From positions 1,863-65,862 of the forward strand of contig JACRKB010000189.1 of the NCBI GenBank assembly GCA_016235545.1: a stretch of 64,000 bases of DNA. The letters are read 5' to 3'. The notes beneath the pieces are model-generated. The model saw only the letters and a list, made by a program, of their open reading frames with translations. It made no database searches and had not been told where the DNA came from. This DNA is from Verrucomicrobiota bacterium. Its GTDB lineage: Bacteria > Verrucomicrobiota > Verrucomicrobiia > Limisphaerales > SXTU01. Each line of letters starts with the position of its first letter. Positions within the stretch are counted from its first letter, which is position 1. A program made the position numbers and the translations under genes. Below, piece after piece: positions 1-64,000 of the stretch.

Positions 1-97
1 CAACGCCCCCGGCTCCGGGACGGACCCGGATGGAGTTTGGATGAAAGCCGGAGCCAGCGAACCTGAATAGCCCGGAAAGAAACCCCTCAAACCCTCG

Positions 98-895
98 ATG
101 AATCTTAGACCTCGGATTACGAACCTCGCACCAGTGAGCCGCCCGCCTGGCTTCACCCTCATCGAACTCCTCGTCGTCATCGCGATCATCGCCATATTGG
201 CGGGGATGTTGTTGCCCGCATTGAGCAAGGCAAAAGCGAAGGCCAAGGGCACGCAGTGCCTGAACAACAACCGCCAGGTGTGTGTCGCGCAGAAGCTGTA
301 TATCGACGACCACGACGCCGCGTTCGTGTTCCTCTGGCGCAATCCTCGCAATCCCGCCGAATCGGGCGAGCCGACGCTCGCAGAAAGCCTTGTGCCGAAC
401 CTGACTGTAATCTGGTGGCCCGACAAGCTCTCCCGTTACATCCCCGGCAACTCCAAATCATTCAATTGCTCCGCCCTCACGCGGCCCGCCATACAAGCGG
501 CAGGCGGGTCGGCAAGCATCACTAATTTCCTCGGTGTCGCCATGAGCCATGTTGAATTTGGCATCACCACGACAGCCCCTGCCACGGCGAAGATTCGCGA
601 AGTTCAGGTCGCAAAGCCTTCCGCCTCGATCTTCATTTCGGACTCCGCCCAAATTAGCAACCCAACTGAGACGAATCCCGACCTGTGGAAAGAGATCGAG
701 GGACGGGCCTCCGTCTATCTGCGCCCCCCAACGGACAGTTCATTCCTCGCCGTCGAACCGACGCGCTTGGTGGCACGCCATAACCAGCGGGCACCCTGCG
801 GCTTTGTGGACGGCCATGTGGAGACCCTCAGGCCCAGCGAAACTGGAATGCAATTCCCCAATGGCGATCCGCGTGCGCTCTGGGACAAGCAGTAG
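98..895 (+). CDS. Prepilin-type N-terminal cleavage/methylation domain protein with H-X9-DG-like C-terminus (DUF1559-like pseudopilin family)
   Basis: ATG at 98. The N-terminus [32 protein letters not shown] is a type IV pilin/T2SS pseudopilin class III signal. The C-terminus [15 protein letters not shown] fits the H-X9-DG signature. Confidence 0.85.
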
Positions 896-924
896 CCGGA
901 ACAAGATTTCCGTCCTGTCAGGTC

Positions 925-1251
925 ATGCTTGCTGCCATGAGTTCACGCCTCGTCCTCCAGTTCACGGCCATCCTCTTCGCACTGAGCCTACAGCTTGGTT
1001 GCAAACGCAAGAAGACGGCGGAAACACCGGCACTCCCCGCACCTCCAGCCTCCATCGCGACCACTCCTGAGGAGGCCGTTGCGGAGATCAATCGTGCGTT
1101 GCAGACTTGGATCTTCCAGCGCAACCAACCTCCAAAGGAGTTGAGCGAACTGGTGACAGCCGGATACCTGCAACGCCTCCCCACACTGCCACCGGGAAAG
1201 AAGTTCGCATTCGACCCGCTCAAGATGCAGGTGCATTTGGTCGCGGAGTGA
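925..1251 (+). CDS. Small secreted lipoprotein with Pro/Ala-rich linker and C-terminal PPGKKF motif; homolog of 8762-9073
   Basis: Signal peptide ending in lipobox LQLGC (alternative ATG at 937). It aligns by eye with the 8762-9073 product: lipobox, K/R patch, P/A linker, L..LN.AL, then PPGKK(F/Y)..D....V.LV. It lies 30 nt downstream of the pilin-like gene. Confidence 0.6.
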   Translation: MLAAMSSRLVLQFTAILFALSLQLGCKRKKTAETPALPAPPASIATTPEEAVAEINRALQTWIFQRNQPPKELSELVTAGYLQRLPTLPPGKKFAFDPLKMQVHLVAE

Positions 1252-1691
1252 GGCGGATGCGGTTTGATATAGCTGGAGCGGTTCATTGGCCGCGGTTGGA
1301 ACACAGATGGGGACGAGGAAGACTCAACCTTGCAAGGAATCGTTCCGGCTAAGGAATCGTTGGCTTAACGCAAAGACGCAAAGACGCAAGGCCGCGAAGA
1401 AAACCGACTGGGCTGGTTTCGTTCCCGCCCTTACCGCGCTGGTGAATGCGTTTCAGCGTGGCAAGCCAGTTTAATTCCTTCCTCACTCAGTCTATGCGCC
1501 CTTGCGTCAACTGCGATTTTTGGTTTCAACCCGAACTCCGAATCGGAATGGCCGCGAGAGGGAGCGCCGCGCTGGAAGGTCACCAAAAGACAAAAACTCG
1601 GCACGGAGGGTGTAGCGACGTTCTGGTGGGGGGCGTAGGATGGAACCGTCATCAACCACAAACTCCAGCGTCAATCCATTTCAAGCCTGCC

Positions 1692-2486
1692 ATGAAACTC
1701 GGACGTCTCCCCGCCCTCGCCGGTCGCGCCTTCACGCTCATCGAACTGCTCGTCGTCATCGCCATCATCGCCATTCTGGCGGGCATGCTGTTGCCGGCCT
1801 TGAGCAAGGCCAAGGCGAAGGCAAAGACGACGCATTGTTTGAACAACAACAGACAACTGGGAATGGCGACGATGCTATACAAGGATGAGTTTGATGACCG
1901 GTATTGCTTCGGCACATTCCGGGTCAACAATCCGGCGACGCTGGTGAACCCGGGCGGCTGGGTGACGATGCTCATCACCTACATGGGGGGCAGCACCAGC
2001 AGCCCGCCGAAGGCGTTTGTTTGCACTTCCGCCATGACCGATGCCTTGGGGGCTTTCCCTTTCAAAATGCATTACCGGGCCAACCGGCACATCTTCCGCG
2101 ATACGACCTTCGCGCCGGCTCCCACTCCGGTGCGCGGCGCGTTCATCCAGAATCCGTCGCTGATCAACATCCACACGGAGAAGGATGCCAACAATGGCGG
2201 CTTCAGCGACGATGTGGGGGCCTTCGACGGCTACCGCACGAGTTGGAACTTTCCTCCTGATGGGCGCACCAGCTTGAAGCGGCACAAGGGGGGGATGGTC
2301 GGCACGGTGGCGGATGGGCATGCGGAGTGGTTCAGGATGCCGCCGTTTAGCAGCGGGGCCACTCCTCCCGCCAACCTGGAGGAGCTGGGAGACATTGCGG
2401 GCCTCGACCAGAGCGGTGCCAGCTGGCCCAAGAGCGGGCGGGAGAAGTTCTTCCTGCGGTTCCAGAATGCCAATGGAGGATTCTGA
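1692..2486 (+). CDS. Prepilin-type N-terminal methylation domain protein, tandem paralog 1
   Basis: In-frame ATG at 1692 gives [45 protein letters not shown]. The C-terminal [17 protein letters not shown] is H-X9-DG-like. The product ends NANGGF like paralogs 2 and 3. The longer ORF from 1446 has no pilin-like leader logic. Confidence 0.85.
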
Positions 2487-2508
2487 ACGCATCAACCCCA
2501 AGCCTGCC

Positions 2509-3312
2509 ATGAAACTCAACCGTCACGCCGCCCTTGCGCGTCGAGCCTTCACGCTCATCGAACTGCTCGTGGTCATCGCCATCATCGCGATTCTTGCTGG
2601 CATGCTGCTGCCGGCCTTGAGCAAGGCCAAGGCGAAGGCGAAGCAGACGCAGTGCTTGAACAACAGCCGGCAACTGGGGATGGCGACGATGCTTTACAAG
2701 GATGACTTCGATGACCGGTATTGCTTCGGGACCTCGAGGGTCCAATTTGCGCCGATGATGCTAAGCCCGAGCGGCTGGCTGGTGATGCTCATGCCCTACA
2801 TGGGCGGCAGCACCAGCAGCCCGCCCAAAGCTTTCGTCTGCCCCGCCGTGATGAATGACGCTTTGGCGACGAATAATTACGCGTTCAAGATGGATTACTG
2901 CGCCAACCGGCACGTATTTCGTGACCTGACTTTCGTGCCGGCTCCCAGTCCGGTGCGCGGTGCGTTCATCCAGAATCCGTCGCTGATAAACATCCACACG
3001 GAGAAGGACGCCGACCAAAGCGGCTTCAGCGACGACGTGGGAGCCTTTGACATTTATCGCACCACTTGGAACAGGGCTTCTAGTAATGGCCGCCCCGGCC
3101 GGCGGCGGCACAGCGGGGGCATGGTCGGCACCGCTGCGGACGGGCACGCGGAGTGGTTCAGGATGCCGCCTTTCAGCAGCGGGGCCACGCCTCCCGCCAA
3201 CTTGGAGGAGCTGGGAGACATCGCGGGCACTGACCAGAGCGGTGCCAGCTGGCCCAAGAGCGGGAGGGAGAAGTTTTTCCTACGGTTCCAAAATGCCAAT
3301 GGAGGATTCTGA
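2509..3312 (+). CDS. Prepilin-type N-terminal methylation domain protein, tandem paralog 2
   Basis: ATG at 2509, 22 nt after the stop of paralog 1, gives [22 protein letters not shown]. Both ends are near-identical to paralog 1 while the middle has diverged. Confidence 0.85.
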
Positions 3313-3334
3313 ACGCATCAACCCCAAGCCTGGC

Positions 3335-4123
3335 ATGAAACTCAACCGTCACTCCGCCCCTGCCCGGCGTGCCTTCACCCTCATCGAACTGCTCGTGGTC
3401 ATCGCCATCATCGCGATCCTTGCGGGTATGCTGCTGCCGGCCTTGGGAAAGGCGAAAGCGAAGGCGAAGCAGACGCAGTGCTTGAACAACAACCGGCAAC
3501 TGGGGATGGCGACGATGCTTTACAAGGATGACTTCGATGACCGGTATTGCTTCGGCAACCAAGTCACCACTCCGGCGAACCTGATGAGCCCGCTGGGCTG
3601 GGTGGCGCAACTCATCACCTACATGGGCGGCAAGACCAACAGCCCGCCCAAGTCACTTGTCTGCTCCGCCGAACCCGATGTCTCCGCCGGGGCGTTTGCG
3701 TTCGTCGTGCATTATCGCGCCAACCGGCACCTCTTTCGCGACGGGGGCTTCACCGTTCCCGTCCCGATTCGCGGCACAGCTATCCAGCGACCGTCGGAGA
3801 TAAACATCCATTCGGAGAAACACGCCACCAACATCAACTTCAGCGCGAACAACGCCGCCTACACCGGCTTCCGCACCAGTTGGAATAACCTCCCTGTCCC
3901 GCTGCTTGGTATGAGGCGGCACAATGAGGGCATGACCGCCACCGCTGCGGATGGGCGTGCGCTGTGGGTCAAGATGCCTCCCTACCTCGGCAACAACATT
4001 GCCCCGACGGGCCTGGAGGAGCTAGGTGACATCGCGGGCGACGACCAGCAGGGTGCCAACTGGCCCAAGACCGGGCGGGAGAAGGTTTTCATCCGCAACA
4101 ATAATGCCAATGGAGGATTCTGA
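3335..4123 (+). CDS. Prepilin-type N-terminal methylation domain protein, tandem paralog 3
   Basis: ATG at 3335, 22 nt after the stop of paralog 2, gives [22 protein letters not shown]. The product ends NANGGF. Confidence 0.85.
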
Positions 4124-4145
4124 AAGCATCAACCCCGAGCTTCGC

Positions 4146-5009
4146 ATGAAACTCAACCGTCACTCCGCCCTTGCCCGTCAGGGCTTCACCCTCATCGAAC
4201 TGCTCGTGGTCATCGCCATCATCGCGATCCTGGCCGGGATGCTCCTGCCGGCGCTGGCCAAGGCCAAGGCCAAGGGGCAGGGCATCGCGTGCCTCAACAA
4301 CAGCCGACAGATCATGCTCGCGTGGCAGCTTTATTCCGGCGACCACGACGACCGGATGGCGTGGTGCGCGAACAGCATCAACGCGGGCAAGCAGGCCAAC
4401 GCAGCGAGCTGGGTGACCGGCTTCCTGGGCAAGCCGGGCACGGCTCCCACGGACAACACAAACACCGACATGCTCATCGGCCAGAGCTATGTGCAATTTG
4501 GCTCCATCGGCCAATACACGAAGGCGGCGCAGGTCTATAAATGCCCTGCCGACAAGAGCACGTTCAACAACGCCCCGCGCACGCGGAGCATTTCGATGAA
4601 CGGCTTCATGAACCCGAACCCGACAAGCAGTCCCAGCGCCGGCCTGACCACGGGCGTGTATGCCACGCTCGCCAAGTTCAAGCGTCTCGGCGACCTCGTG
4701 TCCCTCTCGCCCGCGAACGCGATGGTGTTCTGGGATGAGAACGAGGACAGCATGAACGACGGATTTTTCCTCGTCGTGGGGAATGGCGCAAATCCCAAGG
4801 ACCCCACCCAATACCGGATTGTGGACTGGCCAGCCGCCTATCACAACGGCGCGGCAGGCATCGCCTTCGCGGACGGCCACTCGGAGATTCACAAATGGGA
4901 GGATGCGCGCACCATGCCGAAAATCGGGCAGTTGCCGGCGGGCACTGTGGCACAGCCCAACAACAACGACATCGGCTGGATGCAGGCGCACGCGACAGCG
5001 GGGCCTTGA
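4146..5009 (+). CDS. Prepilin-type N-terminal methylation domain protein (DUF1559-like), tandem unit 4 with unrelated body
   Basis: ATG at 4146, 22 nt after the stop of paralog 3. It shares the same leader [22 protein letters not shown], but the mature domain differs. The C-terminal [16 protein letters not shown] is an H-X9-DG motif. Confidence 0.85.
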
Positions 5010-5036
5010 CCTGCCAGCCGCAACTCAAGAATTTAC

Positions 5037-5771
5037 ATGAACATGAAACACCTGACACCCCTGCTCACCTTCGCCATCGCCAGTGCCTTTTCAGTGGCGG
5101 CGGCGGAAGCGGAATTCAAGCCCCTCTTCAACGGCAAGGACCTCGCCGGCTGGGAAGGGTTGCCCGGATACTTCTCCGTGAAGGACGGGGTGATTCACGC
5201 CGAGACGACAGCCGCGAACGCGCTCAAGAAAAACACGTTCCTCATCTATACCAACGCCGAGTTCGGTGACTTCGAGCTTCGATTCGACTACAAGTGCGTG
5301 GGAGGCAACTCTGGGATGCAATACCGCAGCGAGCGGCTGCCGGACTTCGTGATGAAAGGCTACCAGTCCGACTTCGAGAACCAGAACCGTTTCACCGGGA
5401 TGTTCTTCGAGGAGAACGGCCGCATGTTCATGGCCTACCCCGGCGAATACGTGACGGTGAAGCCGCTCGGCCAGCTCACTCCCGAAGAAGCAGGAAAGAA
5501 AAACAAACCCAAGGCCCGGCTGGACAAGGTGAAGTTCGCCACGACGGACGAGGCCTTCAGCCACATCAAGGACGCGACCGCGTGGCACGCCATGACCATC
5601 ATCGCCCGTGGCAACACCTTCGTTCACATCCTCGACGGCCGCGTGATGAGCGTGGCAGTGGATGAGGACGCGGCGAACTTCCGCAAGTCCGGCCTGCTCG
5701 GCCTGCAGGTCCACCAAGGCCCGCCGATGACCATCGACTTGAAGAACGTGCGCATCCGGGAGCTGAAGTGA
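5037..5771 (+). CDS. DUF1080 domain protein (3-keto-disaccharide hydrolase-like, secreted)
   Basis: Signal peptide, then FKPLFNGKDLAGWEG. The C-terminal GLLGLQVHQGPPMTIDLKNVRIRELK is the characteristic DUF1080 ending. Confidence 0.85.
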   Translation: MNMKHLTPLLTFAIASAFSVAAAEAEFKPLFNGKDLAGWEGLPGYFSVKDGVIHAETTAANALKKNTFLIYTNAEFGDFELRFDYKCVGGNSGMQYRSERLPDFVMKGYQSDFENQNRFTGMFFEENGRMFMAYPGEYVTVKPLGQLTPEEAGKKNKPKARLDKVKFATTDEAFSHIKDATAWHAMTIIARGNTFVHILDGRVMSVAVDEDAANFRKSGLLGLQVHQGPPMTIDLKNVRIRELK

Positions 5772-5780
5772 GGCGCGAGA

Positions 5781-5809
5781 GCAGCCCCAATCTTTGGGTT
5801 TTCTGCTGC
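5781..5809 (+). terminator. Possible rho-independent terminator after the DUF1080 gene
   Basis: GCAGC-CCCAA-TCT-TTGGG-TTTTCT-GCTGC: a short GC-poor stem (CCCAA/TTGGG) followed by a T run. It starts 10 nt after the stop codon. Confidence 0.35.
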
Positions 5810-6165
5810 GGATTCATGGTCCCAATGCGCGGGTTTTCGGCCTGTGGCGGCTACCCATGAATCTCTGCGGCATGAAGGCAGCGCTCCAACGGCAGCTTCC
5901 CGTGTTGGCTGATTGTTGTCTTTTGCCCGCTGTGGCAAAGAGATGGAGGGAAAGTGTTTCCAGATTCTGGTTCCGCCCGAAGCGACGGTTGTGTTCGGAT
6001 GAGGAAATGAAGGCTGTGGCTCCTGTGTGAGGTGACAGAATGATGGCCGTGGAACGCAGCTTTGGCACGCGTTAGCAATCGAGCTCATCTCGCTGGCGAA
6101 AATGTTTCATGTTGTGTTTCCAAGTTGTGGCGCGCTTTGGCATTGGCATCGCTTCGAGCGTTGCC

Positions 6166-6330
6166 ATGTTGTCTCAGCCACTTGAATCCGCCCTGTCAAA
6201 GCACAAACTGAAAACCTTGCTCCCGCGCCTCCTGGCAATGCTGGCCTTGGGGTTGTCGCTCACCGGTTGCGGCACCGTGGAAGAAGGTCGCAGCCTGCAA
6301 CAACCAAGGCATCTCGGTCATGGGCACTGA
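6166..6330 (+). CDS. Hypothetical very small lipoprotein (54 aa precursor)
   Basis: MLSQPLESALSKHKLKTLLPRLLAMLALGLSLTGC has a good n-region, h-region and lipobox. Only about 20 residues follow the Cys. It could be a truncated remnant. Confidence 0.3.
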   Translation: MLSQPLESALSKHKLKTLLPRLLAMLALGLSLTGCGTVEEGRSLQQPRHLGHGH

Positions 6331-6437
6331 CGAGAGGGTGTTGAGTTTTGAGCGGAACGGGCTGCGAGAAACAAAGCGCCGGAGGCGGGCGTGAAGGTAG
6401 TCGGTGGGTGCGCCTCTCCCTTCTGGCTTCTGGCTTC

Positions 6438-6671
6438 TGATATCATTTCGGAATGAGATTCGGTGGAATGGCAAGGCACCGCGACGTGCGCTGGCTCCCT
6501 CTCCCTTCCTCGGAGGAGGGGAGAGGGTTGGGGTGAAGGGTTGCGTGGGTAGGCATGGGACGCCCCACCCCTCATCCGGCCTGCGGCCACCTTCTCCCCT
6601 CCTCCGAGGAAGGGAGAAGGCGCGCGTCGTGGCGTCCTGTTTGCATTCCACCGACTGGCATTGGGAATTGG
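6438..6671 (+). repeat. MITE/REP-like structured intergenic repeat, copy A
   Basis: Near-identical to 9088-9309 except for a 9-nt insertion. It has terminal imperfect inverted repeats (TCGGTGGAATGGCAA ... TTGCATTCCACCGA). It also has two internal ~15-bp-stem palindromes at 6497-6527 and 6590-6620. Confidence 0.85.
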
Positions 6672-6793
6672 TATGACTCCATTCCTTTGCGCTCTTTGCG
6701 CCCTTTCGCGGCCATTCCATTTCAGAGTTCCGGCTCAACACGGCGGAAAAGCCTGCACTCCATCCTCCTTGAAGCTTGGTCCTGTCCACTGCG

Positions 6794-7882
6794 CTACACC
6801 GTCTCGCCGGGGACATAAGCTGGCATCAGCCGGATGGAGATCGCGGGCAGCGTGCCGGTTTCGGCCAGTTGCCGGGCCGCCAGGGAGATACGGCGTGCGA
6901 ACCGGGCGGGATCGACGGCGTAGCGCGCGATGGACGGGCTGGTGGCCTGCAGATAGGTGTCGTCGTCGCGCGAGATGACTGCCACATCCTGCGGGATGCG
7001 CCGGCCCCAGCGCATCAGGTGCATCATCACCGTTAGCACATGGGTCGGGCGCGCGACAACGTAGGCGGTGGGCGGGCCGGATTCCCGCAAGGCGTCGTCG
7101 AGCAGCGAGCAGAGGTGCTCGGCGGTGCCATCGTGCCGCAGCACTCGCAGTTGCGTGTCGCGTCCGGTGCCTAGCGATTCACGCAACCCCTCCTCGCTGG
7201 CGACATCGCCGGCGGCATTTCTCTGCGGCAGCACCAGTGCGATCCGCTGATGCCCTTTGCGCAACAGAAGGCCGCCCGCGTGCCGGCAGACGGCGCGATG
7301 GTCAGCATCAACAGAGGGCAGGGCGATGCCCGGGCAGGAGGACCCCAGGACCAGGCAGGGCAGCCGTTGGCGAAAGAACCATTTCTGCGTTGGCTCCGCA
7401 GAACCGACCAGCAGCCAGACTGCGGCGGAGCGGGCGTGAACGAGCTGCCGCAACGCGCGCGCGGGATGGGCTGAGAAGCAGCGGGGGATGACGTGCAGCT
7501 CCATCGAGCATCCCGCGTTGGCCAGCTTTTCCCGCAGCACGTCCACGAGCACGAGCGCCTTCTGGGACATCGCCTGCAAGGGCGAGGGGGAAAGCACTGC
7601 CACCATGCCTTTCGGGGCGGCGGGTCTGGCAGCGGCCCGCTTGCGTTTGATGCGGCGGGATTGACGGTGCGTGACATCGAGCCAGCCCGTGCGCTGCATC
7701 TCCTCCAACGCGGTGCGCAAGGTTCGGCGGCTGACCTGGAGGCGCTCACACAGCTCGCGCTCGCCAGGCAGACGCTTCTGCCAGTGGCCTGCGAGAATGC
7801 CCTCGCACAGGGTGTGCATTGTCTGGGTGACGAGCGAGAGGCGCTTGGGCAGTGCAGGGGAGTGGGCGGTTTTGGCTGTCAT
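6794..7882 (-). CDS. GntR-family HTH transcriptional regulator with LacI/PBP1-type sugar-binding domain
   Basis: Start at MTAKTAHS (ATG at 7882). The longer ORF to 8152 would overlap the opposite-strand pilin gene. The HTH LPGERELCERLQVSRRTLRTALEEMQRTGWL is GntR-like. The C-terminal ~270 aa resemble periplasmic-binding-protein type I effector domains. Confidence 0.8.
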   Translation of the reverse strand: MTAKTAHSPALPKRLSLVTQTMHTLCEGILAGHWQKRLPGERELCERLQVSRRTLRTALEEMQRTGWLDVTHRQSRRIKRKRAAARPAAPKGMVAVLSPSPLQAMSQKALVLVDVLREKLANAGCSMELHVIPRCFSAHPARALRQLVHARSAAVWLLVGSAEPTQKWFFRQRLPCLVLGSSCPGIALPSVDADHRAVCRHAGGLLLRKGHQRIALVLPQRNAAGDVASEEGLRESLGTGRDTQLRVLRHDGTAEHLCSLLDDALRESGPPTAYVVARPTHVLTVMMHLMRWGRRIPQDVAVISRDDDTYLQATSPSIARYAVDPARFARRISLAARQLAETGTLPAISIRLMPAYVPGETV

Positions 7883-7903
7883 CTGGTCCCGTAAAGTGAC
7901 CAG
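7883..7903. promoter_or_regulatory. Candidate GntR-type operator CTGGTC-N9-GACCAG
   Basis: Perfect 6-bp inverted repeat with a 9-nt spacer. It abuts the regulator start codon and lies 95 nt upstream of the divergent pilin-like gene. It contains the GT...AC core typical of GntR operators. Confidence 0.45.
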
Positions 7904-7997
7904 AAGCTTAAGGTTGTCCCCGGCAACCGACAAGGCAAAGGTAGCTGCATGGGCAGTAGAATGAATCGCTTCAGCCAGGCAACCAACTGATTCTCGT

Positions 7998-8726
7998 ATG
8001 AAAGCCAAGTTCTCCTCCGCGTTCACCCTCATCGAACTCCTCGTCGTCATCGCGATCATCGCGATCCTGGCTGGAATGCTCCTGCCCGCCTTGTCCAAGG
8101 CCAAGGACAAGTCCATCGGCATCAAGTGCGTGAGCAACAAGAAGCAGATCACGCTGGCGATGCTGCTCTACGCGGGCGACAACGACGACCAGCTTCCGCA
8201 TTTCGCTTACAATTTCCCTGCGCCCTTCACCAATTGGTGGTGGATGGCGATCAGCCGTTACGTCGGCGTTTCCAACGTGACCACCACGACCACCGCCGCC
8301 GGTGCATTCGGCGGGCGAGATTTGGAATGCCCCAGGGTCAGACATGCCGCGAATGCCCCGACCTACAGCATCAACTACGGTGTGGTGTTTCGCTATCTGG
8401 CACCTTCCCTTGGAGCACTCGGTTCCGGTTCCAAGCGGCTGGCGGTGCTTCCGCCTGCTACTTATCTGTTGTTGGACGCCACCAACATCGTTTACTCGCC
8501 CGCCAACTGGGCATTCAACACGGACTACGACGGCGACGGTCTCGTGGACGGGCACAGCGCCCTGAGCAACCCCTACTACAACGGCTTGTCCGCACCTCAT
8601 GGCATGTCAGGTGCCACGCAACGGGGTCAGGCTGACAAGGCCTCGATGGGCTTCGTGGATGGCTCCGCCCGGTTGGTTTCGCGCATTGAATTCGTCCGGG
8701 GCACCAACATGTGGGGCGGACTGTAG
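7998..8726 (+). CDS. Prepilin-type N-terminal cleavage/methylation domain protein
   Basis: [39 protein letters not shown]. The C-terminal [14 protein letters not shown] is a degenerate X9-DG motif. Confidence 0.85.
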
Positions 8727-8761
8727 GTCCAGCCTCTGCGCCTCTGGAGAACGACTCTCGC

Positions 8762-9073
8762 ATGTCAACCCGACTCCTTGTCCTCGCCCTGGCTTGCGCC
8801 GTGATTTGCGGTTGTCGGCGAAAAGCGCAGCCTGCGGAGACCGCTGCCCCTCCTGCACCCGTCGCCATGCCGCGCAATGAGCCGGGAGCCACCGTGAGCC
8901 TTGAACAGTTGAACCAAGCCCTCAAGATGCACTACGAGGTTAGCCCAATCGTGCCCGACGATTTGACCGTCCTGGTTCGCGCCAAGATCATCCCCTCTGT
9001 CCCCCCGCCGCCGCCCGGCAAGAAATACTTTGTGGACAAGCAAAAGGTGGAAGTGCGGCTGGTGAACCAGTAG
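8762..9073 (+). CDS. Small secreted lipoprotein with C-terminal PPPPPGKKY motif; homolog of 925-1251
   Basis: MSTRLLVLALACAVICGC lipobox, a Pro/Ala linker, and the ending IPSVPPPPPGKKYFVDKQKVEVRLVNQ. It occupies the same position after a pilin-like gene as 925-1251. Confidence 0.6.
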   Translation: MSTRLLVLALACAVICGCRRKAQPAETAAPPAPVAMPRNEPGATVSLEQLNQALKMHYEVSPIVPDDLTVLVRAKIIPSVPPPPPGKKYFVDKQKVEVRLVNQ

Positions 9074-9087
9074 GCGGCAATTTGTTA

Positions 9088-9309
9088 TGATGTCATTTCG
9101 GAAAGAGATTCGGCGGAATGGCAAGGAACCGCGACGTGCGCTGGCTCCCTCTCCCTCCCTCGGAGGAGGGGAGAGGGGTTGCGTGGGTAGGCATGGGACG
9201 CCCCACCCCTCATCCGGCCTGCGGCCACCTTCTCCCCTCCTCCGAGGAAGGGAGAAGGTGCGCGTCGTGGCATCCTGTTTGCATTCCACCGACTGGCATT
9301 GAGAATAGG
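9088..9309 (+). repeat. MITE/REP-like structured intergenic repeat, copy B
   Basis: Same orientation and architecture as copy A. It sits between the lipoprotein stop (9073) and the probable GTG start of the SMP-30 gene (9331). Confidence 0.85.
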
Positions 9310-9330
9310 CATGAGTTGTCAGGGAATCTT

Positions 9331-10188
9331 GTGAAGCCAGACCTTGTTGCGGACTGCCAGTGCGTGATTGGCGAGGGGCCGCTGTGGCACCCGACCGAGA
9401 AGCGTGTTTATTGGACCGACATCCCTGCGGGAAAAATGTTCCGCTACGATCCAGCCACTGGCCAGCATGAGCAGTTCTACGAGGGCGAGGTGGTGGGCGG
9501 ATTCACCATTCAGGCTGACGGGGGCCTGCTCTTGTTCATGGCGCGCGGCGCGGTGAAAGTCTGGCGCGATGGCAAACTCACGACGGTAATCGCAGAAATC
9601 CCCGGCGAACTCGGCTCGCGGTTCAATGACGTGATTGCCGACCCGGCAGGCCGGGTGTTCTGCGGCACGATGTCCTGCGAGGAGCACGCCGGCTCGCTCT
9701 ACCGGCTCGACACCGACGGGCGGCTCACCAAGGTGCTAGGCGGCATCGCCTGCTCCAACGGCATGGGCTTCACGCCCGACCGCCGGCACCTTTATTACAC
9801 CGACTCTTTGAAGCGTGAGATCTACCGTTTCGACTACGATGCGGCGACCGGCTCCATCGCCAACCAGCAGTTGTTTGAGCGCACGCCCCAGGGCGAGGGC
9901 TTGCCTGACGGGCTGACCGTGGACGCCGAGGGCTGCGTGTGGTCGGCGCGTTGGGACGGCAGCATGCTCGTGCGGTTCGCGCCCGATGGAAGCGAGGAGC
10001 GGCGCATCACTTTTCCGGCGAGGAAGGTCTCCAGCGCCAGTTTCGGCGGAGACGATCTCTCCGACCTGTATGTGACGACCGCTGGCGGCGACCAGCGGGC
10101 GACGGAAGGCGCGGGCGCGGGCGCGCTGTTTCGAGTGCGGTCCGGCATCCGGGGGCTGCCTGAATTTTGTTCGCGCGTCGGCCTGTGA
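9331..10188 (+). CDS. SMP-30/gluconolactonase/LRE family protein (sugar lactonase)
   Basis: DCQCVIGEGPLWHPTEKRVYWTDIPAGKMFRYDP, NDVIADPAGRVF and SNGMGFTPDRRHLYYTDS are typical SMP-30 propeller motifs. I chose the in-frame GTG at 9331 because the upstream ATG at 9118 lies inside repeat copy B. Confidence 0.8.
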   Translation: MKPDLVADCQCVIGEGPLWHPTEKRVYWTDIPAGKMFRYDPATGQHEQFYEGEVVGGFTIQADGGLLLFMARGAVKVWRDGKLTTVIAEIPGELGSRFNDVIADPAGRVFCGTMSCEEHAGSLYRLDTDGRLTKVLGGIACSNGMGFTPDRRHLYYTDSLKREIYRFDYDAATGSIANQQLFERTPQGEGLPDGLTVDAEGCVWSARWDGSMLVRFAPDGSEERRITFPARKVSSASFGGDDLSDLYVTTAGGDQRATEGAGAGALFRVRSGIRGLPEFCSRVGL

Positions 10189-10308
10189 AATCTTGTCCCT
10201 CACGTGGCCAATCGCCTACGCTGGGCCGTGCGCCCCACTAGCTGAAGGTTTTGCCATGCTCAGCAATGTCGCTCCTGAAGCATCTGCGCGCTTGAACTTG
10301 TTCTCAAA

Positions 10309-11649
10309 ATGACTGACCGCTACGCCAATTCCCGACGCCTCTTCGAGCGCGCTACCCGCAGCATCGCCGCCGGCGTGAACAGCGGCATCCGCAAGATGGA
10401 GCAGCCGGTGCCGCTCTACTTCCAGCGCGGCACCGGCTCCCGTGTGTGGGATGTGGACGGCAACGAATACATTGATTTCCAGATCGGCCAGGGCGCGCTG
10501 CTTTACGGTCATGCTCCCGCCGGCATGGCCGAGGCCATCGCGGCGCAGGCCAGGCTCGGCACGCATTGGGCCGCGCAGTCGGAGCTGGAGATCGAAGTCG
10601 CCGAGCGCTTGCAGGCGATGATTCCCTCCGCGGAACTCGTGCGGTTGAACAATTCCGCCACCGAGGCGGTGCTCTCCGCGTTGCGGCTCGCGCGCGGCCA
10701 CACGGGTCGGCCGCTCATCCTCAAGTTCGAGGGCCACTATCACGGCTGGGCTGACGAGGGCCTGGTAGGTTTCGCGCCGCCCCCGGACAAGTGGGGCACC
10801 GACGAAGCGCCGGCACGCCTGCACCCCAGCCAGGGCGTCATCCCCGAGGTGCTGGAGAAATTTGTCGTCGCGCGCTGGAACGATCCCGACCACCTGCGCC
10901 GCCGCGTCGCGGAGTTCAAGGGCCAGATCGCCGCGATCATTTTCGAGCCGGTGCTCTGCAACACCGGCTGCATGGAGCCGGTGCCCGGCATGATCGAGAC
11001 GATCCGCGAGCTGTGCGACCGCGAGGGGATGCTGATGATCGCGGACGAGACGATTACCGGCTTCCGCTTCGGCCCCGGTGGGGCGCAGAAACATTTTGGC
11101 TTCGTGCCCGACCTGACGGTTCTCGGCAAAGCGGTTGGCGGCGGCGTGCCTTTCGCCGCGTTGGTGGGCAGGCAGGCCGCTATGAGGAAGATCATTGACG
11201 GCTCGGTTGTTCACGCGGGCACGCTCAATGGCAATCCTCTCTGCCTCGCCGCGAGCAAGTGGTGCCTCGACAGCATCGCATCGCTCGGCGAGCGGCATCC
11301 GCGCGAGGTCACCGCGCTCGGCAGCCAGATGATGGCCGGACTGCGCGTGCTAGCGGACCGCCACGGCATCCCGCTGCGCCCGCAAGGGCCGGGCCTTGTC
11401 TTTCACACCGTCATGCTCAAACCCGGTGCGGCTGAAGGCACGGTTCGGGATTACCGCGACTACGTGCGCCGCCATGATGCCACACGCTGGACGCATCTTC
11501 GCCGCTGTCTGCTGGACGACGGTGTGCGGGCCATTGAGCGCGGCCTTTGGTTCATCAGCCTCGCGCACCGGCAGGCCGATGTGGCCGAGGCTTTGCAGAA
11601 GGCGGAACGCAGCTTCGCACGGCACGCGAGCGAGTGGAAACCCGTCTGA
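10309..11649 (+). CDS. Class III PLP-dependent aminotransferase family protein (glutamate-1-semialdehyde aminomutase-like)
   Basis: AAGVNSG, YFQRGTGSRVWDVDGNEYIDF, LNNSATEAV, ADETITGFR and the PLP lysine context DLTVLGKAVGGG. Confidence 0.8.
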   Translation: MTDRYANSRRLFERATRSIAAGVNSGIRKMEQPVPLYFQRGTGSRVWDVDGNEYIDFQIGQGALLYGHAPAGMAEAIAAQARLGTHWAAQSELEIEVAERLQAMIPSAELVRLNNSATEAVLSALRLARGHTGRPLILKFEGHYHGWADEGLVGFAPPPDKWGTDEAPARLHPSQGVIPEVLEKFVVARWNDPDHLRRRVAEFKGQIAAIIFEPVLCNTGCMEPVPGMIETIRELCDREGMLMIADETITGFRFGPGGAQKHFGFVPDLTVLGKAVGGGVPFAALVGRQAAMRKIIDGSVVHAGTLNGNPLCLAASKWCLDSIASLGERHPREVTALGSQMMAGLRVLADRHGIPLRPQGPGLVFHTVMLKPGAAEGTVRDYRDYVRRHDATRWTHLRRCLLDDGVRAIERGLWFISLAHRQADVAEALQKAERSFARHASEWKPV

Positions 11650-11657
11650 CGCCGGCC

Positions 11658-12059
11658 ATGAATCACCCGCTTGTTTCCCATCCTCGCGCCGCCGGGACGC
11701 CGGCTTCCCACCTTCCCTTCAGTCCATCCGTCGTGGTGGGCGACTTGATTTTCGTTTCCGGGCAAGCCTCGGTGGATGCGACGGGAAAGATCGTCAGCGA
11801 CACCTTTGACGGCGAGTTCCGCCGGTCGGTGGAAAATCTGCGTCTGGTGCTCGAAGCCGCCGGCAGCGACCTCGCTCATGTCGTGCAGACTCGCAACTAC
11901 GTCCGCGATGCGGTGGACGTGCCACGCTTCAATGAGCTCTACCGTGAGTATTTCTCCTCTCCGTTCCCCGCGCGCACGACCATCACCAACTGCCTCCCGC
12001 CCACGCTGCGTTATGAAATCGAAGCCGTCGCGGTGAGATGCCACAACCCATCACCATGA
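11658..12059 (+). CDS. ridA: RidA/YjgF/UK114 family enamine-imine deaminase
   Basis: FSPSVVVGDLIFVSGQASVD, the VQTRNYV region and ARTTI...LRYEIEAVAV are typical RidA features. ATG at 11658, 8 nt after the upstream stop. Confidence 0.8.
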   Translation: MNHPLVSHPRAAGTPASHLPFSPSVVVGDLIFVSGQASVDATGKIVSDTFDGEFRRSVENLRLVLEAAGSDLAHVVQTRNYVRDAVDVPRFNELYREYFSSPFPARTTITNCLPPTLRYEIEAVAVRCHNPSP

Positions 12060-13540
12060 CCGCCGAGAACCTTCTCAAATCATCGCTGTCGCTTGCCGCC
12101 AGCCTTCTGGTGATTGGCACCAGCCACGGTCGCGCCGCTGCCGCACCGCTGGACATCGGCTCGCGGCGCGAGCTCTTTGTGGACCGGCATCTCACCGAGC
12201 GCCTCGACCGCGTGAGCCTTCACCTGCACGAGCCGCGCGACGAAGGAGCTGTGCTGAAGTTCGATGAGCCGTGGGAGGGCCTTCACTCCGGCTATTGCAC
12301 TGTGATCCGCGACGGGGCGCAGTTTCGCGTTTATTATCGCGGGCTGCCGGTGACGGGGCGCGATGGCACTCCCAACGAAGTCACCTGCGTCGCTGAGTCC
12401 TCCGACGGCATCCGCTGGAAGAAGCCGAAGCTCGGCCAGTTCGAAGTGCGCGGCACAAAGGAGAACAACGTCGTGCTGGCCGACGCCACTCCCTTCTCGC
12501 ACAACTTCAGCCCGTTCCTCGACCCACGACCGGGCTGCCCGCCGGAGCAGCGCTACAAGGCAATCGCCGGACTCGACGGCAGCGGGCTGGCCGCATTCGT
12601 GTCCGCCGACGGGCTGCGCTGGACGAAGCTTCGCAGCGAGGCCGTCATCCCGCGCAAGGCCCCGTTCAAATTCACCCATCTGTTCGACTCTCAAAACCTC
12701 GCGTTCTGGTCCGAGTCCGAGAGGAAATACGTCTGCTACTTCCGCGTCTGGGACGGCGTCCGCCGCATCGCACGCTGCGAGAGCGCTGACTTCCTCCAGT
12801 GGAGCGACCCCGTCCTGATGGGCTACGTGACCGACGGCCAGCCATCGCCGGTCGAGGAGCTTTACACGAACCAGACCCATCCATACTTCCGCGCGCCTCA
12901 AATCTACGTCGCGGTAGCCGCGCGCTTCGTCCCCGGACGACAGGCCATCAGCGACGAGGAGGCCGCCGCGCTCCGCGTCGCCAAGGGCTACCACAAGGAC
13001 GTGTCCGATGCCGTGCTCATGACCACGCGGGGCGGCAGCGCCTACGACCGCACGTTCCTGAGCTCCTTCATCCGGCCTGGCATCGGCGCGCGGAACTGGG
13101 TCTCTCGCTCGAACTATCCCGCTTGGGGAATCGTCCAGACCGGACCGGACGAGATGTCCCTCTACACGAACCAGGACTACGCGCAGCCGACCGCCCACTT
13201 GCATCGCTACTCGCTGCGGCTCGACGGCTTCGCCTCGGTCCGCGCTGACTATGGCGGCGGCGAACTGCTCACCAAGCCGCTGCGGTTCACCGGTGCTTCG
13301 CTCCGGCTCAACTTCTCCACGTCCGCAGCCGGCTCGATTCGTGTCGAGGTTCAGGACGGGGCCGGCAAGCCGATTTCCGGTTTCGCGGCAGCCGACTGTG
13401 TTGCCGTGATTGGCAACGACACAGACCGCCCGGTGCGGTGGAAGCCCGGCGGCGACCTCGCCAAGCTCGCCGGCCAGCCGGTCCGGCTGCGTTTCGTGAT
13501 GAAGGACGCGGATGTCTTCGCGCTACGTTTCGCTCCCTAG
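12056..13540 (+). CDS. Secreted Asp-box beta-propeller glycosidase-like protein (paralog group with 19393 and 32414)
   Basis: Signal peptide, then LFVDRHL...LHEP...PWEG...FRVYYRG. Asp-box-like ESSDGIRWKKPKLG and SADGLRWTK. An ATGA start/stop overlap with ridA supports the ATG at 12056. Confidence 0.55.
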   Translation: MTAENLLKSSLSLAASLLVIGTSHGRAAAAPLDIGSRRELFVDRHLTERLDRVSLHLHEPRDEGAVLKFDEPWEGLHSGYCTVIRDGAQFRVYYRGLPVTGRDGTPNEVTCVAESSDGIRWKKPKLGQFEVRGTKENNVVLADATPFSHNFSPFLDPRPGCPPEQRYKAIAGLDGSGLAAFVSADGLRWTKLRSEAVIPRKAPFKFTHLFDSQNLAFWSESERKYVCYFRVWDGVRRIARCESADFLQWSDPVLMGYVTDGQPSPVEELYTNQTHPYFRAPQIYVAVAARFVPGRQAISDEEAAALRVAKGYHKDVSDAVLMTTRGGSAYDRTFLSSFIRPGIGARNWVSRSNYPAWGIVQTGPDEMSLYTNQDYAQPTAHLHRYSLRLDGFASVRADYGGGELLTKPLRFTGASLRLNFSTSAAGSIRVEVQDGAGKPISGFAAADCVAVIGNDTDRPVRWKPGGDLAKLAGQPVRLRFVMKDADVFALRFAP

Positions 13541-13605
13541 CCGCCATGCACTGGCCTCCTGCGACAACCTCCCGTGTTCCACTCAACTGACAGAATGATT
13601 TCGTT

Positions 13606-15093
13606 ATGAGATTTTTGGACTGGCTGGTGATCGCCGGCTACGCCGCCGGCATGCTCGCGATCGGGCGCTACTACGCATCGCAGAACAAGACCACCGAAGA
13701 CTACCTCCTCGGGGGACGGCGCATGAGTCCTTTTGCCATCGGGCTTTCGCTGTTCGCCACGCTGACCAGCTCGCTCTCCTACCTCGCGGTGCCGGGCGAG
13801 ACGATCAAGCACGGCCCCATGCTGATGTCGCAGTTCGCGTCGTTCCCGTTCATCGCGCTCGTGGTGGGCTGGGGTTTGATCCCGTTCATCATGCGGCAGA
13901 ACGTGACCAGCGCATATGCGATGCTCGAAGAACGTTTCGGCGTCAGCGTGCGGCTCGTGGGCGCGACGATGTTCCTGACCATGCGCCTGGCCTGGATGGC
14001 GACGATCCTGTATGCGACGTCCGACAAGGTTCTCGCGCCGATGCTGGGCCTGGGGCCGCAGGCAACGATCTTTGCCGCCGTGATCATGTGCGTCATCACG
14101 CTCATCTACACGGCGGAGGGCGGCTTGCGCGCCGTGGTCGTCACCGATGTCGTCCAGTCCCTGATCATGATCGGCGGCGCGTTGGCGGTGGTCCTCGTCG
14201 TCACGGTGGACTTGGGCGGCGTCTCCGCCTGGTGGCCGCATCAATGGGCCGCGCACTGGGACGCGCCGCAGTTCGGCTTCGACTCCTCCACCCGCATCAC
14301 TTTCCTCGGCATCGCCACCTCGGCCTTCGCCTGGTATGTGTGCACCTGCGGCTCGGACCAGATGGCGATTCAGCGCTGGCTCTCCACGCGCGACGCGCCC
14401 GCAGCCCGCAGGTCCCTGTTCACCACGCTCGTTGCGGAAGCCATCATCGGCCTCCTGCTGGGACTGGTCGGCCTCGCGGTGGTGGGCTACTTCACCGCGC
14501 ATCCAGAACACTTCACAAGCTCCGCCAACCTCGTCACCTCTGCGGACCGGCTTTTCCCGCGCTTCGTCATGGTCGGCCTGCCAGCGGGAATGACCGGGCT
14601 GATCATTGCGGCGGTGCTGGCCGCCGCGATGTCCAGCCTGTCGGCGGGGATGAACTCCTCGTCCTCGGTGATCACGGAGGATTTCATCGCGCGTTTCCGA
14701 TCCGCGCCGATGACCGACACCGCCCGCATGAAGCTGGCGCGGCTCCTCTCCGTGGGCATCGGCGTCACCGTGATACTGCTCAGCCTGCTGGTGAGCCAGA
14801 TTGAGGGCAACCTCGTGGATGTTTGCTACCGCGCCATCAACCTGCTGACCGCGCCGCTCTTCGTGCTCTTCTTCATGGCCATCTTCGTGCGCTGGGCCAC
14901 GACGTTCGGCGCGCTGATGGCGGGGCTGGCAAGCGTGGTCACGGCGGTGTGCATCGCCTTCTCAGGGCCGCTGGGTCTTCCTCCCGTCAGCATCATGTGG
15001 ATCATGCCGGGGTCTTTCGCCACCGGCGTCATCTGTGGAAGCATCGCCAGCCTGCTGCCCATCGGCTCCCGGTCCAAGGCTGGACAGTCGTAA
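13606..15093 (+). CDS. Sodium:solute symporter (SSS/SSF) family transporter
   Basis: Polytopic hydrophobic protein. The N-terminal YLLGGRRMSPFAIGLSLFATLTSSLSYLAVPGE is characteristic of the SSF family. Confidence 0.85.
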   Translation: MRFLDWLVIAGYAAGMLAIGRYYASQNKTTEDYLLGGRRMSPFAIGLSLFATLTSSLSYLAVPGETIKHGPMLMSQFASFPFIALVVGWGLIPFIMRQNVTSAYAMLEERFGVSVRLVGATMFLTMRLAWMATILYATSDKVLAPMLGLGPQATIFAAVIMCVITLIYTAEGGLRAVVVTDVVQSLIMIGGALAVVLVVTVDLGGVSAWWPHQWAAHWDAPQFGFDSSTRITFLGIATSAFAWYVCTCGSDQMAIQRWLSTRDAPAARRSLFTTLVAEAIIGLLLGLVGLAVVGYFTAHPEHFTSSANLVTSADRLFPRFVMVGLPAGMTGLIIAAVLAAAMSSLSAGMNSSSSVITEDFIARFRSAPMTDTARMKLARLLSVGIGVTVILLSLLVSQIEGNLVDVCYRAINLLTAPLFVLFFMAIFVRWATTFGALMAGLASVVTAVCIAFSGPLGLPPVSIMWIMPGSFATGVICGSIASLLPIGSRSKAGQS

Positions 15094-15115
15094 TCACGCT
15101 CGGACCGGAACCGCC

Positions 15116-17461
15116 ATGCCGCTCCAGCTCGTCACGCAACTCACCGACACTGACCGCCGCCTGCTCGTCCGTGCGTCGGATGGATTCGTGCCGGAGCAAG
15201 TGTTCGACATCCACGCGCATCTGTTTCACTCGCGCCATTTCGCCGCCGGCAATCGCCCGGCTTTTTTGGATGAGAATCGCGGCTATGGCGTGCGTGACTT
15301 CGACGAAGCGATGGCCCGCTGGATGCCGGGCCGCACGGTGGAAGGCTTGTTCTTCGGCTATCCAAGTCCGGGCAACAATCGCGCCGGCGAGAACGCCTGG
15401 CTGAACGAGCAAGTCAGCCCGCTCGCCGGCAACACGAACTCCCGCGCGCTCGTGCTCGCCGCGCCCACGGATGACCCGGCGGAGGTTCGCCGGCTGTTGG
15501 CGACCGGCGTCTTTGTCGGCATCAAGCCGTATCGTCTCTACGCTGACGTGTCGGACACGCGCGAGGCGGCGATTGAATCCTTCGCGCGCGAATGGATGTG
15601 GGAGGCCTGCCATGACCACGATGGCGTGATGGTCCTGCACATCATGCTCGCCGATGGCATCACCGACCCGCGTAACGTCGAGGCAATCCGCCGCCTCTGC
15701 CGCCGCTACCCGCGCTGCCGGCTCGTGCTCGCGCATATCGCGCGCTCGTTCAACTACCGCCACGCACGCGATGGACTTCATGCCGTCGCGGACCTCGACA
15801 ACGTGGTCGTGGACACCTCCGCGGTGACACAGGCCGGTGCTTTTCGCGCCGCCTTGGAAATCCTCGGCCCGCGCCGCGTGCTGTGGGGCAGCGACTACAT
15901 GGTGAGCGAGCTGCGCGGCTCGTGCATTTCGCAGGGCGATGGCTTCACCTGGATTTACTCGGAAGACGAATCCGCGCAGAAGCTCACCATCTTCGGCAGC
16001 TACACGCTCGTCGGCATCGAGTCGCTGCTGTGCCTGCGCGAAGCCTGCGACGACACGGGCATGACGACCGCCGATGCGCGGGACATTTTTCACGACAACG
16101 CGCTGCGCCTCCTCGCACCTCATCTGCGCGCCGAAATCCGTCCCGTCGCCGCCAGCGGTCCCGAGCTGTGGTCGCAGGCGAAGACGAAAATCTCCTGCGG
16201 CACCGGACTGCTCTCCAAGCGCGCGCACCTGTTCGACCCGGTTGAATGGCCGTCCTATTTCTCGCGCTGCAAAGGCGCGGACATCTGGGACACGCAGGGG
16301 CGGCGCCTGACGGACTTCACCGGCGGAGTCGGAGCCATCCTACTCGGCCACGCGGATGAGGATGTGAACCGCGCGGTCGTCCGGCGCGTGTCGCACGGCA
16401 CCTACTGCACGCTCGTCTCGCCCGATGAGCCTGTGCTCGCGGAGCAACTCCTCGCCCTGCATCCGTGGGCCGCGCGTGTGCGCTACGCGCGCGGCGGCGG
16501 CGAGGCGCTCTCGCTCGCCGTTCGCATTGCCCGCGCGGCCACGGGCAAGAGCGGCATCGCCTTCTGCGGTTACCACGGCTGGAGCGATTGGTATCTCGCG
16601 GCCAATCTCGCCGATGACAAATCGCTCGATGGCCACCTGCTGCCCGGCCTCACGCCGCTCGGTGTGCCGCGCGAACTCGCCGGCACGGCGGTGCCGTTTC
16701 GCTACAACGACCCCGCGTCGTTCCGCGAGGCCATCACAAAGCTGGGCGGCAACTTCGCCGCCGTCGTGATGGAACCAATGCGCTCCGAGTCGCCGCGCGA
16801 CGGCTTTCTGCAAAACATCATCGCTGAGTGCCAGCAGCGCGGCGCGGTCTTTGTTCTGGATGAAGTCACCAGCGGCTGGCGCTACGGCTTTCCGGGCGCG
16901 TCACCGGGACTCGGCATCGAGCCGGACATCGCCGTCTATGCGAAGGCGATGAGCAACGGCATCCCCTGCGCCGCCATCGTCGGTCGCGCGAGCGTGATGG
17001 ATGCCGCGAACGAGAGCTTCATCTCCAGCAGCTACTGGACGGACGGCATCGGCCCCGCCGCCGCGCTGGCGTGCATCGGCAAGATGCAGCGGCTCGGTGT
17101 GCAGGCGCGTGTGTGGGCGCTCGGCGAACGGATGCAGCAAGGCTTGCGCGACATTGCGGCCCGTCATCCCGCACTGAACATCAAGGTCGGCGGCCAGCCC
17201 TGCGCGCCGTCGTTCGCCTTCGGTCTCGGTGACGACAGCGCGGCGGCAAAGGCGCTGATGATTCGGGGGATGCTGCACCGGCAATTCCTTTTCAGCAGCC
17301 AGCTCTACGCCATGTGGCCGCACAGCGAGGCGATGATTGCCGACATGCTTTCCGCGTTGGACGAGGTGCTCGTCGGCCTCGATGAGTTGCACGAGCGCGG
17401 CACCTTGCGCGCGGTGGCGGGGCCAGCCGTCGTCCCCGCAGGCTTTGCCCGGCTCGCTTGA
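15116..17461 (+). CDS. Fusion protein: amidohydrolase_2 (metal-dependent hydrolase/lactonase-like) domain plus class III PLP aminotransferase domain
   Basis: The N-terminal half has VFDIHAHLF (HxH), VLAHIARS and WGSDY, typical of the amidohydrolase TIM barrel. The C-terminal half has GAILLGHAD, the GYHGWSDWYL region, LDEVTSGWR and the PLP lysine context DIAVYAKAMSNG. Confidence 0.75.
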   Translation: MPLQLVTQLTDTDRRLLVRASDGFVPEQVFDIHAHLFHSRHFAAGNRPAFLDENRGYGVRDFDEAMARWMPGRTVEGLFFGYPSPGNNRAGENAWLNEQVSPLAGNTNSRALVLAAPTDDPAEVRRLLATGVFVGIKPYRLYADVSDTREAAIESFAREWMWEACHDHDGVMVLHIMLADGITDPRNVEAIRRLCRRYPRCRLVLAHIARSFNYRHARDGLHAVADLDNVVVDTSAVTQAGAFRAALEILGPRRVLWGSDYMVSELRGSCISQGDGFTWIYSEDESAQKLTIFGSYTLVGIESLLCLREACDDTGMTTADARDIFHDNALRLLAPHLRAEIRPVAASGPELWSQAKTKISCGTGLLSKRAHLFDPVEWPSYFSRCKGADIWDTQGRRLTDFTGGVGAILLGHADEDVNRAVVRRVSHGTYCTLVSPDEPVLAEQLLALHPWAARVRYARGGGEALSLAVRIARAATGKSGIAFCGYHGWSDWYLAANLADDKSLDGHLLPGLTPLGVPRELAGTAVPFRYNDPASFREAITKLGGNFAAVVMEPMRSESPRDGFLQNIIAECQQRGAVFVLDEVTSGWRYGFPGASPGLGIEPDIAVYAKAMSNGIPCAAIVGRASVMDAANESFISSSYWTDGIGPAAALACIGKMQRLGVQARVWALGERMQQGLRDIAARHPALNIKVGGQPCAPSFAFGLGDDSAAAKALMIRGMLHRQFLFSSQLYAMWPHSEAMIADMLSALDEVLVGLDELHERGTLRAVAGPAVVPAGFARLA

Positions 17462-17480
17462 TTGCCAAAAACAAAACACC

Positions 17481-18230
17481 ATGACCAGTCCATCAGAACA
17501 GGATTTGAACCGCATCGTCGCTGACTACCAACGCGACGGCGTTGTTGTGCTCCGGCATTTTTTCAGCGCAGAGGAAGTCGCCGAGGTGCGCGCCGAGGTC
17601 GAGCGCTACATCCGCGATGACCTTGCCACCAAGCCGGCCGACGCCGCCACGCGCGAGGCCGATGGCGTCACCGTCCGCAACCTCTGGCGGCTCGAACAGC
17701 ACAATGAAAAGCTGCGCGCCCTCGCCGCGTCGCCGGCTATCCGCGACCTCGTTGCTCCACTGGTGCACGGCGAACCGGTGCTCGCGGGCATCGAGACGTT
17801 CAACAAGCCGGCGCGCATCGGCTCCGGCGTGCCGTATCATCAGGACAACGCCTACTTCTGCCAGACGCCACCCGACATGCTGACAGTCTGGATCGCGCTC
17901 GACGCCGTGACGGCGGCGAACGGCCCCGTGTTCTTCGTGAAAGGCTCGCACAAGCTCGGGGCGCTACCCACCAAGCCCTCTGGGGTGCGCGGGAATTCCA
18001 TCGGCATGGCTGAGCCGTCCGCAGTGCCGCTGGCGGAACAGTTCTGCGGTCTGCTCGCGCCGGGTGATGCGACGATTCATCACTGCAACACGATCCACCA
18101 CTCCGCGCCGAACACGACGGATTTCCCGCGGCTCGGATTTCTGCTGGTCTTCCGTGGCCGGCACACGCAGACGGATCCCACCTTGAAAGCCACTTACACA
18201 ATCGCCGCCACCGCGACGCCGCCCGCATGA
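17481..18230 (+). CDS. Phytanoyl-CoA dioxygenase (PhyH) family Fe(II)/2-oxoglutarate oxygenase
   Basis: Y.RDGVVVLRHFFS at the N-terminus, an HxD triad element (VPYHQDNAYF) and a distal His (TIHHSAPN). Confidence 0.75.
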   Translation: MTSPSEQDLNRIVADYQRDGVVVLRHFFSAEEVAEVRAEVERYIRDDLATKPADAATREADGVTVRNLWRLEQHNEKLRALAASPAIRDLVAPLVHGEPVLAGIETFNKPARIGSGVPYHQDNAYFCQTPPDMLTVWIALDAVTAANGPVFFVKGSHKLGALPTKPSGVRGNSIGMAEPSAVPLAEQFCGLLAPGDATIHHCNTIHHSAPNTTDFPRLGFLLVFRGRHTQTDPTLKATYTIAATATPPA

Positions 18231-19393
18231 GGACCGTCCTCGCCACCGTCTTGCTTGCATCCGTCTGCGCTCACGCGCGTGACATCCACGTTGGCAAAGA
18301 CGCTCCCACCATCCACGCCGCGATCAAGATCGCGCAGCCTGGTGACACCATTCACCTCGAACCCAAGGTCTATCGCGAGTATGCCGGCTTCTACGGCAAA
18401 CGAGGCGCGCCGGGCCGCCCCATTACTCTCGACGGTCACGGCGCCACGCTCGAAGGGTCCGATCCGATTGATCCATCGAAGTGGAGCGAGGTCTCGCCCG
18501 GCTTGTTCAAGAACGACAACCTGCTGCCACGACTCGACGACGCCATCACTGCGCGATGGTTCTTCATCATCAATGGCAAGATGAACCTCATGGGCCGCAC
18601 CTCGAAAGGCAGGAGCGCGCCCTACAAAACCCCCGAGGCCCTGCAAGCCAACGAATGGACCTTCATCAAAGGCCCGCCGCGTGCCGATGCGAAGCCGCAG
18701 CAATCTTTCGGGACATTTTTTCTCAAGCTCCCGGCGGGGCAGAAGCTCGCGGAGGCCGGCATCGCCATGCCCGTGCGCAGTGCCGGTGTGCAGCTCAGCG
18801 GCGACAACGCGCATCTGGTCATCAAGAACCTCACCGCCACGCATCCTTACAACGATGGCTTCAACATCCACGGCGACTGTCGCGATGTTGTTTTTGAAAA
18901 CATCCGCGCCATCGAATGTGGCGACGACGGCATCAGCGCGCACGAGTCCGCACAGTATCGGGTCGATGGCTTCGTGAGCATCGGCAACAGCACCGGCATC
19001 TGCGACACCGGCACCGCACAGACGAGTTACACTCGCGTCTTCATCGCCGACTGCGCTGGCGTGGACCTCTATTTCCTCGACCACGGTCGCTACGGCGTGA
19101 CGAACGCTGTGGTGTTCTCTTCCTCTCAACATGCGCTTGTCGTGACGGGTGACTGCCGCCTCACGCTGGACAATGTTCTCATCCGCCGCTCACGCCCGCT
19201 GCACGAAGGCAACGTAACCACCCGAGCCACGCTTGCCGCGAGGCGCTGCACTTTTGAAAACATGGAGGTCAAGGTGACGGGTGTGGCGACATGGGACGAT
19301 TGCCTCATCAACGGCAAACCAGCGCCGGATGCCCAAGCGAAGGGCGCAATCCTGCCCGAACTCAACAAACTCATCCCAAAGAATTACCAGTGA
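18227..19393 (+). CDS. Secreted right-handed parallel beta-helix repeat protein (pectate-lyase fold)
   Basis: Signal peptide. I.AAIKIAQPGDTIHL, then repeated turns: NDGFNIHGDCRDVVFENIRAIECGDDGISAHES. ATGA overlap with the upstream gene. Confidence 0.7.
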   Translation: MRTVLATVLLASVCAHARDIHVGKDAPTIHAAIKIAQPGDTIHLEPKVYREYAGFYGKRGAPGRPITLDGHGATLEGSDPIDPSKWSEVSPGLFKNDNLLPRLDDAITARWFFIINGKMNLMGRTSKGRSAPYKTPEALQANEWTFIKGPPRADAKPQQSFGTFFLKLPAGQKLAEAGIAMPVRSAGVQLSGDNAHLVIKNLTATHPYNDGFNIHGDCRDVVFENIRAIECGDDGISAHESAQYRVDGFVSIGNSTGICDTGTAQTSYTRVFIADCAGVDLYFLDHGRYGVTNAVVFSSSQHALVVTGDCRLTLDNVLIRRSRPLHEGNVTTRATLAARRCTFENMEVKVTGVATWDDCLINGKPAPDAQAKGAILPELNKLIPKNYQ

Positions 19394-20916
19394 TGAAATC
19401 GCTCATCCTCCTCGCCACCCTCGCCACATTGCCACTGCACGCCGAGGAGCGCGTGCTCTTTGCCTTTGATGAGCACAACATCGCTTGGCAGCACAACCTG
19501 AAGTTGACGCTCGTCGCGCCCGACAAGCATTCCGCGAATCCTGTCGTGCGCTGCGGGCCGAAGGGTTCGCCGGATTATGGCCACGCGATTCTCTACGGCA
19601 CCGTCCTCCATGACGGCCGCAAGTTCCGCATGTGGTATCTGGGGATGATCCAGCGGGAACTGGAGCGCGGCCAGGCTCCCGGCTGGTGGCGGCCGATGTG
19701 CTACGCCGAGAGCACCGACGGCATCGTGTGGACCAAGCCGGAGCTTGGGCTCGTGGACCTCGGCGGCAACAAGCAGAACAATATCTGCCTGCTCGAAGGC
19801 GAAGTTCACTCCATGACTCGGGTCAACGACTTCCTCTCCGTCATGCACGACCCGGAGGAGCGCGACCCCGCGCGGCGGTTCAAGGTGGCCTACATCGCAC
19901 ACATGCCCTACGACGACATTCGCGGCGGGATGAGCCGCGTTGGCGTGAAGGAATCGCGCGTCGGGGCCATGATCACGGCCACGAGCGCGGACGGCTTGCG
20001 CTGGAAGATCGTCGGGGATCGCCCGGCCAACGCGGGGGGCGAACGCTTTGAGGTCAGCAGCCTGTATCGCTTCGGCAAGTTCTACCACGCCTCCGGTCAG
20101 CTCGCCTCGCCATGGTGCTGGCTCAACGACGGGCGGCCGGCGGGTCGCGTGATGATGACGTATCGTTCGCCCGACTTCCGCTCGTGGTCGCAGGCGAAGG
20201 CGCTCTCGATGGTCCTGCCGCAACAGCAGACCGACCCGCAGCCGACCGTCAACGAGATGCTGCAAGGCTTCAGCAAACAGATGCACATGGGCGTCGGCGT
20301 GTGGAATCGCGGCAACGTTTTGGTGGGCTTGCAAGGCATCTGGCAGGCGCAGCCGGCCGGCACCAAAGGTCACGACGGCCTGAAGATTGACCTCGGTCTG
20401 GCCATCAGCAACGACGGTGTCCACTTCCGAGAGCCGGTTCCCAACTTCAAGTTCCTCGAACATGGCCGCGACGGCGAGTGGGACTCGATCGCGCTGCTGC
20501 AAGGCCACGCGTTCGTCAACGTCGGCGAGAAAACTTACATCTGGTATTCGCACTGGGACTGCGAGGGGAAATTCCGTTCGCAGGAGATCGGCCTGGCCAC
20601 GCTGAGGCGCGACGGCTTCGGTCATCTCTCGCGGAAGCAGGACGACAACGACGCGCACTTCATCACCAGCACGTTCACCGCGGGCAAGGCGAGCATCAAC
20701 GTGGACGGCATCACGCCGGAAGCGCCGTTGACCGTGCAACTGCTCGATCCTCTCGACCAGCCCATCGCCGGCTGCACCGCCACCATCACGCAGAACGGCA
20801 CGCGGCTGCCGATCCAGTGGAGCAAGAAAGTGCCCTCGGGCCGCAGCGTGGCCTTGCGGTTGAACTTCCCCGCCAACAGCCGCGCGAAGGTGTATGCGGT
20901 CTATCTCAACAATTGA
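19393..20916 (+). CDS. Secreted Asp-box beta-propeller glycosidase-like protein (paralog of 12056 and 32414)
   Basis: Signal peptide MKSLILLATLATLPLHA. FRMWYLG, ESTDGIVWTKPELG, SADGLRWKI and ISNDGVHFRE. TGATG stop/start overlap with the upstream gene. Confidence 0.55.
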   Translation: MKSLILLATLATLPLHAEERVLFAFDEHNIAWQHNLKLTLVAPDKHSANPVVRCGPKGSPDYGHAILYGTVLHDGRKFRMWYLGMIQRELERGQAPGWWRPMCYAESTDGIVWTKPELGLVDLGGNKQNNICLLEGEVHSMTRVNDFLSVMHDPEERDPARRFKVAYIAHMPYDDIRGGMSRVGVKESRVGAMITATSADGLRWKIVGDRPANAGGERFEVSSLYRFGKFYHASGQLASPWCWLNDGRPAGRVMMTYRSPDFRSWSQAKALSMVLPQQQTDPQPTVNEMLQGFSKQMHMGVGVWNRGNVLVGLQGIWQAQPAGTKGHDGLKIDLGLAISNDGVHFREPVPNFKFLEHGRDGEWDSIALLQGHAFVNVGEKTYIWYSHWDCEGKFRSQEIGLATLRRDGFGHLSRKQDDNDAHFITSTFTAGKASINVDGITPEAPLTVQLLDPLDQPIAGCTATITQNGTRLPIQWSKKVPSGRSVALRLNFPANSRAKVYAVYLNN

Positions 20917-20965
20917 ACCAACTCGCCATTCATTTTGTCAGAGTGAGGCACCAATAATCACCAAC

Positions 20966-22567
20966 ATGAATCGCGCCAAGCCGACATCCGAACCGCCACA
21001 GTCAACTCATCTGCCGCAAACAGGCCCCGGAGCCTCCCTTGTTCCTGATCACTCACGCCGCCGTTTCCTCAAGTCCACGGTGTTGGCTGGCGCCACAGTG
21101 ACAGTCGGCGGGTTTGCCCACGCAGCGGCAGCGGACGGCAAGGCTCCGGGGGAACCCGATGTGGAACTTGAACTCACGGCTGCGCCCGGCGAACTCCCGC
21201 TGTTCAAAGGCAAGGCGACCCCTGTCTGGCGTTACGAGGGAAATGTTCTCAAAGGCCGCAAGGACTCCCTCCGGCTTGGCGAGGGTTATCTCGGCCCAAC
21301 TCTTCACCTCCTCCGTGGCGAGCGCGTTCGCATCCACTTCGCGAATAATCTCCCCGAGGCTTCGATAATTCACTGGCACGGATTGATCGTCCCTCATGCG
21401 GCAGATGGGCTTCCCAGCCACGCGGTCTTGCCCAAGGGACGCTACACCTACGACTTCACGGTCACGAATCCGGCGGGGACTTACCCGTATCACCCGCATC
21501 CTCATATGCGCACGGGGCCGCAGGTGTATCGCGGGCTGGCAGGCATCATCATCGTCCGTGATCCCGCGCACGACAGCATCGGGCTGCCAGGCGGAAAGCA
21601 GGACCTCAGCCTGGTGATTCAGGACCGGCGCGTGGACGCCGACAATCGCTTTGTCTATTCCGAGGCCATGATGGACATGATGGGCGGAATGCTCGGCCCC
21701 ACCGTGATGGTCAATGGCCGTCCCGACGCCGCCTTTCGCATCGAGCGGCGGCCCCATCGCCTGCGTCTGCTCAACGCCTCCAACGCACGCATCTACAAAC
21801 TCGCGTGGTCGGACGGCTCGCCCATGCACGTCATCGGCACCGATGGCGGCCTGCTCTCCGGCGACGAGGGGCCGCAGCAGCGCCCGTTCGTCGTCCTCGC
21901 GCCCTTTGAGCGCGTCGAGCTGTGGGAGGATTTCTCGACCCGGAAACCCGGCGCCCAGCTCACGCTCGTCAGCGAGCAGTTCACCATCAACATGGGCATG
22001 GTCGGCATGGGACCGGGCCGGGGCGGCGGGCCCGGCATGATGATGAACATGAACATGGGCGGGGGTGAGAAGCTGCAAATCGCCCGGTTCGAGATTCAGC
22101 CAGGCGATGCGCGCCCCGGTGCGCTGCCCAAGTTGCCGGGCCAGAAACCCAGGCTGGCGGAGGCGAAGCGCGAAGTCCGCACCACGCTGGGCTTCCGGAT
22201 GATGCGCGGTTTCCTCAATGGGCGGAACTTCAAGGAGGACGACCTGCTCGACCAGGAGAAGTTGAAACTCAACGAGCCGGTCATCTGGACTTTCGACAAC
22301 GCGAGCGAAATGGGGATGCAGATGCCGCATCCCATGCACATCCACGCCGTCCAGTTCCGCGTGGTCGAACGCAAGGGCGGAAGCATGGGCGAGCTGGCCA
22401 AGGGCGTCATGGACGACGGCTGGAAAGACACGGTGCTGGTCTTCCCCGGAGAAACCGTGAAGCTGCACGTGCAGCCGACCGAGCGCGGCACCTTTGTCTA
22501 TCATTGCCACAACCTGGAGCACGAGGACATGGGCATGATGCGCCACTTTGAGGTGGCTGGCGGATAG
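20966..22567 (+). CDS. TAT-exported multicopper oxidase with methionine-rich insert
   Basis: Twin-arginine leader SRRRFLKSTVLAGA. Copper ligand motifs HWHGL, HPHPH, HPMHIHAVQF and YHCHNLEHEDMGMM. Met-rich loop GMVGMGPGRGGGPGMMMNMNMGGG. Confidence 0.9.
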   Translation: MNRAKPTSEPPQSTHLPQTGPGASLVPDHSRRRFLKSTVLAGATVTVGGFAHAAAADGKAPGEPDVELELTAAPGELPLFKGKATPVWRYEGNVLKGRKDSLRLGEGYLGPTLHLLRGERVRIHFANNLPEASIIHWHGLIVPHAADGLPSHAVLPKGRYTYDFTVTNPAGTYPYHPHPHMRTGPQVYRGLAGIIIVRDPAHDSIGLPGGKQDLSLVIQDRRVDADNRFVYSEAMMDMMGGMLGPTVMVNGRPDAAFRIERRPHRLRLLNASNARIYKLAWSDGSPMHVIGTDGGLLSGDEGPQQRPFVVLAPFERVELWEDFSTRKPGAQLTLVSEQFTINMGMVGMGPGRGGGPGMMMNMNMGGGEKLQIARFEIQPGDARPGALPKLPGQKPRLAEAKREVRTTLGFRMMRGFLNGRNFKEDDLLDQEKLKLNEPVIWTFDNASEMGMQMPHPMHIHAVQFRVVERKGGSMGELAKGVMDDGWKDTVLVFPGETVKLHVQPTERGTFVYHCHNLEHEDMGMMRHFEVAGG

Positions 22568-22622
22568 GACACTGACAGGATGAGTTCCGAAACACGTCCA
22601 AAATGCCGCCCACATCACCATC

Positions 22623-24122
22623 ATGAATCCCCCCAACGAGAACGACGAGCTGGCACTCTCCAGCCGGTTTCGGAAGACAGCAGGCGCAAGTTTCCTTCAC
22701 GCGCTCCTCGCCGCGATTCTGTTCCTGCCTGCGCTCGCACTTCACGCCGAAGACTGGCCGCAGTTTCGCGGAGGCAATGCCAGCGGTGTCTCGTCGAGCA
22801 CGGGGCTGCCCGCAGAGTTCTCCTCGCAGAAAAACGTCGCGTGGCGGGTGAAGCTCGGTGATGGCATCGGCTCGCCGGCGGTGATGAGGGGCCGCGTCTT
22901 CAGCACGGCGATGGTGGGTGAACGTGCGGTCGCAGTGTTCGCTCTGGATGCCGCGAGCGGACAGCAGCTCTGGCGCACGGAGTTCGCGACGGGCGTCTTG
23001 CCGCGCATCACGCCGCCGAACAGCCACGCTTCATCCACGCCCGCTGCCGATGGCGACCGGGTCTATGTCCACTTCAGCACCATCGGCCTGCTCGCCTTCG
23101 ATGCGGCCACCGGTGCCGAGGTTTGGCGCTACGCGATGACGAAGCCCGCGTATCTCATGGACTGGGGCGCGGCTTCGTCGCCAATCGTCCACGGGGGCAT
23201 GGTCATCTTTTGTCAGGACGATGACCTCGCGCCGTTCCTCGTCGCGGTGGATGCGAAGACGGGGAAGGAGAAATGGAAGACGCTGCGCAAGGACATGCTC
23301 GCGGGCTATGCGTTGCCCGTGATGTGCAAGGCCAATGGCCGCACAGACCTCGTCATCGCCGGCAGCGGCAAGCTGAAGGGCTACGACCCCGGGACGGGCC
23401 GCGAGCTGTGGACGTGCAACACGCTGCTGCGGACCATCATGACTTCGCCCGTGGTCAATGACGGCGTCATTTACATCGCCGTGCAGAGCTACGGTGACTC
23501 CACGCGCACGCTCAAGCACGCGCTGCTGGAGTGGCTCGACACGAATCAGGACGGCATCCTCTCGCGCGACGAGGTGCCGAAGGAATTCCACGAGCGCTTC
23601 GATGCCTCCGACAAAAACAAGGACGGCAAGATTGGTCCCGAGGAAATCGACACTGCCTTCCAAAGCTCTGAGAACATGGCCGCCGGCGGCAACATCATCC
23701 AGGCAGTCAAGGGCGGCGGCACGGGCGATGTGACGAAGACCCATGTGCTCTGGAACTTCGATCACAAGACGCCCTCGAACCTCTCCTCGCCACTCTTCTA
23801 CAACCACCGGCTCTACCTCGTGAAGAGCGGCGGCATGTCGAGCTGCTACGATGCGCGCGATGGCAAGGTGCTCTGGGAGCGCACGCGGCTGGGCAATTTT
23901 GGCGACTACTTCGCCTCGCCCATCGCCGCCGATGGCAAGGTCTTCATCACAGGCAAGAACGGGTTCGTCATGGTGCTCAAGGACGGCCCAGAGATGAGGG
24001 TCCTCGCCAAGAATGACATTGGAGAGGAGATCATCGCCACGCCTGCGATTGCCGACGGGCGCATCTTCATTCGCACCCGCGAGAACCTGATCTGCGTGGC
24101 CAGCAAGCCAGCCAAACCCTGA
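22623..24122 (+). CDS. PQQ-like (BamB-type) beta-propeller repeat protein with embedded EF-hand pair
   Basis: DWPQFRGGNASGV, repeated W-containing blades, and two EF-hand loops (DTNQDGILSRDE and DKNKDGKIGPEE). Confidence 0.75.
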   Translation: MNPPNENDELALSSRFRKTAGASFLHALLAAILFLPALALHAEDWPQFRGGNASGVSSSTGLPAEFSSQKNVAWRVKLGDGIGSPAVMRGRVFSTAMVGERAVAVFALDAASGQQLWRTEFATGVLPRITPPNSHASSTPAADGDRVYVHFSTIGLLAFDAATGAEVWRYAMTKPAYLMDWGAASSPIVHGGMVIFCQDDDLAPFLVAVDAKTGKEKWKTLRKDMLAGYALPVMCKANGRTDLVIAGSGKLKGYDPGTGRELWTCNTLLRTIMTSPVVNDGVIYIAVQSYGDSTRTLKHALLEWLDTNQDGILSRDEVPKEFHERFDASDKNKDGKIGPEEIDTAFQSSENMAAGGNIIQAVKGGGTGDVTKTHVLWNFDHKTPSNLSSPLFYNHRLYLVKSGGMSSCYDARDGKVLWERTRLGNFGDYFASPIAADGKVFITGKNGFVMVLKDGPEMRVLAKNDIGEEIIATPAIADGRIFIRTRENLICVASKPAKP

Positions 24123-24128
24123 CCCGCC

Positions 24129-25574
24129 ATGTGGAAAATCTTTTCCCTCTGCCTCGCGCTCCTCAGCCCGGCCTTCGCTGCGCCAAAGATCACTATTGTC
24201 GTTGGTGAGAAGGCACCTGCCGTGGAAAAAGTCGCGGCGACGCAACTCGCCCACGACCTGACCGCGCTCTTCGAGGCCGACGTTCGAATTCAAACCGCAC
24301 TGCCCGGCGGTGCAGGCAGCACGATCCTGCTCGGCAGCCCCGCCACCAATCCTGCAATCCCCGCCGATGGCTGGCCCCGGCTGTCGCCGCAAGGCCACGT
24401 GCTCAAGACCACGCCGCGCGGTCTCATCGTCGGCGGAGGCAGTCCCGCAGCCACGCTGTGGGCTGTGAGCGAACTGTCGTATCGCTTCGGCATCCGCCAC
24501 CTGCTGCACGGTGACGTGCTGCCCATCGCGAAGCCGCCTTTCAAAGTCGATGGCTTCGACGTGCTGCTCGACACAAAGACGAGGTCGCGAGCGTGGGATG
24601 GATTCAACGGCCAGCCTTTCGGCTTGGACTCGTGGAGCGCCGACGATTGCGACGCCCTGCTGGCCCAGCTCGCGAAGCTGAAGTTCACGCACATCGTCCT
24701 GCCGGAAAAGATCGCACCGTTCAAACCGCTGCCGGTGGACGGTGACTCCGCCGGGCGCACCGCATTCAAAGGGGCGAAGGCTTTCGCCAATCCCGACGCT
24801 GCTGCCGTGGTGGCTCACCTCAAAGTGAAAGCTGCGGAGCTTGGTCTCGGCGTCATTGCTTCCGGTCCAGCCGCTGATTCGCTCGTGCATCTCGGCGCTC
24901 CGTCGAGCTCCGTGCTGCCGCAGTTCTCGCTCCAGAAACTTGCTGCCGATCTCGCGGGGCACGAGCGGATTGTTTGCCGGGCCACGATGGCCGGCGATCT
25001 GGATGCCTCGGCGCATTTTGTCAGCCGCGCGGCCTTCGATTCCAAGCTCACGCCGGAGCGTGCTCTGGCCGATCTGGTCACGCCGATTTGTGGAGAGGGT
25101 GTCGCCGAGCGCCTGTGGATGGGCTTTGGTCATGTCGAGAAAGCGGCCCGGCTCATTGCAGCCAACGACCCTCGTGTCGGCGTGCCGGACACCAGGCTGT
25201 TTCTCCGGCATCTCGAATCCAAGGAGCCGTTGCCCGCGTGGATCACCGAAGCGAAGACCCATTACACCGCCGCGATGAACGAGATGTATCGCGGCAACAC
25301 GCGCGCCCGTGGCGGGGCGCGGCCCTTCATCCTCTACCATGCCAAGCGGCTTGAGTTCGCACTGCACTACTTTCTTGCGCTGGAGTCGCTCTACAAGGCC
25401 CACGGCGCCCCGGTGCGGGCCGACTCGCTGGAAGCCGCCGTGGAGTCCACCTACAACGCGCTCAACGCCTATGCCGACGTGGCGCGCGACCCCAGCGATC
25501 GCGGCGTCATCGCCGTGCTGAACGAGCACGGATATCGTGCGCTGCGCAAGGTCGCCGACCGGGATGGAAAGTGA
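24129..25574 (+). CDS. Hypothetical secreted protein, possible glycoside-hydrolase accessory-type N-terminal domain
   Basis: Signal peptide. The N-terminal region (ITIVVG...ATQLAHDL...GHVLKTTPRGLIVGGGSPAATLWAVSEL) resembles the alpha/beta N-domains of GH20, GH67 and GH115 enzymes. I recognised no catalytic motif. Confidence 0.35.
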   Translation: MWKIFSLCLALLSPAFAAPKITIVVGEKAPAVEKVAATQLAHDLTALFEADVRIQTALPGGAGSTILLGSPATNPAIPADGWPRLSPQGHVLKTTPRGLIVGGGSPAATLWAVSELSYRFGIRHLLHGDVLPIAKPPFKVDGFDVLLDTKTRSRAWDGFNGQPFGLDSWSADDCDALLAQLAKLKFTHIVLPEKIAPFKPLPVDGDSAGRTAFKGAKAFANPDAAAVVAHLKVKAAELGLGVIASGPAADSLVHLGAPSSSVLPQFSLQKLAADLAGHERIVCRATMAGDLDASAHFVSRAAFDSKLTPERALADLVTPICGEGVAERLWMGFGHVEKAARLIAANDPRVGVPDTRLFLRHLESKEPLPAWITEAKTHYTAAMNEMYRGNTRARGGARPFILYHAKRLEFALHYFLALESLYKAHGAPVRADSLEAAVESTYNALNAYADVARDPSDRGVIAVLNEHGYRALRKVADRDGK

Positions 25575-25580
25575 CGCGCC

Positions 25581-26501
25581 ATGTCTGAACCCATCGTCTA
25601 TTTGAACCACGGTTTCGTCCCTGCCTCGCAGGCGAAGCTGAACATCTACGACCTCGGCCTCGTGCTCGGCGCGACGCTCACGGAGATGACACGCACGTTT
25701 CGGCATCAGCCGTTCCGCGCTGAGGAGCATGTTGCTCGTCTCTATCGCTCGCTGAAGTATTCCGGCATCACAGTTCCTCTAACGCAGGAGGAGATGCTGG
25801 CGCGGACGCGTGAGCTTGCCGAAGCCAACTGCAAGCTGCTGCGGCCGGACGAGGACATTGGGATCGTCCACTTCGTCACGCCGGGCGAACACGCGATGTA
25901 TGCCGGCAGCGCGGGCGCGGCTGCGCCTTTGACGCCCACGATCTGCATCCACTCGTTTCCGCTGCGCTTCATCATGTGGCGGCACTTGTTCGTCGAAGGC
26001 GCGCACGTCGTCACGCCGTCCATCCGTCACATCCCGCCGCAGTGCATCGAGCCAAAGATGAAGAACCGCAGCCGCCTGCACTGGTTCCTCGCCGACAAGC
26101 AGTCGCAGGCCGTGGACCCGCGCGCGATCACGCTGCTGCTCGATCTCGAAGGCAACGTCACCGAGTGCGCCGGCTCGAACTTTGTCATCATCAAGGATCA
26201 CACGATCATCTCGCCGACGACGCGAAACATTCTGTGGGGCGTCAGCCTGCAAACCGTGAAGGAACTCGCGCCAAACCTCGGCATGGAGTTTGTGGAGAAA
26301 GAATTCCAGCCCTACGACGTGGTCAACGCCGACGAAGCCTGGCTCACCACCACGCCTTATTGCCTGGCTCCATGCACAAAGATCAACAACATCCCCATCG
26401 GCACCGGCAAACCGGGGCCGATGTTCCAGCAGATGCTCGCGGCATGGAGCCGGCGCGTCGGCATGGACATCGAGGCGCAGTTGCTAAAGGCGCAGGGATG
26501 A
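25581..26501 (+). CDS. Class IV PLP aminotransferase family protein (D-amino-acid/branched-chain aminotransferase or ADC lyase-like)
   Basis: YLNHGFVPASQAKLNIYDLGLVLGATLTEMTRTF....F...EHVARLYRS matches the fold-type IV N-terminal pattern. The length (~306 aa) is typical. Confidence 0.7.
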   Translation: MSEPIVYLNHGFVPASQAKLNIYDLGLVLGATLTEMTRTFRHQPFRAEEHVARLYRSLKYSGITVPLTQEEMLARTRELAEANCKLLRPDEDIGIVHFVTPGEHAMYAGSAGAAAPLTPTICIHSFPLRFIMWRHLFVEGAHVVTPSIRHIPPQCIEPKMKNRSRLHWFLADKQSQAVDPRAITLLLDLEGNVTECAGSNFVIIKDHTIISPTTRNILWGVSLQTVKELAPNLGMEFVEKEFQPYDVVNADEAWLTTTPYCLAPCTKINNIPIGTGKPGPMFQQMLAAWSRRVGMDIEAQLLKAQG

Positions 26502-26588
26502 AGCTCATGAAAGAAGTCCCGACGCTGCAACGTGCCACTCTGTTTCAGGCTCGCCAATGTCAGTCGCACCTCGTGACGGCTTGAGCTC

Positions 26589-27368
26589 TTATTTCGCCGT
26601 GTAGCCGCCGTCCACGGGGAGGTTCACGCCGGTGATGTAGCGGGAGGCTTCGCTCAACAGGAACACCACTGCGCCGCCGAGGTCGCTGTCGTCCGCCATG
26701 CGGTTGAGCATGGTGTGCTCGCAGTAGCGCTTCAAGAAAGGCTCGGGTTGGTGGTTGAAGAAGCCACCGGGAGCAAGGCAGTTCACGCGCACACCGCGCG
26801 GGCCGTAGAGCGCGGCGTAGAAACGGGTGAGGTTCAACATTCCGCCCTTGTGGAAGAAGTAATCCGGCGGCATGTCGCCCATGTTGGTGCCTTCATACAA
26901 CTCGTAGCTCGGGCCGATCATGCCCTGGATGCTGCCGATGTTCACGATGCTCCCGCTTCCCGCCGCCGCCATCGCTTCGCCGAAGTGGCGGTGCATGAGC
27001 ATGACGCCAGTGGCGTTCACGCGCAGCGATTCCTCCCATTGCGCCACGCTGCCGCCCGCGCCTTTCATCGGGCGCAACACGGAGTTGTTCACCAAACCGT
27101 GCAGGACGTCGAAGCGCTCTTCGATGCGTGTCTTCAATGCGAGGATGGAGGCTTCATCGCCTTGATCGAAGCTCTCCGCGAAGACGCGGTGGCCGCGCGC
27201 GGTTTCCTCGGCGGCGACGCTTCGGAGCTTGTCCGCGTTGCGCGAGGCGATGACAAGGGTCGCGCCGGCCTCCGCAAGTGCCGCTGCGAGGCCGCGACCG
27301 AACAGGCCAGCCGCGCCGGTGAGCAGGACGACTTTGTCTTGCAGGCTGAAGCTGTTGATTGTGCTCAT
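26589..27368 (-). CDS. SDR family oxidoreductase
   Basis: Start MSTINSFSLQDKVVLLTGAAGLFGRG (TGxxGxxG), NNS motif, and C-terminal ASRYITGVNLPVDGGYTA. Confidence 0.85.
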   Translation of the reverse strand: MSTINSFSLQDKVVLLTGAAGLFGRGLAAALAEAGATLVIASRNADKLRSVAAEETARGHRVFAESFDQGDEASILALKTRIEERFDVLHGLVNNSVLRPMKGAGGSVAQWEESLRVNATGVMLMHRHFGEAMAAAGSGSIVNIGSIQGMIGPSYELYEGTNMGDMPPDYFFHKGGMLNLTRFYAALYGPRGVRVNCLAPGGFFNHQPEPFLKRYCEHTMLNRMADDSDLGGAVVFLLSEASRYITGVNLPVDGGYTAK

Positions 27369-28174
27369 GGCTTGGCTTGGTAGGTGGATGCCGGCGCAAC
27401 TGCGCTGACGGCCCGGTAGTCGGCGACCATCTTGTTGAAGGCTGCGCCAAGGCTGACCACATCCGCGCCGAGATTGAAGATGCGCCAACCTTCAGCTTCG
27501 AGTTCCGCACGCGGGGCGATCAGGCCGGGCGTCATGAGAAACTTCCCATGCTGCTGTGCGGCGGCGGCCACGCGCTTTCTCGCCGCCACCACCGCTGCAT
27601 CACCGAGCTGGCCGGCCTTGCCGATGAGATGGCTGAAGTCGCCGGGGCCGAAGAGCAGCACATCGAACCCCGGCACAGCGGCGATCTCCTCCACGTTGGC
27701 GAGGGCATCCGGCGACTCGATTTGAAAGATGAGCAGGCGTTCCGTGTTGCCGTGCTTGAGGTAATCGCCGATCGGTATCTGGCAGAAGCCGCCGTCAATG
27801 TTCCCACCGTCCATCGGGCGGCGGCCTAGCGGCATGAAGCGGGTCATCTCCACGATCTTGCGCGCCTCGTCGGCGGTGGTCACGTGCGGCACCATGATCG
27901 CCGTGGCGTCCATCTCGAACGGCTTCACGTAGTCGCTGTAACTGCCCTTGCTCACGCGGACGATGCTGTCGAGGTCGTGCAGCTTCGCGGCGCGCACCTG
28001 GTTTTCGAGATTGATCCAGTCATTGGGCACGTGCTCGTTGCACAGCCAGACGGCGGAGGCACCGGACAGTCCGGCCATCTCGGTGATGCGCGGGTCGTTG
28101 AGGTTGAGCTTGAGGGTGGCGGGGTTCTTGCCGGCGTTCAGTTCGCGAAGGAGTCTTGAGGGGCGGAGTTTCAT
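27365..28174 (-). CDS. HpcH/HpaI family class II (pyruvate/2-keto-3-deoxy-acid) aldolase
   Basis: IVRVSKGSYSDYVKPFEMDATAIMVPHVTTADEARKIVEMTRFMPLGRR, then FQIESPDALANVEEIAAVPGFDVLLFGPGDFS. 4-nt overlap with the downstream SDR. Confidence 0.8.
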   Translation of the reverse strand: MKLRPSRLLRELNAGKNPATLKLNLNDPRITEMAGLSGASAVWLCNEHVPNDWINLENQVRAAKLHDLDSIVRVSKGSYSDYVKPFEMDATAIMVPHVTTADEARKIVEMTRFMPLGRRPMDGGNIDGGFCQIPIGDYLKHGNTERLLIFQIESPDALANVEEIAAVPGFDVLLFGPGDFSHLIGKAGQLGDAAVVAARKRVAAAAQQHGKFLMTPGLIAPRAELEAEGWRIFNLGADVVSLGAAFNKMVADYRAVSAVAPASTYQAKP

Positions 28175-28179
28175 GTAAG

Positions 28180-29145
28180 TCAGGCTGCGTTGATTTCTTT
28201 GAACATGTCGGGAATGTGAATTCGAGAGCCGCCTTGCTCGCGGCTGCGACGGCCAGCGATGAGGATCGCCATCAGCTCGATGGTCTGGCTGAAATCAAAC
28301 GGCGCGCGGCCCGTTTGCAGCAGCCCGATGAACGACACCAACTGCGCGCGGAAGGCCGTGTAGTAATCGCGGCAGAGCAATGGCAGTTGAGATTTCGTGC
28401 CATAGAGATGGACGGCACCGAAACTGCCGCCCGCGTCATGGATCGCGCCCAGCGTCACTGGCACACCGCTCCGATGCGTGAGCTGCACGATGTCGCTCCC
28501 CTCGCGATGCGTGACCTGCGCCGTCTCAAAGCCGGGGCCGAGCAGCGGATAAACGGCCTCCAGCGCGTGGATGCCGTAGCGTTCCCAGCTCTTGCAGGTG
28601 AAGCTGGTAATCCATCGCAACTCACCAAGCGCCGCTCGCTGTTCCGCGCTGAGCTGCAACTCCGGGGCATACCTCATGCCGCTGCTGCTGAGAATGACTT
28701 TACCGGCGCGCTGCCATTGCACGAACTGCCGCAGGTCGGCCAAGTTTGTCGCCATCGGCTTGTCCACGAACACCGGCAGGCCGGCTTCGACGAAAGGCGC
28801 AACTCGTCGCACATGATCGTCGCCATCGTCCGTGGCGATCACAACCGCGTCCACATGGCCGATGACGTCTTCCGGTTTGCCCGCGATATGCCCGATCAAA
28901 CTCGCCGCGGCCACCTTCGGAGCATCCGCAGGATCGTCCGTCCAGACGTGCGTGACGCGCGCCCCGGGGATGCGAACGCTCTCGAACGCCTGCTTGCCGA
29001 GGTAGTCGAGGATCGTGGGATAGGGACAGCGCGCCATCGCCGCGCGGTCGTAGCCATTGATGATGGCGCTCCAAGAATACGGATGCCCGTTGCCCTCGAT
29101 CATGCCGAGCATCGCTAGACGGAGTTCTTTCCGGTCCGTGTTCAT
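28180..29145 (-). CDS. Gfo/Idh/MocA family oxidoreductase-like protein
   Basis: Start MNTDRKELRLAMLGMIEGNGHPYSW, chosen because of an ATGA overlap with the upstream gene. The fold is called from overall similarity: VDAVVIATDDGDDH, FVDKPMA. Confidence 0.6.
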   Translation of the reverse strand: MNTDRKELRLAMLGMIEGNGHPYSWSAIINGYDRAAMARCPYPTILDYLGKQAFESVRIPGARVTHVWTDDPADAPKVAAASLIGHIAGKPEDVIGHVDAVVIATDDGDDHVRRVAPFVEAGLPVFVDKPMATNLADLRQFVQWQRAGKVILSSSGMRYAPELQLSAEQRAALGELRWITSFTCKSWERYGIHALEAVYPLLGPGFETAQVTHREGSDIVQLTHRSGVPVTLGAIHDAGGSFGAVHLYGTKSQLPLLCRDYYTAFRAQLVSFIGLLQTGRAPFDFSQTIELMAILIAGRRSREQGGSRIHIPDMFKEINAA

Positions 29146-30164
29146 TCGATGGTGACGGGGAGGCCCGTGTCCGCTGAGCGAAGCGCCGCCTGGTTGAATT
29201 TCAACGTCTGCACCGCCTGCTCGAAAGTGCAAATCGGCGTCGCCCGGCCTTCCATGCCGTCGAGGAAAGCGTTCGCTTGCGCGATGAACAAGTCATCGCG
29301 CTCCAGCGGCGGCGTCTTCTGCCATGACCAGTCTTTGTCGCCTGTCCGCAGCACCCCCCAGCGTTGTTGGTGGCCCTCGATCTTGAGGCTGCCGCGCTCG
29401 CAGTGGATCAGAATGGTCGTCTCGTTGGGCGATTGGAACTGGTTCATCGCGTAGCTCACCAGCACCGAGCCGTGACGTGCCGTGACGTTGACCGTGTCTT
29501 CCACGGTGACGCCCTCCAGCGCCTGATGCGCGGCATCGCAAAAGACGCGCGTGCCGGGGCCGATGAGCCATTCCACGGCGTTCAACAGATGTGTGAGGGC
29601 ATCCTGCACCGCGCCGCCGCCCTGCTCCCGGCGTGCGTAGTAGATGTCCCGATACGCGGGCCGGAAGGTGGGGAAATGCTGCCCGGCAGTGATGCTGGCG
29701 TGCAGGGCCTTGCCCAGTCCGCCGCCGCTCAACAGCCCGCGTGCGCCCGCGAGCCAAGGCATGACATGATATACGTAGGCCACGGCCACAAAGCGTCCGG
29801 AGCTGGCGATGGCGGCGCGCACGGCGGGCACGAGCGCGTCATCAATTGAGAGGGGTTTCTCGATGAATACATGCATGCCGGCGGAAAGGAGTTTCACCGC
29901 CATCGGCAAGTGCAGCGGGGCTGGCGTGCAGATCACGGCGGCATCGAAGCGCGAACCGGCTAGCGCCGCATCCAGCGAGGCAAACACCGGCACGGCATAC
30001 TTCTCCCTCATGCTGCCCAGCAACGCGGCGTTGCTGTCGCACGCCGCGACAGCGCAGCGCGCGGTCCGCTGAAAGCAGCGCAGGTGCCGTTCGCCGATGC
30101 TGCCGCAGCCGATGATGAGGACGGAACTCAAGCGCGCAGAGCATCGGCATTCTGCGCCGCGCAT
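29142..30164 (-). CDS. Gfo/Idh/MocA family NAD(P)-dependent oxidoreductase
   Basis: VLIIGCGSIGERHLRCF Rossmann start, AAVICTPAPLH, FIEKPLS. The start at 30164 is the only in-frame ATG. Confidence 0.8.
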   Translation of the reverse strand: MRGAECRCSARLSSVLIIGCGSIGERHLRCFQRTARCAVAACDSNAALLGSMREKYAVPVFASLDAALAGSRFDAAVICTPAPLHLPMAVKLLSAGMHVFIEKPLSIDDALVPAVRAAIASSGRFVAVAYVYHVMPWLAGARGLLSGGGLGKALHASITAGQHFPTFRPAYRDIYYARREQGGGAVQDALTHLLNAVEWLIGPGTRVFCDAAHQALEGVTVEDTVNVTARHGSVLVSYAMNQFQSPNETTILIHCERGSLKIEGHQQRWGVLRTGDKDWSWQKTPPLERDDLFIAQANAFLDGMEGRATPICTFEQAVQTLKFNQAALRSADTGLPVTIE

Positions 30165-30178
30165 AAAAGCCGATTCCT

Positions 30179-30199
30179 CTGGTCACATATTGCGACCAA
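30179..30199. promoter_or_regulatory. Candidate GntR-type operator CTGGTC-N9-GACCAA in a divergent promoter
   Basis: Same half-sites and same 9-nt spacing as 7883-7903, with 11 of 12 half-site bases identical. It lies 15 nt upstream of the minus-strand operon start and 83 nt upstream of the plus-strand aldolase start. Confidence 0.4.
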
Positions 30200-30281
30200 G
30201 AGCTTGGGTTTGCTCGCGGCAACCAGATGGGGGAGGATGCCCTCCCAGAAAGATCGAAACCAAAGCGCGACGCCTCCAGTC

Positions 30282-31106
30282 ATGAGAAAATCGAAAATCC
30301 TCGCCAAGCTCCGCTCCGGCAAAGTCGCCCGCGTCGCCTGCACCGGCTCGCCCATCTGCATGTTCCCGGCGCTCGCCGCACACTTCCACTACGACGGCGT
30401 CTGGGTGGACGCCGAGCATCGCACCTGGGATCCGCACGAGGCGCAGGCCATGATCGCCAATCATCATGCGGCGGACATTGACTGCCTCTGGCGCGCGGTG
30501 ACGAAGGAGAAGACGGCGCTTTACCGACTCCTCGAGGAAGGCGCATCCGGCCTTATGATTCCCCATGTCGGGACGCCGGATGAAGCGCGTGCCCTCGTGC
30601 AGGCCGTGAAGTTTCCGCCGCTGGGCGACCGTGGCCTGTGCGGCGGCGGACGCGACGCGAACTTCTGGGTCGGTGCGCCGAAGGACTACACCACGCAGGC
30701 GAATCGCGAGACATTTCTCACGGTGCAAATCGAGACGCCGGAAGCGCTCGCCAACGCCGAGGCCATCGCCGCCGTGCCGGGCGTGGACGTGCTTTTCATC
30801 GGTCCCGGCGACATGTCGTTGCGGCTCGGCTGCACCGCCGCTGTCAGCGATTCGAAGATGCTGGAGGTGCAAAAGCAAATCGCCGCCGCCTGTCGCAAGC
30901 ACGGCAAGGCCTGGGGCCGTCCCGTGGGCACGGCTGACGACGCGCGCACCATCATTGAACTGGGCGCACAACTCGTGGTTCTGGGCAGCGAGTTTGGAGC
31001 CTTGCACAAGCATCTGTCCGAATGCTCCGACCAGTTCGATGGCTTGCTCGACGAAAAGGCCGGCGCACCCGCAACTCCTCTTCCGGCGACCGGCAGGACC
31101 TACTGA
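30282..31106 (+). CDS. HpcH/HpaI family class II aldolase (second copy)
   Basis: MRKSKILAKLRSGK, DGVWVDAEHRTWD, LMIPHVGTPDEARALVQAVKFPPLGDRG, VQIETPEALANAEAIAAVPGVDVLFIGPGD. Confidence 0.8.
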   Translation: MRKSKILAKLRSGKVARVACTGSPICMFPALAAHFHYDGVWVDAEHRTWDPHEAQAMIANHHAADIDCLWRAVTKEKTALYRLLEEGASGLMIPHVGTPDEARALVQAVKFPPLGDRGLCGGGRDANFWVGAPKDYTTQANRETFLTVQIETPEALANAEAIAAVPGVDVLFIGPGDMSLRLGCTAAVSDSKMLEVQKQIAAACRKHGKAWGRPVGTADDARTIIELGAQLVVLGSEFGALHKHLSECSDQFDGLLDEKAGAPATPLPATGRTY

Positions 31107-31111
31107 GCACC

Positions 31112-32350
31112 ATGAACCCCTGGCACATCCTCACCGCAGTCACGATTTCCGTTGCGCTTCATTCAAGCCTTCCCGCCGCCGAGGCTCCCGCCTTCGACAT
31201 TAAGCTCGACACCATCAGCACCGGCTTCGACAAGAAATCCTGCTGGGTGCATCCGCGCGCTGGCACCATTCCGGGGGCGGTGCCGAAGGTGGTGCTCACG
31301 ATGCAGAAGGCGATGCTCGTGGGCAGCGACATTTTTTATGCGCTCAACGAGATGCGAACCGATGACCTCGGCAAGACTTGGTCCGGCCCCGTTGAGCACA
31401 CCGCGACGCTGGGCCGCCGCGATGAACCGAATGGCGTCGTCGTGGCGGCGAGCGACTTCTGGCCCAAGTGGCACGCGAAGTCCGGCAAGCTCCTCGGCAT
31501 CGGCCACAATGTCCGTTATCAGAACAACAAGGTCATGCCCGCACCCGTCCGTTCGCGCGAGACGGTCTTCTCCATCTACGACCCGGACAAACGCGCTTGG
31601 ACCGCCTGGGAACCGCTGGCGATGCCGGACGAACCGCGCTTCTTCAACTCCGGTGCCGGCTGTGTGCAGCGGCTCGACCTGCCCGACGGCGATATTCTGC
31701 TGCCGGCATATTTTTCGGCGAAGGGCGGCAAATTCAGCCGCGTTGCCGTGCTGCGCTGCGGCTTCGACGGACAGAAGCTCAGCGTGAAAGCCGTCGGCAA
31801 CGAGCTCAGCGTGGACTCAGATCGCGGTGTGCATGAGCCGTCACTCACGAAGTTTCGGGGCCGATATTATCTGACCATCCGCCACGACCAGCGCGCCTAC
31901 ATCACCACCAGCGGCGATGGGCTGAACTACGGCGCGCTCAAGCCTTGGACCTGGGACGACGGCTCCGACCTCGGCAGCTACAACACGCAAGCGCACTGGG
32001 TCACGCACGACGAGGCGCTGTTCCTTTGCTACACGCGGCGCGGCGCGATGAACGACCACATCCCGCGCAATCGCGCGCCGCTGTTCATCGGCCAAGTGGA
32101 CCCGGAGAAGCTCCACGTCCTCCGCGCCACCGAGCGCGTGCTGATGCCGCAGCGCGGCGCGAAGCTCGGCAACTTCGGCATCACCGAGGTGAATGAAAAT
32201 GAAACCTGGGTGACCGACGCGGAATGGATGCAGACCAGCGGCCCGAACTACGCCGACTTCACACAGTGCACGAAATACGGTTCGGACAACGCGGTGTTCG
32301 CCGCGCGCATCCAATGGAAGAAGCCCAACACGACTTGGAACCAGCGCTGA
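31112..32350 (+). CDS. Secreted sialidase-superfamily-like beta-propeller (degenerate Asp-boxes), paralog of 50934-52190
   Basis: Signal peptide. One clear Asp-box-like element (TDDLGKTWSGP) and partial ones (SGDGLNYG). There are long conserved blocks shared with 50934-52190: EPSLT.F.GRY.LT.R, GSYNTQ.HW, YTRRGA.NDHI.R.RAPLF, RGA.LGNFG. Confidence 0.5.
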   Translation: MNPWHILTAVTISVALHSSLPAAEAPAFDIKLDTISTGFDKKSCWVHPRAGTIPGAVPKVVLTMQKAMLVGSDIFYALNEMRTDDLGKTWSGPVEHTATLGRRDEPNGVVVAASDFWPKWHAKSGKLLGIGHNVRYQNNKVMPAPVRSRETVFSIYDPDKRAWTAWEPLAMPDEPRFFNSGAGCVQRLDLPDGDILLPAYFSAKGGKFSRVAVLRCGFDGQKLSVKAVGNELSVDSDRGVHEPSLTKFRGRYYLTIRHDQRAYITTSGDGLNYGALKPWTWDDGSDLGSYNTQAHWVTHDEALFLCYTRRGAMNDHIPRNRAPLFIGQVDPEKLHVLRATERVLMPQRGAKLGNFGITEVNENETWVTDAEWMQTSGPNYADFTQCTKYGSDNAVFAARIQWKKPNTTWNQR

Positions 32351-32413
32351 AGCCACGAATCCAACTATCCGGGCACTTCGCCAGCTTGACCCGGTTTCAA
32401 TGACTCAACTCGC

Positions 32414-34072
32414 ATGACCAAGATTTCCACTCTCCTCTGCCGACTCCTTGGCGCGATCTTGTTGCCGCTGCTTGAGGGGTTGGGATTCGCGGCTGAAAAG
32501 CAACCTGACATCACCATGCTCGGGCAGCGTGTCGAGCATCGGGCCACACTGCTGGCGATTGATGATGCGTCGTTGCCGTTGCGAAAGAACCTGGGGCTTT
32601 ACTTGAGCAAGCCCAAGGTGCGCGCCGAGGCCGTGTTGAAACCCAGTTCGTTCGGCAGCGGCGCGCCGGATGATCTCGCGGCGCACTTCTATGGCACCGT
32701 GCTGCAGGACGGCGACAAGTTCCGCATGTGGTATTACGCCTGCCATTGGGGCAAGAATCCTGACTGGTCGCCGCGCCTGATGCAGCAGGTGGCGAAGGCT
32801 TCCTACGGCCCGCTTTACCAAGGGCCGCTGTGTTACGCCGAGAGTGACGACGGCATCACCTGGAAGAAGCCGGAACTCGGGCAGGTGCTCTTCAAAGGCA
32901 GCAGCAAGAACAACGCGCTCGCCCTGCCGCACACGGTGGTCAGCGGTGCAATCGTCATCAAGGACGCCGCCGACCCGAATCCGGCTCGACGCTACAAGAT
33001 GACCTACCAATTCTTCCCCGAGTTCAGCCAGCCCACCGTCGCGGAATACGGCCGTCAACCTTCGGTGGCGCTGGCCGTGTCGCCTGATGGCTTGAAGTGG
33101 CAGGTGATCGGCATTCCGTTTCGCAATCAGTTCGTCGAGCCGTCCAGCTTCGTCAAACACGCGGGTCACTACGTCATTCACTATCAGGCGGCGGGCAGCT
33201 TGGGCGGCTACTTTGCGGAAGGTGGCACGTCCAGCGGACGGACCGGAGTGGCGCGCATCACCATGGATTTTGCGCGCTGGCCCGACGCGCTCGCTGAGGC
33301 GTTCGCGCTGGCCGAGCCCGAGGATAAATCCAAACGCGGCTTGAGTGGCGACTACGATCAAGCGCATCTCGGTGTCGGCGCGGCCAGCTTTGGCAACGTC
33401 TGCGTCGGCCTCTACGGTCTCTGGCACAATGCGAATTTCAGCCAGGCATTCGATCAAATCTCCTGCGACTTCGGCCTGCTCGTCTCCAACGACGGCGTGA
33501 AGTTTCGTGAGCCGGTGAAAGGCCACCGCTTCCTGCGTCGGGAGGACTCACTGGTCACACCCGTGCCAGGTCGCGACTTCAACACCATCCTCTGCCAGGC
33601 CAACGGCATCCTCAACGTCGGCGACGAGACGCGGATATACCACGGTCGCTGGCGCAACGCGGCCAAACGTGCCGAGAAGGATGATCTCAAGCATTACTAT
33701 GCCGAGGTCGCCCTGGCCACGCTGCCGCGAGATCGCTGGGGCGCGCTAGGGCTTCATCCGGGTGCCAATGAAGGCACCGTGTGGACTGCGCCCATGACGA
33801 TCAACAAGCCCGGATGCGAGGTGACGCTCAATGCCGATGGTGTGCAAGGCATGAGCGTGGAGATCGCCGACGGGAGCTTCGCACTGTTGCCAGAATACTC
33901 CGGCGCCAACGCGGGAATCGTCTCCGCCAAGGACGGGCTCGATTGCCAGGTGAAATGGCCCAAGGCCAGCCTCGATGCACTGGTCGGCAAGACCGTGCGC
34001 CTGCGCTTTCAACTGAAGAAGGGCGACCATGTCGAGCCTCGACTCTTTGCCGCGCATGTGACCGTCGAGTAG
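32414..34072 (+). CDS. Secreted Asp-box beta-propeller glycosidase-like protein (paralog of 12056 and 19393)
   Basis: Signal peptide. FRMWYYACHW, ESDDGITWKKPELG, SPDGLKWQV, VSNDGVKFRE. The C-terminal ~100 aa look like a beta-sandwich tail, as in 19393. Confidence 0.55.
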   Translation: MTKISTLLCRLLGAILLPLLEGLGFAAEKQPDITMLGQRVEHRATLLAIDDASLPLRKNLGLYLSKPKVRAEAVLKPSSFGSGAPDDLAAHFYGTVLQDGDKFRMWYYACHWGKNPDWSPRLMQQVAKASYGPLYQGPLCYAESDDGITWKKPELGQVLFKGSSKNNALALPHTVVSGAIVIKDAADPNPARRYKMTYQFFPEFSQPTVAEYGRQPSVALAVSPDGLKWQVIGIPFRNQFVEPSSFVKHAGHYVIHYQAAGSLGGYFAEGGTSSGRTGVARITMDFARWPDALAEAFALAEPEDKSKRGLSGDYDQAHLGVGAASFGNVCVGLYGLWHNANFSQAFDQISCDFGLLVSNDGVKFREPVKGHRFLRREDSLVTPVPGRDFNTILCQANGILNVGDETRIYHGRWRNAAKRAEKDDLKHYYAEVALATLPRDRWGALGLHPGANEGTVWTAPMTINKPGCEVTLNADGVQGMSVEIADGSFALLPEYSGANAGIVSAKDGLDCQVKWPKASLDALVGKTVRLRFQLKKGDHVEPRLFAAHVTVE

Positions 34073-34096
34073 TTGTCACCCAGAAGTGATCCAGCC

Positions 34097-34972
34097 ATGG
34101 ACTTCCACAAATATCTCCGTCACATCACTTCTGCCACGCTGCTTGTTGTCCTCATGGCGTCGTGTTCCCAAGCGGCGGAAACAAAAGCGCCGATGCAAAT
34201 GCTCCGCACGCCTGGCAACGTCCGCTTCGGCATCATCGGCGGGCAGACGGGGGCGATGTCTGCGACGTTGCTCGTGGTGGCGATGAGCATCGAGGACATG
34301 CAGCGCGAACCGGTGTTCACTGAAGTGTCCCGGCTCCTGGTTGAGCAGGGATTCCTGAGCATTGTTATTGAGCCTCCGTGTCACGGCGAAGATCGCAAAC
34401 CTGATGAGCCGGATGGACTCGCGGGTTGGCGTCATCGTCTTGATCGCGATGAGAACGTGGTGCAATTGTTCAACACCAAAGCGCGGGCGGTGCTTGACCA
34501 TGTCATCGCCCAAGGCCTTGCCGATCCCGGTCGCGTCGCCATCTGCGGGACTTCGCGCGGCGGTTTCCTCGCCTTCCACTTCGCCGCCAGCGAACCCCGG
34601 ATCAAAGCCGTCGCTGGTTTTTCGCCCGTTTCTGATCTGCAGGGCTTGACCGAGTTCAAAGGCGCGGCGACCGGCAGTCTTGCTGAAAAGCTGGCGCTGA
34701 GGCACATCGCTCCGCAACTCATCGGTAGGCCAGTGTGGTTGAGCATCGGCAACCACGACGGGCGAGTGGACACCGACAGTGCCATCGCCTTCACTCGCGC
34801 GCTCGTTCATGCGAGCGCCCGGCAGAGCAAGGAGGCGAAACCACTGATTCCAGTCGAGTTGATCGTCGCTCCGACTGCGGGCCACTCCAAAATCGATCAC
34901 GCCCACGAACTCCTCGCCGCCTGGTTGGCGAAAGTAATGCCGCCCATTCCACCCGCACCTAAACACCAGTAG
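34097..34972 (+). CDS. Secreted alpha/beta hydrolase (dienelactone hydrolase/esterase-like)
   Basis: Signal peptide with ASCSQA. Nucleophile elbow VAICGTSRGGFLAF (G-x-S-x-G). C-terminal AGHSK supplies a candidate catalytic His. Confidence 0.65.
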   Translation: MDFHKYLRHITSATLLVVLMASCSQAAETKAPMQMLRTPGNVRFGIIGGQTGAMSATLLVVAMSIEDMQREPVFTEVSRLLVEQGFLSIVIEPPCHGEDRKPDEPDGLAGWRHRLDRDENVVQLFNTKARAVLDHVIAQGLADPGRVAICGTSRGGFLAFHFAASEPRIKAVAGFSPVSDLQGLTEFKGAATGSLAEKLALRHIAPQLIGRPVWLSIGNHDGRVDTDSAIAFTRALVHASARQSKEAKPLIPVELIVAPTAGHSKIDHAHELLAAWLAKVMPPIPPAPKHQ

Positions 34973-34975
34973 TCC

Positions 34976-35935
34976 GTGAAAAAGCGCTATCGCCCCTGCG
35001 TCCTCGCCACGTGCTGTGTGCCGTGGCGTGAGAACGACACCTTTGCCGAGGACATCTTCCGCCGCTCGGTGCGCCACCTCATCGCGCATGGCATAAACGA
35101 CCTCTACACCTTCGGCACAGCGGGCGAAGGCTATGGCGTCACTGAAAGACAATTCGACGAGGTCACCTGCGTGTTTCTCGATGAGACTCGCGGTGATGGC
35201 GTGCAGGGCATGGTGGGTCTCATCAGCCTTTCGCTGCCGACCGTCATCGACCGCATCGAGCGGGCAAGAGGAATGGGCGCGCGGCGATTTCAATTGAGCC
35301 TACCAAGCTGGGGCGCGCTGAGTGACGCAGAGATGAGGACGTTCTTTCGCGAGACCTGCGGACGTTTTCCCGACTGCGAATTCCTGCACTACAATCTCAT
35401 GCGCACCGGCCGCATCATCACAGGCACCGATTATGGCCGCCTCGCCGCGGAGCATCCCAATCTCGTCGCCACCAAGAACAGCACGGCGGACGAGCAGCGG
35501 CTGCGCAGCCTCATGCAGGACGCGCCGCAGCTCCAGCACTTCATCACCGAGGCGGGATTCGCCAAGGCTGCCGAGCTTGGTGAATGCGGGCTTCTCATCT
35601 CCTTTGCTTCCTCGAATCCGGCTCTGGGGCTGGAATACTTCCGCGCCGGGCACGAACGAAACTTCACCTTGCTCCGCGAGATCGAGCAGGAACTCAGCGT
35701 CCTGGCGTCCGACCTGGTGGCAACCGTTGCGGGCGGCGCGCACATGGACGGTGCGTTCGACAAGATGTTCTGCCGCCTGCACGATGCCGGATTTCCTCTG
35801 CGCCTTCTGCCGCCTTATGCGTCCATAAGTGACGAGACCTTTCAGCGCTACGCGGAAGTTTTGCGCACGAAGCATTCACGCTGGATGCCTGAGTGTGCAG
35901 TTGCAGCAAGCCAAACAATCGCTTGCGGAGGCTGA
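34976..35935 (+). CDS. DapA/NanA (DHDPS) family class I pyruvate aldolase
   Basis: GTG start. TFGTAGEGYGVT matches the GT(T/A)GE motif. NLVATKNSTAD provides the Schiff-base lysine context. Length ~319 aa. Confidence 0.65.
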   Translation: MKKRYRPCVLATCCVPWRENDTFAEDIFRRSVRHLIAHGINDLYTFGTAGEGYGVTERQFDEVTCVFLDETRGDGVQGMVGLISLSLPTVIDRIERARGMGARRFQLSLPSWGALSDAEMRTFFRETCGRFPDCEFLHYNLMRTGRIITGTDYGRLAAEHPNLVATKNSTADEQRLRSLMQDAPQLQHFITEAGFAKAAELGECGLLISFASSNPALGLEYFRAGHERNFTLLREIEQELSVLASDLVATVAGGAHMDGAFDKMFCRLHDAGFPLRLLPPYASISDETFQRYAEVLRTKHSRWMPECAVAASQTIACGG

Positions 35936-36020
35936 CCGGCCATTGAACCGCGTGACACATACACCGCCCTTTCCTGGCCGAGCAAGCCCGTGAGCAAACG
36001 ATGCAGCGGACAATCCCACC

Positions 36021-36803
36021 ATGAACACGAATCCGTTTGATTTGACCGGCCAGGACCACTGGGTCGTCGGGGGCGCGGGCTACCTTGGACAGCCAATCGT
36101 GAAGTTGCTCGCGAGCCTCGGCGCGCGGGTGTTGTGCATCGACATCGAAGATCGGGCGGTGAATTTTATCGAGAGCGCCGGACTGGCTTCTCAAGTCACC
36201 GCTGGCCGGATCGATGCGAATGACACCGAGGCCGCGCAGCAGTTTGTCGCGTCGCAACTCTCCACGCGCGGTGTGCCGCACGGTTTGGTGATGATGAACT
36301 ACGCCTCCACGGCGAAACGGCTCGAAGAGCTTTCGGCGGAGGACTTTGACCGCGTGAACCACGGCAATCTCACCTCAACCTTCATGTTCGCTCGCGCCGT
36401 CGCCACTGCGATGCGCGGCGAGAAGCGCGGCTCCGTGGTGCTGTTCTCCAGCATGTATGGCAGCGTCGCGCCCGACCCTGCGATCTACCGGGCGCCGCAG
36501 ACGCCGAACCCGATAGAATACGGCGTCAACAAGGCGGGCATCCAGCAGATGGCGCGCTACCTGGCGATGCACTTCGGTCCCGACGGCGTGCGCTGCAACG
36601 CGATCTCTCCCGGCCCGTTTCCAAACCCGGAATCGCAGCGCGTGAATACGCACATGATCGCGAGCCAGAATCTCAAAGTGCCGCTCGCCCGCATCGGCCA
36701 GGCGGAGGAGATCGCGGGCGCGGTCGCCTTCCTCGTCAGCGATGCCTCGACCTATGTCACTGGCATCAATCTCCCCGTGGATGGCGGCTGGACGGCTTGG
36801 TGA
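36021..36803 (+). CDS. SDR family oxidoreductase
   Basis: VVGGAGYLGQPIV glycine-rich loop, YGVNKAG (YxxxK), C-terminal ASTYVTGINLPVDGGWTAW. Confidence 0.85.
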   Translation: MNTNPFDLTGQDHWVVGGAGYLGQPIVKLLASLGARVLCIDIEDRAVNFIESAGLASQVTAGRIDANDTEAAQQFVASQLSTRGVPHGLVMMNYASTAKRLEELSAEDFDRVNHGNLTSTFMFARAVATAMRGEKRGSVVLFSSMYGSVAPDPAIYRAPQTPNPIEYGVNKAGIQQMARYLAMHFGPDGVRCNAISPGPFPNPESQRVNTHMIASQNLKVPLARIGQAEEIAGAVAFLVSDASTYVTGINLPVDGGWTAW

Positions 36804-36902
36804 AAAATGAAAACGCGGCGCAACTGCCGAGAGATTGAGGGCGCGGAAGAAATTGATTGCGAGCTCATTAGTAGATTGGCAGTCTAGAACAAGAATCCAC
36901 TC

Positions 36903-37511
36903 GTGAAAACCCGCCCCCTCAACCGCCTTCCGGCAGAGCAACGCAAGCGCGAGGTGCGCGACGCGGCGCTGCGGTGTTTCCTGGCGAACGGCTATGCGGC
37001 TGCGACGTTGCAGCAAATCCGCCTGGCCTCGGGCGCGAGCCACGGGAGCATCTACCATCACTTCGGCAGCAAGCAGGCCATCGCGCGCGAGCTCTATGAG
37101 GAAGGGCGGCGGCAATACACGCAGCACATGCTCGCGGCGCTGCGTCGGCAACAATCGCCAGAGGCCGCGGTGCGCGTGCTGGTCACGGAGCATCTGCGGT
37201 GGACGCGGTTGCACCGAGATTGGACGCTGTTCCTCACGCGCATCGCCACGGCGGAAGTGAATGCGGAGATGCGCGGGCGCATGATGGAGCTGGATGCGGA
37301 GTTTGCGGACGCGGTGCACGAGTGGTTTGCACCGTTCATTCGCAAGCGACTGATTGTCCGGCTTCCGGCTGAGCTTCTGGTGTTGCAGCTATTCGGCCCC
37401 TGCATCGCGTTTGCACGCCGCTGGATCGGTGGCATGGCTTCGACAGGCATAAGGTCCGCTGAGCGCCTCCTCGCCGACGCGGCCTGGCATGCGCTCTCGA
37501 CCGAGAATTGA
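36903..37511 (+). CDS. TetR/AcrR family transcriptional regulator
   Basis: GTG start. The HTH ATLQQIRLASGASHGSIYHHFGSKQAIA is the TetR N-terminal signature. Confidence 0.85.
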   Translation: MKTRPLNRLPAEQRKREVRDAALRCFLANGYAAATLQQIRLASGASHGSIYHHFGSKQAIARELYEEGRRQYTQHMLAALRRQQSPEAAVRVLVTEHLRWTRLHRDWTLFLTRIATAEVNAEMRGRMMELDAEFADAVHEWFAPFIRKRLIVRLPAELLVLQLFGPCIAFARRWIGGMASTGIRSAERLLADAAWHALSTEN

Positions 37512-37614
37512 GCTTTCCGAGAGAACGAACCCCATGAAAATCCACGCCGTGAACGCCGCCGCTCCGCCCCCGCTGGCTTCGCCCTGCACTGACAAAATCT
37601 ATTCCCGGCGATCG

Positions 37615-38607
37615 ATGCGCCTTCGCATGATCTCTTCGTTGACGCTGGGCTTGCTGCTGGCGCTCGCAGACGTCTCGCATGGGGAGCAGCCCGCCAGGCT
37701 TGTGAAGCTCTCCCGCAACGAGACGACGCAAGCCTTTGACTTTGAAACTCCGGTCATGTCGGGCAGCATCCGGGCGGAGGGGAATTACCACGGCGTGTCG
37801 CGGTTGGTGGATAAAAAGAGCGGGCGGTCATTGTTGGATGCGCGTTACTCGGCGTTGAATTTGTTCCGCTTGTTTTCGGTGAATCTCGGCATGGGCACGC
37901 CGCGCACGATGAAGAGCACCGTGCGCGCGACCGATACGGCGGTGGAGATCACCTGGCCTGCCACGCCGGAGCATCAGGGCGTGATCACCGCGCGCTACGA
38001 AGTGCGCGAGCCGGACACCATCGACCTGCATCTGACGCTGCGCTGCAAGGGAACGTATGCGGGCTACGAGCTGCTGCTGCCAAACTACTTCGAGAGCTCG
38101 ATGGTGCCGCATGTGTATTTGCTGCGCCGCGCCATCGGCGACAAGGCACCCGCCGCCGACCTCGTGGTGCCGGGCTTCAGCGAGGTGTATCGCGGTTGCT
38201 CGCTGGTGTTCCCGCGCGATGCGCACGCCGCGCGGCGTCCGCTGGACGGCCGCTGGAACCGCAGCGAGTTCGGGGCGAGCGTCGCGCCGTTTTTCCCCCT
38301 GCGGCACTACGCCCATCCGGTCGTCTTCATGACGGATGCGGAGAAGACACTCGCCGTGGTGATGATGATGAAACGCGAGAGCTGCTCGGCGATCAGCGCG
38401 CGCTACTTCACCGAGAAGCCGCAGGAGCGCGCGTCGAGTTACAGCGCGGTGGATTTCCTCGTCTTCGGCGACGACCTCCTGCCCGGCGATGTGCGGACGG
38501 CGGATGTGCGACTGGTGCTCACACCGCTGGACGCCGAGATGTCGCAGCCGCTGAGGCTGCACGAAAAATTTCTTTCCGAGCCCGATTCCCCCAAGCCCAA
38601 GCCATGA
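37615..38607 (+). CDS. Hypothetical secreted protein
   Basis: MRLRMISSLTLGLLLALADVSHG is a signal peptide (alternative ATG at 37534). GC3-rich frame. No recognisable domain. Confidence 0.5.
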   Translation: MRLRMISSLTLGLLLALADVSHGEQPARLVKLSRNETTQAFDFETPVMSGSIRAEGNYHGVSRLVDKKSGRSLLDARYSALNLFRLFSVNLGMGTPRTMKSTVRATDTAVEITWPATPEHQGVITARYEVREPDTIDLHLTLRCKGTYAGYELLLPNYFESSMVPHVYLLRRAIGDKAPAADLVVPGFSEVYRGCSLVFPRDAHAARRPLDGRWNRSEFGASVAPFFPLRHYAHPVVFMTDAEKTLAVVMMMKRESCSAISARYFTEKPQERASSYSAVDFLVFGDDLLPGDVRTADVRLVLTPLDAEMSQPLRLHEKFLSEPDSPKPKP

Positions 38608-38614
38608 TCCTGCC

Positions 38615-39889
38615 ATGAATGACATCATCACCCGCCGTGACTTTTTGAAAGTCACCGGCTCACTTTCCGCGACCGCTGGCTTCCCGGGCATCATCAACGC
38701 CGCGGGCGGCACGCAGACGCTGCGCATCGGCCTCATCGGCTGCGGCGGGCGCGGCACGGGCGCGGCGATGGAGGCGCTGGCTGCGGACAAGAACACCGTG
38801 CTCGTCGCGATGGGCGATGTGTTTGAGGATCGGCTCGCATCGAGCCTCGATGCCTTGCAGAAGAAGGCGCCGGAGCGCGTGAAGGTGGAGAAGGACAAGC
38901 GTTTCCTCGGCTTCGACGCATATCGCAAAGTCATCGCCAGCGACGTGGATGTCGTCCTGCTCGCCACGCCGCCGGCGTTCCGCCCACAGCATCTCAAGGC
39001 CGCCGTCGAAGCAGGCAAGCACACCTTTGCCGAGTGCATCGCCGCCGTGGATGCGCCGGGCGTGCGCTCTTTCCTCCGCTCATCGGAACTCGCCGCGAGC
39101 AAGGGACTGGGCATCCTCTCCGGCTTCTGCTGGCGCTACGACAACTCCGCGCGGGCTGCAAAGCAGCAGATGCGCGCCGGTGCCATCGGCGACATCCGCG
39201 CGATCTACGCCACCTATTATCGGCAGAGTTTCACTCTGCACTACGGCAAGCAGCGTCGCCCGGAATGGAGCGACCTCCAGTGGCAGATTCGCGATTGGGC
39301 GGATTTTCTCTGGCTCGGCGGTGACTTGTGCATCGGCCTCTCCGGGGGCCATAGCGCGGACAAGATGGCCTGGTGGATGAACGATGTGATGCCAATCAAA
39401 GCCGTGGGCGTCGGCGGCAGGCAGACTCCCGGCGAGGGCAACACCTTCGATCATTGCGAAATCACCTATGAGTATGCCAGCGGCGTGCGCGGCTTCCTCG
39501 GACTGCGCTGTCAGGACGGCTGCCACAACGAGAATGCCGACTACATCATCGGCAGCGACGGCGTCTGCACCATCGGTCGCGGCCCCGCGCCCGTCATCAC
39601 CGGCGCGCATCCGTGGACCTTCGCTGACAAGCGCAATCGCATGCATCAGAACGAGCACGATGAGTTCTTTGCCAGCATCCGCTCGGGCAAACCGATCAAC
39701 GACGGCAAACGCATGGCGCACACCACGCTGATGACTCTGATGGGCCGCATGGCGACCTACACCGGCAAGGAGATCACCTGGGAACAGGCGCTCAACTCGA
39801 AGCAGCAACTCGTGCCCGACGAGATCGACTGGGACACCAAGATCGAACTAACCCCGCAGGCGCAGCCCGGCGTGACGAAGTTTTTCTGA
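38615..39889 (+). CDS. TAT-exported Gfo/Idh/MocA family oxidoreductase (periplasmic glycoside-oxidising type)
   Basis: Twin-arginine leader TRRDFLKVTGSLSATAG, then the Rossmann start LRIGLIGCGGRGTGAA. VVLLATPPAFRPQH. Confidence 0.85.
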   Translation: MNDIITRRDFLKVTGSLSATAGFPGIINAAGGTQTLRIGLIGCGGRGTGAAMEALAADKNTVLVAMGDVFEDRLASSLDALQKKAPERVKVEKDKRFLGFDAYRKVIASDVDVVLLATPPAFRPQHLKAAVEAGKHTFAECIAAVDAPGVRSFLRSSELAASKGLGILSGFCWRYDNSARAAKQQMRAGAIGDIRAIYATYYRQSFTLHYGKQRRPEWSDLQWQIRDWADFLWLGGDLCIGLSGGHSADKMAWWMNDVMPIKAVGVGGRQTPGEGNTFDHCEITYEYASGVRGFLGLRCQDGCHNENADYIIGSDGVCTIGRGPAPVITGAHPWTFADKRNRMHQNEHDEFFASIRSGKPINDGKRMAHTTLMTLMGRMATYTGKEITWEQALNSKQQLVPDEIDWDTKIELTPQAQPGVTKFF

Positions 39890-39899
39890 AACGCCGCTG

Positions 39900-42191
39900 A
39901 TGAAGAAATTCGTGTCCACCGTCATCGCGCTGCTGCTTTCCTCATTGGCGCTTCTCCAGGCTGCGGAGGAATCCGTGACACGCACGATGGCGGTGTTCAC
40001 CAACCTCACGCTCGCCAGCGGTGTGCAGGAGACAGTCAAGTTCGTCGCCGAGCCGCCGCCATCGGACAGGGAGGCTGTGCTCGCGCTCAAGGCGCGCTTG
40101 GACAACCCGCGCAACGGTGGCTTCGCCCATGCGCTGCGGCTCACGCTGAACGGGCGCGTGCTCGACGGCGCGCGGCTGCTGAACAAGCCGCTCAAAGGCA
40201 GGGCGGCGGACGGACGCACGCACTCGCTCGTCGCCGGTGATCGCTTCGCGGCGTTTCATGGCCCCGATTTCACAGCGGCGGACACATCGCCCTACGCCAT
40301 CGCCGGCGTGAAGACAGGCGAGTTTGAGCTGCGCGTGACCGACCTGCTGCGCGCGGGGGAAAACGAACTCGTCATTGCCAACGCCGCGTTGCCAAAGATG
40401 CAGCGCAATCTCGTGGTGGCGGACGGCCGCGTCATCGTGGGCGATGCCACGTCGTTCGCCACAAAGCTGAAGACGGCCGGGGCGCCGACCGGGCCGCTTG
40501 ATGCCTTTACGCCGGCGAAGGACCACAAGGTTTCTTTTCAGGCCAATGAGCTTCCCGGTGCCCGGTTGGAAATTGCAGTCGGAGGCGAATTGTTCACGGT
40601 TGAAAGCGAGTTCTCCACCCCCGACGGCAAATGGGCGACCGCGTCGAACGCGCATTTCCGCCACACGCGCAAAATCGAGCGGCGCGACGAAGCCATCGTC
40701 GTGTTCGACACGTTCGAGAATCTCACGGACGAAAACCTGCCCTTGATGCAGCGCCACCGTGCGCAGACCACGGCGGGCATGCAGCGCGTCTGGCTTGGCG
40801 GTCTCTCGCCCGCCTCTTTGAACGGCTTGGCCAGCGAGCCGGCCAATCCGGCGGTCTTTGGCGCGACGGCCAGGAATGGCATCGGCCTGCTGCCGCTGAA
40901 CGACGAGTTTCAGGTTCACGTCCGGCAGGAATCCGCGGCCGGCGTGCTGGCGTTGTCCGATTTGCAGTTCGTCCTGCGCCCGCGCGCGAGCTACACCGCC
41001 GAGTGGGCCGTCGTGCCGGTCACGCGGCCCGAATATTTCGATTTCGTCAACGCCACGCGCCGTTTGCTCGATGCGAACTTCACCATTCGCGAGTGCTTTG
41101 CTTTTCTCCGCGCCGGGCCGTTGACGGAGAAGTGGAGCGACGAACAGTTCGCGGCCTTCATCCGCCTCAAGAGCGCCAGCATCGTCTGTGCGAGCATCGA
41201 GCAGCCACGCTACCGGGGGCAGATCCCGCACGGCACCTCGTTCCAGAGAGTGGCGCATGACAGCCATCAGCGCTGGGTTGAGCGCGTCCACCGGCTCGCG
41301 CCGGGCGTGAAGACGAGCGTCTATTTCCACTGCTTCCTAGACACGGTGGAGGACTCGCCCACCACCTATGCCGACTCGCGCAACCTGCTGCCCAATGGCG
41401 CGCAGGCCGACTATGGACAGGCCGTCTTCAAGAATTTTTTCCCCACCGAGAGCAACAGCTACGGGCGCGCCATCGGACGCAACGTGGACCTCATCCTCGA
41501 CGACATTCGCGCCGACGGCGTGTATTGGGACGAATTCGAGCACAGCGCCCACCGCTATCATTACGGCGAGCCTTGGGATGGCTGCTCGGCGGACATTGAC
41601 GCGCGCACGCACCGGCTCACGCGGTTGAAATCATCGGTCACGCTCATCAGCCAGCTGTGGCGGCTGGCGTTGGCCAAGAAAATCCTCGCGCGTGGCACGC
41701 TCATCGCCAACGGCCAGCCCAACACGCGCACGATGGCGCGGCTGAAAATCCCTCGCTTCGTCGAGACCGGCAGCATCAGCAACTGCCGCCGCGCCCAACT
41801 TCACTCGCCCATCGCCCTCGGTGATCACCTCACCGAGCGCAGCGAGGCCGACGCCTATCGCACCATGCTCGACGCGCTTGACTACGGCTGCCTGTATCAC
41901 TGGTATAGCGACATGCTGGTCATCCCGGAGCATCCCACGCTCACGCAGTTCATGTATCCCGCGACGCCGATGGAGTTGCACGAAGGCTTCATCATCGCGC
42001 GCGAGCGGATTCTGACCAAACGCAGCGGCCTTTTCGGCTGGGGCGACGATGCACACCACGAAGTCCACGTTTTCAATGACGCTGGCCGCGAGATGAAAGA
42101 GTTCATCGCGCCGACGGTGACGCGCGACGGAATGACCTTCACCGAACTCCGCCTCGCCGAAGGCTGGTCAGCGGCGATTGTGAGGAAGTGA
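39900..42191 (+). CDS. Large hypothetical secreted protein (763 aa)
   Basis: Signal peptide MKKFVSTVIALLLSSLALLQA. Consistent GC3-rich frame. The C-terminal half (YFHCFLD..., DGVYWDEFEH) is vaguely TIM-barrel glycosidase-like, but I have no firm family assignment. Confidence 0.5.
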   Translation: MKKFVSTVIALLLSSLALLQAAEESVTRTMAVFTNLTLASGVQETVKFVAEPPPSDREAVLALKARLDNPRNGGFAHALRLTLNGRVLDGARLLNKPLKGRAADGRTHSLVAGDRFAAFHGPDFTAADTSPYAIAGVKTGEFELRVTDLLRAGENELVIANAALPKMQRNLVVADGRVIVGDATSFATKLKTAGAPTGPLDAFTPAKDHKVSFQANELPGARLEIAVGGELFTVESEFSTPDGKWATASNAHFRHTRKIERRDEAIVVFDTFENLTDENLPLMQRHRAQTTAGMQRVWLGGLSPASLNGLASEPANPAVFGATARNGIGLLPLNDEFQVHVRQESAAGVLALSDLQFVLRPRASYTAEWAVVPVTRPEYFDFVNATRRLLDANFTIRECFAFLRAGPLTEKWSDEQFAAFIRLKSASIVCASIEQPRYRGQIPHGTSFQRVAHDSHQRWVERVHRLAPGVKTSVYFHCFLDTVEDSPTTYADSRNLLPNGAQADYGQAVFKNFFPTESNSYGRAIGRNVDLILDDIRADGVYWDEFEHSAHRYHYGEPWDGCSADIDARTHRLTRLKSSVTLISQLWRLALAKKILARGTLIANGQPNTRTMARLKIPRFVETGSISNCRRAQLHSPIALGDHLTERSEADAYRTMLDALDYGCLYHWYSDMLVIPEHPTLTQFMYPATPMELHEGFIIARERILTKRSGLFGWGDDAHHEVHVFNDAGREMKEFIAPTVTRDGMTFTELRLAEGWSAAIVRK

Positions 42192-42268
42192 GGCGGCCCC
42201 AGAGATTGAAGTTGTTACCCCGCGACCCGAACGACCATCAACCCATCAACCACGGAAGATTGACCGCC

Positions 42269-43852
42269 ATGAAACCAGCCCCGGCAACAACCGAAACCCC
42301 ACCATTAACCCGCCTCCGAAAAACCGTTTTCGGAAGCTCCATGTTGTCTGGCATACTCGCTGGCTTCCTGGCGGCAACGCCCGCCGCTTTGTCCGCCCAG
42401 CAGCCGACGAGTCAGATCATCCCGCGTCCACGGCTCGAAAAACTTACGGGCGACGCTGTGACGCTTGCCGGTGCCGGCGGCGACATCACCGTGTCGTATG
42501 TGTCGGGCGAACCAAAGCCCGCCGCTTTGACGGAAGGTCTCGGATTGCTCGCGGCCCGATTCAAGTCGCTGGGCGGCTCCCTCCGCGACGCCAAGGCCGA
42601 CGCCACGCGTGCGATGATTGTGTTCGAGAAATGCCCGATGGAAACGATGGCGCGGACTCTGTCAGCGCGAGGCGTCAAAGAGGTGCTGGATCCGAAACGG
42701 CTGGCACAGGCGTATCAACTGTCAGTGAGCGCCAGTGGGAAGGGTCAGGTGACCCTCAGGGCTGCGGGCGACTTGGGTCTTTATTACGGCGTTGTGTCAC
42801 TGGTGCAATTGGTGGAGGCGGACTCGAAGGGAAAGCTGCAAGTGCCGGCGGGTGAAATCCTGGATTGGCCGGAGATTGCCCATCGTCTCGCCAAGACCAG
42901 CGCGACGGACAACGCCCCGGCCATCGTGAACCGGTTCGCCGCCTGGATGCCGTTCTACAAGATCAGCCAGGTGGGGCTGCAGTTTCACGGGGTAGAATCC
43001 CTCGAACTGGACACGAACTTCACCACGAGCATCAAGGCGATTTGCGGCTGGGCGCGCCGCACCGCGATTTGCGAGACGGTCGTGTATTTCTGCCCGTTCC
43101 GCGGCAAGCCCAAGAATGTGGGCGCGTATGATTTTCGCCTTCCCGAACACCGGGCGGCTTACGTGCAGTTGCTGGAAGGATTCCTGGCGCAGGGCGCGCA
43201 TGGCATCGAAGTGGATTACAACGACTGGGGGGACAACCCGGAGATACCGATCGAGGATGTGCTTAATCTGGCGTGTGAATCCGTCTGGAAAAAGGATCCC
43301 GCCGCGTATGTCTTCTGGTGCGCGCCGAACCTCGGAACCGCCACCTACAACGGGCCAGCAACACCGGAGTTGGCGCGGATTCTCTCCAAAGTCCCTGACC
43401 GTGTCTGGCCATTGTGGGTTGGGAGTCCGGAAAACTGGAATGGTTTTCGTGGCGCCATCCCCCGGCGGCTGGAGGCCGAAGACTGGACCAGGACAACGGG
43501 GCGTCGTCCGTTCCTTTGGCTGAATCGTGTTTCATTTGGCGTGACAAATGAAATGGGGCGTGCCCTTGCGGAAGCGCAAGGCGCGCATGCCTTCCGGGGC
43601 GAGGTTATGCCGAAGGATCTAAACCGGCTTATTGCCGGAGTCCATTTCAACGCCGGGATGAGCAAGGGATACATGAAGTTGCCGAACGAGTTCTCGCCGG
43701 AAGCACTCGCGTATTTCGCCACCGCTGCCGACTACGTCTGGAATCCGCACGATTGGGAGGCGGTGGAATCCTGCCGCCGCGCCCGGCGGTTCATGAGCAT
43801 CATGTCGCCTTTGCTGGCACAGCGAGTCGCCCTGGTCGCAGCAGAAAACTGA
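42269..43852 (+). CDS. Hypothetical secreted protein with hexosaminidase-like (GH20/GH84-type) N-terminal domain
   Basis: Signal-like N-terminus. IIPRPRLEKLTGDAVTL...GLYYGVVSLVQLVE...ILDWPEIAHR resembles the N-domain/catalytic-domain junction of beta-N-acetylhexosaminidases. The start is uncertain (GTG 42188, ATG 42269 or ATG 42341). Confidence 0.4.
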   Translation: MKPAPATTETPPLTRLRKTVFGSSMLSGILAGFLAATPAALSAQQPTSQIIPRPRLEKLTGDAVTLAGAGGDITVSYVSGEPKPAALTEGLGLLAARFKSLGGSLRDAKADATRAMIVFEKCPMETMARTLSARGVKEVLDPKRLAQAYQLSVSASGKGQVTLRAAGDLGLYYGVVSLVQLVEADSKGKLQVPAGEILDWPEIAHRLAKTSATDNAPAIVNRFAAWMPFYKISQVGLQFHGVESLELDTNFTTSIKAICGWARRTAICETVVYFCPFRGKPKNVGAYDFRLPEHRAAYVQLLEGFLAQGAHGIEVDYNDWGDNPEIPIEDVLNLACESVWKKDPAAYVFWCAPNLGTATYNGPATPELARILSKVPDRVWPLWVGSPENWNGFRGAIPRRLEAEDWTRTTGRRPFLWLNRVSFGVTNEMGRALAEAQGAHAFRGEVMPKDLNRLIAGVHFNAGMSKGYMKLPNEFSPEALAYFATAADYVWNPHDWEAVESCRRARRFMSIMSPLLAQRVALVAAEN

Positions 43853-43874
43853 TTTCAGCAACTCACACCCATAC

Positions 43875-45275
43875 ATGAGACAACTCCTCACTCTCACCTT
43901 CCTGCTGCTGTCAGCAGTGGCGGGACTGCGCGCCGGAGTTGTGCCCCTGCGGATCGCCACGTTTCAAGCGGATGCCACTCCGCCCATCGGTTCGGCGCTG
44001 TGCTTCGGGAATGTGAAACCCGTGAAGGAAGTCGTGACCCCGCTCACGGGGCGCGGGGTGATCCTGCTCGGCGCAGGCGAGCCCATTGTGCTGTGCGCCT
44101 TCGACTGGCTGGGCATCGCCAATGAAAGCCATGATGCCGCCCGCGACGCGCTGGCGAAAGCCGTGGGCACTTCCCGCGACCGCGTGACCGTTCATGTGCT
44201 GCATCAGCACGACGCGCCGGGCAGCGACTTTGGCGCGGAACGATTGCTCGCGGAACACGGACTGGGCGGTCAGGGATCGAATGCGGAATTCGACCGGCAG
44301 GCCTTTCAACATGTCGCGTCGGTGGCGAAGGCTTCGCTCGCGACGGCGCGGCCCGTGACGCACGTCGGGCTTGGCGCGGGCAAGGTCGAGCAGGTTGCAT
44401 CAAACCGGCGCATCCTCGATCCGTTCACGCGGCGCGTGGCCATCGTCCGGTTGAGCGCCACACGCAGTCCCGAGGCGCAGGCCGCACCCGAGGGGACGAT
44501 TGATCCGCTGGTCCACCTCGTCGCCTTTTGGAGCGAAGACAAACCCGTTGCCGTGATGACGTATTACGCCACGCACCCGCAGAGCTACTACGGGCAGGGC
44601 TCCGTGAACTGGGATTTCGTCGGCATCGCACGCGAGTTGCGCGAGAAGGCGCTGCCGGGCGTGGCGCACATTCACTTCGACGGCGCGGGCGGGAACGTGG
44701 CCGCTGGCAAATACAACGACGGCTCGAAAGACAAGCGCCCCGTCCTCGCCCAGCGCCTTGCCGACGGCATGAAGCTCGCGTGGGACTCGCAGAAGAAGCA
44801 GCCGATCCGCGCGGCAGATGTCGGGTGGCAGGTCGCGCCTGTCGCGATGCCGGTGCGCGACACGCTGGAGGATAAGCAACTGCTCGCCAAACTCTCCGAC
44901 ACCACGCAGAAGCAGCTCGATCGCCTCCGGGCCGCGCGCGATTTGTCGTTTTTGCGCCGCACGCGCGGCGGGCATCAGATTCCGGTGAGTTGTCTGCGGC
45001 TCGGCACCGCACGCGTGCTGCACCTGCCGGGCGAGTTGTTTGTGGAATATCAGATCGCCGCCCAGCAGATGCGCCCCGACGATTTCGTCGCCATGGCTGC
45101 CTACGGAGACCTCGGTCCCGGCTACATCGGCACGGAGCTCGCCTACGGACAGGGCGGCTACGAGACCGGCATTGTCTCCCGCGTGGCGCCGGAGGTGGAG
45201 AAAGTGCTGGTGGGCGCGATGCAACACTTGCTCGGAAACAAGCCAGGAATGATCCAGCCGAAGTCATCACGATGA
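43875..45275 (+). CDS. Hypothetical secreted protein (possibly neutral-ceramidase-N-terminal-like hydrolase)
   Basis: Signal peptide. ADATPPIGSAL.FG and HVLHQHDAPG are reminiscent of ceramidase-like proteins. This assignment is weak. Confidence 0.35.
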   Translation: MRQLLTLTFLLLSAVAGLRAGVVPLRIATFQADATPPIGSALCFGNVKPVKEVVTPLTGRGVILLGAGEPIVLCAFDWLGIANESHDAARDALAKAVGTSRDRVTVHVLHQHDAPGSDFGAERLLAEHGLGGQGSNAEFDRQAFQHVASVAKASLATARPVTHVGLGAGKVEQVASNRRILDPFTRRVAIVRLSATRSPEAQAAPEGTIDPLVHLVAFWSEDKPVAVMTYYATHPQSYYGQGSVNWDFVGIARELREKALPGVAHIHFDGAGGNVAAGKYNDGSKDKRPVLAQRLADGMKLAWDSQKKQPIRAADVGWQVAPVAMPVRDTLEDKQLLAKLSDTTQKQLDRLRAARDLSFLRRTRGGHQIPVSCLRLGTARVLHLPGELFVEYQIAAQQMRPDDFVAMAAYGDLGPGYIGTELAYGQGGYETGIVSRVAPEVEKVLVGAMQHLLGNKPGMIQPKSSR

Positions 45276-45342
45276 AACCCGCCGCACCGAAAACCGCACC
45301 TCATCACCTCAACTCTGAAACTCCGTTCCCAGAAATTCTGAA

Positions 45343-46572
45343 ATGGCCATGAAACACCCAACCGACCCAACACTCCAAACAAAGCAGACCCACTCCGTCT
45401 CGCGCCGCACATTTTTGAAAACCACGGGTGCGTTCACCGTCGGCGCGCTCGCGGGACTGCCGGGGCGCGCGTCGGCAGCGCCCAGCGTGAGCGTCATCGA
45501 AACCAAAGTCATCTCGTGGGAGCCGCAGTTTTACCACGGCTGGCCGACGGTCGCGCGTCGGGCGAATGGCGAGCTGTGGGTGACGTGGTCGGGCGGACGC
45601 GAGGGTCATGTTTGCCCGTTTGGACAAGTCCATGCGATGACCTCTCGCGATGATGGCAGGACGTGGAGCTGGCCGCGCGTGTTGCTGGACAGCGCCATTG
45701 ATGATCGCGATTCCGGTGTGCTCGTCACGGCGAAAGGCACGCTCATCGTCACCACGTTCACCTCGCTTGCGTATGAGCGGTTCTTTGTCAAGGGCACCGC
45801 CGATGGTGATCCGCAGCCGCTCAACAAGGCGATGGCACCGGAGCACTTTGCGAAATGGAAGGCCGCGCATTTGCGATTGAGCGCGGCGGAGCGGAAGGCG
45901 GAGCTTGGCGAGTGGTGCATCCGCTCCACCGATGGCGGGCTCACCTGGTCGGCGCGGATGCCGACCCTCGTGAACAGTCCGCACGGCCCCATCCAACTCA
46001 AGGACGGACGCCTGCTCTACGCAGGCAAGCAACTGTGGACCGGCGAGAACAAGAGCGGCGTCTGCGAATCAAAAGACGACGGCCTGACCTGGCAATGGCT
46101 CGCACAAATTCCCGCGCGCCCCGGCGACAATGCCGCCGGCGAATACCACGAACTGCACGTCGTTGAAGCCGCCAACGGCACGCTCATCGCGCAGATTCGG
46201 AAAGAAGGCGCAGCCGACGGCGGCCACACGTTGCAAAGCGAATCCAAGGACGGCGGAAAAACGTGGAGCGTGCCGCGTGTGATCGGTTTCGGCATCCCCT
46301 CGCATTTGATCAAGCTGCGCGATGGCCGCCTGCTCATGACCTATGGCCACCGCCGCCCGCCTTACGGCACGCAGGCGCGTGTCAGCGCGGACAATGGCAG
46401 CAGTTGGAGCGATCCGCTCGTCATCACTGACGACTGCCCGCGCAACGATCTCGGTTATCCCAGCACGGTGGAACTCGCCGACGGCACGTTGCTCACGATC
46501 TGGTATGAGAGCGTGGAGAAGGTCAAAGCCAAGCCGACCGTGCTGCGTCAGGCGAAGTGGAAGCCTGCGTAA
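45343..46572 (+). CDS. TAT-exported BNR/Asp-box repeat sialidase-superfamily (GH33-like) protein
   Basis: Twin-arginine leader SRRTFLKTTGAF. Five Asp-boxes: SRDDGRTWS, STDGGLTWS, SKDDGLTWQ, SKDGGKTWS and SADNGSSWS. Confidence 0.8.
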   Translation: MAMKHPTDPTLQTKQTHSVSRRTFLKTTGAFTVGALAGLPGRASAAPSVSVIETKVISWEPQFYHGWPTVARRANGELWVTWSGGREGHVCPFGQVHAMTSRDDGRTWSWPRVLLDSAIDDRDSGVLVTAKGTLIVTTFTSLAYERFFVKGTADGDPQPLNKAMAPEHFAKWKAAHLRLSAAERKAELGEWCIRSTDGGLTWSARMPTLVNSPHGPIQLKDGRLLYAGKQLWTGENKSGVCESKDDGLTWQWLAQIPARPGDNAAGEYHELHVVEAANGTLIAQIRKEGAADGGHTLQSESKDGGKTWSVPRVIGFGIPSHLIKLRDGRLLMTYGHRRPPYGTQARVSADNGSSWSDPLVITDDCPRNDLGYPSTVELADGTLLTIWYESVEKVKAKPTVLRQAKWKPA

Positions 46573-46579
46573 ATTCACC

Positions 46580-47527
46580 ATGAAGCTCATCATCACTCTG
46601 ACCCTCGCCATCCTCTGCATCTCGATCCCGGCCCGTGCGCAAGATGCCAACGTGAAACCCAAGCTCACGCCGCCGTATCGGCTGATGTATGGCTACAAGG
46701 ACTTGGCGGGCTTCAGGCCGCAGCCGTTCTGGTCGGACACCAAGGAGTGCGCGCGGTTGTGGGATGAGGTTTTTGAACGCTTCAACATCATCACGGGCAA
46801 GACCACCGATGCTGCGGTGGTGAAGCGTTTGCGCGAGCATGGGATCGTCTTCGCATTCAGCGTGAGCAACAATCGCAACGCTACGCACAAGACGACCGAG
46901 GACTTCGTGCGCGAGTGGTCGAGGCCGCTGGAGGACACGCTGGGCGGGCAGCTGCCGGGAGGATTCGATGGAATCTCGATTGATGAGCTGCACGGCGACA
47001 CCGATGGGAGCGCGGACTCGGAGATCACGATCAAGGCTGTGCGCGAGGTGCGGCGGCGTTTTCCGCAGAAGGCCATCCTCGCCTGGGCGCCGATGGTCGT
47101 GGTGCTCGCCGGTTCGCCGGATAAGAACGGGCTGCGCTACGCGAAAGGCAAGATGTGCGACAACCAGCTCCGCATGGTGGCCGAGTGTTGTGACCTCTTG
47201 ATGATCGAGTGCTACCACAGGGAGAGCAGCACGCATCTCGACTGGTTCGCCGAGGCCGCGAAGAATCTGAACACGCGTGCGCCTGGCCTGCTGGACAAGA
47301 GTGTGTTCGGCCTCTGCGTCTCGCAGCGCGAAGACCTCAACATGGACGACAAGCCCGAGATGGACTTCGCGCAGCATGTGGAGAAGCAGTTCAAGCTCCT
47401 GAAAACGGAGCCGCTGGTGAAGCAGACACCGGGCGTGGCGATCTACGCCTTCTACCGCGCGAAGCCCGAGATGATCCGCGCGATTAATCTTCTAGCCGAA
47501 AAGTATTATCCAGCAGCACATCCGTAG
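46580..47527 (+). CDS. Hypothetical secreted protein
   Basis: Signal peptide MKLIITLTLAILCISIPARA. GC3-rich frame. No recognisable domain. Confidence 0.5.
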   Translation: MKLIITLTLAILCISIPARAQDANVKPKLTPPYRLMYGYKDLAGFRPQPFWSDTKECARLWDEVFERFNIITGKTTDAAVVKRLREHGIVFAFSVSNNRNATHKTTEDFVREWSRPLEDTLGGQLPGGFDGISIDELHGDTDGSADSEITIKAVREVRRRFPQKAILAWAPMVVVLAGSPDKNGLRYAKGKMCDNQLRMVAECCDLLMIECYHRESSTHLDWFAEAAKNLNTRAPGLLDKSVFGLCVSQREDLNMDDKPEMDFAQHVEKQFKLLKTEPLVKQTPGVAIYAFYRAKPEMIRAINLLAEKYYPAAHP

Positions 47528-47540
47528 TCTCCGAATCACC

Positions 47541-48818
47541 ATGAAACATATCATCCGTCTCACCGTCACCCTGCTCGCAGCACAGGCGCTTCTTCACGCA
47601 GAGACCAAGCCGGCCACGCTCACCGTCACCGCCGACCACCCCGATGCCGTTTACAAGAAGGGAGAAACTGTCACGTTTACGATCAACATCGCGCAGCCCA
47701 GCGACGCGCAGGTGAGCTGGACGCTCTCCAAGGATGGCGTGCCACCGACTTCTTCGGGCAAGGCCACGCTCCTCGGCGGCACTGCTACCGTCACTGGCAG
47801 GCTTGATGAACCCGGCTTTCTCTTGTGCCGCGTCAGCTACATAAATGCCGACAAATCGAGCACCGTCGCGCTCGCGAGTGCCGCGATTGATCCGTTGCAG
47901 ATCAAGCCCAGCATGGCCCCGCCCGCTGACTTCGATTCCTATTGGGCCGGCGAAAAAGCGAAACTCGCGCGCGTGCCGATGAATCCGAGGCTCACGCCAC
48001 AAAACTCGGCGTCGAAGGGCGTCGAGGCGTTCGATCTGCAAGCCGATTCGCTTGGCAAGCCGGTGTCGGGCTACTTCGCGCGGCCCTTCGGCGCGAAGTC
48101 GAAGAGCCTGCCGATCATCCTCACCGTTCATGGAGCTGGCGTCGTAAGCTCTGGCCTCGCCGGGGCCACTGGCTGGGCGGAGAGGGGCTTTCTTGCGTTG
48201 GACATGAACGCGCACGGCATTCCGAACGGTCAGCCGAAGCAATTCTACACGGACCTCGCGAGCGGATCCTTGAAGGATTACCGCACGCGAGGCCGTGATT
48301 CGCGCGACACGATTTACTTCCACGACATGTTCCTCCGGCTTGTGCGCGCGCTGGATTTCCTCACTGCGCAGCCCGAGTGGGATGGCCGCACGGTGGTCGT
48401 GCATGGCAGCAGCCAGGGGGGGTATCAATCCATCGTCGCCGCCGGACTCGATCCGCGCGTGACCTTTTTCGCAGCGGGCGTGCCCGCTGGCTGTGACCAC
48501 ACGGGCTTCAAGGCGGGTCGTGTCAACGGTTGGCCGAAATTCATCGCCACCGGCGAAACGCCAGCACCTAACATCGTCGAAGCCGTGCGCTACTATGACG
48601 CCGTGAGTTTCGCCACGCGCACCAAGGCGGCGGGCATTATCACCGTTGGATTCATCGACACGACTTGCCCGCCGTCAGGCATCTACGCGGCTTTCAACGC
48701 CCTTGGTGGAAAGCGCGAGATCTTCAACAGCATCCGCACCGGTCACGTCGGTGCGGCACCCACCACCGAAGCCATGCGCAACGCCATCTTCGCCCACGCT
48801 GCAGCAATGAAGCGGTAG
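47541..48818 (+). CDS. Acetyl esterase, CE7 (acetylxylan esterase/cephalosporin-C deacetylase) family, with N-terminal extra domain
   Basis: DFDSYW...L..VP and the CE7 signature nucleophile motif VVHGSSQGG. Signal peptide present. Confidence 0.75.
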   Translation: MKHIIRLTVTLLAAQALLHAETKPATLTVTADHPDAVYKKGETVTFTINIAQPSDAQVSWTLSKDGVPPTSSGKATLLGGTATVTGRLDEPGFLLCRVSYINADKSSTVALASAAIDPLQIKPSMAPPADFDSYWAGEKAKLARVPMNPRLTPQNSASKGVEAFDLQADSLGKPVSGYFARPFGAKSKSLPIILTVHGAGVVSSGLAGATGWAERGFLALDMNAHGIPNGQPKQFYTDLASGSLKDYRTRGRDSRDTIYFHDMFLRLVRALDFLTAQPEWDGRTVVVHGSSQGGYQSIVAAGLDPRVTFFAAGVPAGCDHTGFKAGRVNGWPKFIATGETPAPNIVEAVRYYDAVSFATRTKAAGIITVGFIDTTCPPSGIYAAFNALGGKREIFNSIRTGHVGAAPTTEAMRNAIFAHAAAMKR

Positions 48819-48870
48819 CCTGTCTCATGCTTTGCGAAAATCCGAACCAAGCGCCTCCAATCGACGCGTA

Positions 48871-49380
48871 ATGGCACCTGACAAGAATCCCCTGCCTTAC
48901 ACCGACACCAAGCCCGTCGGCGCTGCGGATTTTTATTTCGCCATCAACGCGACGTTTCGCTTCGTCCTGCGGAAGCTGGGTGCTGATGGTCTGCGCCGAT
49001 ACTGGACGCACATGGGCACGCACTATCATGCCCCGGTGACGGCCCGGTGGAGCGCAGGCGGTGCGTCGGCCATCGCCGCCCATTGGCGCGCGTTCTTCGC
49101 GGCGGAGCCGGGCGCGGAAGTCGAAGTCAGCGAACGCGGGGATATCGTGAGGCTTGAGGTGAAGGTCTGTCCTGCGATCAGCCATCTGCGGGCGAATCGC
49201 CGCGAGATTGTTCCGTGCTACTGCCAGCACTGCTATTTTGTCAGCGAGGCCATTGCCGCCCCCGCAGGCTTCACCGTTCGTGTCAGTGGCGGCAACGGTT
49301 CGTGTCGGCAAATCTTTCAGCGGCGCGACGCGCAGCTCCCGCCCCAAGACTTCGCGCAAATCAAGGAGGCCACATGCTAG
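48871..49380 (+). CDS. Hypothetical Cys-rich protein (paralog-like partner of 49374-49937)
   Basis: Shared layout with the next gene: Y(W/F)....H, V.V.CP....L, YC.HC and a terminal C-containing strand (GNGSCRQIF). It may have an ATC-hydrolase-like fold, but that is a low-confidence recollection. Confidence 0.45.
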   Translation: MAPDKNPLPYTDTKPVGAADFYFAINATFRFVLRKLGADGLRRYWTHMGTHYHAPVTARWSAGGASAIAAHWRAFFAAEPGAEVEVSERGDIVRLEVKVCPAISHLRANRREIVPCYCQHCYFVSEAIAAPAGFTVRVSGGNGSCRQIFQRRDAQLPPQDFAQIKEATC

Positions 49381-49937
49381 GCAGCTACGACTTCTGCGGG
49401 CACTACGAGTGGACCTTCGAGTGGCTGCGAGAGCAGGGTGGGGATCCGCTGGTGCGCGTGTATTGGGATGAGGCCATTCACCGCGACTCGCAGACGCACG
49501 CGCGCGAATTGATCGTTGCCGGCGGAATCGCCGGAATGAAAAAATACTGGGCGCACACGCTCGATCACGAGGCCGCTGGTTTTGCCATCACCCACAAGGA
49601 TGATGTCATCCGCATCGACATGCACGACTGCCCCTCGAAGGGTTTCCTCATCCGCAACGGCCTCGCGCAATATCGCGACTACTGCGACCACTGCATCGGC
49701 TGGATTGGCCCGCTGATGAAGGAGGCGGGCTTCGTCATTGATCACGCGCACAACCACTGCGGCCAGTGCTGGTGGGAAATGCGCTGCGCGGACGACTTCA
49801 CGCCTCCCAGCGCCAAGGGCGAGCTGAGCGGGCAGGGGGATGTGCGGCTGCGTTCGGACTGGAATCAGGCCGGGGAGATGGATGTCTTCCAGCGCGCCAC
49901 CGACGTTGATGACAAGACCACAGCCAGCCCCGCCTGA
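49374..49937 (+). CDS. Hypothetical Cys/His-rich protein
   Basis: AAGGAGG lies 6 nt upstream of the ATG at 49374. The start overlaps the upstream stop. MHDCPSKGF...YCDHCIGW...HAHNHCGQCWWEMRC. Confidence 0.5.
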   Translation: MLGSYDFCGHYEWTFEWLREQGGDPLVRVYWDEAIHRDSQTHARELIVAGGIAGMKKYWAHTLDHEAAGFAITHKDDVIRIDMHDCPSKGFLIRNGLAQYRDYCDHCIGWIGPLMKEAGFVIDHAHNHCGQCWWEMRCADDFTPPSAKGELSGQGDVRLRSDWNQAGEMDVFQRATDVDDKTTASPA

Positions 49938-49938
49938 C

Positions 49939-50934
49939 ATGATTCCACGACTCGTCACACATCTGCTCACCATCATTGCATTCATGAACCATGCACACGC
50001 TGCCACCTGGGAAAAACTGCCGTCGTTGCCCGAACCAAACGGCGGGTGCATGGCCGGTTGCGTTGGCGGAAAAATCATCGTCGTAGGTGGCACGAACTGG
50101 CGCGATGACATGAAGCGTTGGCTCGATACGGTGCGGGTGTTTGACCCGGCCACGAAGCAGTGGGCCATCGGACCGTCGCTGCCGCATCCTCTCGCGTATG
50201 CGGCCTTCGCGAGTGACGGAGCTAGGCTCTACATGGCGGGCGGTGCCGACGGCAAGCGGGCACGCCGCGAGGTGTATGGCCTCGACGCGAACTTGAAGCT
50301 CGTCCACATCGGGGACTTGCCGATGCCGGTGGTGTTTGCAGGCGGCGCGCTTCAAGGAGGCAGGCTGGCAGTGTTTGGTGGGACACCCGATCCCGATGAT
50401 TGGAGCAAGGTCACTGCTGATCTGCACGCTGTGAACTTGACCAATGGAATCAGCTCGCCGCGCACGCCTTTGACGGGGCTGTCGCATGGCGTCGGCATTC
50501 CCGCAGTGGCAGTGGCAGGTGGCGGGCTATACACATTCACAGGAGCCTGGCTGGATCCAGCGAGTCAGCAGGTGCGCAACGTTGCTGCCGCGTTCACATT
50601 TGACTTCGCCAGCAATTCATGGAGGCCCGTTGCGCCGTGTCCGAAACCGGCTCGTGGCGTGTCCGCCGTCGCTCTGGACGACAGTCACATTTACCTTGCG
50701 GGCGGTCACGGCACCGATGCGGAAGGGTTTCTTTCCACTGCTTTCATTTACAACGCGAGCAAGGACCGCCACACGCCAGCCTTGCCACTCCCCCTCGCCG
50801 GAATGACCTGCCTGGTGAGGTGCGGCGAGTTTGTCTATGCGCTCGGTGGCGAGGACAGGAAGAAGCACCGCAGCGATGCCTGCTTTCGGATCCGTGCTGC
50901 CGAGTTGCTCGGTGAAACTCAACCCAAACTGTGA
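49939..50934 (+). CDS. Secreted Kelch-repeat beta-propeller, N-acetylneuraminate mutarotase (NanM/YjhT)-like
   Basis: Signal peptide, then W..LP.LP....G...G..GGKIIVVGGTNW and repeated GG...(Y/F)..GG Kelch blades. The size and the sialidase context fit NanM. Confidence 0.6.
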   Translation: MIPRLVTHLLTIIAFMNHAHAATWEKLPSLPEPNGGCMAGCVGGKIIVVGGTNWRDDMKRWLDTVRVFDPATKQWAIGPSLPHPLAYAAFASDGARLYMAGGADGKRARREVYGLDANLKLVHIGDLPMPVVFAGGALQGGRLAVFGGTPDPDDWSKVTADLHAVNLTNGISSPRTPLTGLSHGVGIPAVAVAGGGLYTFTGAWLDPASQQVRNVAAAFTFDFASNSWRPVAPCPKPARGVSAVALDDSHIYLAGGHGTDAEGFLSTAFIYNASKDRHTPALPLPLAGMTCLVRCGEFVYALGGEDRKKHRSDACFRIRAAELLGETQPKL

Positions 50935-52190
50935 TGACATCCATAAAACTCATTTCCGCCATTCGCATTCTCACACTTCTGCTCACCGCCCTGCCGCTGT
51001 GCGCAGCAGAGCCGTCACCGGTGGAGTTCACCGTGAAGCTGGAGACCGTGATGAAGCATGATGACGGGAAGTTTCTCTGGTTTCATCCTCGCGCGGCCGC
51101 CATTCCTTCTCGCGCTGTGGGTGACCCGTCCGTCGTGATGACGATCCAGAAGCATCTCAAAATCTCCGACTACTACTCCGGGCTGCATTTCATGACACGG
51201 GCAGGCAGCAATGCGCCGTGGGTAGGCCCCGTGCTGCCGCCGGAACTGGACTGGCGACAGATGCCTGAAGGTGTGACCATCAGCGTGGCGGATGTCACGC
51301 CCGGCTGGCACGCGCCGACTGGCCGCCTGCTCGCCATCGGCTGCCAGGTCCGCTACAGCCCGAAGGGCAAGCAGCTTGAAGATGTCAGGCGCGCGCATCA
51401 GACAGTCTATGCGGTGTTCGATCCGAAGGGCGAACGATGGACGCCATGGCAGGTGCTCGACCTGCCGGGGGACGAGCAGTTTGATTTCGCGCGCAATGCC
51501 TGCGCGCAATGGCTTGTGAAGCCTGATGGCACGCTGCTGGTGCCGCTCTACATTGGCAAGAGCACCAAGGATCGCTTCAGCACCACGGTCGCGGAGTGCC
51601 GCTTCGATGGCACGAAACTCACCTTCGTGCGAAACGGCACTGTGCTGCGTCTCGATGTGGCTCGCGGCCTTTACGAGCCGTCGCTGACCACATTTCAAGG
51701 CCGCTACTTCCTGACGCTGCGCAACGATCTGAAAGGCTACGTGAGCGTGAGCGACGATGGCTTGCAGTTCTCTGAGGCAAAGCCGTGGCTCTTCGATGAC
51801 GGTGCGGAGCTGGGCAGCTACAACACGCAACAGCACTGGCTCGCGCACAGCGACGGCTTGTTCCTCATCTACACTCGGCGCGGCGCGAACAACGACCACA
51901 TCGTGCGGCATCGCGCGCCGCTGTTCATGGCGCAGGTCCACCCCGAGACGTTGCAGATCATGCGCCGCACGGAGAAGGTTGTTGTGCCGGAGCGCGGCGC
52001 GGAGCTGGGCAACTTTGGCGCGAGCGCGATCAGCGCGACCGAATCATGGGTCACCGTTTCCGAAGGCATGTTCATGAAGGACTCGAAGCAGCGCGGAGCC
52101 GAAGGAGCCACGTTCGTCGCGCGGATTCTCTGGGCGAGGCCGAACAAGCTCGTCATCGGCACCGGCACCCCGCCTGCGCCCGTGAAATGA
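50934..52190 (+). CDS. Secreted sialidase-superfamily-like beta-propeller, paralog of 31112-32350
   Basis: TGATG stop/start overlap with the Kelch gene. Signal peptide. Long blocks shared with 31112-32350. Confidence 0.5.
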   Translation: MTSIKLISAIRILTLLLTALPLCAAEPSPVEFTVKLETVMKHDDGKFLWFHPRAAAIPSRAVGDPSVVMTIQKHLKISDYYSGLHFMTRAGSNAPWVGPVLPPELDWRQMPEGVTISVADVTPGWHAPTGRLLAIGCQVRYSPKGKQLEDVRRAHQTVYAVFDPKGERWTPWQVLDLPGDEQFDFARNACAQWLVKPDGTLLVPLYIGKSTKDRFSTTVAECRFDGTKLTFVRNGTVLRLDVARGLYEPSLTTFQGRYFLTLRNDLKGYVSVSDDGLQFSEAKPWLFDDGAELGSYNTQQHWLAHSDGLFLIYTRRGANNDHIVRHRAPLFMAQVHPETLQIMRRTEKVVVPERGAELGNFGASAISATESWVTVSEGMFMKDSKQRGAEGATFVARILWARPNKLVIGTGTPPAPVK

Positions 52191-52199
52191 CTGATTGTC

Positions 52200-53948
52200 A
52201 TGAATCACCTCATCCTGACACTCACTTCCCTGCTGCTGGCCCCGATGGCCGCGCTGCACGCAGCGGGCTTCCCGCTCACGCTGCATCCCAAGGCGCAGAA
52301 ATTGCCGTTCACGCACCAGGGGCCGTTTGTCACCAAGGCGGGCGGTGGAGTGCTCTGTGTTGATGCGCAGAATGCGTTGAGCAGTGCAGATGAAGGCAGG
52401 ACATGGACGAGCACGCCTGTGTTCCGTGAGGCGAGCAAGTTCAACATCAGCAACGAGCGCGCCCTGCTGCGCACCCGCGACGGGGTTGTGATCGCGGCAT
52501 GGATGAATGGCGCGGAAAAGAAGACGCCGCCGGGCTGGAACTGGGGCGTGAAGGGCGTGGACTGGCAGGATTTCGTGCTGCCGACCTATGTGTGCCGCAG
52601 CCTCGATGATGGAAAAACCTGGGAGGAGCCAGTCCTTCTGGGCAGGCCGTGGTGCGGCTGCATCCACTCGATGATCGAGACGAGCAGCGGGCGCATCGTC
52701 CTCGTCGGGCAGGAGATCATTCCGCAGTGGCGTCATGCAACGGTGAACTTCGTCTCCGATGACAAGGGCAGGACATGGCAGCGCAGCAACATGCTCGACT
52801 ATGGCGTTGGCGCGCATGATCACGCGGGATCGATCGAAGGCACGGTCGTCGAGCGCAAGGACGGCTCGCTGTATCTGCTGCTGCGCACCGAGTCAGGTTT
52901 CCTATGGGAGGCGGCCTCGCGTGATGGCGGGTTGAAGTGGGCTGGTTTGCAGCAATCGCAAATCAAGTCCGTGACGTGCTGCCCGCAGATGACTCGCCTC
53001 GCGGATGGACGCATCGCGCTGCTGTGGAATCATCCGCCGCGACACAGGCCGGACAGCAGGACGAGTCGCGAGGAACTCTCCCTGGCTTTCTCATCCGATG
53101 AGTGCGCGACATGGTCAAAGCCCGTGGTTGTCGCGGCATCCTATGGAGGCGGCGCGCGTGTGTCTTACCCGTATTTGTATGAGCGCAAGCCTGGCGAGCT
53201 GTGGATTACCACAATGCAGGGCGGCCTGCGCATGAAGGTCAATGTCGCCGGCCTGGGTCAGGCCGAGATTCCCGTCTTCCAACCGCCCGCTGCCTCACTG
53301 CCCAAGGAAGGTGGCATCGTCATGTTTGGCGACTCCACGACGGCGGAGCGCCCCGGGGCCGTGGACAAGGTTTATGCCGCCCGCGTGAGCGAGATGCTTC
53401 AAAGCATTGGCTCTTCACTTTCCGTCCACAATGCCGGCACGCCGGGCAACACAACACGCGAGGCAAGGAAGCGCTTCGAACGAGATGTGCTGGCACACAA
53501 GCCTCGCGTGGTGGTCATCCAATTCGGCCTCAATGACGCCGCCGTGGACGTGTGGAAGACACCCCCGGCGTCCGCCCCCCGAGTCCCCTTGGCGGAGTAT
53601 GAGCAGAACCTGCGGTGGATGCTCGACACCCTACGCACCCAGAAAGCGAAGCCGGTGTTGATGACCACCAATCCGCTGCGCTGGACCAGCAAGCTGCGCG
53701 ACCTCTACGGCAAGCCACCCTACCGCCCCGATGATGCCGACGGTTTTGATGCGCCCGTTCTCGCGCGCTACAACGAGGCAGTGCGGCAGCTCGCGAAGGA
53801 GCTCGCAGTGCCACTTGTGGAAATTCACGACTTGTTTGCCGGCAAGAACGCCGACCAGCTCCTGCTCGACGGCATGCACCCCAACGACGCCGGCCACGAG
53901 CTGATCGCCGCGCAGCTCATGCCGGTGATTCGAGCCCAGATAAGGTGA
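52200..53948 (+). CDS. Fusion: BNR/Asp-box sialidase-superfamily propeller plus C-terminal SGNH/GDSL hydrolase (esterase) domain
   Basis: Asp-boxes SADEGRTWT, SLDDGKTWE, SDDKGRTWQ, SRDGGLKWA and SSDECATWS. These are followed by SGNH blocks: IVMFGDSTT (block I), NAGTPGNTT (II), IQFGLNDA (III) and DGMHPNDAGHE (V). Confidence 0.8.
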   Translation: MNHLILTLTSLLLAPMAALHAAGFPLTLHPKAQKLPFTHQGPFVTKAGGGVLCVDAQNALSSADEGRTWTSTPVFREASKFNISNERALLRTRDGVVIAAWMNGAEKKTPPGWNWGVKGVDWQDFVLPTYVCRSLDDGKTWEEPVLLGRPWCGCIHSMIETSSGRIVLVGQEIIPQWRHATVNFVSDDKGRTWQRSNMLDYGVGAHDHAGSIEGTVVERKDGSLYLLLRTESGFLWEAASRDGGLKWAGLQQSQIKSVTCCPQMTRLADGRIALLWNHPPRHRPDSRTSREELSLAFSSDECATWSKPVVVAASYGGGARVSYPYLYERKPGELWITTMQGGLRMKVNVAGLGQAEIPVFQPPAASLPKEGGIVMFGDSTTAERPGAVDKVYAARVSEMLQSIGSSLSVHNAGTPGNTTREARKRFERDVLAHKPRVVVIQFGLNDAAVDVWKTPPASAPRVPLAEYEQNLRWMLDTLRTQKAKPVLMTTNPLRWTSKLRDLYGKPPYRPDDADGFDAPVLARYNEAVRQLAKELAVPLVEIHDLFAGKNADQLLLDGMHPNDAGHELIAAQLMPVIRAQIR

Positions 53949-54049
53949 ATCCGTCGCCCGCGGAAATTATTCTGGCCCGCCGAATACCGATCCACCACCA
54001 TCAACCCAGTCCCGACCCGCAGTCGCCGAACTTTCCTCGACAGAATGAC

Positions 54050-54508
54050 ATGAACACGTCTCCCCCAATCTATCCGCCGCTCTCCGCCTACCTTGCCGTC
54101 CACGACGCCGCCCGGGCCATTGAGTTTTACAAGGCCGCGTTTGGCGCGACCGAGCTCTTCCGGCTCAACGACCCTGAGTCGGGCAAGATCGGCCACGCGG
54201 AACTCATGATCAACGGCGCCCTCATCATGCTTTCCGACGAATATCCCGCCATCCATAAGTCGCCGCAGACCCTCTCCGGCACGTCGGTGCGGTTCTGCCT
54301 CATGGTTGAAAATGCGGATGCTGCCGTGGACCGGGCCGTCACTGCCGGGGCGACCGTTGTCAGGCCCCCGGGCGATCAATTTTACGGCTTCCGCTGCGCA
54401 TCCGTTCGAGACCCCTTTGGCCACGAGTGGTTGCTCCAGCATCAGATCGAGAAGGTGTCGCCCGCCGAGATGCAGCGGCGTTGGGATGCGATGGCGAAAA
54501 AATGCTAA
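54050..54508 (+). CDS. VOC (glyoxalase/bleomycin-resistance, PhnB-like) family protein
   Basis: YLAVHDAARAIEFYKAAFGATELFRLNDPESGKIGHAELMINGALIMLSDEYP and FGHEWLL are typical of the PhnB-like VOC family. Confidence 0.75.
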   Translation: MNTSPPIYPPLSAYLAVHDAARAIEFYKAAFGATELFRLNDPESGKIGHAELMINGALIMLSDEYPAIHKSPQTLSGTSVRFCLMVENADAAVDRAVTAGATVVRPPGDQFYGFRCASVRDPFGHEWLLQHQIEKVSPAEMQRRWDAMAKKC

Positions 54509-54524
54509 GCCGCGATGGCGGGTG

Positions 54525-54590
54525 TTGACGCGAGTCACGCGGGCACCTTCATTCTCGCCGTTCCGCCGAACCTCATTCCGAAATGGCGTC
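54525..54590 (-). repeat. Degenerate terminal fragment of the MITE/REP-like repeat (reverse orientation)
   Basis: GCCGTTCCGCCGAACCTCATTCCGAAATG (54557-54585) matches the reverse complement of the copy A 5-prime end (GCCATTCCACCGAATCTCATTCCGAAATG) with three transitions. Confidence 0.6.
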
Positions 54591-54708
54591 GGACGAACCT
54601 GTCGCCGCAAGAGGGCGGAGCGGAAACAGGGCGCGGCATTTCAAATCGTAAGCCGGCCCGTGAGCGCTCCAGGGCTGGGTGAAGCGCGTGTCGCAGAGAA
54701 GCCACTTT

Positions 54709-55071
54709 TCACACCATCACGTCCCGCACCACGTTGCCGAACACGTCGGTCAGGCGGAAGTCACGGCCGGCGTGGCGGTAGGTGAGGCGCTCCTGGTCGA
54801 GGCCGAGGAGGTCGAAGTAAAGGCGGCGGACCAAGGTGCGGTTGTCGGCCGGCGGATTCGGCTTCAGCCCGCGCTTCTTCAACTCGGCGAAGATGAAGCG
54901 GTCAATGGGATGGCTGGACCAACTCGCGTCGGCTGGGGGGACGGCCCGAACGGGCCGATAGGCTCAGTGCTTCGCATCCGGCGGCGCGGCGAGGGAACCG
55001 GGCGGCGAGAAGAGAGTCGGCGAGGCAGCCAGCAACGCGGCGGCAGACAGCGCGTTGGGCAGCGGGAACAT
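54709..55071 (-). pseudogene. Remnant of a DUF1549 (PSCyt2-type) family gene: signal peptide, in-frame TGA, then about 84 codons of the DUF1549 N-terminus, then stop
   Basis: The reverse frame reads MFPLPNALSAAALLAASPTLFSPPGSLAAPPDAKH-TGA-AYRPV...[47 protein letters not shown]. The HPIDRFI...GL.P...AD...L.RR...DL.GL pattern is the conserved DUF1549 start. Full-length members are many hundreds of residues long. Confidence 0.6.
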
Positions 55072-55203
55072 CGTCGAGTCTCAGATGCTTCCTTGCGCGC
55101 GGAGGATTCAGGGATGTGCGGCGCGTCGATCGTTGATTTCAGCGTGCAGTGAGCAAAATGACTTTGCGCTCGTGCGCCCCGTCTTTAAGCTCCGCGCGAC
55201 CGT

Positions 55204-55923
55204 ATGCCGAAGCAGATTGCTGAAATGCTCATCGAGTCGGTGACGATGGAGCTGCCCGACACGAAGACCCTCCGCCTCAAATGGCCGGAGGGTTATGACG
55301 TGGATTTCAAGACGGGGCAGTTCATCACGGTGTATTGGCCGGACACGCCGACCTACAAACGCGCTTACTCGCTGAGTTCCTGCGCGCTGGACCGGGGCTT
55401 TTATGAGGTGACGGTGAAGCGCGACGGCAAGATGGGCACGCGCCTCGTGGACTGGGCCAAGCCGGGCGACAAACTCGGAGTCATCGAGCCGGTCGGCAAG
55501 TTCCTCCCCATCTTCGACCCGCCGGGCAAGCACCTCGTCTGCATCGCGGGCGGCAGCGGGGTGACGCCCTTCCGTGCGTTTGCCCGCGAGGCCACGCGCC
55601 GCGAACTCGACACCCGGCTCACCATCCTCTACAGCGTCCGCACGACCAACGACATCATCTTCCGCGAGGAGTTTCAGCAGCTCGAACAGGAGAACGAGCG
55701 TTTCGACTTCTACGTCACTTGCACGCGCCTGCATCCCGATGACCCGTGGACGGGTCGGCGCGGTCGCATCACCGCCGACTGGGTGAAGGAACACGTTCAC
55801 GACCTGCCCAACACCGTCTTCTACGCCTGCGGCACAAACGAACTGGTCGAAGCCACCGAGCGTCTCGTGCTGGACGAACTCAAGCTGCCGAAAGAGCAGA
55901 TGAAGACGGAGAAGTGGGGATAG
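55204..55923 (+). CDS. Ferredoxin-NADP reductase-like FAD/NAD(P)-binding oxidoreductase
   Basis: RAYSLSS (RxYS FAD motif), GKMGTRL and LVCIAGGSGVTPF (NAD(P) motif). Confidence 0.8.
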   Translation: MPKQIAEMLIESVTMELPDTKTLRLKWPEGYDVDFKTGQFITVYWPDTPTYKRAYSLSSCALDRGFYEVTVKRDGKMGTRLVDWAKPGDKLGVIEPVGKFLPIFDPPGKHLVCIAGGSGVTPFRAFAREATRRELDTRLTILYSVRTTNDIIFREEFQQLEQENERFDFYVTCTRLHPDDPWTGRRGRITADWVKEHVHDLPNTVFYACGTNELVEATERLVLDELKLPKEQMKTEKWG

Positions 55924-55927
55924 CCAA

Positions 55928-56000
55928 ACGCGGAGCTCGGAACGCGGAACGCGGAATCAAGAACTGAAACTCGAAACCCAAAACTCAAAACCCGAAACTG
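55928..56000 (+). repeat. Short tandem motifs in an A/C-rich leader
   Basis: CGGAACG appears about three times (55938-55958). GAAACTCGAAACCC, AAAACTCAAAACCC and GAAACTG follow at 55966-56000, immediately upstream of the DUF3088 gene. Confidence 0.5.
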
Positions 56001-56007
56001 CGCCAGA

Positions 56008-56355
56008 ATGCACCGCGACATCCTCTTCCTCCTCAAGCACGACTTCCCCGACGGCCCCGGCACGCCCTACTACTGCCCCGAGTGCGCGCAACTCACCGGC
56101 GTGCTCGCCTACTACCCGCAGCTCCGCCACGTGCTGGACTTGCGCTACGTGGACTTCCCGCGCCCTCGGAAGGAAATCCTCTCGCTCATCGGCGAGGCGA
56201 ACCAGAGCTGCCCTGTCCTCGTCATCGCGGACGGCCCGCCTGCCAATGTGCAAGGCGTCGAGATCGGCACCTTCAACGGCCTGCACTTCGTCTCCGGCGC
56301 GGCGGCGATTGGGAATTACCTGGCGCAGGTGCATGGCGTGGGCAGGCCGCACTAA
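56008..56355 (+). CDS. DUF3088 family protein
   Basis: LFLLKHDFPDGPG.PYYCPECAQLTGVLAYYPQLRHVLDLRYVDFPRPR....L.GEANQSCPVLV matches my recollection of the DUF3088 consensus. Confidence 0.65.
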   Translation: MHRDILFLLKHDFPDGPGTPYYCPECAQLTGVLAYYPQLRHVLDLRYVDFPRPRKEILSLIGEANQSCPVLVIADGPPANVQGVEIGTFNGLHFVSGAAAIGNYLAQVHGVGRPH

Positions 56356-56369
56356 ACAGGTTCAACCTG

Positions 56370-56801
56370 ATGGACCTCGACCCGAAGAGTCTGAAACTCG
56401 ATGAGAACGCCAAGTCGGCGGATGAGAGCCTCCCGGCTTTTCTTGCGCGCCCCGATGATGCGCCGGTCTATCACGGATTTCCGCTTGTCCCTGAAACCAC
56501 AACTGACGGCTGGTGTCTTGGCGCAATTACGGAATACGCCGACCCAAGCGGTTGTGAGAGTGGTGATGCCTTCGTGGTTGCGCCCGATGGTTCACGCGCG
56601 GGCCTAGTCTGGGATGTTGGGGAAGGTGAATTGATGGTGATTTGCCCGCCAGATAACGGACGGTGGGGAGTGTTTCAAGTCTGGTTTCCGAAGCCGACCC
56701 GAGACACGGCTGATTTGGTGGACTGCTTTCGAGCGATTCTCCCCGCCCTCAAACAAGCATTTTCGGAACATCAGTCCGGTCAGACCAATCCTGTTTCATG
56801 A
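56370..56801 (+). CDS. Hypothetical protein (143 aa)
   Basis: ATG at 56370. ATGA overlap with the gcvT start. No recognisable domain. Confidence 0.45.
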   Translation: MDLDPKSLKLDENAKSADESLPAFLARPDDAPVYHGFPLVPETTTDGWCLGAITEYADPSGCESGDAFVVAPDGSRAGLVWDVGEGELMVICPPDNGRWGVFQVWFPKPTRDTADLVDCFRAILPALKQAFSEHQSGQTNPVS

Positions 56802-57931
56802 CTCTCAAGCGCACTCCTCTCTTCTCCGCCCACCAGCGCGCGGGCGGCAAGCTCATCGAATTCGGCGGGTGGGAAATGCCGGTCCAGTATTCCACCATCA
56901 CGGACGAGCATCTCTGCGTCCGCCGTGCGGCCGGCATCTTCGACATCTCGCACATGGGCGAGGTCATCGTGCGCGGGCCGGCGGCGGCGGCGTTCCTCAA
57001 CGCCACGCTTACCAACGACGTGCGCAAGCTCGTCGTCGGCCTCGGCCAATACACGCTCATGTGCCACGAGCACGGCGGGGTGATTGACGACCTCTACGCC
57101 TATCGCCTCGGCGCGGAGGAATACCTGCTCATCATCAACGCCTCGCGCATCGAGCCGGATGTGGCGTGGTTGCAGGAGCACCTTGGGGCCTTCCCACAGC
57201 ACGCGGACGTGACGCTCGCGAACCTCTCCGACCACACCGCCGCCGTCGCCATCCAAGGGCCGAAGACGCCCGGCTTGCTCGACCAGCTTTTCCCCGCCGC
57301 TTCCACCGGCGGCACGCACGTCGCGAAGCCGAGCGAGCTGACGAAGAACCAGATTGCGCAGTTTGCGTTCGACGGCCAGCCCGTCTGCGTGGCGCGCACG
57401 GGCTACAGCGGCGAGGACGGCTTCGAGGTCATCACGCCCGCGACGCTCGTCGAGGCGGTCTGGGACAAGGCGCTGAATCTTGGCCATCAGTTCTGCCTCC
57501 AGCCCTGCGGCCTCGGCGCGCGCGACACGTTGCGCACGGAGGTTTGCTACCCGCTCTACGGCCACGAGCTGGACGAGAACACCACGCCCGTCGAGGCCGG
57601 CGTCGGCTTCTTCGTCGCGCTGGACAAAGGCGACTTCGTTGGGCGCTCCGTGCTCGCGGAGCAGAAGGCGAGCGGCACGAAGAAGAAGCTCGTCGCCTTC
57701 AAGATGACGGACAAGGCCCCGCCGCCGCGTCCGCACTATCCGATTTGGGTAGGTGGCGCAGCGGTGGGTGAAGTCGTCAGCGGCACGCAAAGCCCGTCGC
57801 TGAACAACGGCATCGGCATGGGCTACGTCCCGCCGCAGTTAGCAGAGGTGGGCAGGAAGATTGAGATTGAGATTCGCGGTCGCCGCTTCGCCGCCGAGAT
57901 TGTGAAGAAGCCGATTTACAAGAAGGCGTAG
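56798..57931 (+). CDS. gcvT: Glycine cleavage system aminomethyltransferase (T protein)
   Basis: KRTPLFSAHQRAGGKLIEFGGWEMPVQYS.I.DEH..VR..AGIFDISHMGE, RTGYSGEDGFE, LGARDTLR.E....YGHEL. Confidence 0.95.
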   Translation: MTLKRTPLFSAHQRAGGKLIEFGGWEMPVQYSTITDEHLCVRRAAGIFDISHMGEVIVRGPAAAAFLNATLTNDVRKLVVGLGQYTLMCHEHGGVIDDLYAYRLGAEEYLLIINASRIEPDVAWLQEHLGAFPQHADVTLANLSDHTAAVAIQGPKTPGLLDQLFPAASTGGTHVAKPSELTKNQIAQFAFDGQPVCVARTGYSGEDGFEVITPATLVEAVWDKALNLGHQFCLQPCGLGARDTLRTEVCYPLYGHELDENTTPVEAGVGFFVALDKGDFVGRSVLAEQKASGTKKKLVAFKMTDKAPPPRPHYPIWVGGAAVGEVVSGTQSPSLNNGIGMGYVPPQLAEVGRKIEIEIRGRRFAAEIVKKPIYKKA

Positions 57932-57992
57932 GAAGGCAGAGCCTGCGCGTGTCTTGCGAAATCATGGGCGCCGGCCGGCCCTCCCACATCCG

Positions 57993-59714
57993 ATGACCAA
58001 ACTCACAGATCTCACCACCGGACTCGTCCTGTCATGGTCCGTCTCCGTGACTCATTCCCTCGCCCACGATGTGGGCGACGCCGAGCACGACGGAGCCGCG
58101 CCGCACCACGGTTTCGCTTCATCGGAAGTCGTTCGATTGCGCGGGTCGCAACTGCGCGCAGGCATTGTGCTTGTGGCTCAGGCGCAGCGCCCGCTCCGGC
58201 CCGCCGCCGCGAATGCGATGCCGCCGAAGGCCGCGCCATTCCAAGCGTTCGCGCCGAAAGTGAAGGTCCGCGCCGACGGGCAGTTCCTCTACGTTGAGTC
58301 CGACGGCATGCCGGCGCACAACATGATGGTCGGCATCACTGCATGGCAGCAGCAGGTGCCGTTGCCGCAGGCTTACACGGGCAACAACGCGTGGCGCATC
58401 CCGCTGAATCCGGTGCCGTCGAAAAATCCACCGTCCATCAAGGGCCGGTTCCTGCGCGGTGCCATCGCGCTCGCGGCGAACGGCATTCCCATTTTCAACC
58501 CGCAGAACAACCGTGGCGAAGTCTCGCAGGAGATTGGCGAGTTGGACCAATGGGGTGGCCACTGCGGGCGTGCGGATGATTACCATTACCACGCCGCGCC
58601 GTTGCACTTGCAGGCGATGGTCGGCAAGGGCGCGCCCATCGCTTTCGCGCTCGATGGCTACGCGATTTACGGCCTCACGGAGCCGGACGGTTCCGCGCCT
58701 AGGAAGCTCGACGCCTTCAACGGCCACGAGACGCCTGCGCTCGGTTATCACTATCACGGCTCGACGAAGTATCCTTACGTGAATGGTGGTTTTCACGGCG
58801 AGGTCACCGAGCGCGATGGCCAGGTGGACCCGCAGCCACGCGCGCAGCCGATGCGGCAGGACCTGCCGCCGTTGCGCGGCGCGCGCATCACGGGCTTCAC
58901 GACGAAGGACAAGAGCTACAGCCTGAAGTATGAGGTCGGTGGCGAAGCGCGCTTCGTGAATTACGCGCTCAACGACAACGGCTCGGTGAAATTCGACTAC
59001 GTGGATGGTCGTGGTCAGGTCAAGTCGGAGACTTACACGCAGCGACCCGGAGGCGGCGACCGTCCTCCCGGCGAGCCAAAGGGCAAGGACGGAAAGAAGA
59101 AAGGCCCCGGCAAGGGCGACCGTCCGCCGCCGCCACCCGACGGACCGGACGCGCGTGGCCCCGGCGGCAGTCCTTACGTTCCGAACCCGGCGGCGAATTA
59201 CACACCGAAGCGCAGCGGCAATTTCATTCTACGCAGTCCCGCCGTGGTCAGCGGCGGCGCGCTGCCGGTGGAGTTCACCGGCGACGGAGCCGGCGCGACT
59301 CCGCCGCTGGAGTGGAGCGGGGCACCGTCAGGCACGAAGAGTTTCGCGGTCATCATGCACCACAGCCCCGGCCCCGGAGACTCGAAGTGGTATTGGACGC
59401 TCTACAACATTCCCGCGACCGTCCAGAGCCTGCCGAAGAACGTGCAAGGCGTCGGCGCGCTCGGGAGCAACAGCGTGAACCGTCGCCCCGGCTATGCGCC
59501 GCCGCACTCGAAAGGCCCCGGCGTGAAGACCTACACCCTCACCGCCTACGCGCTCTCCGCGCCCGTGCAAATCTCCACGCCGGCCACCGAGGTGAACCGC
59601 GACGCGCTGCTCGTCGCAATGAAAGACCTCATCCTCGACAGCGCGGAGCTGAAAGTGACTTACGACCGAACGGGCATTGTCGGAAGCGCGCCGAACGGGG
59701 AGAAGAAGCAGTGA
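57993..59714 (+). CDS. Secreted fusion protein: YHYH domain plus Pro/Gly/Lys-rich linker plus PEBP (YbhB/YbcL-like) domain
   Basis: GGHCGRADDYHYHAAP and GYHYHGSTKYPYVNGGFHG are YHYH-domain motifs. Linker: RPGGGDRPPGEPKGKDGKKKGPGKGDRPPPPPDGPD. The C-terminal LPVEFTGDG...PPLEWSGAPSGTKSFAVIMHH...GYAPPHSKGPGVKTYTLTAYAL resembles bacterial PEBP proteins. Confidence 0.65.
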   Translation: MTKLTDLTTGLVLSWSVSVTHSLAHDVGDAEHDGAAPHHGFASSEVVRLRGSQLRAGIVLVAQAQRPLRPAAANAMPPKAAPFQAFAPKVKVRADGQFLYVESDGMPAHNMMVGITAWQQQVPLPQAYTGNNAWRIPLNPVPSKNPPSIKGRFLRGAIALAANGIPIFNPQNNRGEVSQEIGELDQWGGHCGRADDYHYHAAPLHLQAMVGKGAPIAFALDGYAIYGLTEPDGSAPRKLDAFNGHETPALGYHYHGSTKYPYVNGGFHGEVTERDGQVDPQPRAQPMRQDLPPLRGARITGFTTKDKSYSLKYEVGGEARFVNYALNDNGSVKFDYVDGRGQVKSETYTQRPGGGDRPPGEPKGKDGKKKGPGKGDRPPPPPDGPDARGPGGSPYVPNPAANYTPKRSGNFILRSPAVVSGGALPVEFTGDGAGATPPLEWSGAPSGTKSFAVIMHHSPGPGDSKWYWTLYNIPATVQSLPKNVQGVGALGSNSVNRRPGYAPPHSKGPGVKTYTLTAYALSAPVQISTPATEVNRDALLVAMKDLILDSAELKVTYDRTGIVGSAPNGEKKQ

Positions 59715-59751
59715 ACCCTCTGCTCTTAGAAGCAGAACTGAACGGGACGTT

Positions 59752-59770
59752 GGCGGGACAATTGCCCGCC
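59752..59770 (+). terminator. Possible terminator hairpin after the YHYH-PEBP gene
   Basis: GGCGGG-ACAATTG-CCCGCC followed by GCTTTCCTC. A second hairpin, CTGCT-CTTAGA-AGCAG, lies at 59720-59735. The T tract is weak. Confidence 0.3.
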
Positions 59771-59873
59771 GCTTTCCTCGGCTTGGCGTATTTCTGGTCT
59801 TGCTGACATTCTCCGAGTGAAGCTGCGCGCCGACTTTACATTGGCTGGGGTCATCACCACAATTCGCCTCAAC

Positions 59874-60260
59874 ATGAGCATGCAAGTTCCCGCTGATTTG
59901 AAATATGCCAAGAGCCACGAGTGGTTGCGCGTCGCCGGCGACGTGGCGACCGTGGGCATCACCGACCACGCGCAGCACGAGCTGACGGACATCGTGTTCG
60001 TCGAGTTGCCCGCCGTGGGCCGCAAGGTGAAGGCTGGCGAGGCGTGCGCGGTGGTCGAGTCCGTGAAGACCGCCAGTGACATCTACGCACCAGTGAGCGG
60101 CGAGGTGGTCGAGGTGAACAAGCCAGTGACGGATGACCCCGGGTTGGTGAACGGCGAGCCCTTCGCGGCGGGCTGGTTCTTCAAGCTGAAGCTGACGAAC
60201 GCGGCGGAGGTGGGAGCGCTCCTGACGCCGGAGGCGTATCGCACGCAGATTGGTGGGTGA
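59874..60260 (+). CDS. gcvH: Glycine cleavage system H protein (lipoyl carrier)
   Basis: [10 protein letters not shown]...[22 protein letters not shown], the lipoyl-lysine motif VESVKTASD, and NG.P...GWFFKLK. Confidence 0.95.
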
Positions 60261-60375
60261 GGTGCGAGTTGATAGGGGGGGAGTTGATAGTTGATGGACG
60301 GGCAATGGCGTTCGGACACGGCGCGCGATTCTCAACCATCAACTCCCCAACTCTCAACTTCCCCGCCCCTCGCAC

Positions 60376-61032
60376 TCACGCCGACACAATGTTGTTCCTC
60401 ACCGCGTAGCGGACGAGTTCGCCGACGGAGTGGAAACGCAGCTTGCGCATGATGTTCGTGCGGTGCGTCTCGACGGTCTTCACGCTGATGTTCAGGACGC
60501 TGGCGGCTTCCTTGTTGCTCTTCCCCTCGGCCAGCAGTTGCACGATTTCCTTCTCGCGCGGCGTCAGGCGGCTGCCGATGTCCTCGGCCTCGATGGCCTG
60601 CGCGCCTTCCTTGAGCGTGCTGTCGGAGACCATCTGCGAGATGCGCGAGGTGAAGTAGTTCTTGTGCGCGCTGACGGATTTCACGGCTGCGACCAGCTCG
60701 CGCCCGGCGTCGGACTTGAGGATGTAGCCGCGCGCGCCGACCTTGAGCACCTCGCTGGCGATTTGCTCGGACTCGTGGACGGTGAGGATGAGAATCTCGG
60801 TGTGCGGCAGGAGTTTCTTGATTTGGCGCGCGGCTTCGAGGCCGTTCAACTCCGGCATCGTCACGTCGAGGATGCAGACCTCCGGCGTGGTGGCCTTGGC
60901 CTTCTCGACGGCCTGGCGGCCGGTGCCGGCCTCGGCGACGACCTGCCAGCCGGGCTGGTCGTCGAGGAGCGCCTTCATGCCGGCGCGAACGATGTCGTGG
61001 TCGTCTGCGATCAGTAGTTTTAGAATGCTCAT
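60376..61032 (-). CDS. NarL/LuxR family response regulator
   Basis: REC domain: LLIADDHDIVRAGMKALL, ILDVTMPELNG. LuxR HTH: LTPREKEIVQLLAEGKSNKEAASVLNISVKTVETHR. Confidence 0.9.
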   Translation of the reverse strand: MSILKLLIADDHDIVRAGMKALLDDQPGWQVVAEAGTGRQAVEKAKATTPEVCILDVTMPELNGLEAARQIKKLLPHTEILILTVHESEQIASEVLKVGARGYILKSDAGRELVAAVKSVSAHKNYFTSRISQMVSDSTLKEGAQAIEAEDIGSRLTPREKEIVQLLAEGKSNKEAASVLNISVKTVETHRTNIMRKLRFHSVGELVRYAVRNNIVSA

Positions 61033-62237
61033 GATTGTTCCTCCGGTAGCGGCACCACGACCATCACGGTGGTGCCGCGGCTGTTCGAGTTGATTTCCAA
61101 TGCACCGCCAAATTGTCGCACGCGCTCCCACACGCCCGCCACGCCGACGCCCAGCGCGGAGACGTTGCCATGCACTTTCTCCAGCTTCTCCGGTGGAATG
61201 CCGGTGCCCTCGTCGCGCACTTCGAGGACGATCTCGCCGGGCTGGCGCGTGAGCTTGATGAAGGCAGTCTTGCTGCCGGAATGGCGCGCGACGTTCGTGA
61301 GCGTCTCCTGCACGATGCGGAAGATGGTGACTTCGATGTCGGCGGGCAGGCGGTCGAACTCGGCGGGTGCGTCCACCTCGGTCTTGATGCCGCTGCGCTG
61401 GGTGAAGCCGTTCGCCAGCCACGCAATCGCTGCGAGCAGGCCCGATTCCTCGAGCAGCGGTGGGTGCAGCAGGTAGGAGATGGTGCGGATTTCGCGTGAG
61501 GTCTGCTCGGCTATTGCGGCGGTGTCGGCGATGAGGTTTCTCAACTTCTGCGGCGCTTCGGGGACCATGTTCTCGATGCGCGAGAGGTTGACGGCGATGG
61601 CTGCAAGCGTCTGGCCCGAGTTATCATGCAGCTCACGCGCGATGCGGCGGCGCTCCTGATCCTGCGCGTGCATCAGGTGGCCGGAAAGCTGGCGGAGCAG
61701 CTCCTCCTTGCCCTTGCGGTCAGCGATCTCGGTCTGGAGCGAACTGTTCGCCTTCGTGAGCTCATCAGTGCGGTCGCGCACGCGGCGTTCCATGTCGGAG
61801 AAGGCGCGTTCCAAGGTCTTCTCGCGCCGCCAGCGCTGGAGCGAGATCGCGGCGGCGAGCCACACCATCGCAATGGAGAGCACGCGGTTCGCCATCTCGG
61901 CCCCGTGCGGCCCGCCGAGCGGGCCGCGCATGAAGCCCAATACGGACAGCCCTGTCGCCGCGTAGGCCAGGTAGAGCGCGTGCTGCGTGTTCTGCGACCA
62001 GAGCGCCAGCAATACCGGCGCGACGTAGAACGCGGCGACGGGGGAGTCATCGCGCTGGCCGAGGTCGAGCGTCGCAATGACCAGCAGGCTCAGGCAGGCG
62101 GCGGGGATCTGCCAGTTGGTCACGAGCCATTGCGCCGCAGGGGAACTCAGAGCGGCGGCGGGAGCGCCCAGCCGACGTGCGGTGGACGTCGCGCCGTTCG
62201 AAGCAGCGGTAGGTGCGGACGCGGAAGGTGAGTTCAT
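61029..62237 (-). CDS. Membrane sensor histidine kinase (HisKA_3/NarX-DegS type)
   Basis: Start MNSPSASA at 62237. Hydrophobic N-terminal segments, a coiled-coil, the H-box ERRRIARELHDNSGQTL, and HATPase_c motifs (VRDEGTGIP, GVGVAGVWERV). 4-nt overlap with the response regulator gene. Confidence 0.85.
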   Translation of the reverse strand: MNSPSASAPTAASNGATSTARRLGAPAAALSSPAAQWLVTNWQIPAACLSLLVIATLDLGQRDDSPVAAFYVAPVLLALWSQNTQHALYLAYAATGLSVLGFMRGPLGGPHGAEMANRVLSIAMVWLAAAISLQRWRREKTLERAFSDMERRVRDRTDELTKANSSLQTEIADRKGKEELLRQLSGHLMHAQDQERRRIARELHDNSGQTLAAIAVNLSRIENMVPEAPQKLRNLIADTAAIAEQTSREIRTISYLLHPPLLEESGLLAAIAWLANGFTQRSGIKTEVDAPAEFDRLPADIEVTIFRIVQETLTNVARHSGSKTAFIKLTRQPGEIVLEVRDEGTGIPPEKLEKVHGNVSALGVGVAGVWERVRQFGGALEINSNSRGTTVMVVVPLPEEQS

Positions 62238-62375
62238 GAGTGCTGACGGGGCGAAGCTAATTCCCGCGCCGGGGCGAAGCAAGTGCGGCACGGTAGGGTG
62301 ATTTGCGGAGAGACACCCTGGCCGCGCGAGCAGCGAGTGTTCGACACCGAATGGCCGCTCGTCTATCAAGCGGGC

Positions 62376-63947
62376 ATGAACTTCTCCTCCCTCGCGGGCT
62401 TGCTGCTCTGCGCGATGGTTACCCTTGCCCCTGCCCAAGACTACGACCTCCTCCTGCGCGGCGGGCGCGTAGCGGATGGCACTGGCAACCCCGCTGTCTC
62501 TGCCGATGTGGCGGTGAAGGGCGGGCGCATTGCCGCCGTCGGGCGCGTCACCGGCACGGCGAAGCGCGTGGTGGACGTGAAGGGGCTGGTGATCGCGCCC
62601 GGCTTCGTGGACACGCACACGCACGCCGAGGGCATCGAAGACCAGCCGCTCGCCGAGAACTTCCTGCGCATGGGCGTCACGACGCTTGTGCTCGGCAACT
62701 GCGGCGGCTCGCGGCTGAACCTCGGCGAGTATTTCAAGGAACTCGAAGCCACGAACATCTCGCCCAACGTCTGTTCGCTCATCGGCCACAACACCGTTCG
62801 CCGGCAGGCGATGGGCGGCTCTTTCCTCCGCCCGCCGACCGATGCGGAGCTGGCGAAGATGAAGGGCTACGTCGAGCAGGGCATGAAAGACGGCGCGGTG
62901 GGGCTGGCGACGGGGCTGATCTACCTGCCCGGCACGTTTGCGAAGACGGAGGAGATTGTGGAACTCGCCAAGGTCGCCGGCGCGCACGGCGGCATATACG
63001 CCAGTCACATGAGGAGCGAGGGTGAAAACATCTTCAAGGCGCTTGATGAGCTCTTCCGCATCGCGCGCGAGGGCGGCACGCGCGGCCACATCTCGCACAT
63101 CAAGCTCTCCGGGAAATCCTACTGGGGCCAGACCGCCAAGGTCATCGCCGCCATCGAAGGCGCGCGTGCCAGCGGCCTCGACATCACGCAGGACCAGTAT
63201 GTATATCCCGCGTCCAGCACGGGACTCTCGCAGCTCATCCCCGACAGCGCGCGCGAGGGCGGCGCGGACAAGTTCCGCGAGCGCATCATCGACCCGGCAC
63301 AGCGGGCGGACATCGCCAAGCGCATGAAGGAAACCCTCCGCAAGCAGGGCCGCGACGACTACAGCTACGCCGTCATCGCGAACTACTCGAAGGATAAATC
63401 GCTCAACGGCCTGAACGTCGTCGAGGCCGCGAAGAAGAAGCGCGGCAACGACTCGCTCGACGACCAGGTGGAGCTGCTGCTGGAGATTGAGAAGAGCGGC
63501 GGTGCCTCCGCCGTCTTCCACGGCATGAGCGAGGACGATTTGCGCGAGTTCGCGAAGCACCCGAACACCATGTTCGCCTCCGACAGCGGCGTGCGGAAGT
63601 TCGGCGAGGGCGTGCCGCACCCGCGCGGCTACGGCAACAACGCCCGCGTGCTCGGCGAGTATGTGCGCGAGGCGAAGCTGCTCCGACTCGAAGACGCCGT
63701 CCGCCGCATGAGCTCGCTCCCCGCGACGACCTTCAAGCTCAAGGACCGCGGTCTCGTGCGCGAAGGCGCGTGGGCCGACATCGTCGTGTTCGACCCCGCG
63801 AAAGTCACGGACAGGGCCACGTTCAAGGAGCCGCACCAATACGCCACTGGCTTCAAGCTCGTCACAGTGAACGGCGTCGTGGTGGTAGAGGACGACAAGC
63901 ACCTCGGCACGCGGCCGGGCAAAGTGATTCGGATGAATCACCAGTAG
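62376..63947 (+). CDS. Secreted N-acyl-D-amino-acid deacylase (D-aminoacylase) family amidohydrolase
   Basis: Signal peptide. DLLLRGGRVADGTGNP....DVAVKGGRIAAVG, VIAPGFVDTHTHAE, HISHIK. Length ~523 aa. Confidence 0.8.
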   Translation: MNFSSLAGLLLCAMVTLAPAQDYDLLLRGGRVADGTGNPAVSADVAVKGGRIAAVGRVTGTAKRVVDVKGLVIAPGFVDTHTHAEGIEDQPLAENFLRMGVTTLVLGNCGGSRLNLGEYFKELEATNISPNVCSLIGHNTVRRQAMGGSFLRPPTDAELAKMKGYVEQGMKDGAVGLATGLIYLPGTFAKTEEIVELAKVAGAHGGIYASHMRSEGENIFKALDELFRIAREGGTRGHISHIKLSGKSYWGQTAKVIAAIEGARASGLDITQDQYVYPASSTGLSQLIPDSAREGGADKFRERIIDPAQRADIAKRMKETLRKQGRDDYSYAVIANYSKDKSLNGLNVVEAAKKKRGNDSLDDQVELLLEIEKSGGASAVFHGMSEDDLREFAKHPNTMFASDSGVRKFGEGVPHPRGYGNNARVLGEYVREAKLLRLEDAVRRMSSLPATTFKLKDRGLVREGAWADIVVFDPAKVTDRATFKEPHQYATGFKLVTVNGVVVVEDDKHLGTRPGKVIRMNHQ

Positions 63948-64000
63948 GTCAGTGCTTCCAGCCTGACATCCATTTGAGAAAAAGCCGCTTGAGCGGGAGC

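Follow-up and report, generated by a model that had tools for sequence, protein, structure and literature searches.

Probable tandem expansion of mosaic prepilin-type genes within a conserved module of a Limisphaerales-like genome

In a stretch of 64,000 nt (hereafter the window), four prepilin-type genes follow each other head to tail, alike at their ends and divergent in their middles, and the question is which history leaves such a pattern behind. The host is a 311-contig MAG (95% complete, 64.5% GC, Limisphaerales-like), described as a soil/water verrucomicrobial genome. The start codons lie at 1692, 2509, 3335 and 4146 and the stops at 2486, 3312, 4123 and 5009, giving the 817, 826 and 811-nt spacing that an earlier note on this DNA had reported; the sequence has exactly 22 nt at all three spacers, again as reported there. 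The reading favoured here, with a probability of about 0.7, is a lineage-specific tandem expansion within a conserved module, composed of two pilin-like genes, one g1-type and one g4-type, and a gene for a secreted enzyme of the 3-keto-disaccharide hydrolase family, in which g2 and g3 would have become mosaic via recombination. The features concerned are the following.

1692..2486, + strand: g1, prepilin-type protein of 264 aa with a PF07963 match; the copy nearest to the relatives' single orthologue
2487..2508, + strand: spacer J12, 22 nt; 42/43 identical to J23 over -21..+22
2509..3312, + strand: g2, chimera of 267 aa whose leader is g4-type, whose 5' end is g3-like to ~nt 224 and whose body and tail are g1-type; the fast-evolving copy
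2632..2729, + strand: recent exchange tract in g2; its partner in g3 is 3458-3555, with 1 mismatch in 98 nt and exact repeats of 34 and 63 nt
2731..2796, + strand: patch P1 in g2, the most variable one, equivalent to g1 residues 75-96; loop after the N-terminal helix
3313..3334, + strand: spacer J23, 22 nt
3335..4123, + strand: g3, mosaic of 262 aa, with a g4-type leader, a g1-type 5' end to ~3555, a body (~3556-4102) outside the g1 clade and an array-type tail
3458..3555, + strand: recent exchange tract in g3; its 3' edge is the point where g3 departs from the g1 type
4124..4145, + strand: spacer J34, 22 nt; homologous to the relatives' 22-29-nt g1/g4 spacer
4146..5009, + strand: g4 (287 aa), in the same superfamily as a distant paralogue; leader and junction have their source type here
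5037..5771, + strand: secreted 3-keto-disaccharide hydrolase-family (DUF1080) gene (PF06439, E=2e-33); conserved downstream partner

On profile and motif evidence, the four genes belong to the very large, PVC-specific N_methyl plus DUF1559/H-X9-DG prepilin-type family. Their prepilin-type identity, proposed earlier, holds for each: PF07963 (N_methyl) is found at 27.7-34.3 bits (cut-off 21.2), TIGR02532 at 27-33 bits (cut-off 16.3), and F+1, E+5 and the hydrophobic helix are present in all four. So is the H-X9-DG motif (H198-X9-D208-G209 in g1), of which H198 and G209 are invariant and D208 at least 90% conserved over 68 homologues. The class III prepilin signal, the invariant helix, a head of ~230 aa and H-X9-DG near the C-terminus are all held in common with the DUF1559 (PF07596)/H-X9-DG (TIGR04294) families of Planctomycetota, Verrucomicrobiota and Lentisphaerota. 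These pilin-like proteins rank among the largest paralogue families of Planctomycetes and Verrucomicrobia, with 68 paralogues in Planctopirus limnophila (PMC10632474) and 74 in Rhodopirellula baltica (PMC2754498); the present host genome has 76 prepilin-like ORFs. The array proteins depart from the DUF1559 family model in that matching concerns its first ~60 positions and the cut-off is passed by g2 alone: against PF07596 (SBP_bac_10; cut-off 23.3) g2 scores 29.0 bits, g3 22.5 and g4 23.2, g1 has no match, and the matches cover model positions 2-62 or 11-132 of 268 only. TIGR04294 likewise stays below its cut-off of 19 (g4 15.5 bits; g1 no match). The body of g4, previously described as unrelated to the other three, turns out to be that of a distant paralogue, with a BLASTP match just after the helix (E=2e-7) and the H-X9-DG motif in common.

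With type II pseudopilins (GspG-K) and type IV minor pilins, the array proteins share the N-terminal methylation motif and a long alpha-1 helix that matches solved pilins and GspG. Unlike them, they score far below equivalog cut-offs (26-30 bits vs 88.85 for the GspG equivalog TIGR01710, with only the N-terminal ~55 residues matched), have a head without a significant solved match, and are not encoded beside secretion machinery. A sequence search of solved structures and Foldseek against PDB matched the N-terminal helix only (best E for the head 0.49, helix only). In the AF2 model (pLDDT 92.5), the long N-terminal helix is predicted, the variable patches lie in loops, and P1 appears as a loop or short helix.

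Relatives show what surrounds a single copy. One g1-type gene and then a g4-type gene are found in G009, G013 and the L049 contig, the next gene being DUF1080 in G013 and L049; L051 is a 936-nt contig in which the g1-type gene alone is visible. The orthologues in these four have 77-87% aa identity to g1, the g1 branch being short in trees, and the g4 orthologues in relatives are 86-93% conserved. The subfamily of the array proteins is restricted to Limisphaerales-like genomes, and the three-copy array was seen in the host genome only, among the genomes searched. An exact-protein look-up with g2 gave no match, and a g2 scan of metagenome and genome contigs returned relatives at no more than 57% identity, except for a 62-residue N-terminal match at 66%.

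The array order is known from one contig of one MAG, with no close relative of g2 or g3 in the other assemblies searched. An assembly artefact, in which short common repeats linked up related genes of different loci or strains, would fit this circumstance, the 311 contigs and the position of the g3 breakpoint, which borders on an exact repeat of 63 nt. That repeat is, however, the longest exact one in the array and shorter than an ordinary read, and the repeat node would need passing twice; body divergence among the copies amounts to 20-35%, every tail, junction and head is set apart by several SNPs, and the flanks of the array are syntenic with those of the relatives. An artefact is, on these grounds, very unlikely.

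The DUF1080 gene is probably in the same operon as the array: the only plus-strand terminator-like site lies at 5786-5798, and within the array such sites were found on the minus strand only, no more than in shuffles. The search for a sigma-70-like promoter found none, and neither the 440-nt leader nor the spacers had an Rfam match. Two other candidates were rejected, namely a family-wide upstream motif, for CAAGCCTGCC-ATG is confined to the array, the leaders of other paralogues being A/C-rich and unrelated, and an N-terminal extension from an in-frame upstream ATG, for g1 has no such ATG, every change in the spacer is non-synonymous when read that way, and in L051 the frame is broken.

The earlier note had taken the locus for the product of unequal crossing-over or gene conversion, homogenising the ends while the middle diversified. 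The first part of this reading stands, as recombination between array copies is supported by conflicting segment trees, by a tract of low dS, and by the g4-type leader and junction in g2 and g3, whereas the homogenised ends and the in-place diversification of the g3 middle do not survive. In the tree of the 5' segment, g3 falls inside the g1 clade (99/99); in that of the body, {g1,g2,o9,o13} is supported at 100/100 to the exclusion of g3, and {g1,g2,g3} is rejected by AU (p=2.8e-7); in that of the C-terminus, g3 joins C262-type genes (98/97). In the latter two, g1 and g2 are sisters (96/95 and 100/99, respectively). The body of g3, a long branch between two clades, is nearest to solo C262-type paralogues, with which it has 1-codon deletions and the motifs ADGRAxWxKMPPY and FAFVVHY in common, and a search for its donor found none. 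The 5' 220 nt of g3 and its last ~20 nt belong to the array type, the breakpoints being near nt 220 (in g2 as well as g3) and, for g3, also ~20 nt before the stop. Judging from these trees, most of the g3 middle diverges because its body has another, older ancestry, and not through diversification in place.

In g2, informative sites switch at ~nt 224 (max chi2 75.8), in a scan extended by the 60 nt before each ATG, a stretch where identity of g2 and g3 is expected by construction. Across the 98-nt tract with its single mismatch, dS between g2 and g3 is 0.06 over the surrounding 29 codons vs 0.50-0.63 for g1-g3 and g1-g2. As for the leaders, those of the relatives read MKL[KD][PH]HSA.. in the g4 type and MKSRA.PA.. 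in the g1 type, and both g2 and g3 carry the former together with the junction of g1 tail and g4 head; the tail NANGGF is common to g1-g3, the orthologues having N/SAGGGF.

The ends themselves had been described as almost base-identical. This is true of the junction core, ~45-60 nt per junction (over -21..+22 relative to the stop, J12 and J23 agree at 42 of 43 positions and J34 at 38-39 of 43), and fails beyond it. The first ~35 codons are 86-93% identical (dS 0.3-0.4), and the last ~60 codons are 92% identical between g1 and g2 (dS 0.44), g3 being only ~70% identical to either. The central parts do contain the many substitutions and small indels noted before (the indels being of 1-2 codons); identity and dN/dS taken region by region along the genes, the check that the note had proposed, confirm a middle divergent in protein, yet the ends, where dN is ~0, have a g1-g2 dS of 0.3-0.6, similar to that of the middle. 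Synonymous changes are as numerous in the g1/g2 ends as in the middle, and by the measure of these substitutions purifying selection, not homogenisation, keeps the ends alike.

This same pattern is what plain tandem duplication would produce if the copies then diverged independently, strong purifying selection on the N-terminal helix and on the H-X9-DG region at the C-terminus keeping the ends alike without any exchange, and differences do fall on family-variable positions (entropy 2.28 vs 1.46, p=2e-7). A history of duplication only is nonetheless unlikely, since the segment trees conflict with strong support and AU rejects a single history for g3, the g2/g3 tract has a dS of 0.06, the leaders of g2 and g3 are g4-type, and g1-g3 have in common a derived tail and junction that the orthologues lack.

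Diversification in place, as far as derived residues indicate, is confined to the g2 branch: g2-derived residues number 27 vs 5 derived in g1, g2 evolving ~3x faster than g1, and they are concentrated in loop patches variable across the whole family. In P1 the g1-g2 comparison yields a dN/dS of 1.6 (15.5 N and 3.5 S differences), a value drawn from only ~19 differences in 22 codons. Ages drawn from dS are rough, synonymous sites being partly saturated or biased in a genome of 64.5% GC, and dS-based dating was dropped as unreliable above low values (pS plateaus near 0.45 in the bodies).

Expansion with mosaic recombination, the reading preferred here, may be outlined as follows, although the exact order of events is beyond recovery from present sequences. 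The starting state would be a single g1-type gene before a g4-type gene, as in the relatives. Non-allelic homologous recombination between neighbouring paralogues (unequal crossing-over plus gene conversion) would have given rise to the extra copies, seeded presumably in the nearly invariant N-terminal helix-coding stretch, in which the same 24 residues occur in 58 paralogues at a mean nt identity of 85%. The tail-spacer-leader junction would have been copied in each event, which would explain the constant 22 nt. The 98-nt tract was exchanged recently between g2 and g3, and g2 has diverged faster than g1, mainly in loops.

In Neisseria, pilE/pilS pair a single expression locus with silent cassettes that are promoterless and 5'-truncated, gene conversion swapping the variable heads; conserved pilin segments there serve as homology for non-reciprocal exchange, in which respect the array is alike. 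Programmed variation of this kind, with one expressed copy and the others as donor cassettes for frequent gene conversion, would account for variable middles within conserved flanks and for one recent conversion tract, but it is extremely improbable. The array has no silent 5'-truncated cassettes, all four genes being complete, with individual start codons and leaders, and probably co-transcribed; dS is at least 0.3 in most segments, and exchange is therefore rare on an evolutionary scale. Among 66 paralogues, moreover, the discordant 5' end is limited to the adjacent g2 and g3, which also rules out family-wide head shuffling in the host genome. A diversity-generating retroelement target was rejected too, the 95%-complete genome having no match to the reverse transcriptase PF00078. 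No mention of a tandem mosaic array was found in the DUF1559 literature searched.

The array is a clear but ordinary gene-family expansion, and a concrete case of how such families grow: neighbours would recombine via the helix-coding stretch into chimeras, and fast loop divergence would follow. A bolder and distinctly unlikely proposal is that the tail-spacer-leader junction and the invariant helix stretch form a docking cassette for new heads behind one promoter, including heads from outside the array such as the g3 body. If so, the cell could diversify the exposed tips of a pseudopilus-like structure working with a co-transcribed secreted glycan enzyme, and head-swapping would be a general evolutionary route for the huge PVC pilin-like families.

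The conserved pairing of two pilin-like genes with a secreted 3-keto-disaccharide-hydrolase-type enzyme is a modest lead on function. The g1-g4 proteins are probably cleaved by the host PilD, and their likely role is that of pseudopilin-like subunits in the envelope or at the surface, variable loops exposed; they may work with the putatively co-transcribed glycan enzyme. The window had been said to hold no pilus or T2SS machinery, and indeed every PilD, T2SSE and secretin match found in the genome lies on another contig: a prepilin peptidase is present as a PF01478 match on contig C109, in a 375-aa open frame, and GspE/PilB-type ATPases and secretins are encoded elsewhere in the genome. At position -1, g4 has the canonical Gly and g1-g3 have Ala; both residues are common there among the host's paralogues.

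The array comprises four head-to-tail prepilin-type genes, three related copies (g1-g3) and a distant paralogue (g4):

1692-2486, + strand: g1, 264-aa ORF with a prepilin-type N-terminus
2509-3312, + strand: g2, 267-aa ORF with a prepilin-type N-terminus
3335-4123, + strand: g3, 262-aa ORF with a prepilin-type N-terminus
4146-5009, + strand: g4, 287-aa ORF with a prepilin-type N-terminus

The start spacing of 817, 826 and 811 nt and the three spacers of exactly 22 nt, as first read, are confirmed, and all four genes score above the cut-offs for PF07963 N_methyl and TIGR02532. Amino acid identity is 80% for g1-g2, 65% for g1-g3, 63% for g2-g3 and about 32% for g1 versus g4. The body of g4 had been called unrelated, which does not hold: its segment after the helix matches g1 (E=2e-7), and an H-X9-DG motif is found in both.

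The array is a real, well-explained tandem expansion shaped by non-allelic recombination, in a family that is known but uncharacterised. The evidence for it is one contig of one MAG (5.0 Mb, 311 contigs, 64.5% GC), and a chimeric join made in assembly is a formal possibility; as to a collapsed or expanded repeat, the artefact envisaged in the earlier note, the copies are too divergent to represent one, the longest exact repeats between them being 63, 48 and 41 nt.

At the syntenic site, the congeneric genomes G013 and G009 and the metagenome contig L049 carry a single g1-type gene, whose identity is 77-80% with g1, 69% with g2 and 64% with g3. A g4 orthologue (86-93% identity) begins 22-31 nt beyond it, and in G013 and L049 the next gene is of the same family as the secreted 3-keto-disaccharide hydrolase (DUF1080/PF06439) lying 3' of g4 in the window. 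The closest g1 orthologue (87%), on the 936-nt contig L051, has the same kind of spacer 3' of the gene. No close relative of g2 or g3 was found in any genome or contig searched, and the three-copy state is therefore seen, among those searched, in the source genome only. The pair of g4-type gene and hydrolase gene is located as follows:

window, 4146-5771: g4-type gene and hydrolase gene
L028, 9026-10640: g4-type gene and hydrolase gene
contig L049, 6839-8464: g4-type gene and hydrolase gene

In G013 and L049 the g4-type gene and the signal-peptide-bearing PF06439 gene remain adjacent despite different upstream neighbours, those in L049 being an AraC regulator, a DUF6298 gene and a sulfatase. 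Pairs of subfamily members on the same strand, no more than about 1 kb apart, occur in four congeneric genomes (G009:C528, G015:C89, G016:C146 and G005:C111), and paired paralogues thus appear to be recurrent across the genus.

The ends of the copies had been described as almost base-identical, and this stands for the junction core only: over the last 21 nt of each gene, stop codon included, plus the 22-nt spacer, the g1/g2 and g2/g3 junctions agree at 42 of 43 positions, and the g3/g4 junction agrees with either at 38-39 of 43. Outside the core, g1 and g2 are 86-93% identical over the first 30-45 codons (dS 0.3-0.4) and about 92% over the last 59 (dS 0.44, dN 0.02), dS being partly saturated, and g3 differs from both by about 30% over its last 160 nt. 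Silent changes at the g1/g2 ends are as many as in the middle; protein-level selection keeps these ends alike.

The copies are mosaic and differ in number from those of their relatives. Among relatives, the g1-type leader (MKSRACPA.., MLQIQ..) is distinct from the g4-type leader (MKLKPHSAIACRA, MKLDHHSALARRA); in the source genome g2 and g3 bear the g4-type leader, and that of g1 is partly g4-like too. The tail NANGGF-TGA is common to g1, g2 and g3, its counterpart in g1 orthologues being N/SAGGGF. In segment trees including the orthologues (o9 and o13, from G009 and G013) and solo paralogues of the C262 type, the 5' part (alignment codons 22-82) places g3 within the g1 clade (99/99), paired with g2 (82-88%); the body (codons 83-226) groups g1, g2, o9 and o13 (100/100) with g3 outside, a g1-g2-g3 grouping being rejected by the AU test (p=2.8e-7); and the C-terminal part joins g3 to the C262-type genes (98/97), the same grouping being again rejected (p=0.017). 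Two 1-codon deletions and several motifs are common to g3 and the C262 type. Along g2, informative sites switch from agreement with g3 to agreement with g1 at about nt 224 (maximum chi-square 75.8, reached in no permutation); the scan took in 60 nt 5' of each ATG, where g2 matches g3 because no family gene precedes g1, and within the coding part (nt 1-180) 18 sites unite g2 with g3 versus 9 with g1. A recent tract, 2632-2729 in g2 and 3458-3555 in g3, holds 1 mismatch in 98 nt, and over the 29 codons surrounding it dS, partly saturated as a measure, is 0.06 for g2/g3 versus 0.50-0.63 for other pairs. Among 66 paralogues, only the g2/g3 pair combines a near-identical 5' segment with a dissimilar body.

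The simplest account, its order of events and crossover sites being inferred, starts from an ancestral module of g1-type gene, spacer, g4-type gene and hydrolase gene. Unequal crossing-over between adjacent paralogues, in their conserved 5' helix-coding parts, would have duplicated the upstream gene along with the tail-spacer-leader junction, which would account both for the g4-type leaders and for spacers that are always 22 nt long. The g3 body would be of separate origin, an old duplicate or the product of ectopic exchange (searches found no donor for it); short conversion between g2 and g3 would have followed and, as a last step, g2 would have diverged faster than g1.

In the tree g1 and g2 are sisters, and together sister to the closest orthologue, the g2 branch being about three times that of g1 (body: 0.24 versus 0.08). 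The 32 polarisable amino acid differences divide into 27 with the derived state in g2 and 5 with it in g1; they cluster at g1 residues 76-96, 112-129 and 184-199, patches that the AF2 model shows as loops or short helices and that vary across the family, the first having a dN/dS of 1.6 from only about 19 differences.

The genome encodes 76 prepilin-like ORFs, 47 with the H-X9-DG pattern within the last 120 residues, and 58 paralogues encode an invariant 24-residue helix stretch at a mean nucleotide identity of 85% over the 72 nt. H198 and G209 show no variation across 68 homologues, and D208 almost none. Pfam DUF1559 is matched weakly, in the N-terminal part only, and the TIGR04294 score is under its cut-off; DUF1559 is described as the largest paralogue family in Planctomycetes, of unknown function (PMC10632474, PMC2754498). 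No public name goes beyond "type II secretion system protein" or "prepilin-type ... domain-containing protein", and relatives of the source genome are labelled Limisphaerales or Pedosphaera. Public MAG records titled 'uncultured Klebsiella sp.' or 'Akkermansia muciniphila' (L023, L024, L025) hold these Limisphaerales-type genes, and their titles look like mislabels. In the AF2 model of g1, which is confident (pLDDT 92.5), the N-terminal helix spans 50 residues and leads into a mixed head; the helix alone was matched when solved structures were searched by sequence and by fold.

Spacers from g1 through the hydrolase gene (5037-5771) measure 22-27 nt, and plus-strand terminator-like sites are absent inside the array, one lying at 5786-5798; short spacers and the placement of this site suggest a single predicted operon. 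Other contigs encode a PilD-type peptidase, secretins and at least four GspE/PilB-size ATPases. A putative role as PilD-processed pseudopilin-like envelope subunits tied to glycan use is suggested, in part by the conserved hydrolase partner.

The frame of each downstream gene is open 5'-ward to an ATG within the last codons of the preceding gene (2466-2508, 3292-3334 and 4103-4145); an upstream open frame with ATG or GTG also occurs in G009, G013 and L049 and is absent in L051, and an N-terminal extension from the upstream in-frame ATG was judged not real. Another family member lies 27 nt 5' of g0, just upstream of the window (source genome contig C129:1105-1932), so that at least seven prepilin-like genes lie within about 11 kb of this neighbourhood. 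On the minus strand, the first ~50 residues (7998-8152) of a mechanically called 452-aa regulator ORF (6794-8152) correspond to the helix-coding part of the pilin-like g5 read in antisense, and the true start of this GntR/PBP regulator is probably further in, near MTAKTAHSP.

Follow-up and report, generated by a model that had tools for sequence, protein, structure and literature searches.

The window analysed, a stretch of 64,000 nucleotides, carries between positions 9331 and 36803 a real, evolutionarily conserved cluster of genes that apparently serve to degrade nitrogen-containing sugars by oxidation and an aldol cleavage, with no need for the kinase and dehydratase steps that are usual. 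We give roughly an even chance to a more specific reading: that the region is a rearranged and expanded form of a conserved verrucomicrobial operon through which an N-acylated amino sugar is catabolised oxidatively and without phosphorylation. The probable sources of that sugar are sialic-acid-like or other acidic glycans, of bacteria or of a host. Features lie on the plus strand unless marked otherwise.

The Pfam scan covered the 23 CDSs of the region and 28 further ORFs of the window, in total 51 ORFs, of which 50 are likely genes and the other lies in an alternative frame. Every family that an earlier note had named by eye was recovered in its place. The same note had seen no kinase, PTS component, phosphosugar enzyme or sugar-acid dehydratase, and the scan bears this out: the 51 ORFs contain no match to ROK, FGGY, PfkB, PTS, enolase-superfamily, IlvD/EDD, UxaA or PALP models. 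In NCBIfam, no equivalog exceeded its cut-off for the CDSs scanned. Along the region the CDSs follow one another closely: in the plus-strand block no gap exceeds 120 nt, and several neighbours overlap by 1-4 nt, so that a further gene could not be hidden between them. Outside the visible 64 kb, other parts of the genome may encode kinases or dehydratases. The comparison with relatives supports the reading of the locus, from its gene content, as a coherent catabolic unit that lacks both.

In L168, a close relative, a single operon reads GntR | AT3-M81-RidA-SDR-BNR_2+GDSL-Amidohydro_2-SDR-MFS-HpcH-AKR, where AT3 is a class III PLP enzyme; it too is free of kinase and dehydratase genes. Orthologues of six operon genes occur in the window, 62-89% identical and scattered over 6.8-54 kb: GntR (62%), AT3 (89%), RidA (87%), SDR (62.5%), HpcH (75%) and BNR+GDSL (79%). 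No counterpart exists in the window for the M81 amidase, the MFS transporter, the AKR or the stand-alone Amidohydro_2 protein (AH2) of the L168 type, which counts against the explanation; we assume that the SGL lactonase, an AH2-class III fusion and an SSS transporter take their place. Loci L083 and L084 read AT3-M81-RidA-Amidohydro_2-SDR-MFS-Kelch, and the L004 operon has HpcH in addition to this gene set. Among 23 loci with an AT3 copy at least 58% identical, M81 is found in 17, RidA in 14, SDR in 11, AH2 in 9 and MFS in 8. Versions in Bacteroidota, Chloroflexota and Bryobacterales combine DHDPS, BNR_2, an AstE-type deacylase, PALP, RidA and M81 with SGL, AKR, SDR, AT3 and MFS. The neighbourhood, whose conservation the earlier note had left to be checked, recurs in other genomes, both as AT3 operons and as the fusion loci described below, and such conserved synteny implies that the clustering in the window is not due to chance.

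The AT3 of the window (10309..11649; Pfam Aminotran_3, 7e-53) is a class III enzyme of the GSAM/D-phenylglycine-aminotransferase-like type, orthologous to the gene that opens the AT3-M81-RidA operons. It has more than 100 orthologues in Verrucomicrobia, at 78-93% identity, and retains the Schiff-base Lys in the motif LGKAVGGG. Its identification as HemL was rejected: the hemL model TIGR00713 requires 527 bits, and the protein scored 325. A RidA-type imine/enamine deaminase (11658..12059; Pfam Ribonuc_L-PSP, 2e-23) starts 8 nt downstream; in an alignment, its motif PARTT coincides with the Arg of E. coli RidA, and the Arg that would bind the carboxylate of 2-imino-acid substrates is retained. 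Their adjacency is weak evidence that AT3 is the source of an imine, since the orthologous operons place the M81 amidase between the two genes and, in the Bacteroidota versions, RidA follows the PALP enzyme, of fold-type II. In these versions the imine may come from a source other than the class III enzyme, as the position of RidA beside PALP suggests; the class III-RidA link is kept in the 14 loci counted above.

The class III enzymes at 10309 and 15116 might transaminate rather than eliminate. The usual substrates of the class are amines lacking an alpha-carboxylate (PMC8154272), which counts against the proposed explanation. PbfA, an ammonia-lyase of class III fold, is a precedent for elimination on this fold (PMC8154272). 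The pathway proposed here would accommodate either route.

The second class III domain belongs to a fusion with a metal-amidohydrolase (15116..17461; Amidohydro_2, 2e-20, and Aminotran_3, 1e-36), which has full-length homologues in 80 metagenome loci at 37-80% identity. Its AH2 domain has the invariant residues D31, H33, H35, K137, H175, H207, R210 and D260, in the pattern HxH...K...H...H...D, and its PLP domain retains the Lys in the motif YAKAMSNG. The AH2 domain is also encoded as a protein of its own; its fusion to the PLP domain therefore speaks for two consecutive steps. This domain, earlier described as lactonase-type, has only remote similarity to solved structures, which include decarboxylases and a fuconolactonase; it may instead be a deacylase. 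Of the fusion loci, 56 are flanked by 6 kb or more of sequence; in 33 of these an HpcH, Gfo or SDR gene lies within 8 kb of the fusion, the HpcH family being the commonest type of enzymatic neighbour (17 of 56). PhyH and GH-like genes also recur beside it, and the unit is minimal in L148: GntR(FCD) | HpcH-fusion.

Oxidation and aldol cleavage are represented by genes on both strands. The minus-strand block holds an IolG-like Gfo/Idh/MocA oxidoreductase (29142..30164; three Pfam domains; TIGR04380 86 bits, cut-off 355), a divergent Gfo/Idh/MocA oxidoreductase (28180..29145, start refined; GFO_IDH_MocA N-terminal domain, 3e-9), an HpcH/HpaI class II pyruvate aldolase (27365..28174; HpcH_HpaI, 8e-24) and, as its last gene, an SDR dehydrogenase (26589..27368; adh_short_C2) whose start codon, the ATG at 27368, overlaps the stop codon of the HpcH gene; this block is kept in L092, L100 and L109. 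On the plus strand, the second HpcH/HpaI aldolase (30282..31106; 3e-26) is the orthologue of the operon aldolases of L168 and L004 (70% identity for the latter), and the SDR dehydrogenase at 36021..36803 (Pfam) is that of L168 SDR1. A divergent class I aldolase of the DHDPS/NanA family (34976..35935) is matched weakly by Pfam DHDPS (1.6e-11; 43.9 bits, cut-off 22.1), with 5c54 as best PDB match (2e-8); the motifs GTAGE, YN and the Lys in VATKNS were read by eye.

Upstream, an SMP-30/gluconolactonase-type sugar lactonase (9331..10188; SGL, 2e-74) has as closest solved structures regucalcin/SMP-30 (6e-42) and 7plb, a Smp-30/Cgr1 family protein. A regulator with GntR-HTH and periplasmic-binding-protein-type domains (6794..8152, minus strand; GntR, Peripla_BP_3) is divergent from the catabolic genes, and probably starts near 7870-7930. 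Its L168 orthologue is itself divergent from, and upstream of, the AT3 operon; identity to the L083 regulator is 53%. The transporter is a sodium:solute symporter (13606..15093; SSF, 4e-43), scoring 199.5 with TIGR00813 against a cut-off of 184.

Four of the five CDSs without a Pfam family encode secreted proteins that resemble glycosidases: three are of GH32/43-like type and the fourth has the fold of a GH33 sialidase. The first, at 12056..13540 (family unkA), has no match in Pfam or NCBIfam and more than 7600 homologues; its AF2 model (pLDDT 77) is a GH32/GH43/GH130-like beta-propeller plus beta-sandwich, with GH32 endo-inulinase/levanase and GH43 as best Foldseek matches (E 4e-10). Its paralogues at 19393..20916 and 32414..34072 are each 24% identical to it (alignment A1); in 18 loci a propeller of the former type immediately precedes the fusion, and an 80% identical orthologue of the latter adjoins it in L154. 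The model of 31112..32350 (AF2, pLDDT 89) matches bacterial sialidases in Foldseek (TM 0.6-0.73, E 2e-12), and its homologues carry BNR_2. A secreted right-handed beta-helix protein (18227..19393), marginal for Beta_helix (25.8 against a cut-off of 25.9), has 66-70% identical orthologues adjoining the fusion in L089, L092, L097 and L109. Two esterase candidates complete this set: a secreted alpha/beta hydrolase of esterase or dienelactone-hydrolase type (34097..34972; Peptidase_S9, DLH) and, beyond the range of the earlier note, the BNR_2 sialidase-like and GDSL esterase fusion (52200..53948; BNR_2, Lipase_GDSL_2), whose orthologue lies within the L168 operon. Being rich in sialidases, this context suggests that the substrates are sialic-acid-like sugars or N-acyl-hexosamines produced from them, and not hexosamine in free form.

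The earlier note proposed oxidation, lactone opening, removal of nitrogen by PLP enzyme and RidA, then aldol cleavage. Its interpretation is partly supported: the L168 operon and the recurring neighbours of the fusion make the outline plausible for a conserved unit, but it omitted the N-deacylation that natural N-acetyl sugars need. We infer the following substrates, reactions and order. The three GH32/43-like propellers, the GH33-fold protein, the beta-helix protein and the esterases would liberate the sugar, and the SSS transporter would import it. A Gfo/Idh/MocA or SDR dehydrogenase would oxidise C1 to a lactone, opened by the SMP-30 lactonase. A metal amidohydrolase would then remove the N-acyl group: in the window the best candidate is the AH2 domain of the fusion, in relatives the M81 amidase. 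The GSAM/D-PhgAT-like class III enzyme would convert C2-NH2 to C2=O, by transamination or by elimination of water, with RidA hydrolysing any released imine. The HpcH or DHDPS-type aldolases would cleave the 4-hydroxy-2-oxo acid into pyruvate and an aldehyde, to be handled by an SDR or AKR redox enzyme. This chemistry mirrors that of the ong pathway, in which an aminoaldonate is converted to KDG and RidA is essential (PMC9537276), with enzymes that are non-homologous. The D-aminoacylase at 62376, suggested earlier as a side branch, is not supported in that role: it is secreted, and housekeeping genes separate it from the locus.

The earlier note had passed over the PhyH dioxygenase, the multicopper oxidase and the PQQ-like propeller, along with the beta-helix protein and the alpha/beta hydrolase. 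The first three, together with the class IV aminotransferase, fall outside the proposed steps, and we count this against the explanation. The PhyH-family Fe(II)/2-oxoglutarate dioxygenase (17478..18230; PhyH, 2e-34) has 6zyk, SnoN, EvdO2 and EctD as closest structures and co-occurs with the fusion. The multicopper oxidase (20966..22567, start refined; Cu-oxidase_3, Cu-oxidase_2, TAT_signal) is TAT-exported. The secreted PQQ-like beta-propeller with EF-hand (22623..24122; PQQ_2, EF-hand) is followed by a secreted protein (24129..25574) without match in Pfam or NCBIfam; their orthologues, 83% and 57% identical, are paired near the fusion in L106. The class IV aminotransferase, of branched-chain or D-amino-acid type (25581..26501; Aminotran_4, 7e-34; all NCBIfam matches below cut-off), has a 68% identical orthologue directly after the fusion in L134.

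Coding frames were assigned from ORF length and third-position GC, the GC content of the window being high (about 63%), and all likely coding sequences were scanned with Pfam and NCBIfam: 51 ORFs over 64 kb, that is, 50 likely genes and one alternative-frame ORF (30183-31013, minus strand). Between 9331 and 36803, Pfam recovered at its place every family named in the earlier note: an SMP-30 lactonase (SGL, 9331); a class III PLP enzyme, here called AT3 (10309-11649); a RidA protein (11658); an SSS transporter (13606); a fusion of an Amidohydro_2 domain, AH2, with a second class III PLP domain (15116-17461); a class IV PLP enzyme (25581); SDRs at 26589 (minus strand) and 36021; Gfo/Idh/MocA dehydrogenases at 28180 and 29142 (both minus strand); and HpcH aldolases at 27365 (minus strand) and 30282. 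The DHDPS-family protein at 34976 matches weakly. At the family level, a set of sugar dehydrogenases, lactonase and aldolases is present: two Gfo, two SDR, one SGL, two HpcH and one DHDPS member. The first reading had overlooked a PhyH Fe/2OG dioxygenase (17478), a beta-helix protein (18227), a TAT multicopper oxidase (20966), a PQQ-like propeller with EF-hand (22623) and a secreted alpha/beta hydrolase (34097).

The reported absence of sugar kinases, PTS components, phosphosugar enzymes and sugar-acid dehydratases holds at the HMM level across the 51 ORFs. Enolase-superfamily (MR_MLE), ILVD_EDD and UxaA models had zero matches in these ORFs; neither PfkB nor any other kinase family, hence no KdgK, was found among them; and they contain no PLP family besides Aminotran_3 and Aminotran_4, fold-type II enzymes (PALP) included. 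Since gaps in the plus-strand block 9331-26501 are at most 120 nt, with several overlaps of 1-4 nt, and since the refined gene starts of the minus-strand block overlap the stops of the upstream genes, there is no room for unrecognised genes.

Five coding sequences of the region have no Pfam family: 12056, 19393, 32414, 31112 and 24129. With its paralogues at 19393 and 32414, the protein at 12056 is part of a family that counts more than 7600 homologues, from Verrucomicrobia and Planctomycetes, and the AlphaFold model of 12056 (pLDDT 77) resembles the propellers of GH32, GH43, GH130 and GH117. The protein at 31112 is from a BNR_2-related family; its model (pLDDT 89) has the six-bladed propeller fold of GH33 sialidases, and its top Foldseek matches are bacterial GH33 sialidases, with TM scores of 0.6-0.73. 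Its identity to sialidases is about 12%, and its alignment (A3) has many invariant Arg, Tyr and Glu residues. Sequence searches of the PDB with 12056 and 31112 returned nothing useful. A cryptic kinase or dehydratase is ruled out by structure prediction and Foldseek for 12056 and 31112, and by paralogy with 12056 for 19393 and 32414: structure matches and paralogy make these hypothetical genes secreted glycosidase-like proteins. Of the five places where the missing enzymes might have hidden, four are thus closed, and the fifth, 24129, has neither a Pfam nor an NCBIfam match. Around a planctomycete homologue of 12056 (locus L165) and a verrucomicrobial homologue of 31112 (L166) we found sialidase-like, Gfo, AKR and Amidohydro_2 genes; the full module described below is absent from both neighbourhoods.

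A second glycan block lies at 42188-53948, where Pfam identifies a GH20b-domain protein (42188), a BNR_2 protein (45343), an AXE1 esterase (47541), a Kelch/NanM-like protein, or mutarotase (49840), and a fusion of BNR_2 and GDSL domains (52200). Four coding sequences interleaved with these, at 43875, 46343, 49215 and 50931, have no Pfam match. As judged from domain content, the theme of the window is that of acidic, sialic-acid-like glycans. A 3-keto-disaccharide hydrolase domain (PF06439) stands alone at 5037-5771 by Pfam; it is also fused to some homologues of 31112 (P0323, P0346), and is found upstream in the Bacteroidota locus L044. These occurrences hint at a link to 3-keto-glycoside chemistry.

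The earlier note had asked whether the gene neighbourhood is conserved: in related genomes, the gene sets of both module A (SGL-AT3-RidA) and module B (the fusion and its partners) recur. For module A, 80 genomic loci around homologues of 10309 were retrieved, plus further contigs, the closest relatives of the protein being in Limisphaerales MAGs. Verrucomicrobial orthologues of AT3 (70-93% identical) are almost always followed by an MlrC-like amidase, M81, and then by RidA. Of the 23 loci with an AT3 of 58% identity or more, 17 have M81, 14 RidA, 11 an SDR, 9 a stand-alone Amidohydro_2 protein and 8 an MFS transporter. Two loci, L083 and L084, have the order AT3-M81-RidA-Amidohydro_2-SDR-MFS-Kelch. 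The close relative L168 carries a single operon, preceded by a GntR gene, that reads AT3-M81-RidA-SDR-BNR_2+GDSL-(158 aa)-Amidohydro_2-SDR-MFS-HpcH-AKR and is likewise devoid of kinase and dehydratase.

Six genes of L168 have orthologues in the window: the GntR regulator (62% identical; 6797-7861, minus strand), AT3 (89%; 10309), RidA (87%; 11658), one SDR (62.5%; 36021), HpcH (75%; 30282) and the BNR_2+GDSL fusion (79%; 52200). Its M81, stand-alone AH2, second SDR, MFS and AKR have no orthologue in the window. The dispersal of the six argues that the window is a scattered, remodelled copy of the L168 operon, and this comparison is the best evidence that genes across and beyond 9331-36803 work together. 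M81 lies between AT3 and RidA at L168:4032-5504 and L083:11349-12812, and is missing at window 11649-12059, where RidA starts 8 nt after AT3 and a secreted GH-like gene overlaps the RidA stop.

Module A also has more distant versions, carried by Niabella and other Bacteroidota and by two MAGs, one labelled Chloroflexi and one of Bryobacterales; their genes are DHDPS, BNR_2, an AstE/AspA-type deacylase, SDR, PALP, RidA, M81, SGL, AKR, AT3 and MFS. In Niabella drilacis (L040, 404-12571) the order is DHDPS-BNR_2-AstE/AspA deacylase-SDR-PALP-RidA-M81-SGL-AKR-SDR-AT3-MFS; similar clusters are L027, L036, L068 and L069.

For the fusion, 80 metagenome loci yielded full-length homologues, 37-80% identical, and others came from Lunatimonas and Cyclobacterium. 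Of the 56 loci flanked by 6 kb or more, 33 carry a homologue of HpcH, Gfo or SDR within 8 kb, 17 carry HpcH itself and 23 a gene of the 12056 family; PhyH, SSS, beta-helix and 31112-like genes are also recurrent. In marine contigs a minimal unit consists of a GntR(FCD) regulator and overlapping HpcH and fusion genes. Beside another fusion locus with AKR and stand-alone Amidohydro_2 genes, L111 has a gene of the MttB (trimethylamine methyltransferase-like) family at 10657-12069.

The 27 kb might be a patchwork of neighbouring independent operons for several substrates, in which case the absence of kinases and dehydratases would be uninformative, since those steps would be encoded elsewhere in the genome, of which only 64 kb are visible. 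The two modules rarely occur together elsewhere (AT3 is near the fusion in 1 of the 56 loci), the region is transcribed in three directions, and nothing ties the multicopper oxidase, the PQQ-like propeller or 24129 to the pathway. Against this stand the orthologues of a single operon, that of L168, spread over 6.8-54 kb of the window; two Bacteroidota loci, L044 and L047, that unite an AT3 paralogue, PhyH, SSS and the fusion; three loci, L092, L100 and L109, that hold the fusion together with the SDR-HpcH-Gfo-Gfo block of the window, at 62-77% identity; and the annotated related operons, which also lack kinases and enolase- or IlvD-type dehydratases. We consider a patchwork improbable. The multicopper oxidase, the PQQ-like propeller and a secreted 481-residue protein are embedded in the plus-strand block at 20966-25574; in L106, a pair made of the PQQ-like protein and this last protein (83% and 57% identity) adjoins the fusion.

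The family of the AH2 domain (15116-16165) comprises about 730 clusters at 50% identity, many of them stand-alone proteins of 330-350 residues; the fusion thus unites two separate enzymes, which argues for consecutive steps. Eight residues, D31, H33, H35, K137, H175, H207, R210 and D260, are invariant in 18 sequences, down to 25% identity. The pattern HxH-K-H-H-D is typical of metal-dependent amidohydrolases, and the D-x-H-x-H signature appears binuclear-metal-like. A plain sequence search of the PDB with AH2 gave nothing useful. Profile searches against solved structures reached an uncharacterised hydrolase (3cjp, 6e-6), gamma-resorcylate decarboxylase (2.5e-5) and fuconolactonase (4dlf, 0.012), and showed no close kinship to characterised lactonases of the LigI/fuconolactonase type. 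With such remote solved relatives, the label of lactonase proposed earlier for this domain is not established. The stand-alone Amidohydro_2 protein of L083 was considered as a close relative of the fused domain, and rejected.

Both class III domains keep the Schiff-base lysine, in LGKAVGGG for AT3 and YAKAMSNG for the fusion. The identification of AT3 as HemL is rejected: it scores 324.9 against the 527.3 cut-off of TIGR00713 and 345.2 against the 398 of NF000818, and it stands among catabolic genes. For the fusion the TIGR00713 score is 165.5, again with 527.3 as the cut-off. Among the structures nearest to the class III enzymes are the C-6' aminotransferases 7lm0 and 7lld (E about 3e-37), the GSAM-like 'Aminotransferase' 4zm3 and D-PhgAT. 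The RidA protein (11658-12059) matches PF01042 at 2e-23 and scores 80 bits against the 106.25 cut-off of TIGR00004; in an alignment to an E. coli RidA sequence, it appears to keep the Arg of the PAR motif, which in this subfamily binds the carboxylate of the substrate. A GSAM-like isomerisation of a 2-amino-aldose to a 1-amino-ketose was considered for the class III enzymes, and set aside for want of support. Judged by sequence, transamination and elimination would fit these enzymes equally well.

For elimination there is a precedent: PbfA, the (R)-1-hydroxy-2-aminoethylphosphonate ammonia-lyase, is an enzyme of class III fold annotated as a transaminase and found via gene context, which removes ammonia from a vicinal amino alcohol by 1,2-elimination (PMC8154272). 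An ammonia-lyase on this fold makes elimination chemically credible. However, PbfA is of a GABA-AT-like subgroup, acts on a phosphonate and has no RidA partner, whereas the enzymes discussed here are GSAM-like; the fusion scores 86.6 bits against the PbfA model, whose cut-off is 525.

The exact scheme of the earlier note starts from a free hexosamine, oxidised to an aminoaldonolactone that SMP-30 and AH2, as lactonases, would open to the aminoaldonate; the class III enzymes would be alpha,beta-eliminases similar to D-glucosaminate dehydratase, and RidA would lead to a KDG-like acid for the aldolases. All the families that it needs are in the window, and HMM scans of the window found no dehydratase. 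Its other supports, besides the PbfA precedent, are the conserved link between AT3 and a RidA that keeps the Arg presumably required for 2-imino acids; the operons L083, L084 and L168, which by Pfam contain no second PLP enzyme as a source of imine; and the minimal HpcH-fusion unit, suggesting that the PLP domain makes the substrate of the aldolase. Against the scheme, it leaves out deacylation, although orthologous operons pair AT3 with the amidase M81, and often with AstE. Moreover, the residues of AH2 suit a metal amidohydrolase no less than a lactonase, its best solved relatives being uncharacterised hydrolases and decarboxylases; elimination and transamination are indistinguishable from the data; and in Bacteroidota clusters RidA adjoins PALP, which weakens the inference from the adjacency of AT3 and RidA. 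In its exact form, we regard the scheme as rather unlikely.

Suppose instead that the class III enzymes are ordinary sugar-amine transaminases, similar to the C-6' aminotransferases that are among the nearest structures. They would take a non-alpha amine (C3, C4 or C6) off a deacylated di-amino or deoxy-amino sugar, such as the hexose part of pseudaminic- or legionaminic-type acids; another enzyme would eliminate the alpha-amine, where there is one, and PhyH, Gfo and SDR would process the keto-sugar. Class III enzymes normally use amines that are not adjacent to a carboxylate (PMC8154272). The pairs of deacylases, AstE and M81, and of PLP enzymes, AT3 and the PALP beside RidA, in Bacteroidota clusters would suit a sugar with two N-acyl groups, and the context is rich in sialidases. 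The window itself has two class III enzymes, one of class IV, and a PhyH protein whose nearest PDB structures, SnoN, EvdO2 and EctD, include enzymes acting on sugar moieties; no entry named KanJ was among its PDB matches, though it may still be a KanJ-like oxidative deaminase. Yet a PALP enzyme is missing from the window, RidA persists in compact verrucomicrobial operons that have a single PLP enzyme, and literature searches gave no catabolic pathway for such sugars to compare. Transamination of this kind is a doubtful possibility.

The closest characterised chemistry is that of the ong pathway of Pseudoalteromonas prydzensis, which degrades the oxidised chitin sugar GlcNAc1A by means of an SSS importer (OngIT), a cytoplasmic D-aminoacylase acting as deacylase (OngB), a PLP deaminase annotated as a D-amino-acid deaminase (OngC), the RidA protein OngD and then KdgK; growth on GlcNAc1A requires this RidA, and KDG, a 2-keto-3-deoxy acid, is formed (PMC9537276). 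Ong handles an N-acyl-amino sugar acid without prior phosphorylation, and the same is predicted for the window: each has an SSS importer, a metal amidohydrolase as deacylase (in the window a candidate), a PLP enzyme for removal of the 2-amino group, and RidA. Nevertheless, the D-amino-acid deaminase and PALP families were not found in the window; in place of OngB, the relatives use the M81 amidase and the window has the Amidohydro_2 domain; ong closes with a kinase, and the window has three aldolases and no kinase; and ong begins with an already oxidised sugar, while the window encodes dehydrogenases and a lactonase. As the window has no homologue of OngC or KdgK, the system is not a member of ong; by analogy, it would be a non-homologous analogue that closes with aldolases.

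Non-phosphorylative routes of the Weimberg/Dahms, L-rhamnose and L-fucose type use a sugar 1-dehydrogenase, a lactonase and a pyruvate aldolase, spend no ATP, and need an aldonate dehydratase of the enolase superfamily or IlvD type. The window shares with them Gfo or SDR dehydrogenases, a putative lactonase (SMP-30 or Amidohydro_2) and aldolases of the HpcH and DHDPS families expected to act on a 2-keto-3-deoxy acid, and its proposed route would likewise need no ATP. With no dehydratase, it does not encode a classical route of this type; the PLP enzymes, RidA and amidohydrolases that it has instead imply a nitrogen-bearing substrate. With canonical sialic acid (Nan) catabolism the window has in common sialidase-fold proteins, a protein that fuses a sialidase-like domain to a GDSL esterase, a mutarotase of Kelch/NanM type, an SSS transporter and an aldolase of the DHDPS/NanA family. 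The families of the NanK/ROK kinase, the NanE epimerase, NagA and NagB were not found there; the DHDPS member is very divergent, and dehydrogenases, a lactonase, PLP enzymes and RidA take the place of the Nan enzymes.

A pathway can be proposed in which each reaction is one that we infer, and whose outline is that of the earlier note with deacylation added. Sialidase-like proteins, GH-like proteins and esterases would free a sugar from an acidic glycan, to be imported by SSS or MFS. An SDR, Gfo or AKR would oxidise it at C1, a Kelch mutarotase assisting in relatives, and SMP-30 or a stand-alone AH2 would open the lactone. N-acyl removal would fall to M81 or AstE in relatives and, in the window, most plausibly to the fused AH2 domain. 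The class III PLP enzyme, with RidA, would remove the amine, and HpcH or DHDPS would cleave the 4-hydroxy-2-oxo acid. The outline of the original pathway claim and its absences stand; its enzyme-level assignments and substrate do not.

It is tempting to conjecture, though with low confidence, that the locus encodes an ATP-independent route for sialic-acid-like sugars, shared by several phyla (Verrucomicrobiota, Bacteroidota, and MAGs labelled Chloroflexi and Bryobacterales). The aldolases would split a nonulosonic acid, and the N-acyl-hexosamine thus set free, either ManNAc or, from acids of the pseudaminic or legionaminic type, a di-N-acyl-deoxyhexose, would be oxidised to an aldonate, deacylated by the candidate amidases M81 or AH2, and deaminated by a GSAM-like class III 2-amino-aldonate ammonia-lyase for which RidA would be obligatory. 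Such a route would supplant the Nan/Nag kinase route, as well as the sugar-acid dehydratase found in classical oxidative routes. Should the pathway model proposed above hold, it would give the Verrucomicrobia, Planctomycetes and Bacteroidota of soil and fresh water a means of recycling amino sugars, and acidic glycans of bacteria or hosts, that does not depend on phosphorylation; this bears on carbon and nitrogen turnover. The routine annotation of such genes as 'glutamate-1-semialdehyde aminomutase' would then be corrected. Literature searches on pseudaminic and nonulosonic acid catabolism, on mannosaminate, on M81 with aminotransferase and RidA, and on glucosaminate with RidA found no description of the gene set: the module is widespread and uncharacterised. 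If it holds, the pathway model would also give a function to the GSAM-like class III family, 78-93% identical across Verrucomicrobia; to the Amidohydro_2/class III fusion present in many metagenomes; to M81 'MlrC-like' amidases outside microcystin degradation; and to the GH-like propeller family of more than 7600 members.

Of the remaining enzymes, the SMP-30 protein at 9331 has near relatives in regucalcin/SMP-30 (6e-42) and in 7plb, a protein of the Smp-30/Cgr1 family. Inspection by eye shows, in the two HpcH proteins and the DHDPS-like one, motifs expected of active aldolases. The transporter at 13606-15093 matches Pfam SSF at 4e-43 and scores above the cut-off of TIGR00813, an assignment at family level. 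A search with the SDR at 36021 found generic SDRs only, with no match named N-acylmannosamine dehydrogenase.

No D-aminoacylase-type (OngB-like) protein is present inside 9331-36803. The D-aminoacylase-like Amidohydro_3 protein at 62376-63947, suggested earlier as a side branch, carries a signal peptide at its N-terminus and is some 25 kb away from the locus, with the housekeeping genes GcvT (56798) and a response regulator (60379) in between; a role for it in a cytoplasmic pathway appears doubtful. Just outside the region, downstream of a TetR regulator (36903), the stretch 37489-42191 encodes a secreted protein of 372 residues and a protein of 763 residues, with a TAT-signal Gfo/Idh/MocA protein (38615) between them; 37489 and 39900 have no Pfam match. 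Finally, six proteins with a prepilin-type N-terminal methylation motif, three of them also with DUF1559, are encoded at 98-5009 and 7998-8726, five as a tandem array that precedes the catabolic locus and one in the interval from the regulator to the SMP-30 gene; in L148, L118 and L128, too, N_methyl genes of this kind are found close to the fusion.

Follow-up and report, generated by a model that had tools for sequence, protein, structure and literature searches.

The window analysed here, a 64,000-nt stretch of contig JACRKB010000189.1 from a Verrucomicrobiota bacterium, encodes a single polypeptide in which an N-terminal Amidohydro_2 domain is joined to a C-terminal class-III PLP domain, and this fusion is a genuine two-domain enzyme, ancient and conserved in Verrucomicrobiota and Planctomycetota. 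In glycan breakdown, the enzyme most likely serves to strip an amino sugar or amino-sugar acid of its (acetyl)amino group; at a probability of about 40%, its N-domain would unmask the amine by N-deacylation and its C-domain would transaminate it. The initial annotation had described the same architecture, which is real and conserved, and was aware of no characterised enzyme that has it. No characterised member of the Amidohydro_2 plus class-III fusion was found in the literature, and database entries call it no more than 'class III-fold PLP-dependent enzyme' or 'GSA aminomutase'.

The translation agrees with the uninterrupted 781-codon frame that had been noticed, a stop codon following directly (Table 1). 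The ATG at 15116 matches the position at which the homologues start, and an in-frame GTG at 15035 would run into the upstream sodium:solute symporter (SSF) gene, whose stop codon occupies 15091-15093. In the Pfam search, Amidohydro_2 (PF04909) was found at residues 31-333 with 74.4 bits (gathering cut-off 26.4 bits; E 1.7e-20; profile positions 2-287 of 289) and Aminotran_3 (PF00202) at residues 382-688 with 126.9 bits (cut-off 30.5 bits; E 1e-36). The domain junction has neither a GC or compositional break nor a homopolymer, and the LLSKR/WPxYF segment is common, in alignment, to stand-alone and otherwise-fused relatives of the C-domain. The catalytic residues of both halves are intact, as expected of two active halves.

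Table 1. Fusion gene, its domains and neighbouring genes in the window (nt positions).
Feature	Position	Strand	Basis
GntR-HTH + Peripla_BP_3 sugar-type regulator (start codon uncertain)	6794..8152	-	Pfam
SMP-30/gluconolactonase-family gene (start codon uncertain)	9118..10188	+	Pfam SGL, E 2e-74
Stand-alone class-III aminotransferase-fold gene, GSAM/GntE-like	10309..11649	+	Pfam, E 6.7e-53
RidA-family (YjgF/L-PSP) gene	11658..12059	+	Pfam Ribonuc_L-PSP, E 9.8e-24
u500, about 500 aa, hydrophobic signal-like N-terminus	12038..13540	+	Distant paralogue of u541
SSF (sodium:solute symporter) gene, directly upstream of fusion	13606..15093	+	Pfam SSF, E 3.7e-43
Fusion gene, 781 aa, Amidohydro_2 + class-III aminotransferase	15116..17461	+	Open frame, both Pfam domains, homologues
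N-terminal Amidohydro_2 (beta/alpha)8 domain, residues 31-333	15206..16114	+	Pfam, 14-sequence alignment, AlphaFold, Foldseek
Inter-domain linker and 'GTGLLSKR...WPSYF' N-terminal segment of PLP domain, residues 334-381	16115..16258	+	Alignment
C-terminal class-III (fold-type I) PLP domain, residues 382-781	16259..17458	+	Pfam, solved relatives, motif conservation
PhyH-family Fe(II)/2-oxoglutarate dioxygenase gene, directly downstream of fusion	17481..18230	+	Pfam PhyH, E 1e-34
Right-handed beta-helix protein gene, hydrophobic signal-like N-terminus	18227..19393	+	Pfam Beta_helix, E 9e-6, just under gathering score
u541, 507 aa, hydrophobic signal-like N-terminus	19393..20916	+	Predicted beta-propeller + beta-sandwich

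The locus sample comprised 85 loci, the window and 84 that were fetched. A full-length fusion in a single frame was present in 74 of them, from different assemblies that include complete isolate genomes, and ten more copies are truncated at contig ends. One database entry is 100% identical to the fusion protein, more than 100 homologues with 70-82% identity all have both domains, and PF04909 and PF00202 occur together in all of the best 120 homologues. A GTDB scan matched 207 species-level genomes, 80 of which were kept, all Verrucomicrobiota, and a Planctomycetota clade that includes Schlesneria sp. T3-172 is 39% identical to the window protein. The missed stop or frameshift between the halves, against which the initial annotation had warned, was not encountered. 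One metagenome contig (L158) does have the halves as overlapping ORFs in different frames, and no other support was found for a sequencing or assembly error that joined two adjacent genes. Such an artefact is practically out of the question and is refuted by the independent genomes that carry the fusion, while the smooth junction also argues against it.

The proposed enzyme would be a bifunctional cytoplasmic protein of a glycan-utilisation locus, catalysing two successive steps in the breakdown of an amino sugar, or of an aldonic or ulosonic amino-sugar acid, that is N-acylated; what each domain does, in which order and on which class of substrate, we infer from fold, residues and neighbours. 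In the first step, the metal-type hydrolase of the N-domain would remove the N-acyl (acetyl) group to leave a primary amine, with H33, H35, H175 and D260 as putative ligands, H207 as the base and K137, Y139 and R210 as bridging ligand or carboxylate binders. In the second, to which the fold and the intact PLP residues point, the C-domain would transaminate the amine to a carbonyl. The neighbouring genes suggest two continuations, in which either the keto product may be reduced by GFO, SDR or AKR oxidoreductases, or a 4-hydroxy-2-keto acid may be cleaved by a class-II aldolase (HpcH/RraA-like) to pyruvate and an aldehyde. This would reverse the logic by which acetamido sugars are biosynthesised ('oxidise, transaminate, N-acetylate'). 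The earlier idea, in which PLP chemistry receives an amino(sugar) acid from the hydrolase, agrees with the genomic context.

In the N-domain, the motif VFDIHAHLF contains D31, H33 and H35 (nt 15206-15220), which are invariant in an alignment of 14 relatives with 27-49% identity to the domain in the window. Equally invariant are K137 and Y139 (nt 15524-15532), H175 (nt 15638-15640), H207 and R210 (nt 15734-15745), D233 (nt 15812-15814) and D260 (nt 15893-15895). In the AlphaFold model of the domain (pLDDT 90.9), the invariant residues lie at the C-terminal ends of strands 1, 4, 5, 6, 7 and 8, and the strand pattern is kept, with HxH on strand 1, Lys on strand 4, His on strands 5 and 6 and Asp on strand 8. 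The HxH, the two His and the Asp mark the domain as an amidohydrolase-superfamily barrel. In binuclear (subtype I) amidohydrolases a carbamylated lysine at the strand-4 end bridges two metals, and K137 could be such a bridge or a substrate binder. By alignment and by strand placement in the model, the binuclear (subtype I) positions K137, H33/H35, H175, H207 and D260 are all occupied and invariant, and every ligand position is present, which settles the earlier reservation that metal ligands might be lacking on careful alignment. The predicted ligand pattern is of the type of the metal-dependent amide/ester hydrolases in the superfamily. A conserved beta-hairpin is inserted at residues 267-281.

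The characterised members of PF04909 are lactonases, decarboxylases, hydratases and C-C hydrolases. To our knowledge no PF04909 enzyme hydrolyses amides, which speaks against N-deacylation; if the proposal is true, this would be the first amide hydrolase in the family. It also tells against N-deacylation that the protein closest in structure and sequence, even if only weakly similar, is a sugar lactonase. The significant Foldseek matches listed for the N-domain are all Amidohydro_2 barrels, all distant, the top one being the cog3618 L-fucono-1,5-lactonase 4do7/4dlf (E 5e-11), and the fuconolactonase model NF052480 is its sole NCBIfam match. These matches favour a tentative alternative, in which a sugar 1-dehydrogenase (SDR/GFO/AKR) would make an amino-aldonolactone from a free amino sugar, the N-domain would open the ring, and the PLP domain would transaminate or deaminate the 2-amino-2-deoxy-aldonate, an alpha-amino acid, to a 2-keto(-3-deoxy) acid for a class-II aldolase. 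The known PF04909 enzymes of sugar contexts (LigI, BmulJ_04915 and LRA2) are lactonases, which also counts for it. The cog3618 lactonases (BmulJ_04915, PDB 4dlf/4do7; LigI) share with the N-domain the Pfam family, the (beta/alpha)8 fold, the strand-1 DxHxH, the strand-6 His and the strand-8 Asp, and with the whole fusion a sugar-acid catabolic context beside dehydrogenases. However, the similarity is marginal, with a TM of 0.56 (query-normalised) or 0.67 (target-normalised), an rmsd of 6.3 and 15-17% identity, and NF052480 scores 19.4 bits at residues 227-269 only, with no full-length match, against an L-fucono-1,5-lactonase equivalog cut-off of 400 bits. The cog3618 lactonases are metal-independent and have no strand-4 Lys or strand-5 His, whereas the N-domain keeps a full set of metal-type ligands and adds invariant K137, Y139, H175 and R210, the hairpin insert and the PLP fusion. 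Free, non-acetylated amino sugars are also uncommon substrates. The lactonase chemistry envisaged in the initial annotation keeps its standing as a rival to N-deacylation, somewhat less probable than the latter.

The C-domain carries a GYHGW motif (residues 485-489), D582 (nt 16859-16861), the PLP lysine K610 (nt 16943-16945) and a conserved C-terminal GFARL(A/V/T). K610 lies in YAKAMSNG, as had been noticed; like D582, it is conserved and matches the corresponding residue of solved glutamate-1-semialdehyde aminomutase (GSAM) in the alignment. With the Schiff-base lysine and the pyridine-N aspartate present and a Pfam score above the cut-off, the domain has the class-III fold; among solved structures, the C-6' aminotransferase 7lm0, GSAM and D-phenylglycine aminotransferase come closest to it (E about 1e-37). 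The PLP lysine is missing from two distant fusions (P0124 and P0137). Fold-type I, the Schiff-base lysine, the DEV aspartate and the GYHG stacking motif are shared with HemL and with other class-III enzymes such as the GenB-type 7lm0 and D-phenylglycine aminotransferase, but the C-domain falls below all HemL/GSAM cut-offs (TIGR00713, 165.6 vs 527.3; NF000818, 170.1 vs 398; NF004856, 198.9 vs 486), so that the database name 'GSA aminomutase' is an over-annotation. It belongs instead to a separate clade, which is marked by 'GYHGWxDWYLAANL...LDGHLLPG' and a C-terminal GFxRL and whose members are often fused to other sugar-modifying domains. Relatives fused to CTP_transf_3, GFO_IDH_MocA or aldo/keto reductase (P0129, P0140, P0135 and P0266) are 40-46% identical in the C-domain and, like the window fusion, place an N-terminal partner enzyme before it in one polypeptide, but the partner is a nucleotidyltransferase or oxidoreductase, not a hydrolase. 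No characterised member of this CTP_transf_3/GFO/AKR-fused clade was found; its fusions point to a clade that interconverts keto and amino groups of sugars.

The class-III fold also hosts lyases, racemases and mutases, and the C-domain matches include PbfA and GSAM in NCBIfam and ACL racemase and 6'-epimerase in the PDB. With the pathway otherwise as proposed, the PLP domain could be an eliminating ammonia-lyase or dehydratase (PbfA-like, functionally OngC-like), a racemase/epimerase or an aminomutase, and an eliminating deaminase in place of the transaminase would lead straight to the 2-keto-3-deoxy acid while RidA quenches the enamine. Elimination would fill the dehydratase gap before HpcH, since the loci showed no sugar-acid dehydratase, and the window does contain RidA. 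We consider this unlikely, however, since RidA is not a conserved neighbour of the fusion (besides the window, at least one further locus has it), the alternative class-IV, DegT and DAO partners are oxidative or transaminating rather than eliminating, and the closest relatives of the C-domain are oxidoreductase-fused, which is typical of keto/amine interconversion.

The hydrolase family is repeatedly accompanied by an amine-removing enzyme, of four unrelated kinds in all. In addition to the fused class-III domain, a split class-III aminotransferase forms an operon with the N-domain family through 4-nt overlaps (L096/L097), a class-IV aminotransferase overlaps the start of the N-domain gene (L086), a DAO flavoenzyme overlaps it in L089 and lies directly upstream in L094 and L109, and a DegT/DnrJ/EryC1 sugar aminotransferase lies downstream in L090/L091. 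The deaminating partner is swapped while the hydrolase is kept, as expected if the hydrolase delivers a free amine, and no other candidate N-deacetylase was found among the annotated recurrent neighbour families. A DegT-type partner normally acts on ring-bound sugar amines and not on open-chain amino-aldonates, which argues against the opening of an amino-aldonolactone. In the split operon the aminotransferase gene comes first, as would suit a reverse order, in which the PLP domain converts the amine to a ketone and the N-domain then acts as hydratase, C-C (beta-diketone) hydrolase or decarboxylase in the manner of LigJ, LigY or ACMSD-type enzymes. Foldseek also matched the N-domain to LigY, LigJ and non-oxidative decarboxylases (E about 1e-8), and its strand-5 His, strand-6 His and strand-8 Asp resemble metal-dependent ACMSD-type sites. 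This order is nevertheless distinctly unlikely: the hydrolase is N-terminal in the fusion and first in L158, LigJ/LigY/ACMSD-type enzymes use aromatic or dienoate substrates while the loci have no aromatic-catabolic genes, and C-C cleavage is already supplied by the class-II aldolases.

Sugar oxidoreductases of the GFO, SDR and AKR types recur near the hydrolase family, and GFO_IDH_MocA oxidoreductases directly adjoin the N-domain in L094, L095, L098 and L155. AH2, a paralogue of the N-domain with the same catalytic residues, follows the fusion beside a glucose-1-dehydrogenase-like SDR in about 30 loci. The two resemble a textbook dehydrogenase/lactonase pair and point to lactonase chemistry within the sub-family, and the GFO neighbours could likewise be lactone-making sugar 1-dehydrogenases rather than ketoreductases; both points weigh against N-deacylation. 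An HpcH class-II aldolase gene lies immediately upstream of the Planctomycetota fusion, HpcH occurs in 14 loci, an RraA-like aldolase is upstream in L004/L014/L019/L063, and HpcH/RraA also adjoin stand-alone N-domains. Ring opening by a lactonase would agree with these aldolases and with the RidA of the window, which suits an imine or enamine product. On the other side, the loci already hold other candidate lactonases (SMP-30 in the window, AH2 elsewhere), and N-deacylation explains the genomic context at least as well as the lactonase reading.

The locus is regarded as catabolic and not biosynthetic because of its SSF transporter (near the fusion in 30 of the 85 loci), the glycosidase-like proteins u541, u500 and u557, an esterase, a NanM-like mutarotase, a GntR-PBP regulator, BNR_2 and beta-helix proteins. 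The upstream SSF symporter is likely the substrate importer, and an SSF gene also adjoins the stand-alone N-domain in L078. The relatives of the C-domain that are fused to CTP_transf_3, GFO or AKR, and carry cytidylyltransferase or oxidoreductase domains, are suspected of a biosynthetic role, in which the fusion would modify a nonulosonic-acid-type or other surface sugar. In a Legionella O-antigen cluster, a biosynthetic context, an unfused class-III GSA-like aminotransferase, perhaps of another clade than the C-domain, lies beside an acylneuraminate cytidylyltransferase and PseG (PMC3694923). For the fusion itself such a role is very improbable, since it is surrounded by genes for importers, for glycosidase-like proteins that have a signal-like N-terminus, for an esterase and aldolases and for repressor-type regulators that respond to sugars, and no glycosyltransferase, flippase or nucleotidyltransferase was found among the annotated recurrent neighbour families.

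Several known systems resemble the proposed pathway in part. Acetamido sugars are made by dehydrogenase/aminotransferase/N-acetyltransferase triads such as WbpB-WbpE-WbpD, GnnA-GnnB and NtdC-NtdA, whose aminotransferases belong to the DegT family and act on nucleotide sugars, and which contain no hydrolase. There, a GFO oxidoreductase and an aminotransferase work on the same sugar carbon, and the proposed order (deacetylate, transaminate, reduce) would be this route backwards. NagA and NagB, the GlcNAc-6-P deacetylase and GlcN-6-P deaminase, also pair an amidohydrolase-superfamily deacetylase with subsequent amine removal, but NagA is an Amidohydro_1 protein, NagB is not PLP-dependent, their substrates are phosphorylated and they are separate proteins; no similarity to the window fusion was detected in Pfam or in phmmer and profile matches. 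A closer precedent is the Ong pathway for oxidised chitin in Pseudoalteromonas prydzensis, which comprises the GlcNAc1A deacetylase OngB, the PLP deaminase OngC, the RidA protein OngD and the SSS transporter OngIT, and thus combines an amidohydrolase-superfamily deacetylase, a PLP deaminase, RidA and an SSS transporter on an N-acetyl-amino-aldonate (PMC9537276, PMC12017989). The window locus likewise has an amidohydrolase-superfamily hydrolase followed by a PLP enzyme that would remove the amine, with RidA and a sodium:solute symporter, and the Ong conversion of an amino-sugar acid to a 2-keto(-3-deoxy) acid matches the component logic proposed here. The families differ, OngB having a D-aminoacylase-like fold and OngC being annotated as a D-amino-acid deaminase. 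D-aminoacylase/OngB chains were absent from the phmmer, profile and top-50 Foldseek matches of the N-domain, and D-amino-acid deaminases of the OngC type were absent from those of the C-domain, all of which have the class-III aminotransferase fold. Unlike in the Ong system, the two activities are fused in the window, the PLP domain has the class-III aminotransferase fold, and KdgK would be replaced downstream by a non-phosphorylative class-II aldolase. The window fusion is proposed as a functional analogue of the OngB/OngC/RidA/SSS route, built from different protein families.

A wider picture can be sketched only speculatively. Bacteria of the PVC superphylum may process N-acetylated amino sugars or amino-sugar acids, nonulosonic acids possibly among them, by a non-phosphorylative route that has not been described before. 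In this route a PF04909 barrel with acquired N-deacylase activity, fused to a sugar-amine transaminase of an uncharacterised class-III clade, would feed class-II aldolases, and the three unassigned families of ~500 aa beside it, whose N-termini are signal-like, would represent new families of glycoside hydrolases and define the glycan. u541, whose true start is the ATG at 19393 and not 19291, is the commonest neighbour of the fusion (39 of the 85 loci); its homologues are all annotated as 'hypothetical' with no Pfam domain, and Foldseek matched its low-confidence model (pLDDT 59.5) to GH32/43/130/117-type glycosidases. u500 has neither a Pfam nor an NCBIfam match, occurs in 26 of the 85 loci and contains repeated SxDGxxW motifs.

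Among the other genes of the window, the stand-alone class-III paralogue that had been reported beside RidA was confirmed by Pfam. It matches GSAM/GntE-type NCBIfam models far better than the fused C-domain does, and it also stays below the HemL cut-offs (324.9 against 527 for TIGR00713). As a rare neighbour with about 31-33% identity to the fused C-domain, it says little about the fusion. The GntR-HTH + Peripla_BP_3 type of regulator adjoins the fusion in 10 loci, and orthologues of the beta-helix gene were found in 18. The PhyH gene product has the uncharacterised monooxygenase 6zyk, SnoN/SnoK, EvdO2 and EctD as its nearest solved relatives, and the Planctomycetota fusion in L085 is also flanked by PhyH genes.

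The fusion gene encodes, on translation, a single unbroken product of 781 aa, in which Pfam places an Amidohydro_2 domain (PF04909, residues 31-333; N-domain) ahead of an Aminotran_3 domain (PF00202, residues 382-688; C-domain), both well above their gathering thresholds. The ATG at 15116 occupies the equivalent start position in homologues, and an alternative in-frame GTG at 15035 would run into the upstream transporter gene (stop codon 15091-15093). Both domains are present in all 120 of the best database homologues (70-100% identical, 736-803 aa); those with named sources come from Verrucomicrobiota, namely Prosthecobacter, Roseimicrobium, Brevifollis and Chthoniobacter. A GTDB scan with motifs from five N-domain sequences, in which one genome stood for each species, matched 207 species, and all 80 loci kept belong to Verrucomicrobiota. 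Across 85 loci, comprising the window and 84 fetched loci (L-handles), the two halves lie in one ORF in 74, a contig end cuts 10, and a true stand-alone N-domain is found in one (L078). A metagenome scan seeded with stand-alone sequences returned the fusion at 48 loci, together with 12 internal stand-alone N-domains and five at contig ends. A second fusion clade, 39% identical to the window protein, comes from Planctomycetota (Schlesneria sp. T3-172, Pirellulales and Planctomycetaceae MAGs) and carries both domains in every member, so that this architecture extends across the PVC superphylum. It is abundant among the Verrucomicrobiota of fresh waters and soils, and also among Planctomycetota. 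The inter-domain junction has even GC and no homopolymer run able to mask a frameshift. The single-polypeptide fusion proposed in the initial annotation is thus borne out, and it is genuine, being no product of assembly, a missed stop codon or a frameshift.

In the N-domain, residues D31, H33, H35, K137, Y139, H175, H207, R210, D233 and D260 are invariant among 14 relatives (27-49% identical) and include the HxH and metal-ligand motifs first noted from the sequence. An AlphaFold model built from the 14-sequence alignment (pLDDT 90.9) is a (beta/alpha)8 barrel, in which these residues map to the C-terminal ends of strands 1, 4, 5, 6, 7 and 8. An HxH with a Lys on strand 4, a His on strand 5, a His on strand 6 and an Asp on strand 8 is the ligand pattern of metal-dependent amidohydrolases; LigI and BmulJ_04915, cog3618 lactonases that work without metal, reportedly use the HxH, one more His and an Asp, and nothing else. 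Searches of the PDB with the single sequence and with the 14-sequence profile gave marginal matches (LigW, E 0.014; 3cjp, E 4e-6 across one third of the domain) and no close solved structure. Foldseek ranked L-fucono-1,5-lactonase first (4do7/4dlf; query-normalised TM 0.56, rmsd 6.3, 15-17% identity), followed by an uncharacterised Bifidobacterium Amidohydrolase 2 and then by decarboxylases, LigY and LigJ. The N-domain is a divergent PF04909 member and, judged by sequence, lies outside every characterised sub-family.

The C-domain retains the Schiff-base lysine K610, the pyridine-binding aspartate D582 and the GYHG motif, and its best solved relatives, all at E of about 1e-37, are a GenB-type C-6' aminotransferase, glutamate-1-semialdehyde aminomutase (GSAM) and D-phenylglycine aminotransferase. 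It scores below every cut-off of the HemL/GSAM models, and the database label 'glutamate-1-semialdehyde aminomutase' is therefore an over-annotation; the fusion itself goes under a generic aminotransferase name or, incorrectly, under HemL. An exhaustive search of cluster representatives found either half also standing alone. The nearest C-domain relatives (40-46% identical) are fused to CTP_transf_3, GFO_IDH_MocA, an aldo/keto reductase, or GFO plus CTP_transf_3 (proteins P0129, P0135, P0140, P0142, P0147, P0262 and P0266, labelled 'GSA aminomutase'), and constitute a modular, uncharacterised class-III aminotransferase clade. Literature on the pairing of GSA-like aminotransferases with cytidylyltransferases yielded only a Legionella gene list; in that O-antigen cluster, a GSA-like class-III aminotransferase, a candidate member of the clade, adjoins an acylneuraminate cytidylyltransferase and PseG (PMC3694923). 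Together, the fused sugar-modifying partners and the Legionella cluster make the clade look like aminotransferases interconverting keto and amino groups of sugars. Two deep-branching fusions (P0124 and P0137, 33-37% identical) have Asn in place of the PLP lysine and lack the GYHGW...LDGHLL segment, and P0137 has lost the DEV aspartate too. Their hydrolase residues are intact; their PLP domain looks like a degenerate pseudo-enzyme kept beside a presumably active hydrolase.

ORFs were called and clustered in the 85 loci, and the cluster representatives were annotated. The recurrent neighbours, with the number of loci in brackets, are u541 (39), SDR (31), SSF transporter (30), u500 (26), u557 (23), a NanM-like Kelch mutarotase (20), an 822-aa esterase (19), beta-helix proteins (18, and 13 for the 464-aa type), a stand-alone Amidohydro_2 gene termed AH2 (16, plus 15 in which the ORF caller picked an antisense ORF), HpcH aldolase (14), a GntR-Peripla_BP_3 regulator (10), AKR (9), BNR_2 (9) and GFO (8). 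The canonical order in Prosthecobacter is AKR-PhyH-betaHelix-esterase-u500-u557-u541-FUSION-(betaHelix-LamG)-AH2-SDR-SSF-...-NanM-SDR-HpcH-GFO-GFO. In the window, the order is shorter: regulator ... SMP30-AT3-RidA-u500-SSF-FUSION-PhyH-betaHelix-u541, where AT3 is a class-III aminotransferase. In Planctomycetota, HpcH directly precedes the fusion, a GntR-FCD regulator follows it, and PhyH genes lie opposite; in four further loci, an RraA-like aldolase gene immediately precedes the fusion. A sialic-acid locus is one candidate reading, which the NanM-like, BNR_2 and SSF genes would fit; no NanA, NanK or NanE was seen. None of the SDR, GFO, HpcH, SSF and AH2 neighbours scanned against NCBIfam had an equivalog-level match naming the sugar. 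In Verrucomicrobiota as well as in Planctomycetota, the fusion is linked to a PhyH Fe/2OG dioxygenase. Among the closest relatives of this enzyme with a solved structure are SnoN/SnoK and EvdO2, which modify sugars, and also EctD; candidate roles are oxidative deamination, hydroxylation or demethylation.

Among the commonest fusion neighbours, u500, u541 and u557 are three mutually distant paralogous families of about 500 aa, with no match in Pfam, NCBIfam or PDB sequences. The window copies of u500 and u541 have hydrophobic, signal-like N-termini, and SxDGxxW motifs are repeated in both families. The u541 model is poor (pLDDT 59.5), and its Foldseek matches to GH32/43/130/117-type propellers with a C-terminal sandwich are a fold-class hint only; the three are candidate new glycosidase families. 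The mechanical ORF of the window u541 starts at 19291, while homologues and the signal-like N-terminus point to the ATG at 19393, which shares the final base of the beta-helix stop codon and so suggests translational coupling. The recurrent partners, gene orders, aldolases and u541 fold matches mark the fusion locus as one of catabolic glycan utilisation, not biosynthesis.

Coordinates of the fusion gene and of associated features in the window and in fetched loci
Feature	Locus	Coordinates	Strand
Fusion ORF	window	15116-17461	+
u500	window	12038-13540	
u541	window	19393-20916	
u families	L003	5186-9995	
AH2	L003	12297-13271	
PhyH dioxygenase	window	17481-18230	
PhyH dioxygenase	L085	5806-8251	
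118-codon ORF	L096	5648-6004	
DAO-type operon	L094	2594-5966	
GSAM/GntE-like aminotransferase gene set	window	9118-12059	
Stand-alone class-III paralogue	window	10309-11649	
RidA	window	11658-12059	
GSAM/GntE-like aminotransferase gene set	L047	894-3713	
GSAM/GntE-like aminotransferase gene set	L061		
Multicopper oxidase	window	20894-22567	same as fusion
PQQ/BamB-like protein	window	22623-24122	same as fusion

The most informative result concerns the stand-alone homologues of the N-domain and their changing partner enzymes. The N-domain family is repeatedly paired with an amine-removing enzyme, whose family differs between loci. In the window gene, this is the fused class-III aminotransferase; in L096 and L097, it is a separate class-III aminotransferase of the C-domain type (47% identical), in an operon of order AT3-118aa-Ndom with 4-nt overlaps. 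A class-IV aminotransferase gene overlaps the start of the N-domain gene in L086, a DAO-family flavoenzyme gene overlaps it in L089 or lies directly upstream (L094, L109), and a DegT/DnrJ/EryC1 sugar aminotransferase is encoded just downstream in L090 and L091. GFO oxidoreductase genes immediately precede the N-domain in L095, L098/L099 and L155, an HpcH or RraA-like aldolase is its neighbour in L098, L099, L105 and L121, and in L078 and L088 it occurs together with GH123-like and BNR_2 genes. The L094 operon runs TonB-MFS-Ldh_2-GFO-DAO-Ndom; there and in L109, DAO, GFO and an Ldh_2-family protein (keto-acid/imine reductase type) are encoded after a TonB receptor and an MFS transporter, and this DAO-type operon is a flavin-dependent alternative of the same module. 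The 118-codon ORF between the split genes of L096 and L097 is translationally coupled on both sides and has no family match; it could encode a genuine small partner protein or be an artefact of high GC.

The recurrence of a hydrolase with an amine remover, a sugar oxidoreductase, a class-II pyruvate aldolase and an importer indicates that the fusion joins two neighbouring catabolic steps, and we infer that it acts twice in succession on an amine-bearing sugar or sugar acid. The favoured reading, to which we give a probability of about 0.4, is that the N-domain is a deacylase. It would strip an N-acetyl group, the PLP domain would transaminate the amine set free, and the ketone would then be reduced by GFO, SDR or AKR enzymes, or a 4-hydroxy-2-keto acid would be cleaved by the aldolase; the PLP domain could be either a transaminating or an eliminating enzyme. 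Acetamido sugars are made by an oxidise-transaminate-acetylate route, of which this scheme is the reverse. Deacylation would make sense of the interchangeable deaminating partners and of the fusions of the aminotransferase clade to GFO or AKR in other proteins, and it would provide the deacetylase that natural N-acetylated substrates require, no other being present among the annotated recurrent neighbour families. The scheme would parallel the experimentally established ong pathway, in which the amidohydrolase-superfamily deacetylase OngB is followed by the PLP deaminase OngC, with OngD (RidA) and the SSS transporter OngIT (PMC9537276, PMC12017989).

AH2, located directly after the fusion in L003 and about 30 other loci, aligns with the N-domain at an hhalign probability of 96%, shares its DxHxH, GIK, H, AHxxR, D and GSD residues, and is followed in every case by a glucose-1-dehydrogenase-like SDR. 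The argument that a separate lactonase in AH2 would leave the N-domain no such role was dropped, since AH2 proved to be paralogous to the N-domain and to share its catalytic residues. This kinship and the position beside the SDR support a lactonase function for the N-domain, as suggested in the initial annotation. A dehydrogenase would form an amino-aldonolactone, the N-domain would open the ring and the PLP domain would deaminate the resulting alpha-amino acid. This has precedent within the family and agrees with the best, though weak, structural match; the N-domain reaches 19 bits against a cut-off of 400 on the NCBIfam fuconolactonase model. We give the lactonase reading a probability slightly below that of the deacylase, and it is a live rival.

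The fusion protein falls inside PF04909 and PF00202 and outside the HemL, fuconolactonase, OngB and OngC families; its closest functional likeness is to the ong deacetylase/deaminase pair or to a dehydrogenase-lactonase-deaminase route. The initial annotation was aware of no characterised enzyme with this architecture, and searches of the literature on Verrucomicrobia amidohydrolase and aminotransferase fusions, glucosaminate/galactosaminate and oxidative HexNAc metabolism agree, the ong pathway alone being relevant; no characterised protein from either sub-clade was found. The fusion is a conserved, uncharacterised combination of two known superfamilies in an uncharacterised PVC glycan locus. 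Its main value lies in a well-defined experimental target and a corrected HemL annotation. If the proposed function is true, it would supply a missing deacetylation/deamination step for the mineralisation of amino-sugar carbon and nitrogen by PVC bacteria, widen the reaction range of Amidohydro_2, and give a functional handle on the class-III aminotransferases fused to sugar-modifying domains. If instead the N-domain were a lactonase, this would be the first lactonase-aminotransferase fusion and the mark of an oxidative amino-sugar pathway. In the conserved locus, the PhyH dioxygenase and the three unassigned families, whose members are probably secreted glycosidases, are candidates for a new glycan-degradation system.

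In a few loci, a stand-alone GSAM/GntE-like aminotransferase lies near the fusion. In the window, an SMP-30 lactonase and RidA are on its flanks, and the class-III paralogue and RidA genes reported in the initial annotation are both real. In L047 and L061, it occurs with an M81/MlrC-type metallopeptidase, joined by an Amidohydro_2 gene in L047 and by RidA in L061; this gene set may form a second, separate amine-processing module. Downstream of the fusion, the window encodes a multicopper oxidase, CueO-like below cut-off with a weak sub-threshold Tat-signal match, and a PQQ/BamB-like beta-propeller protein with an EF-hand.
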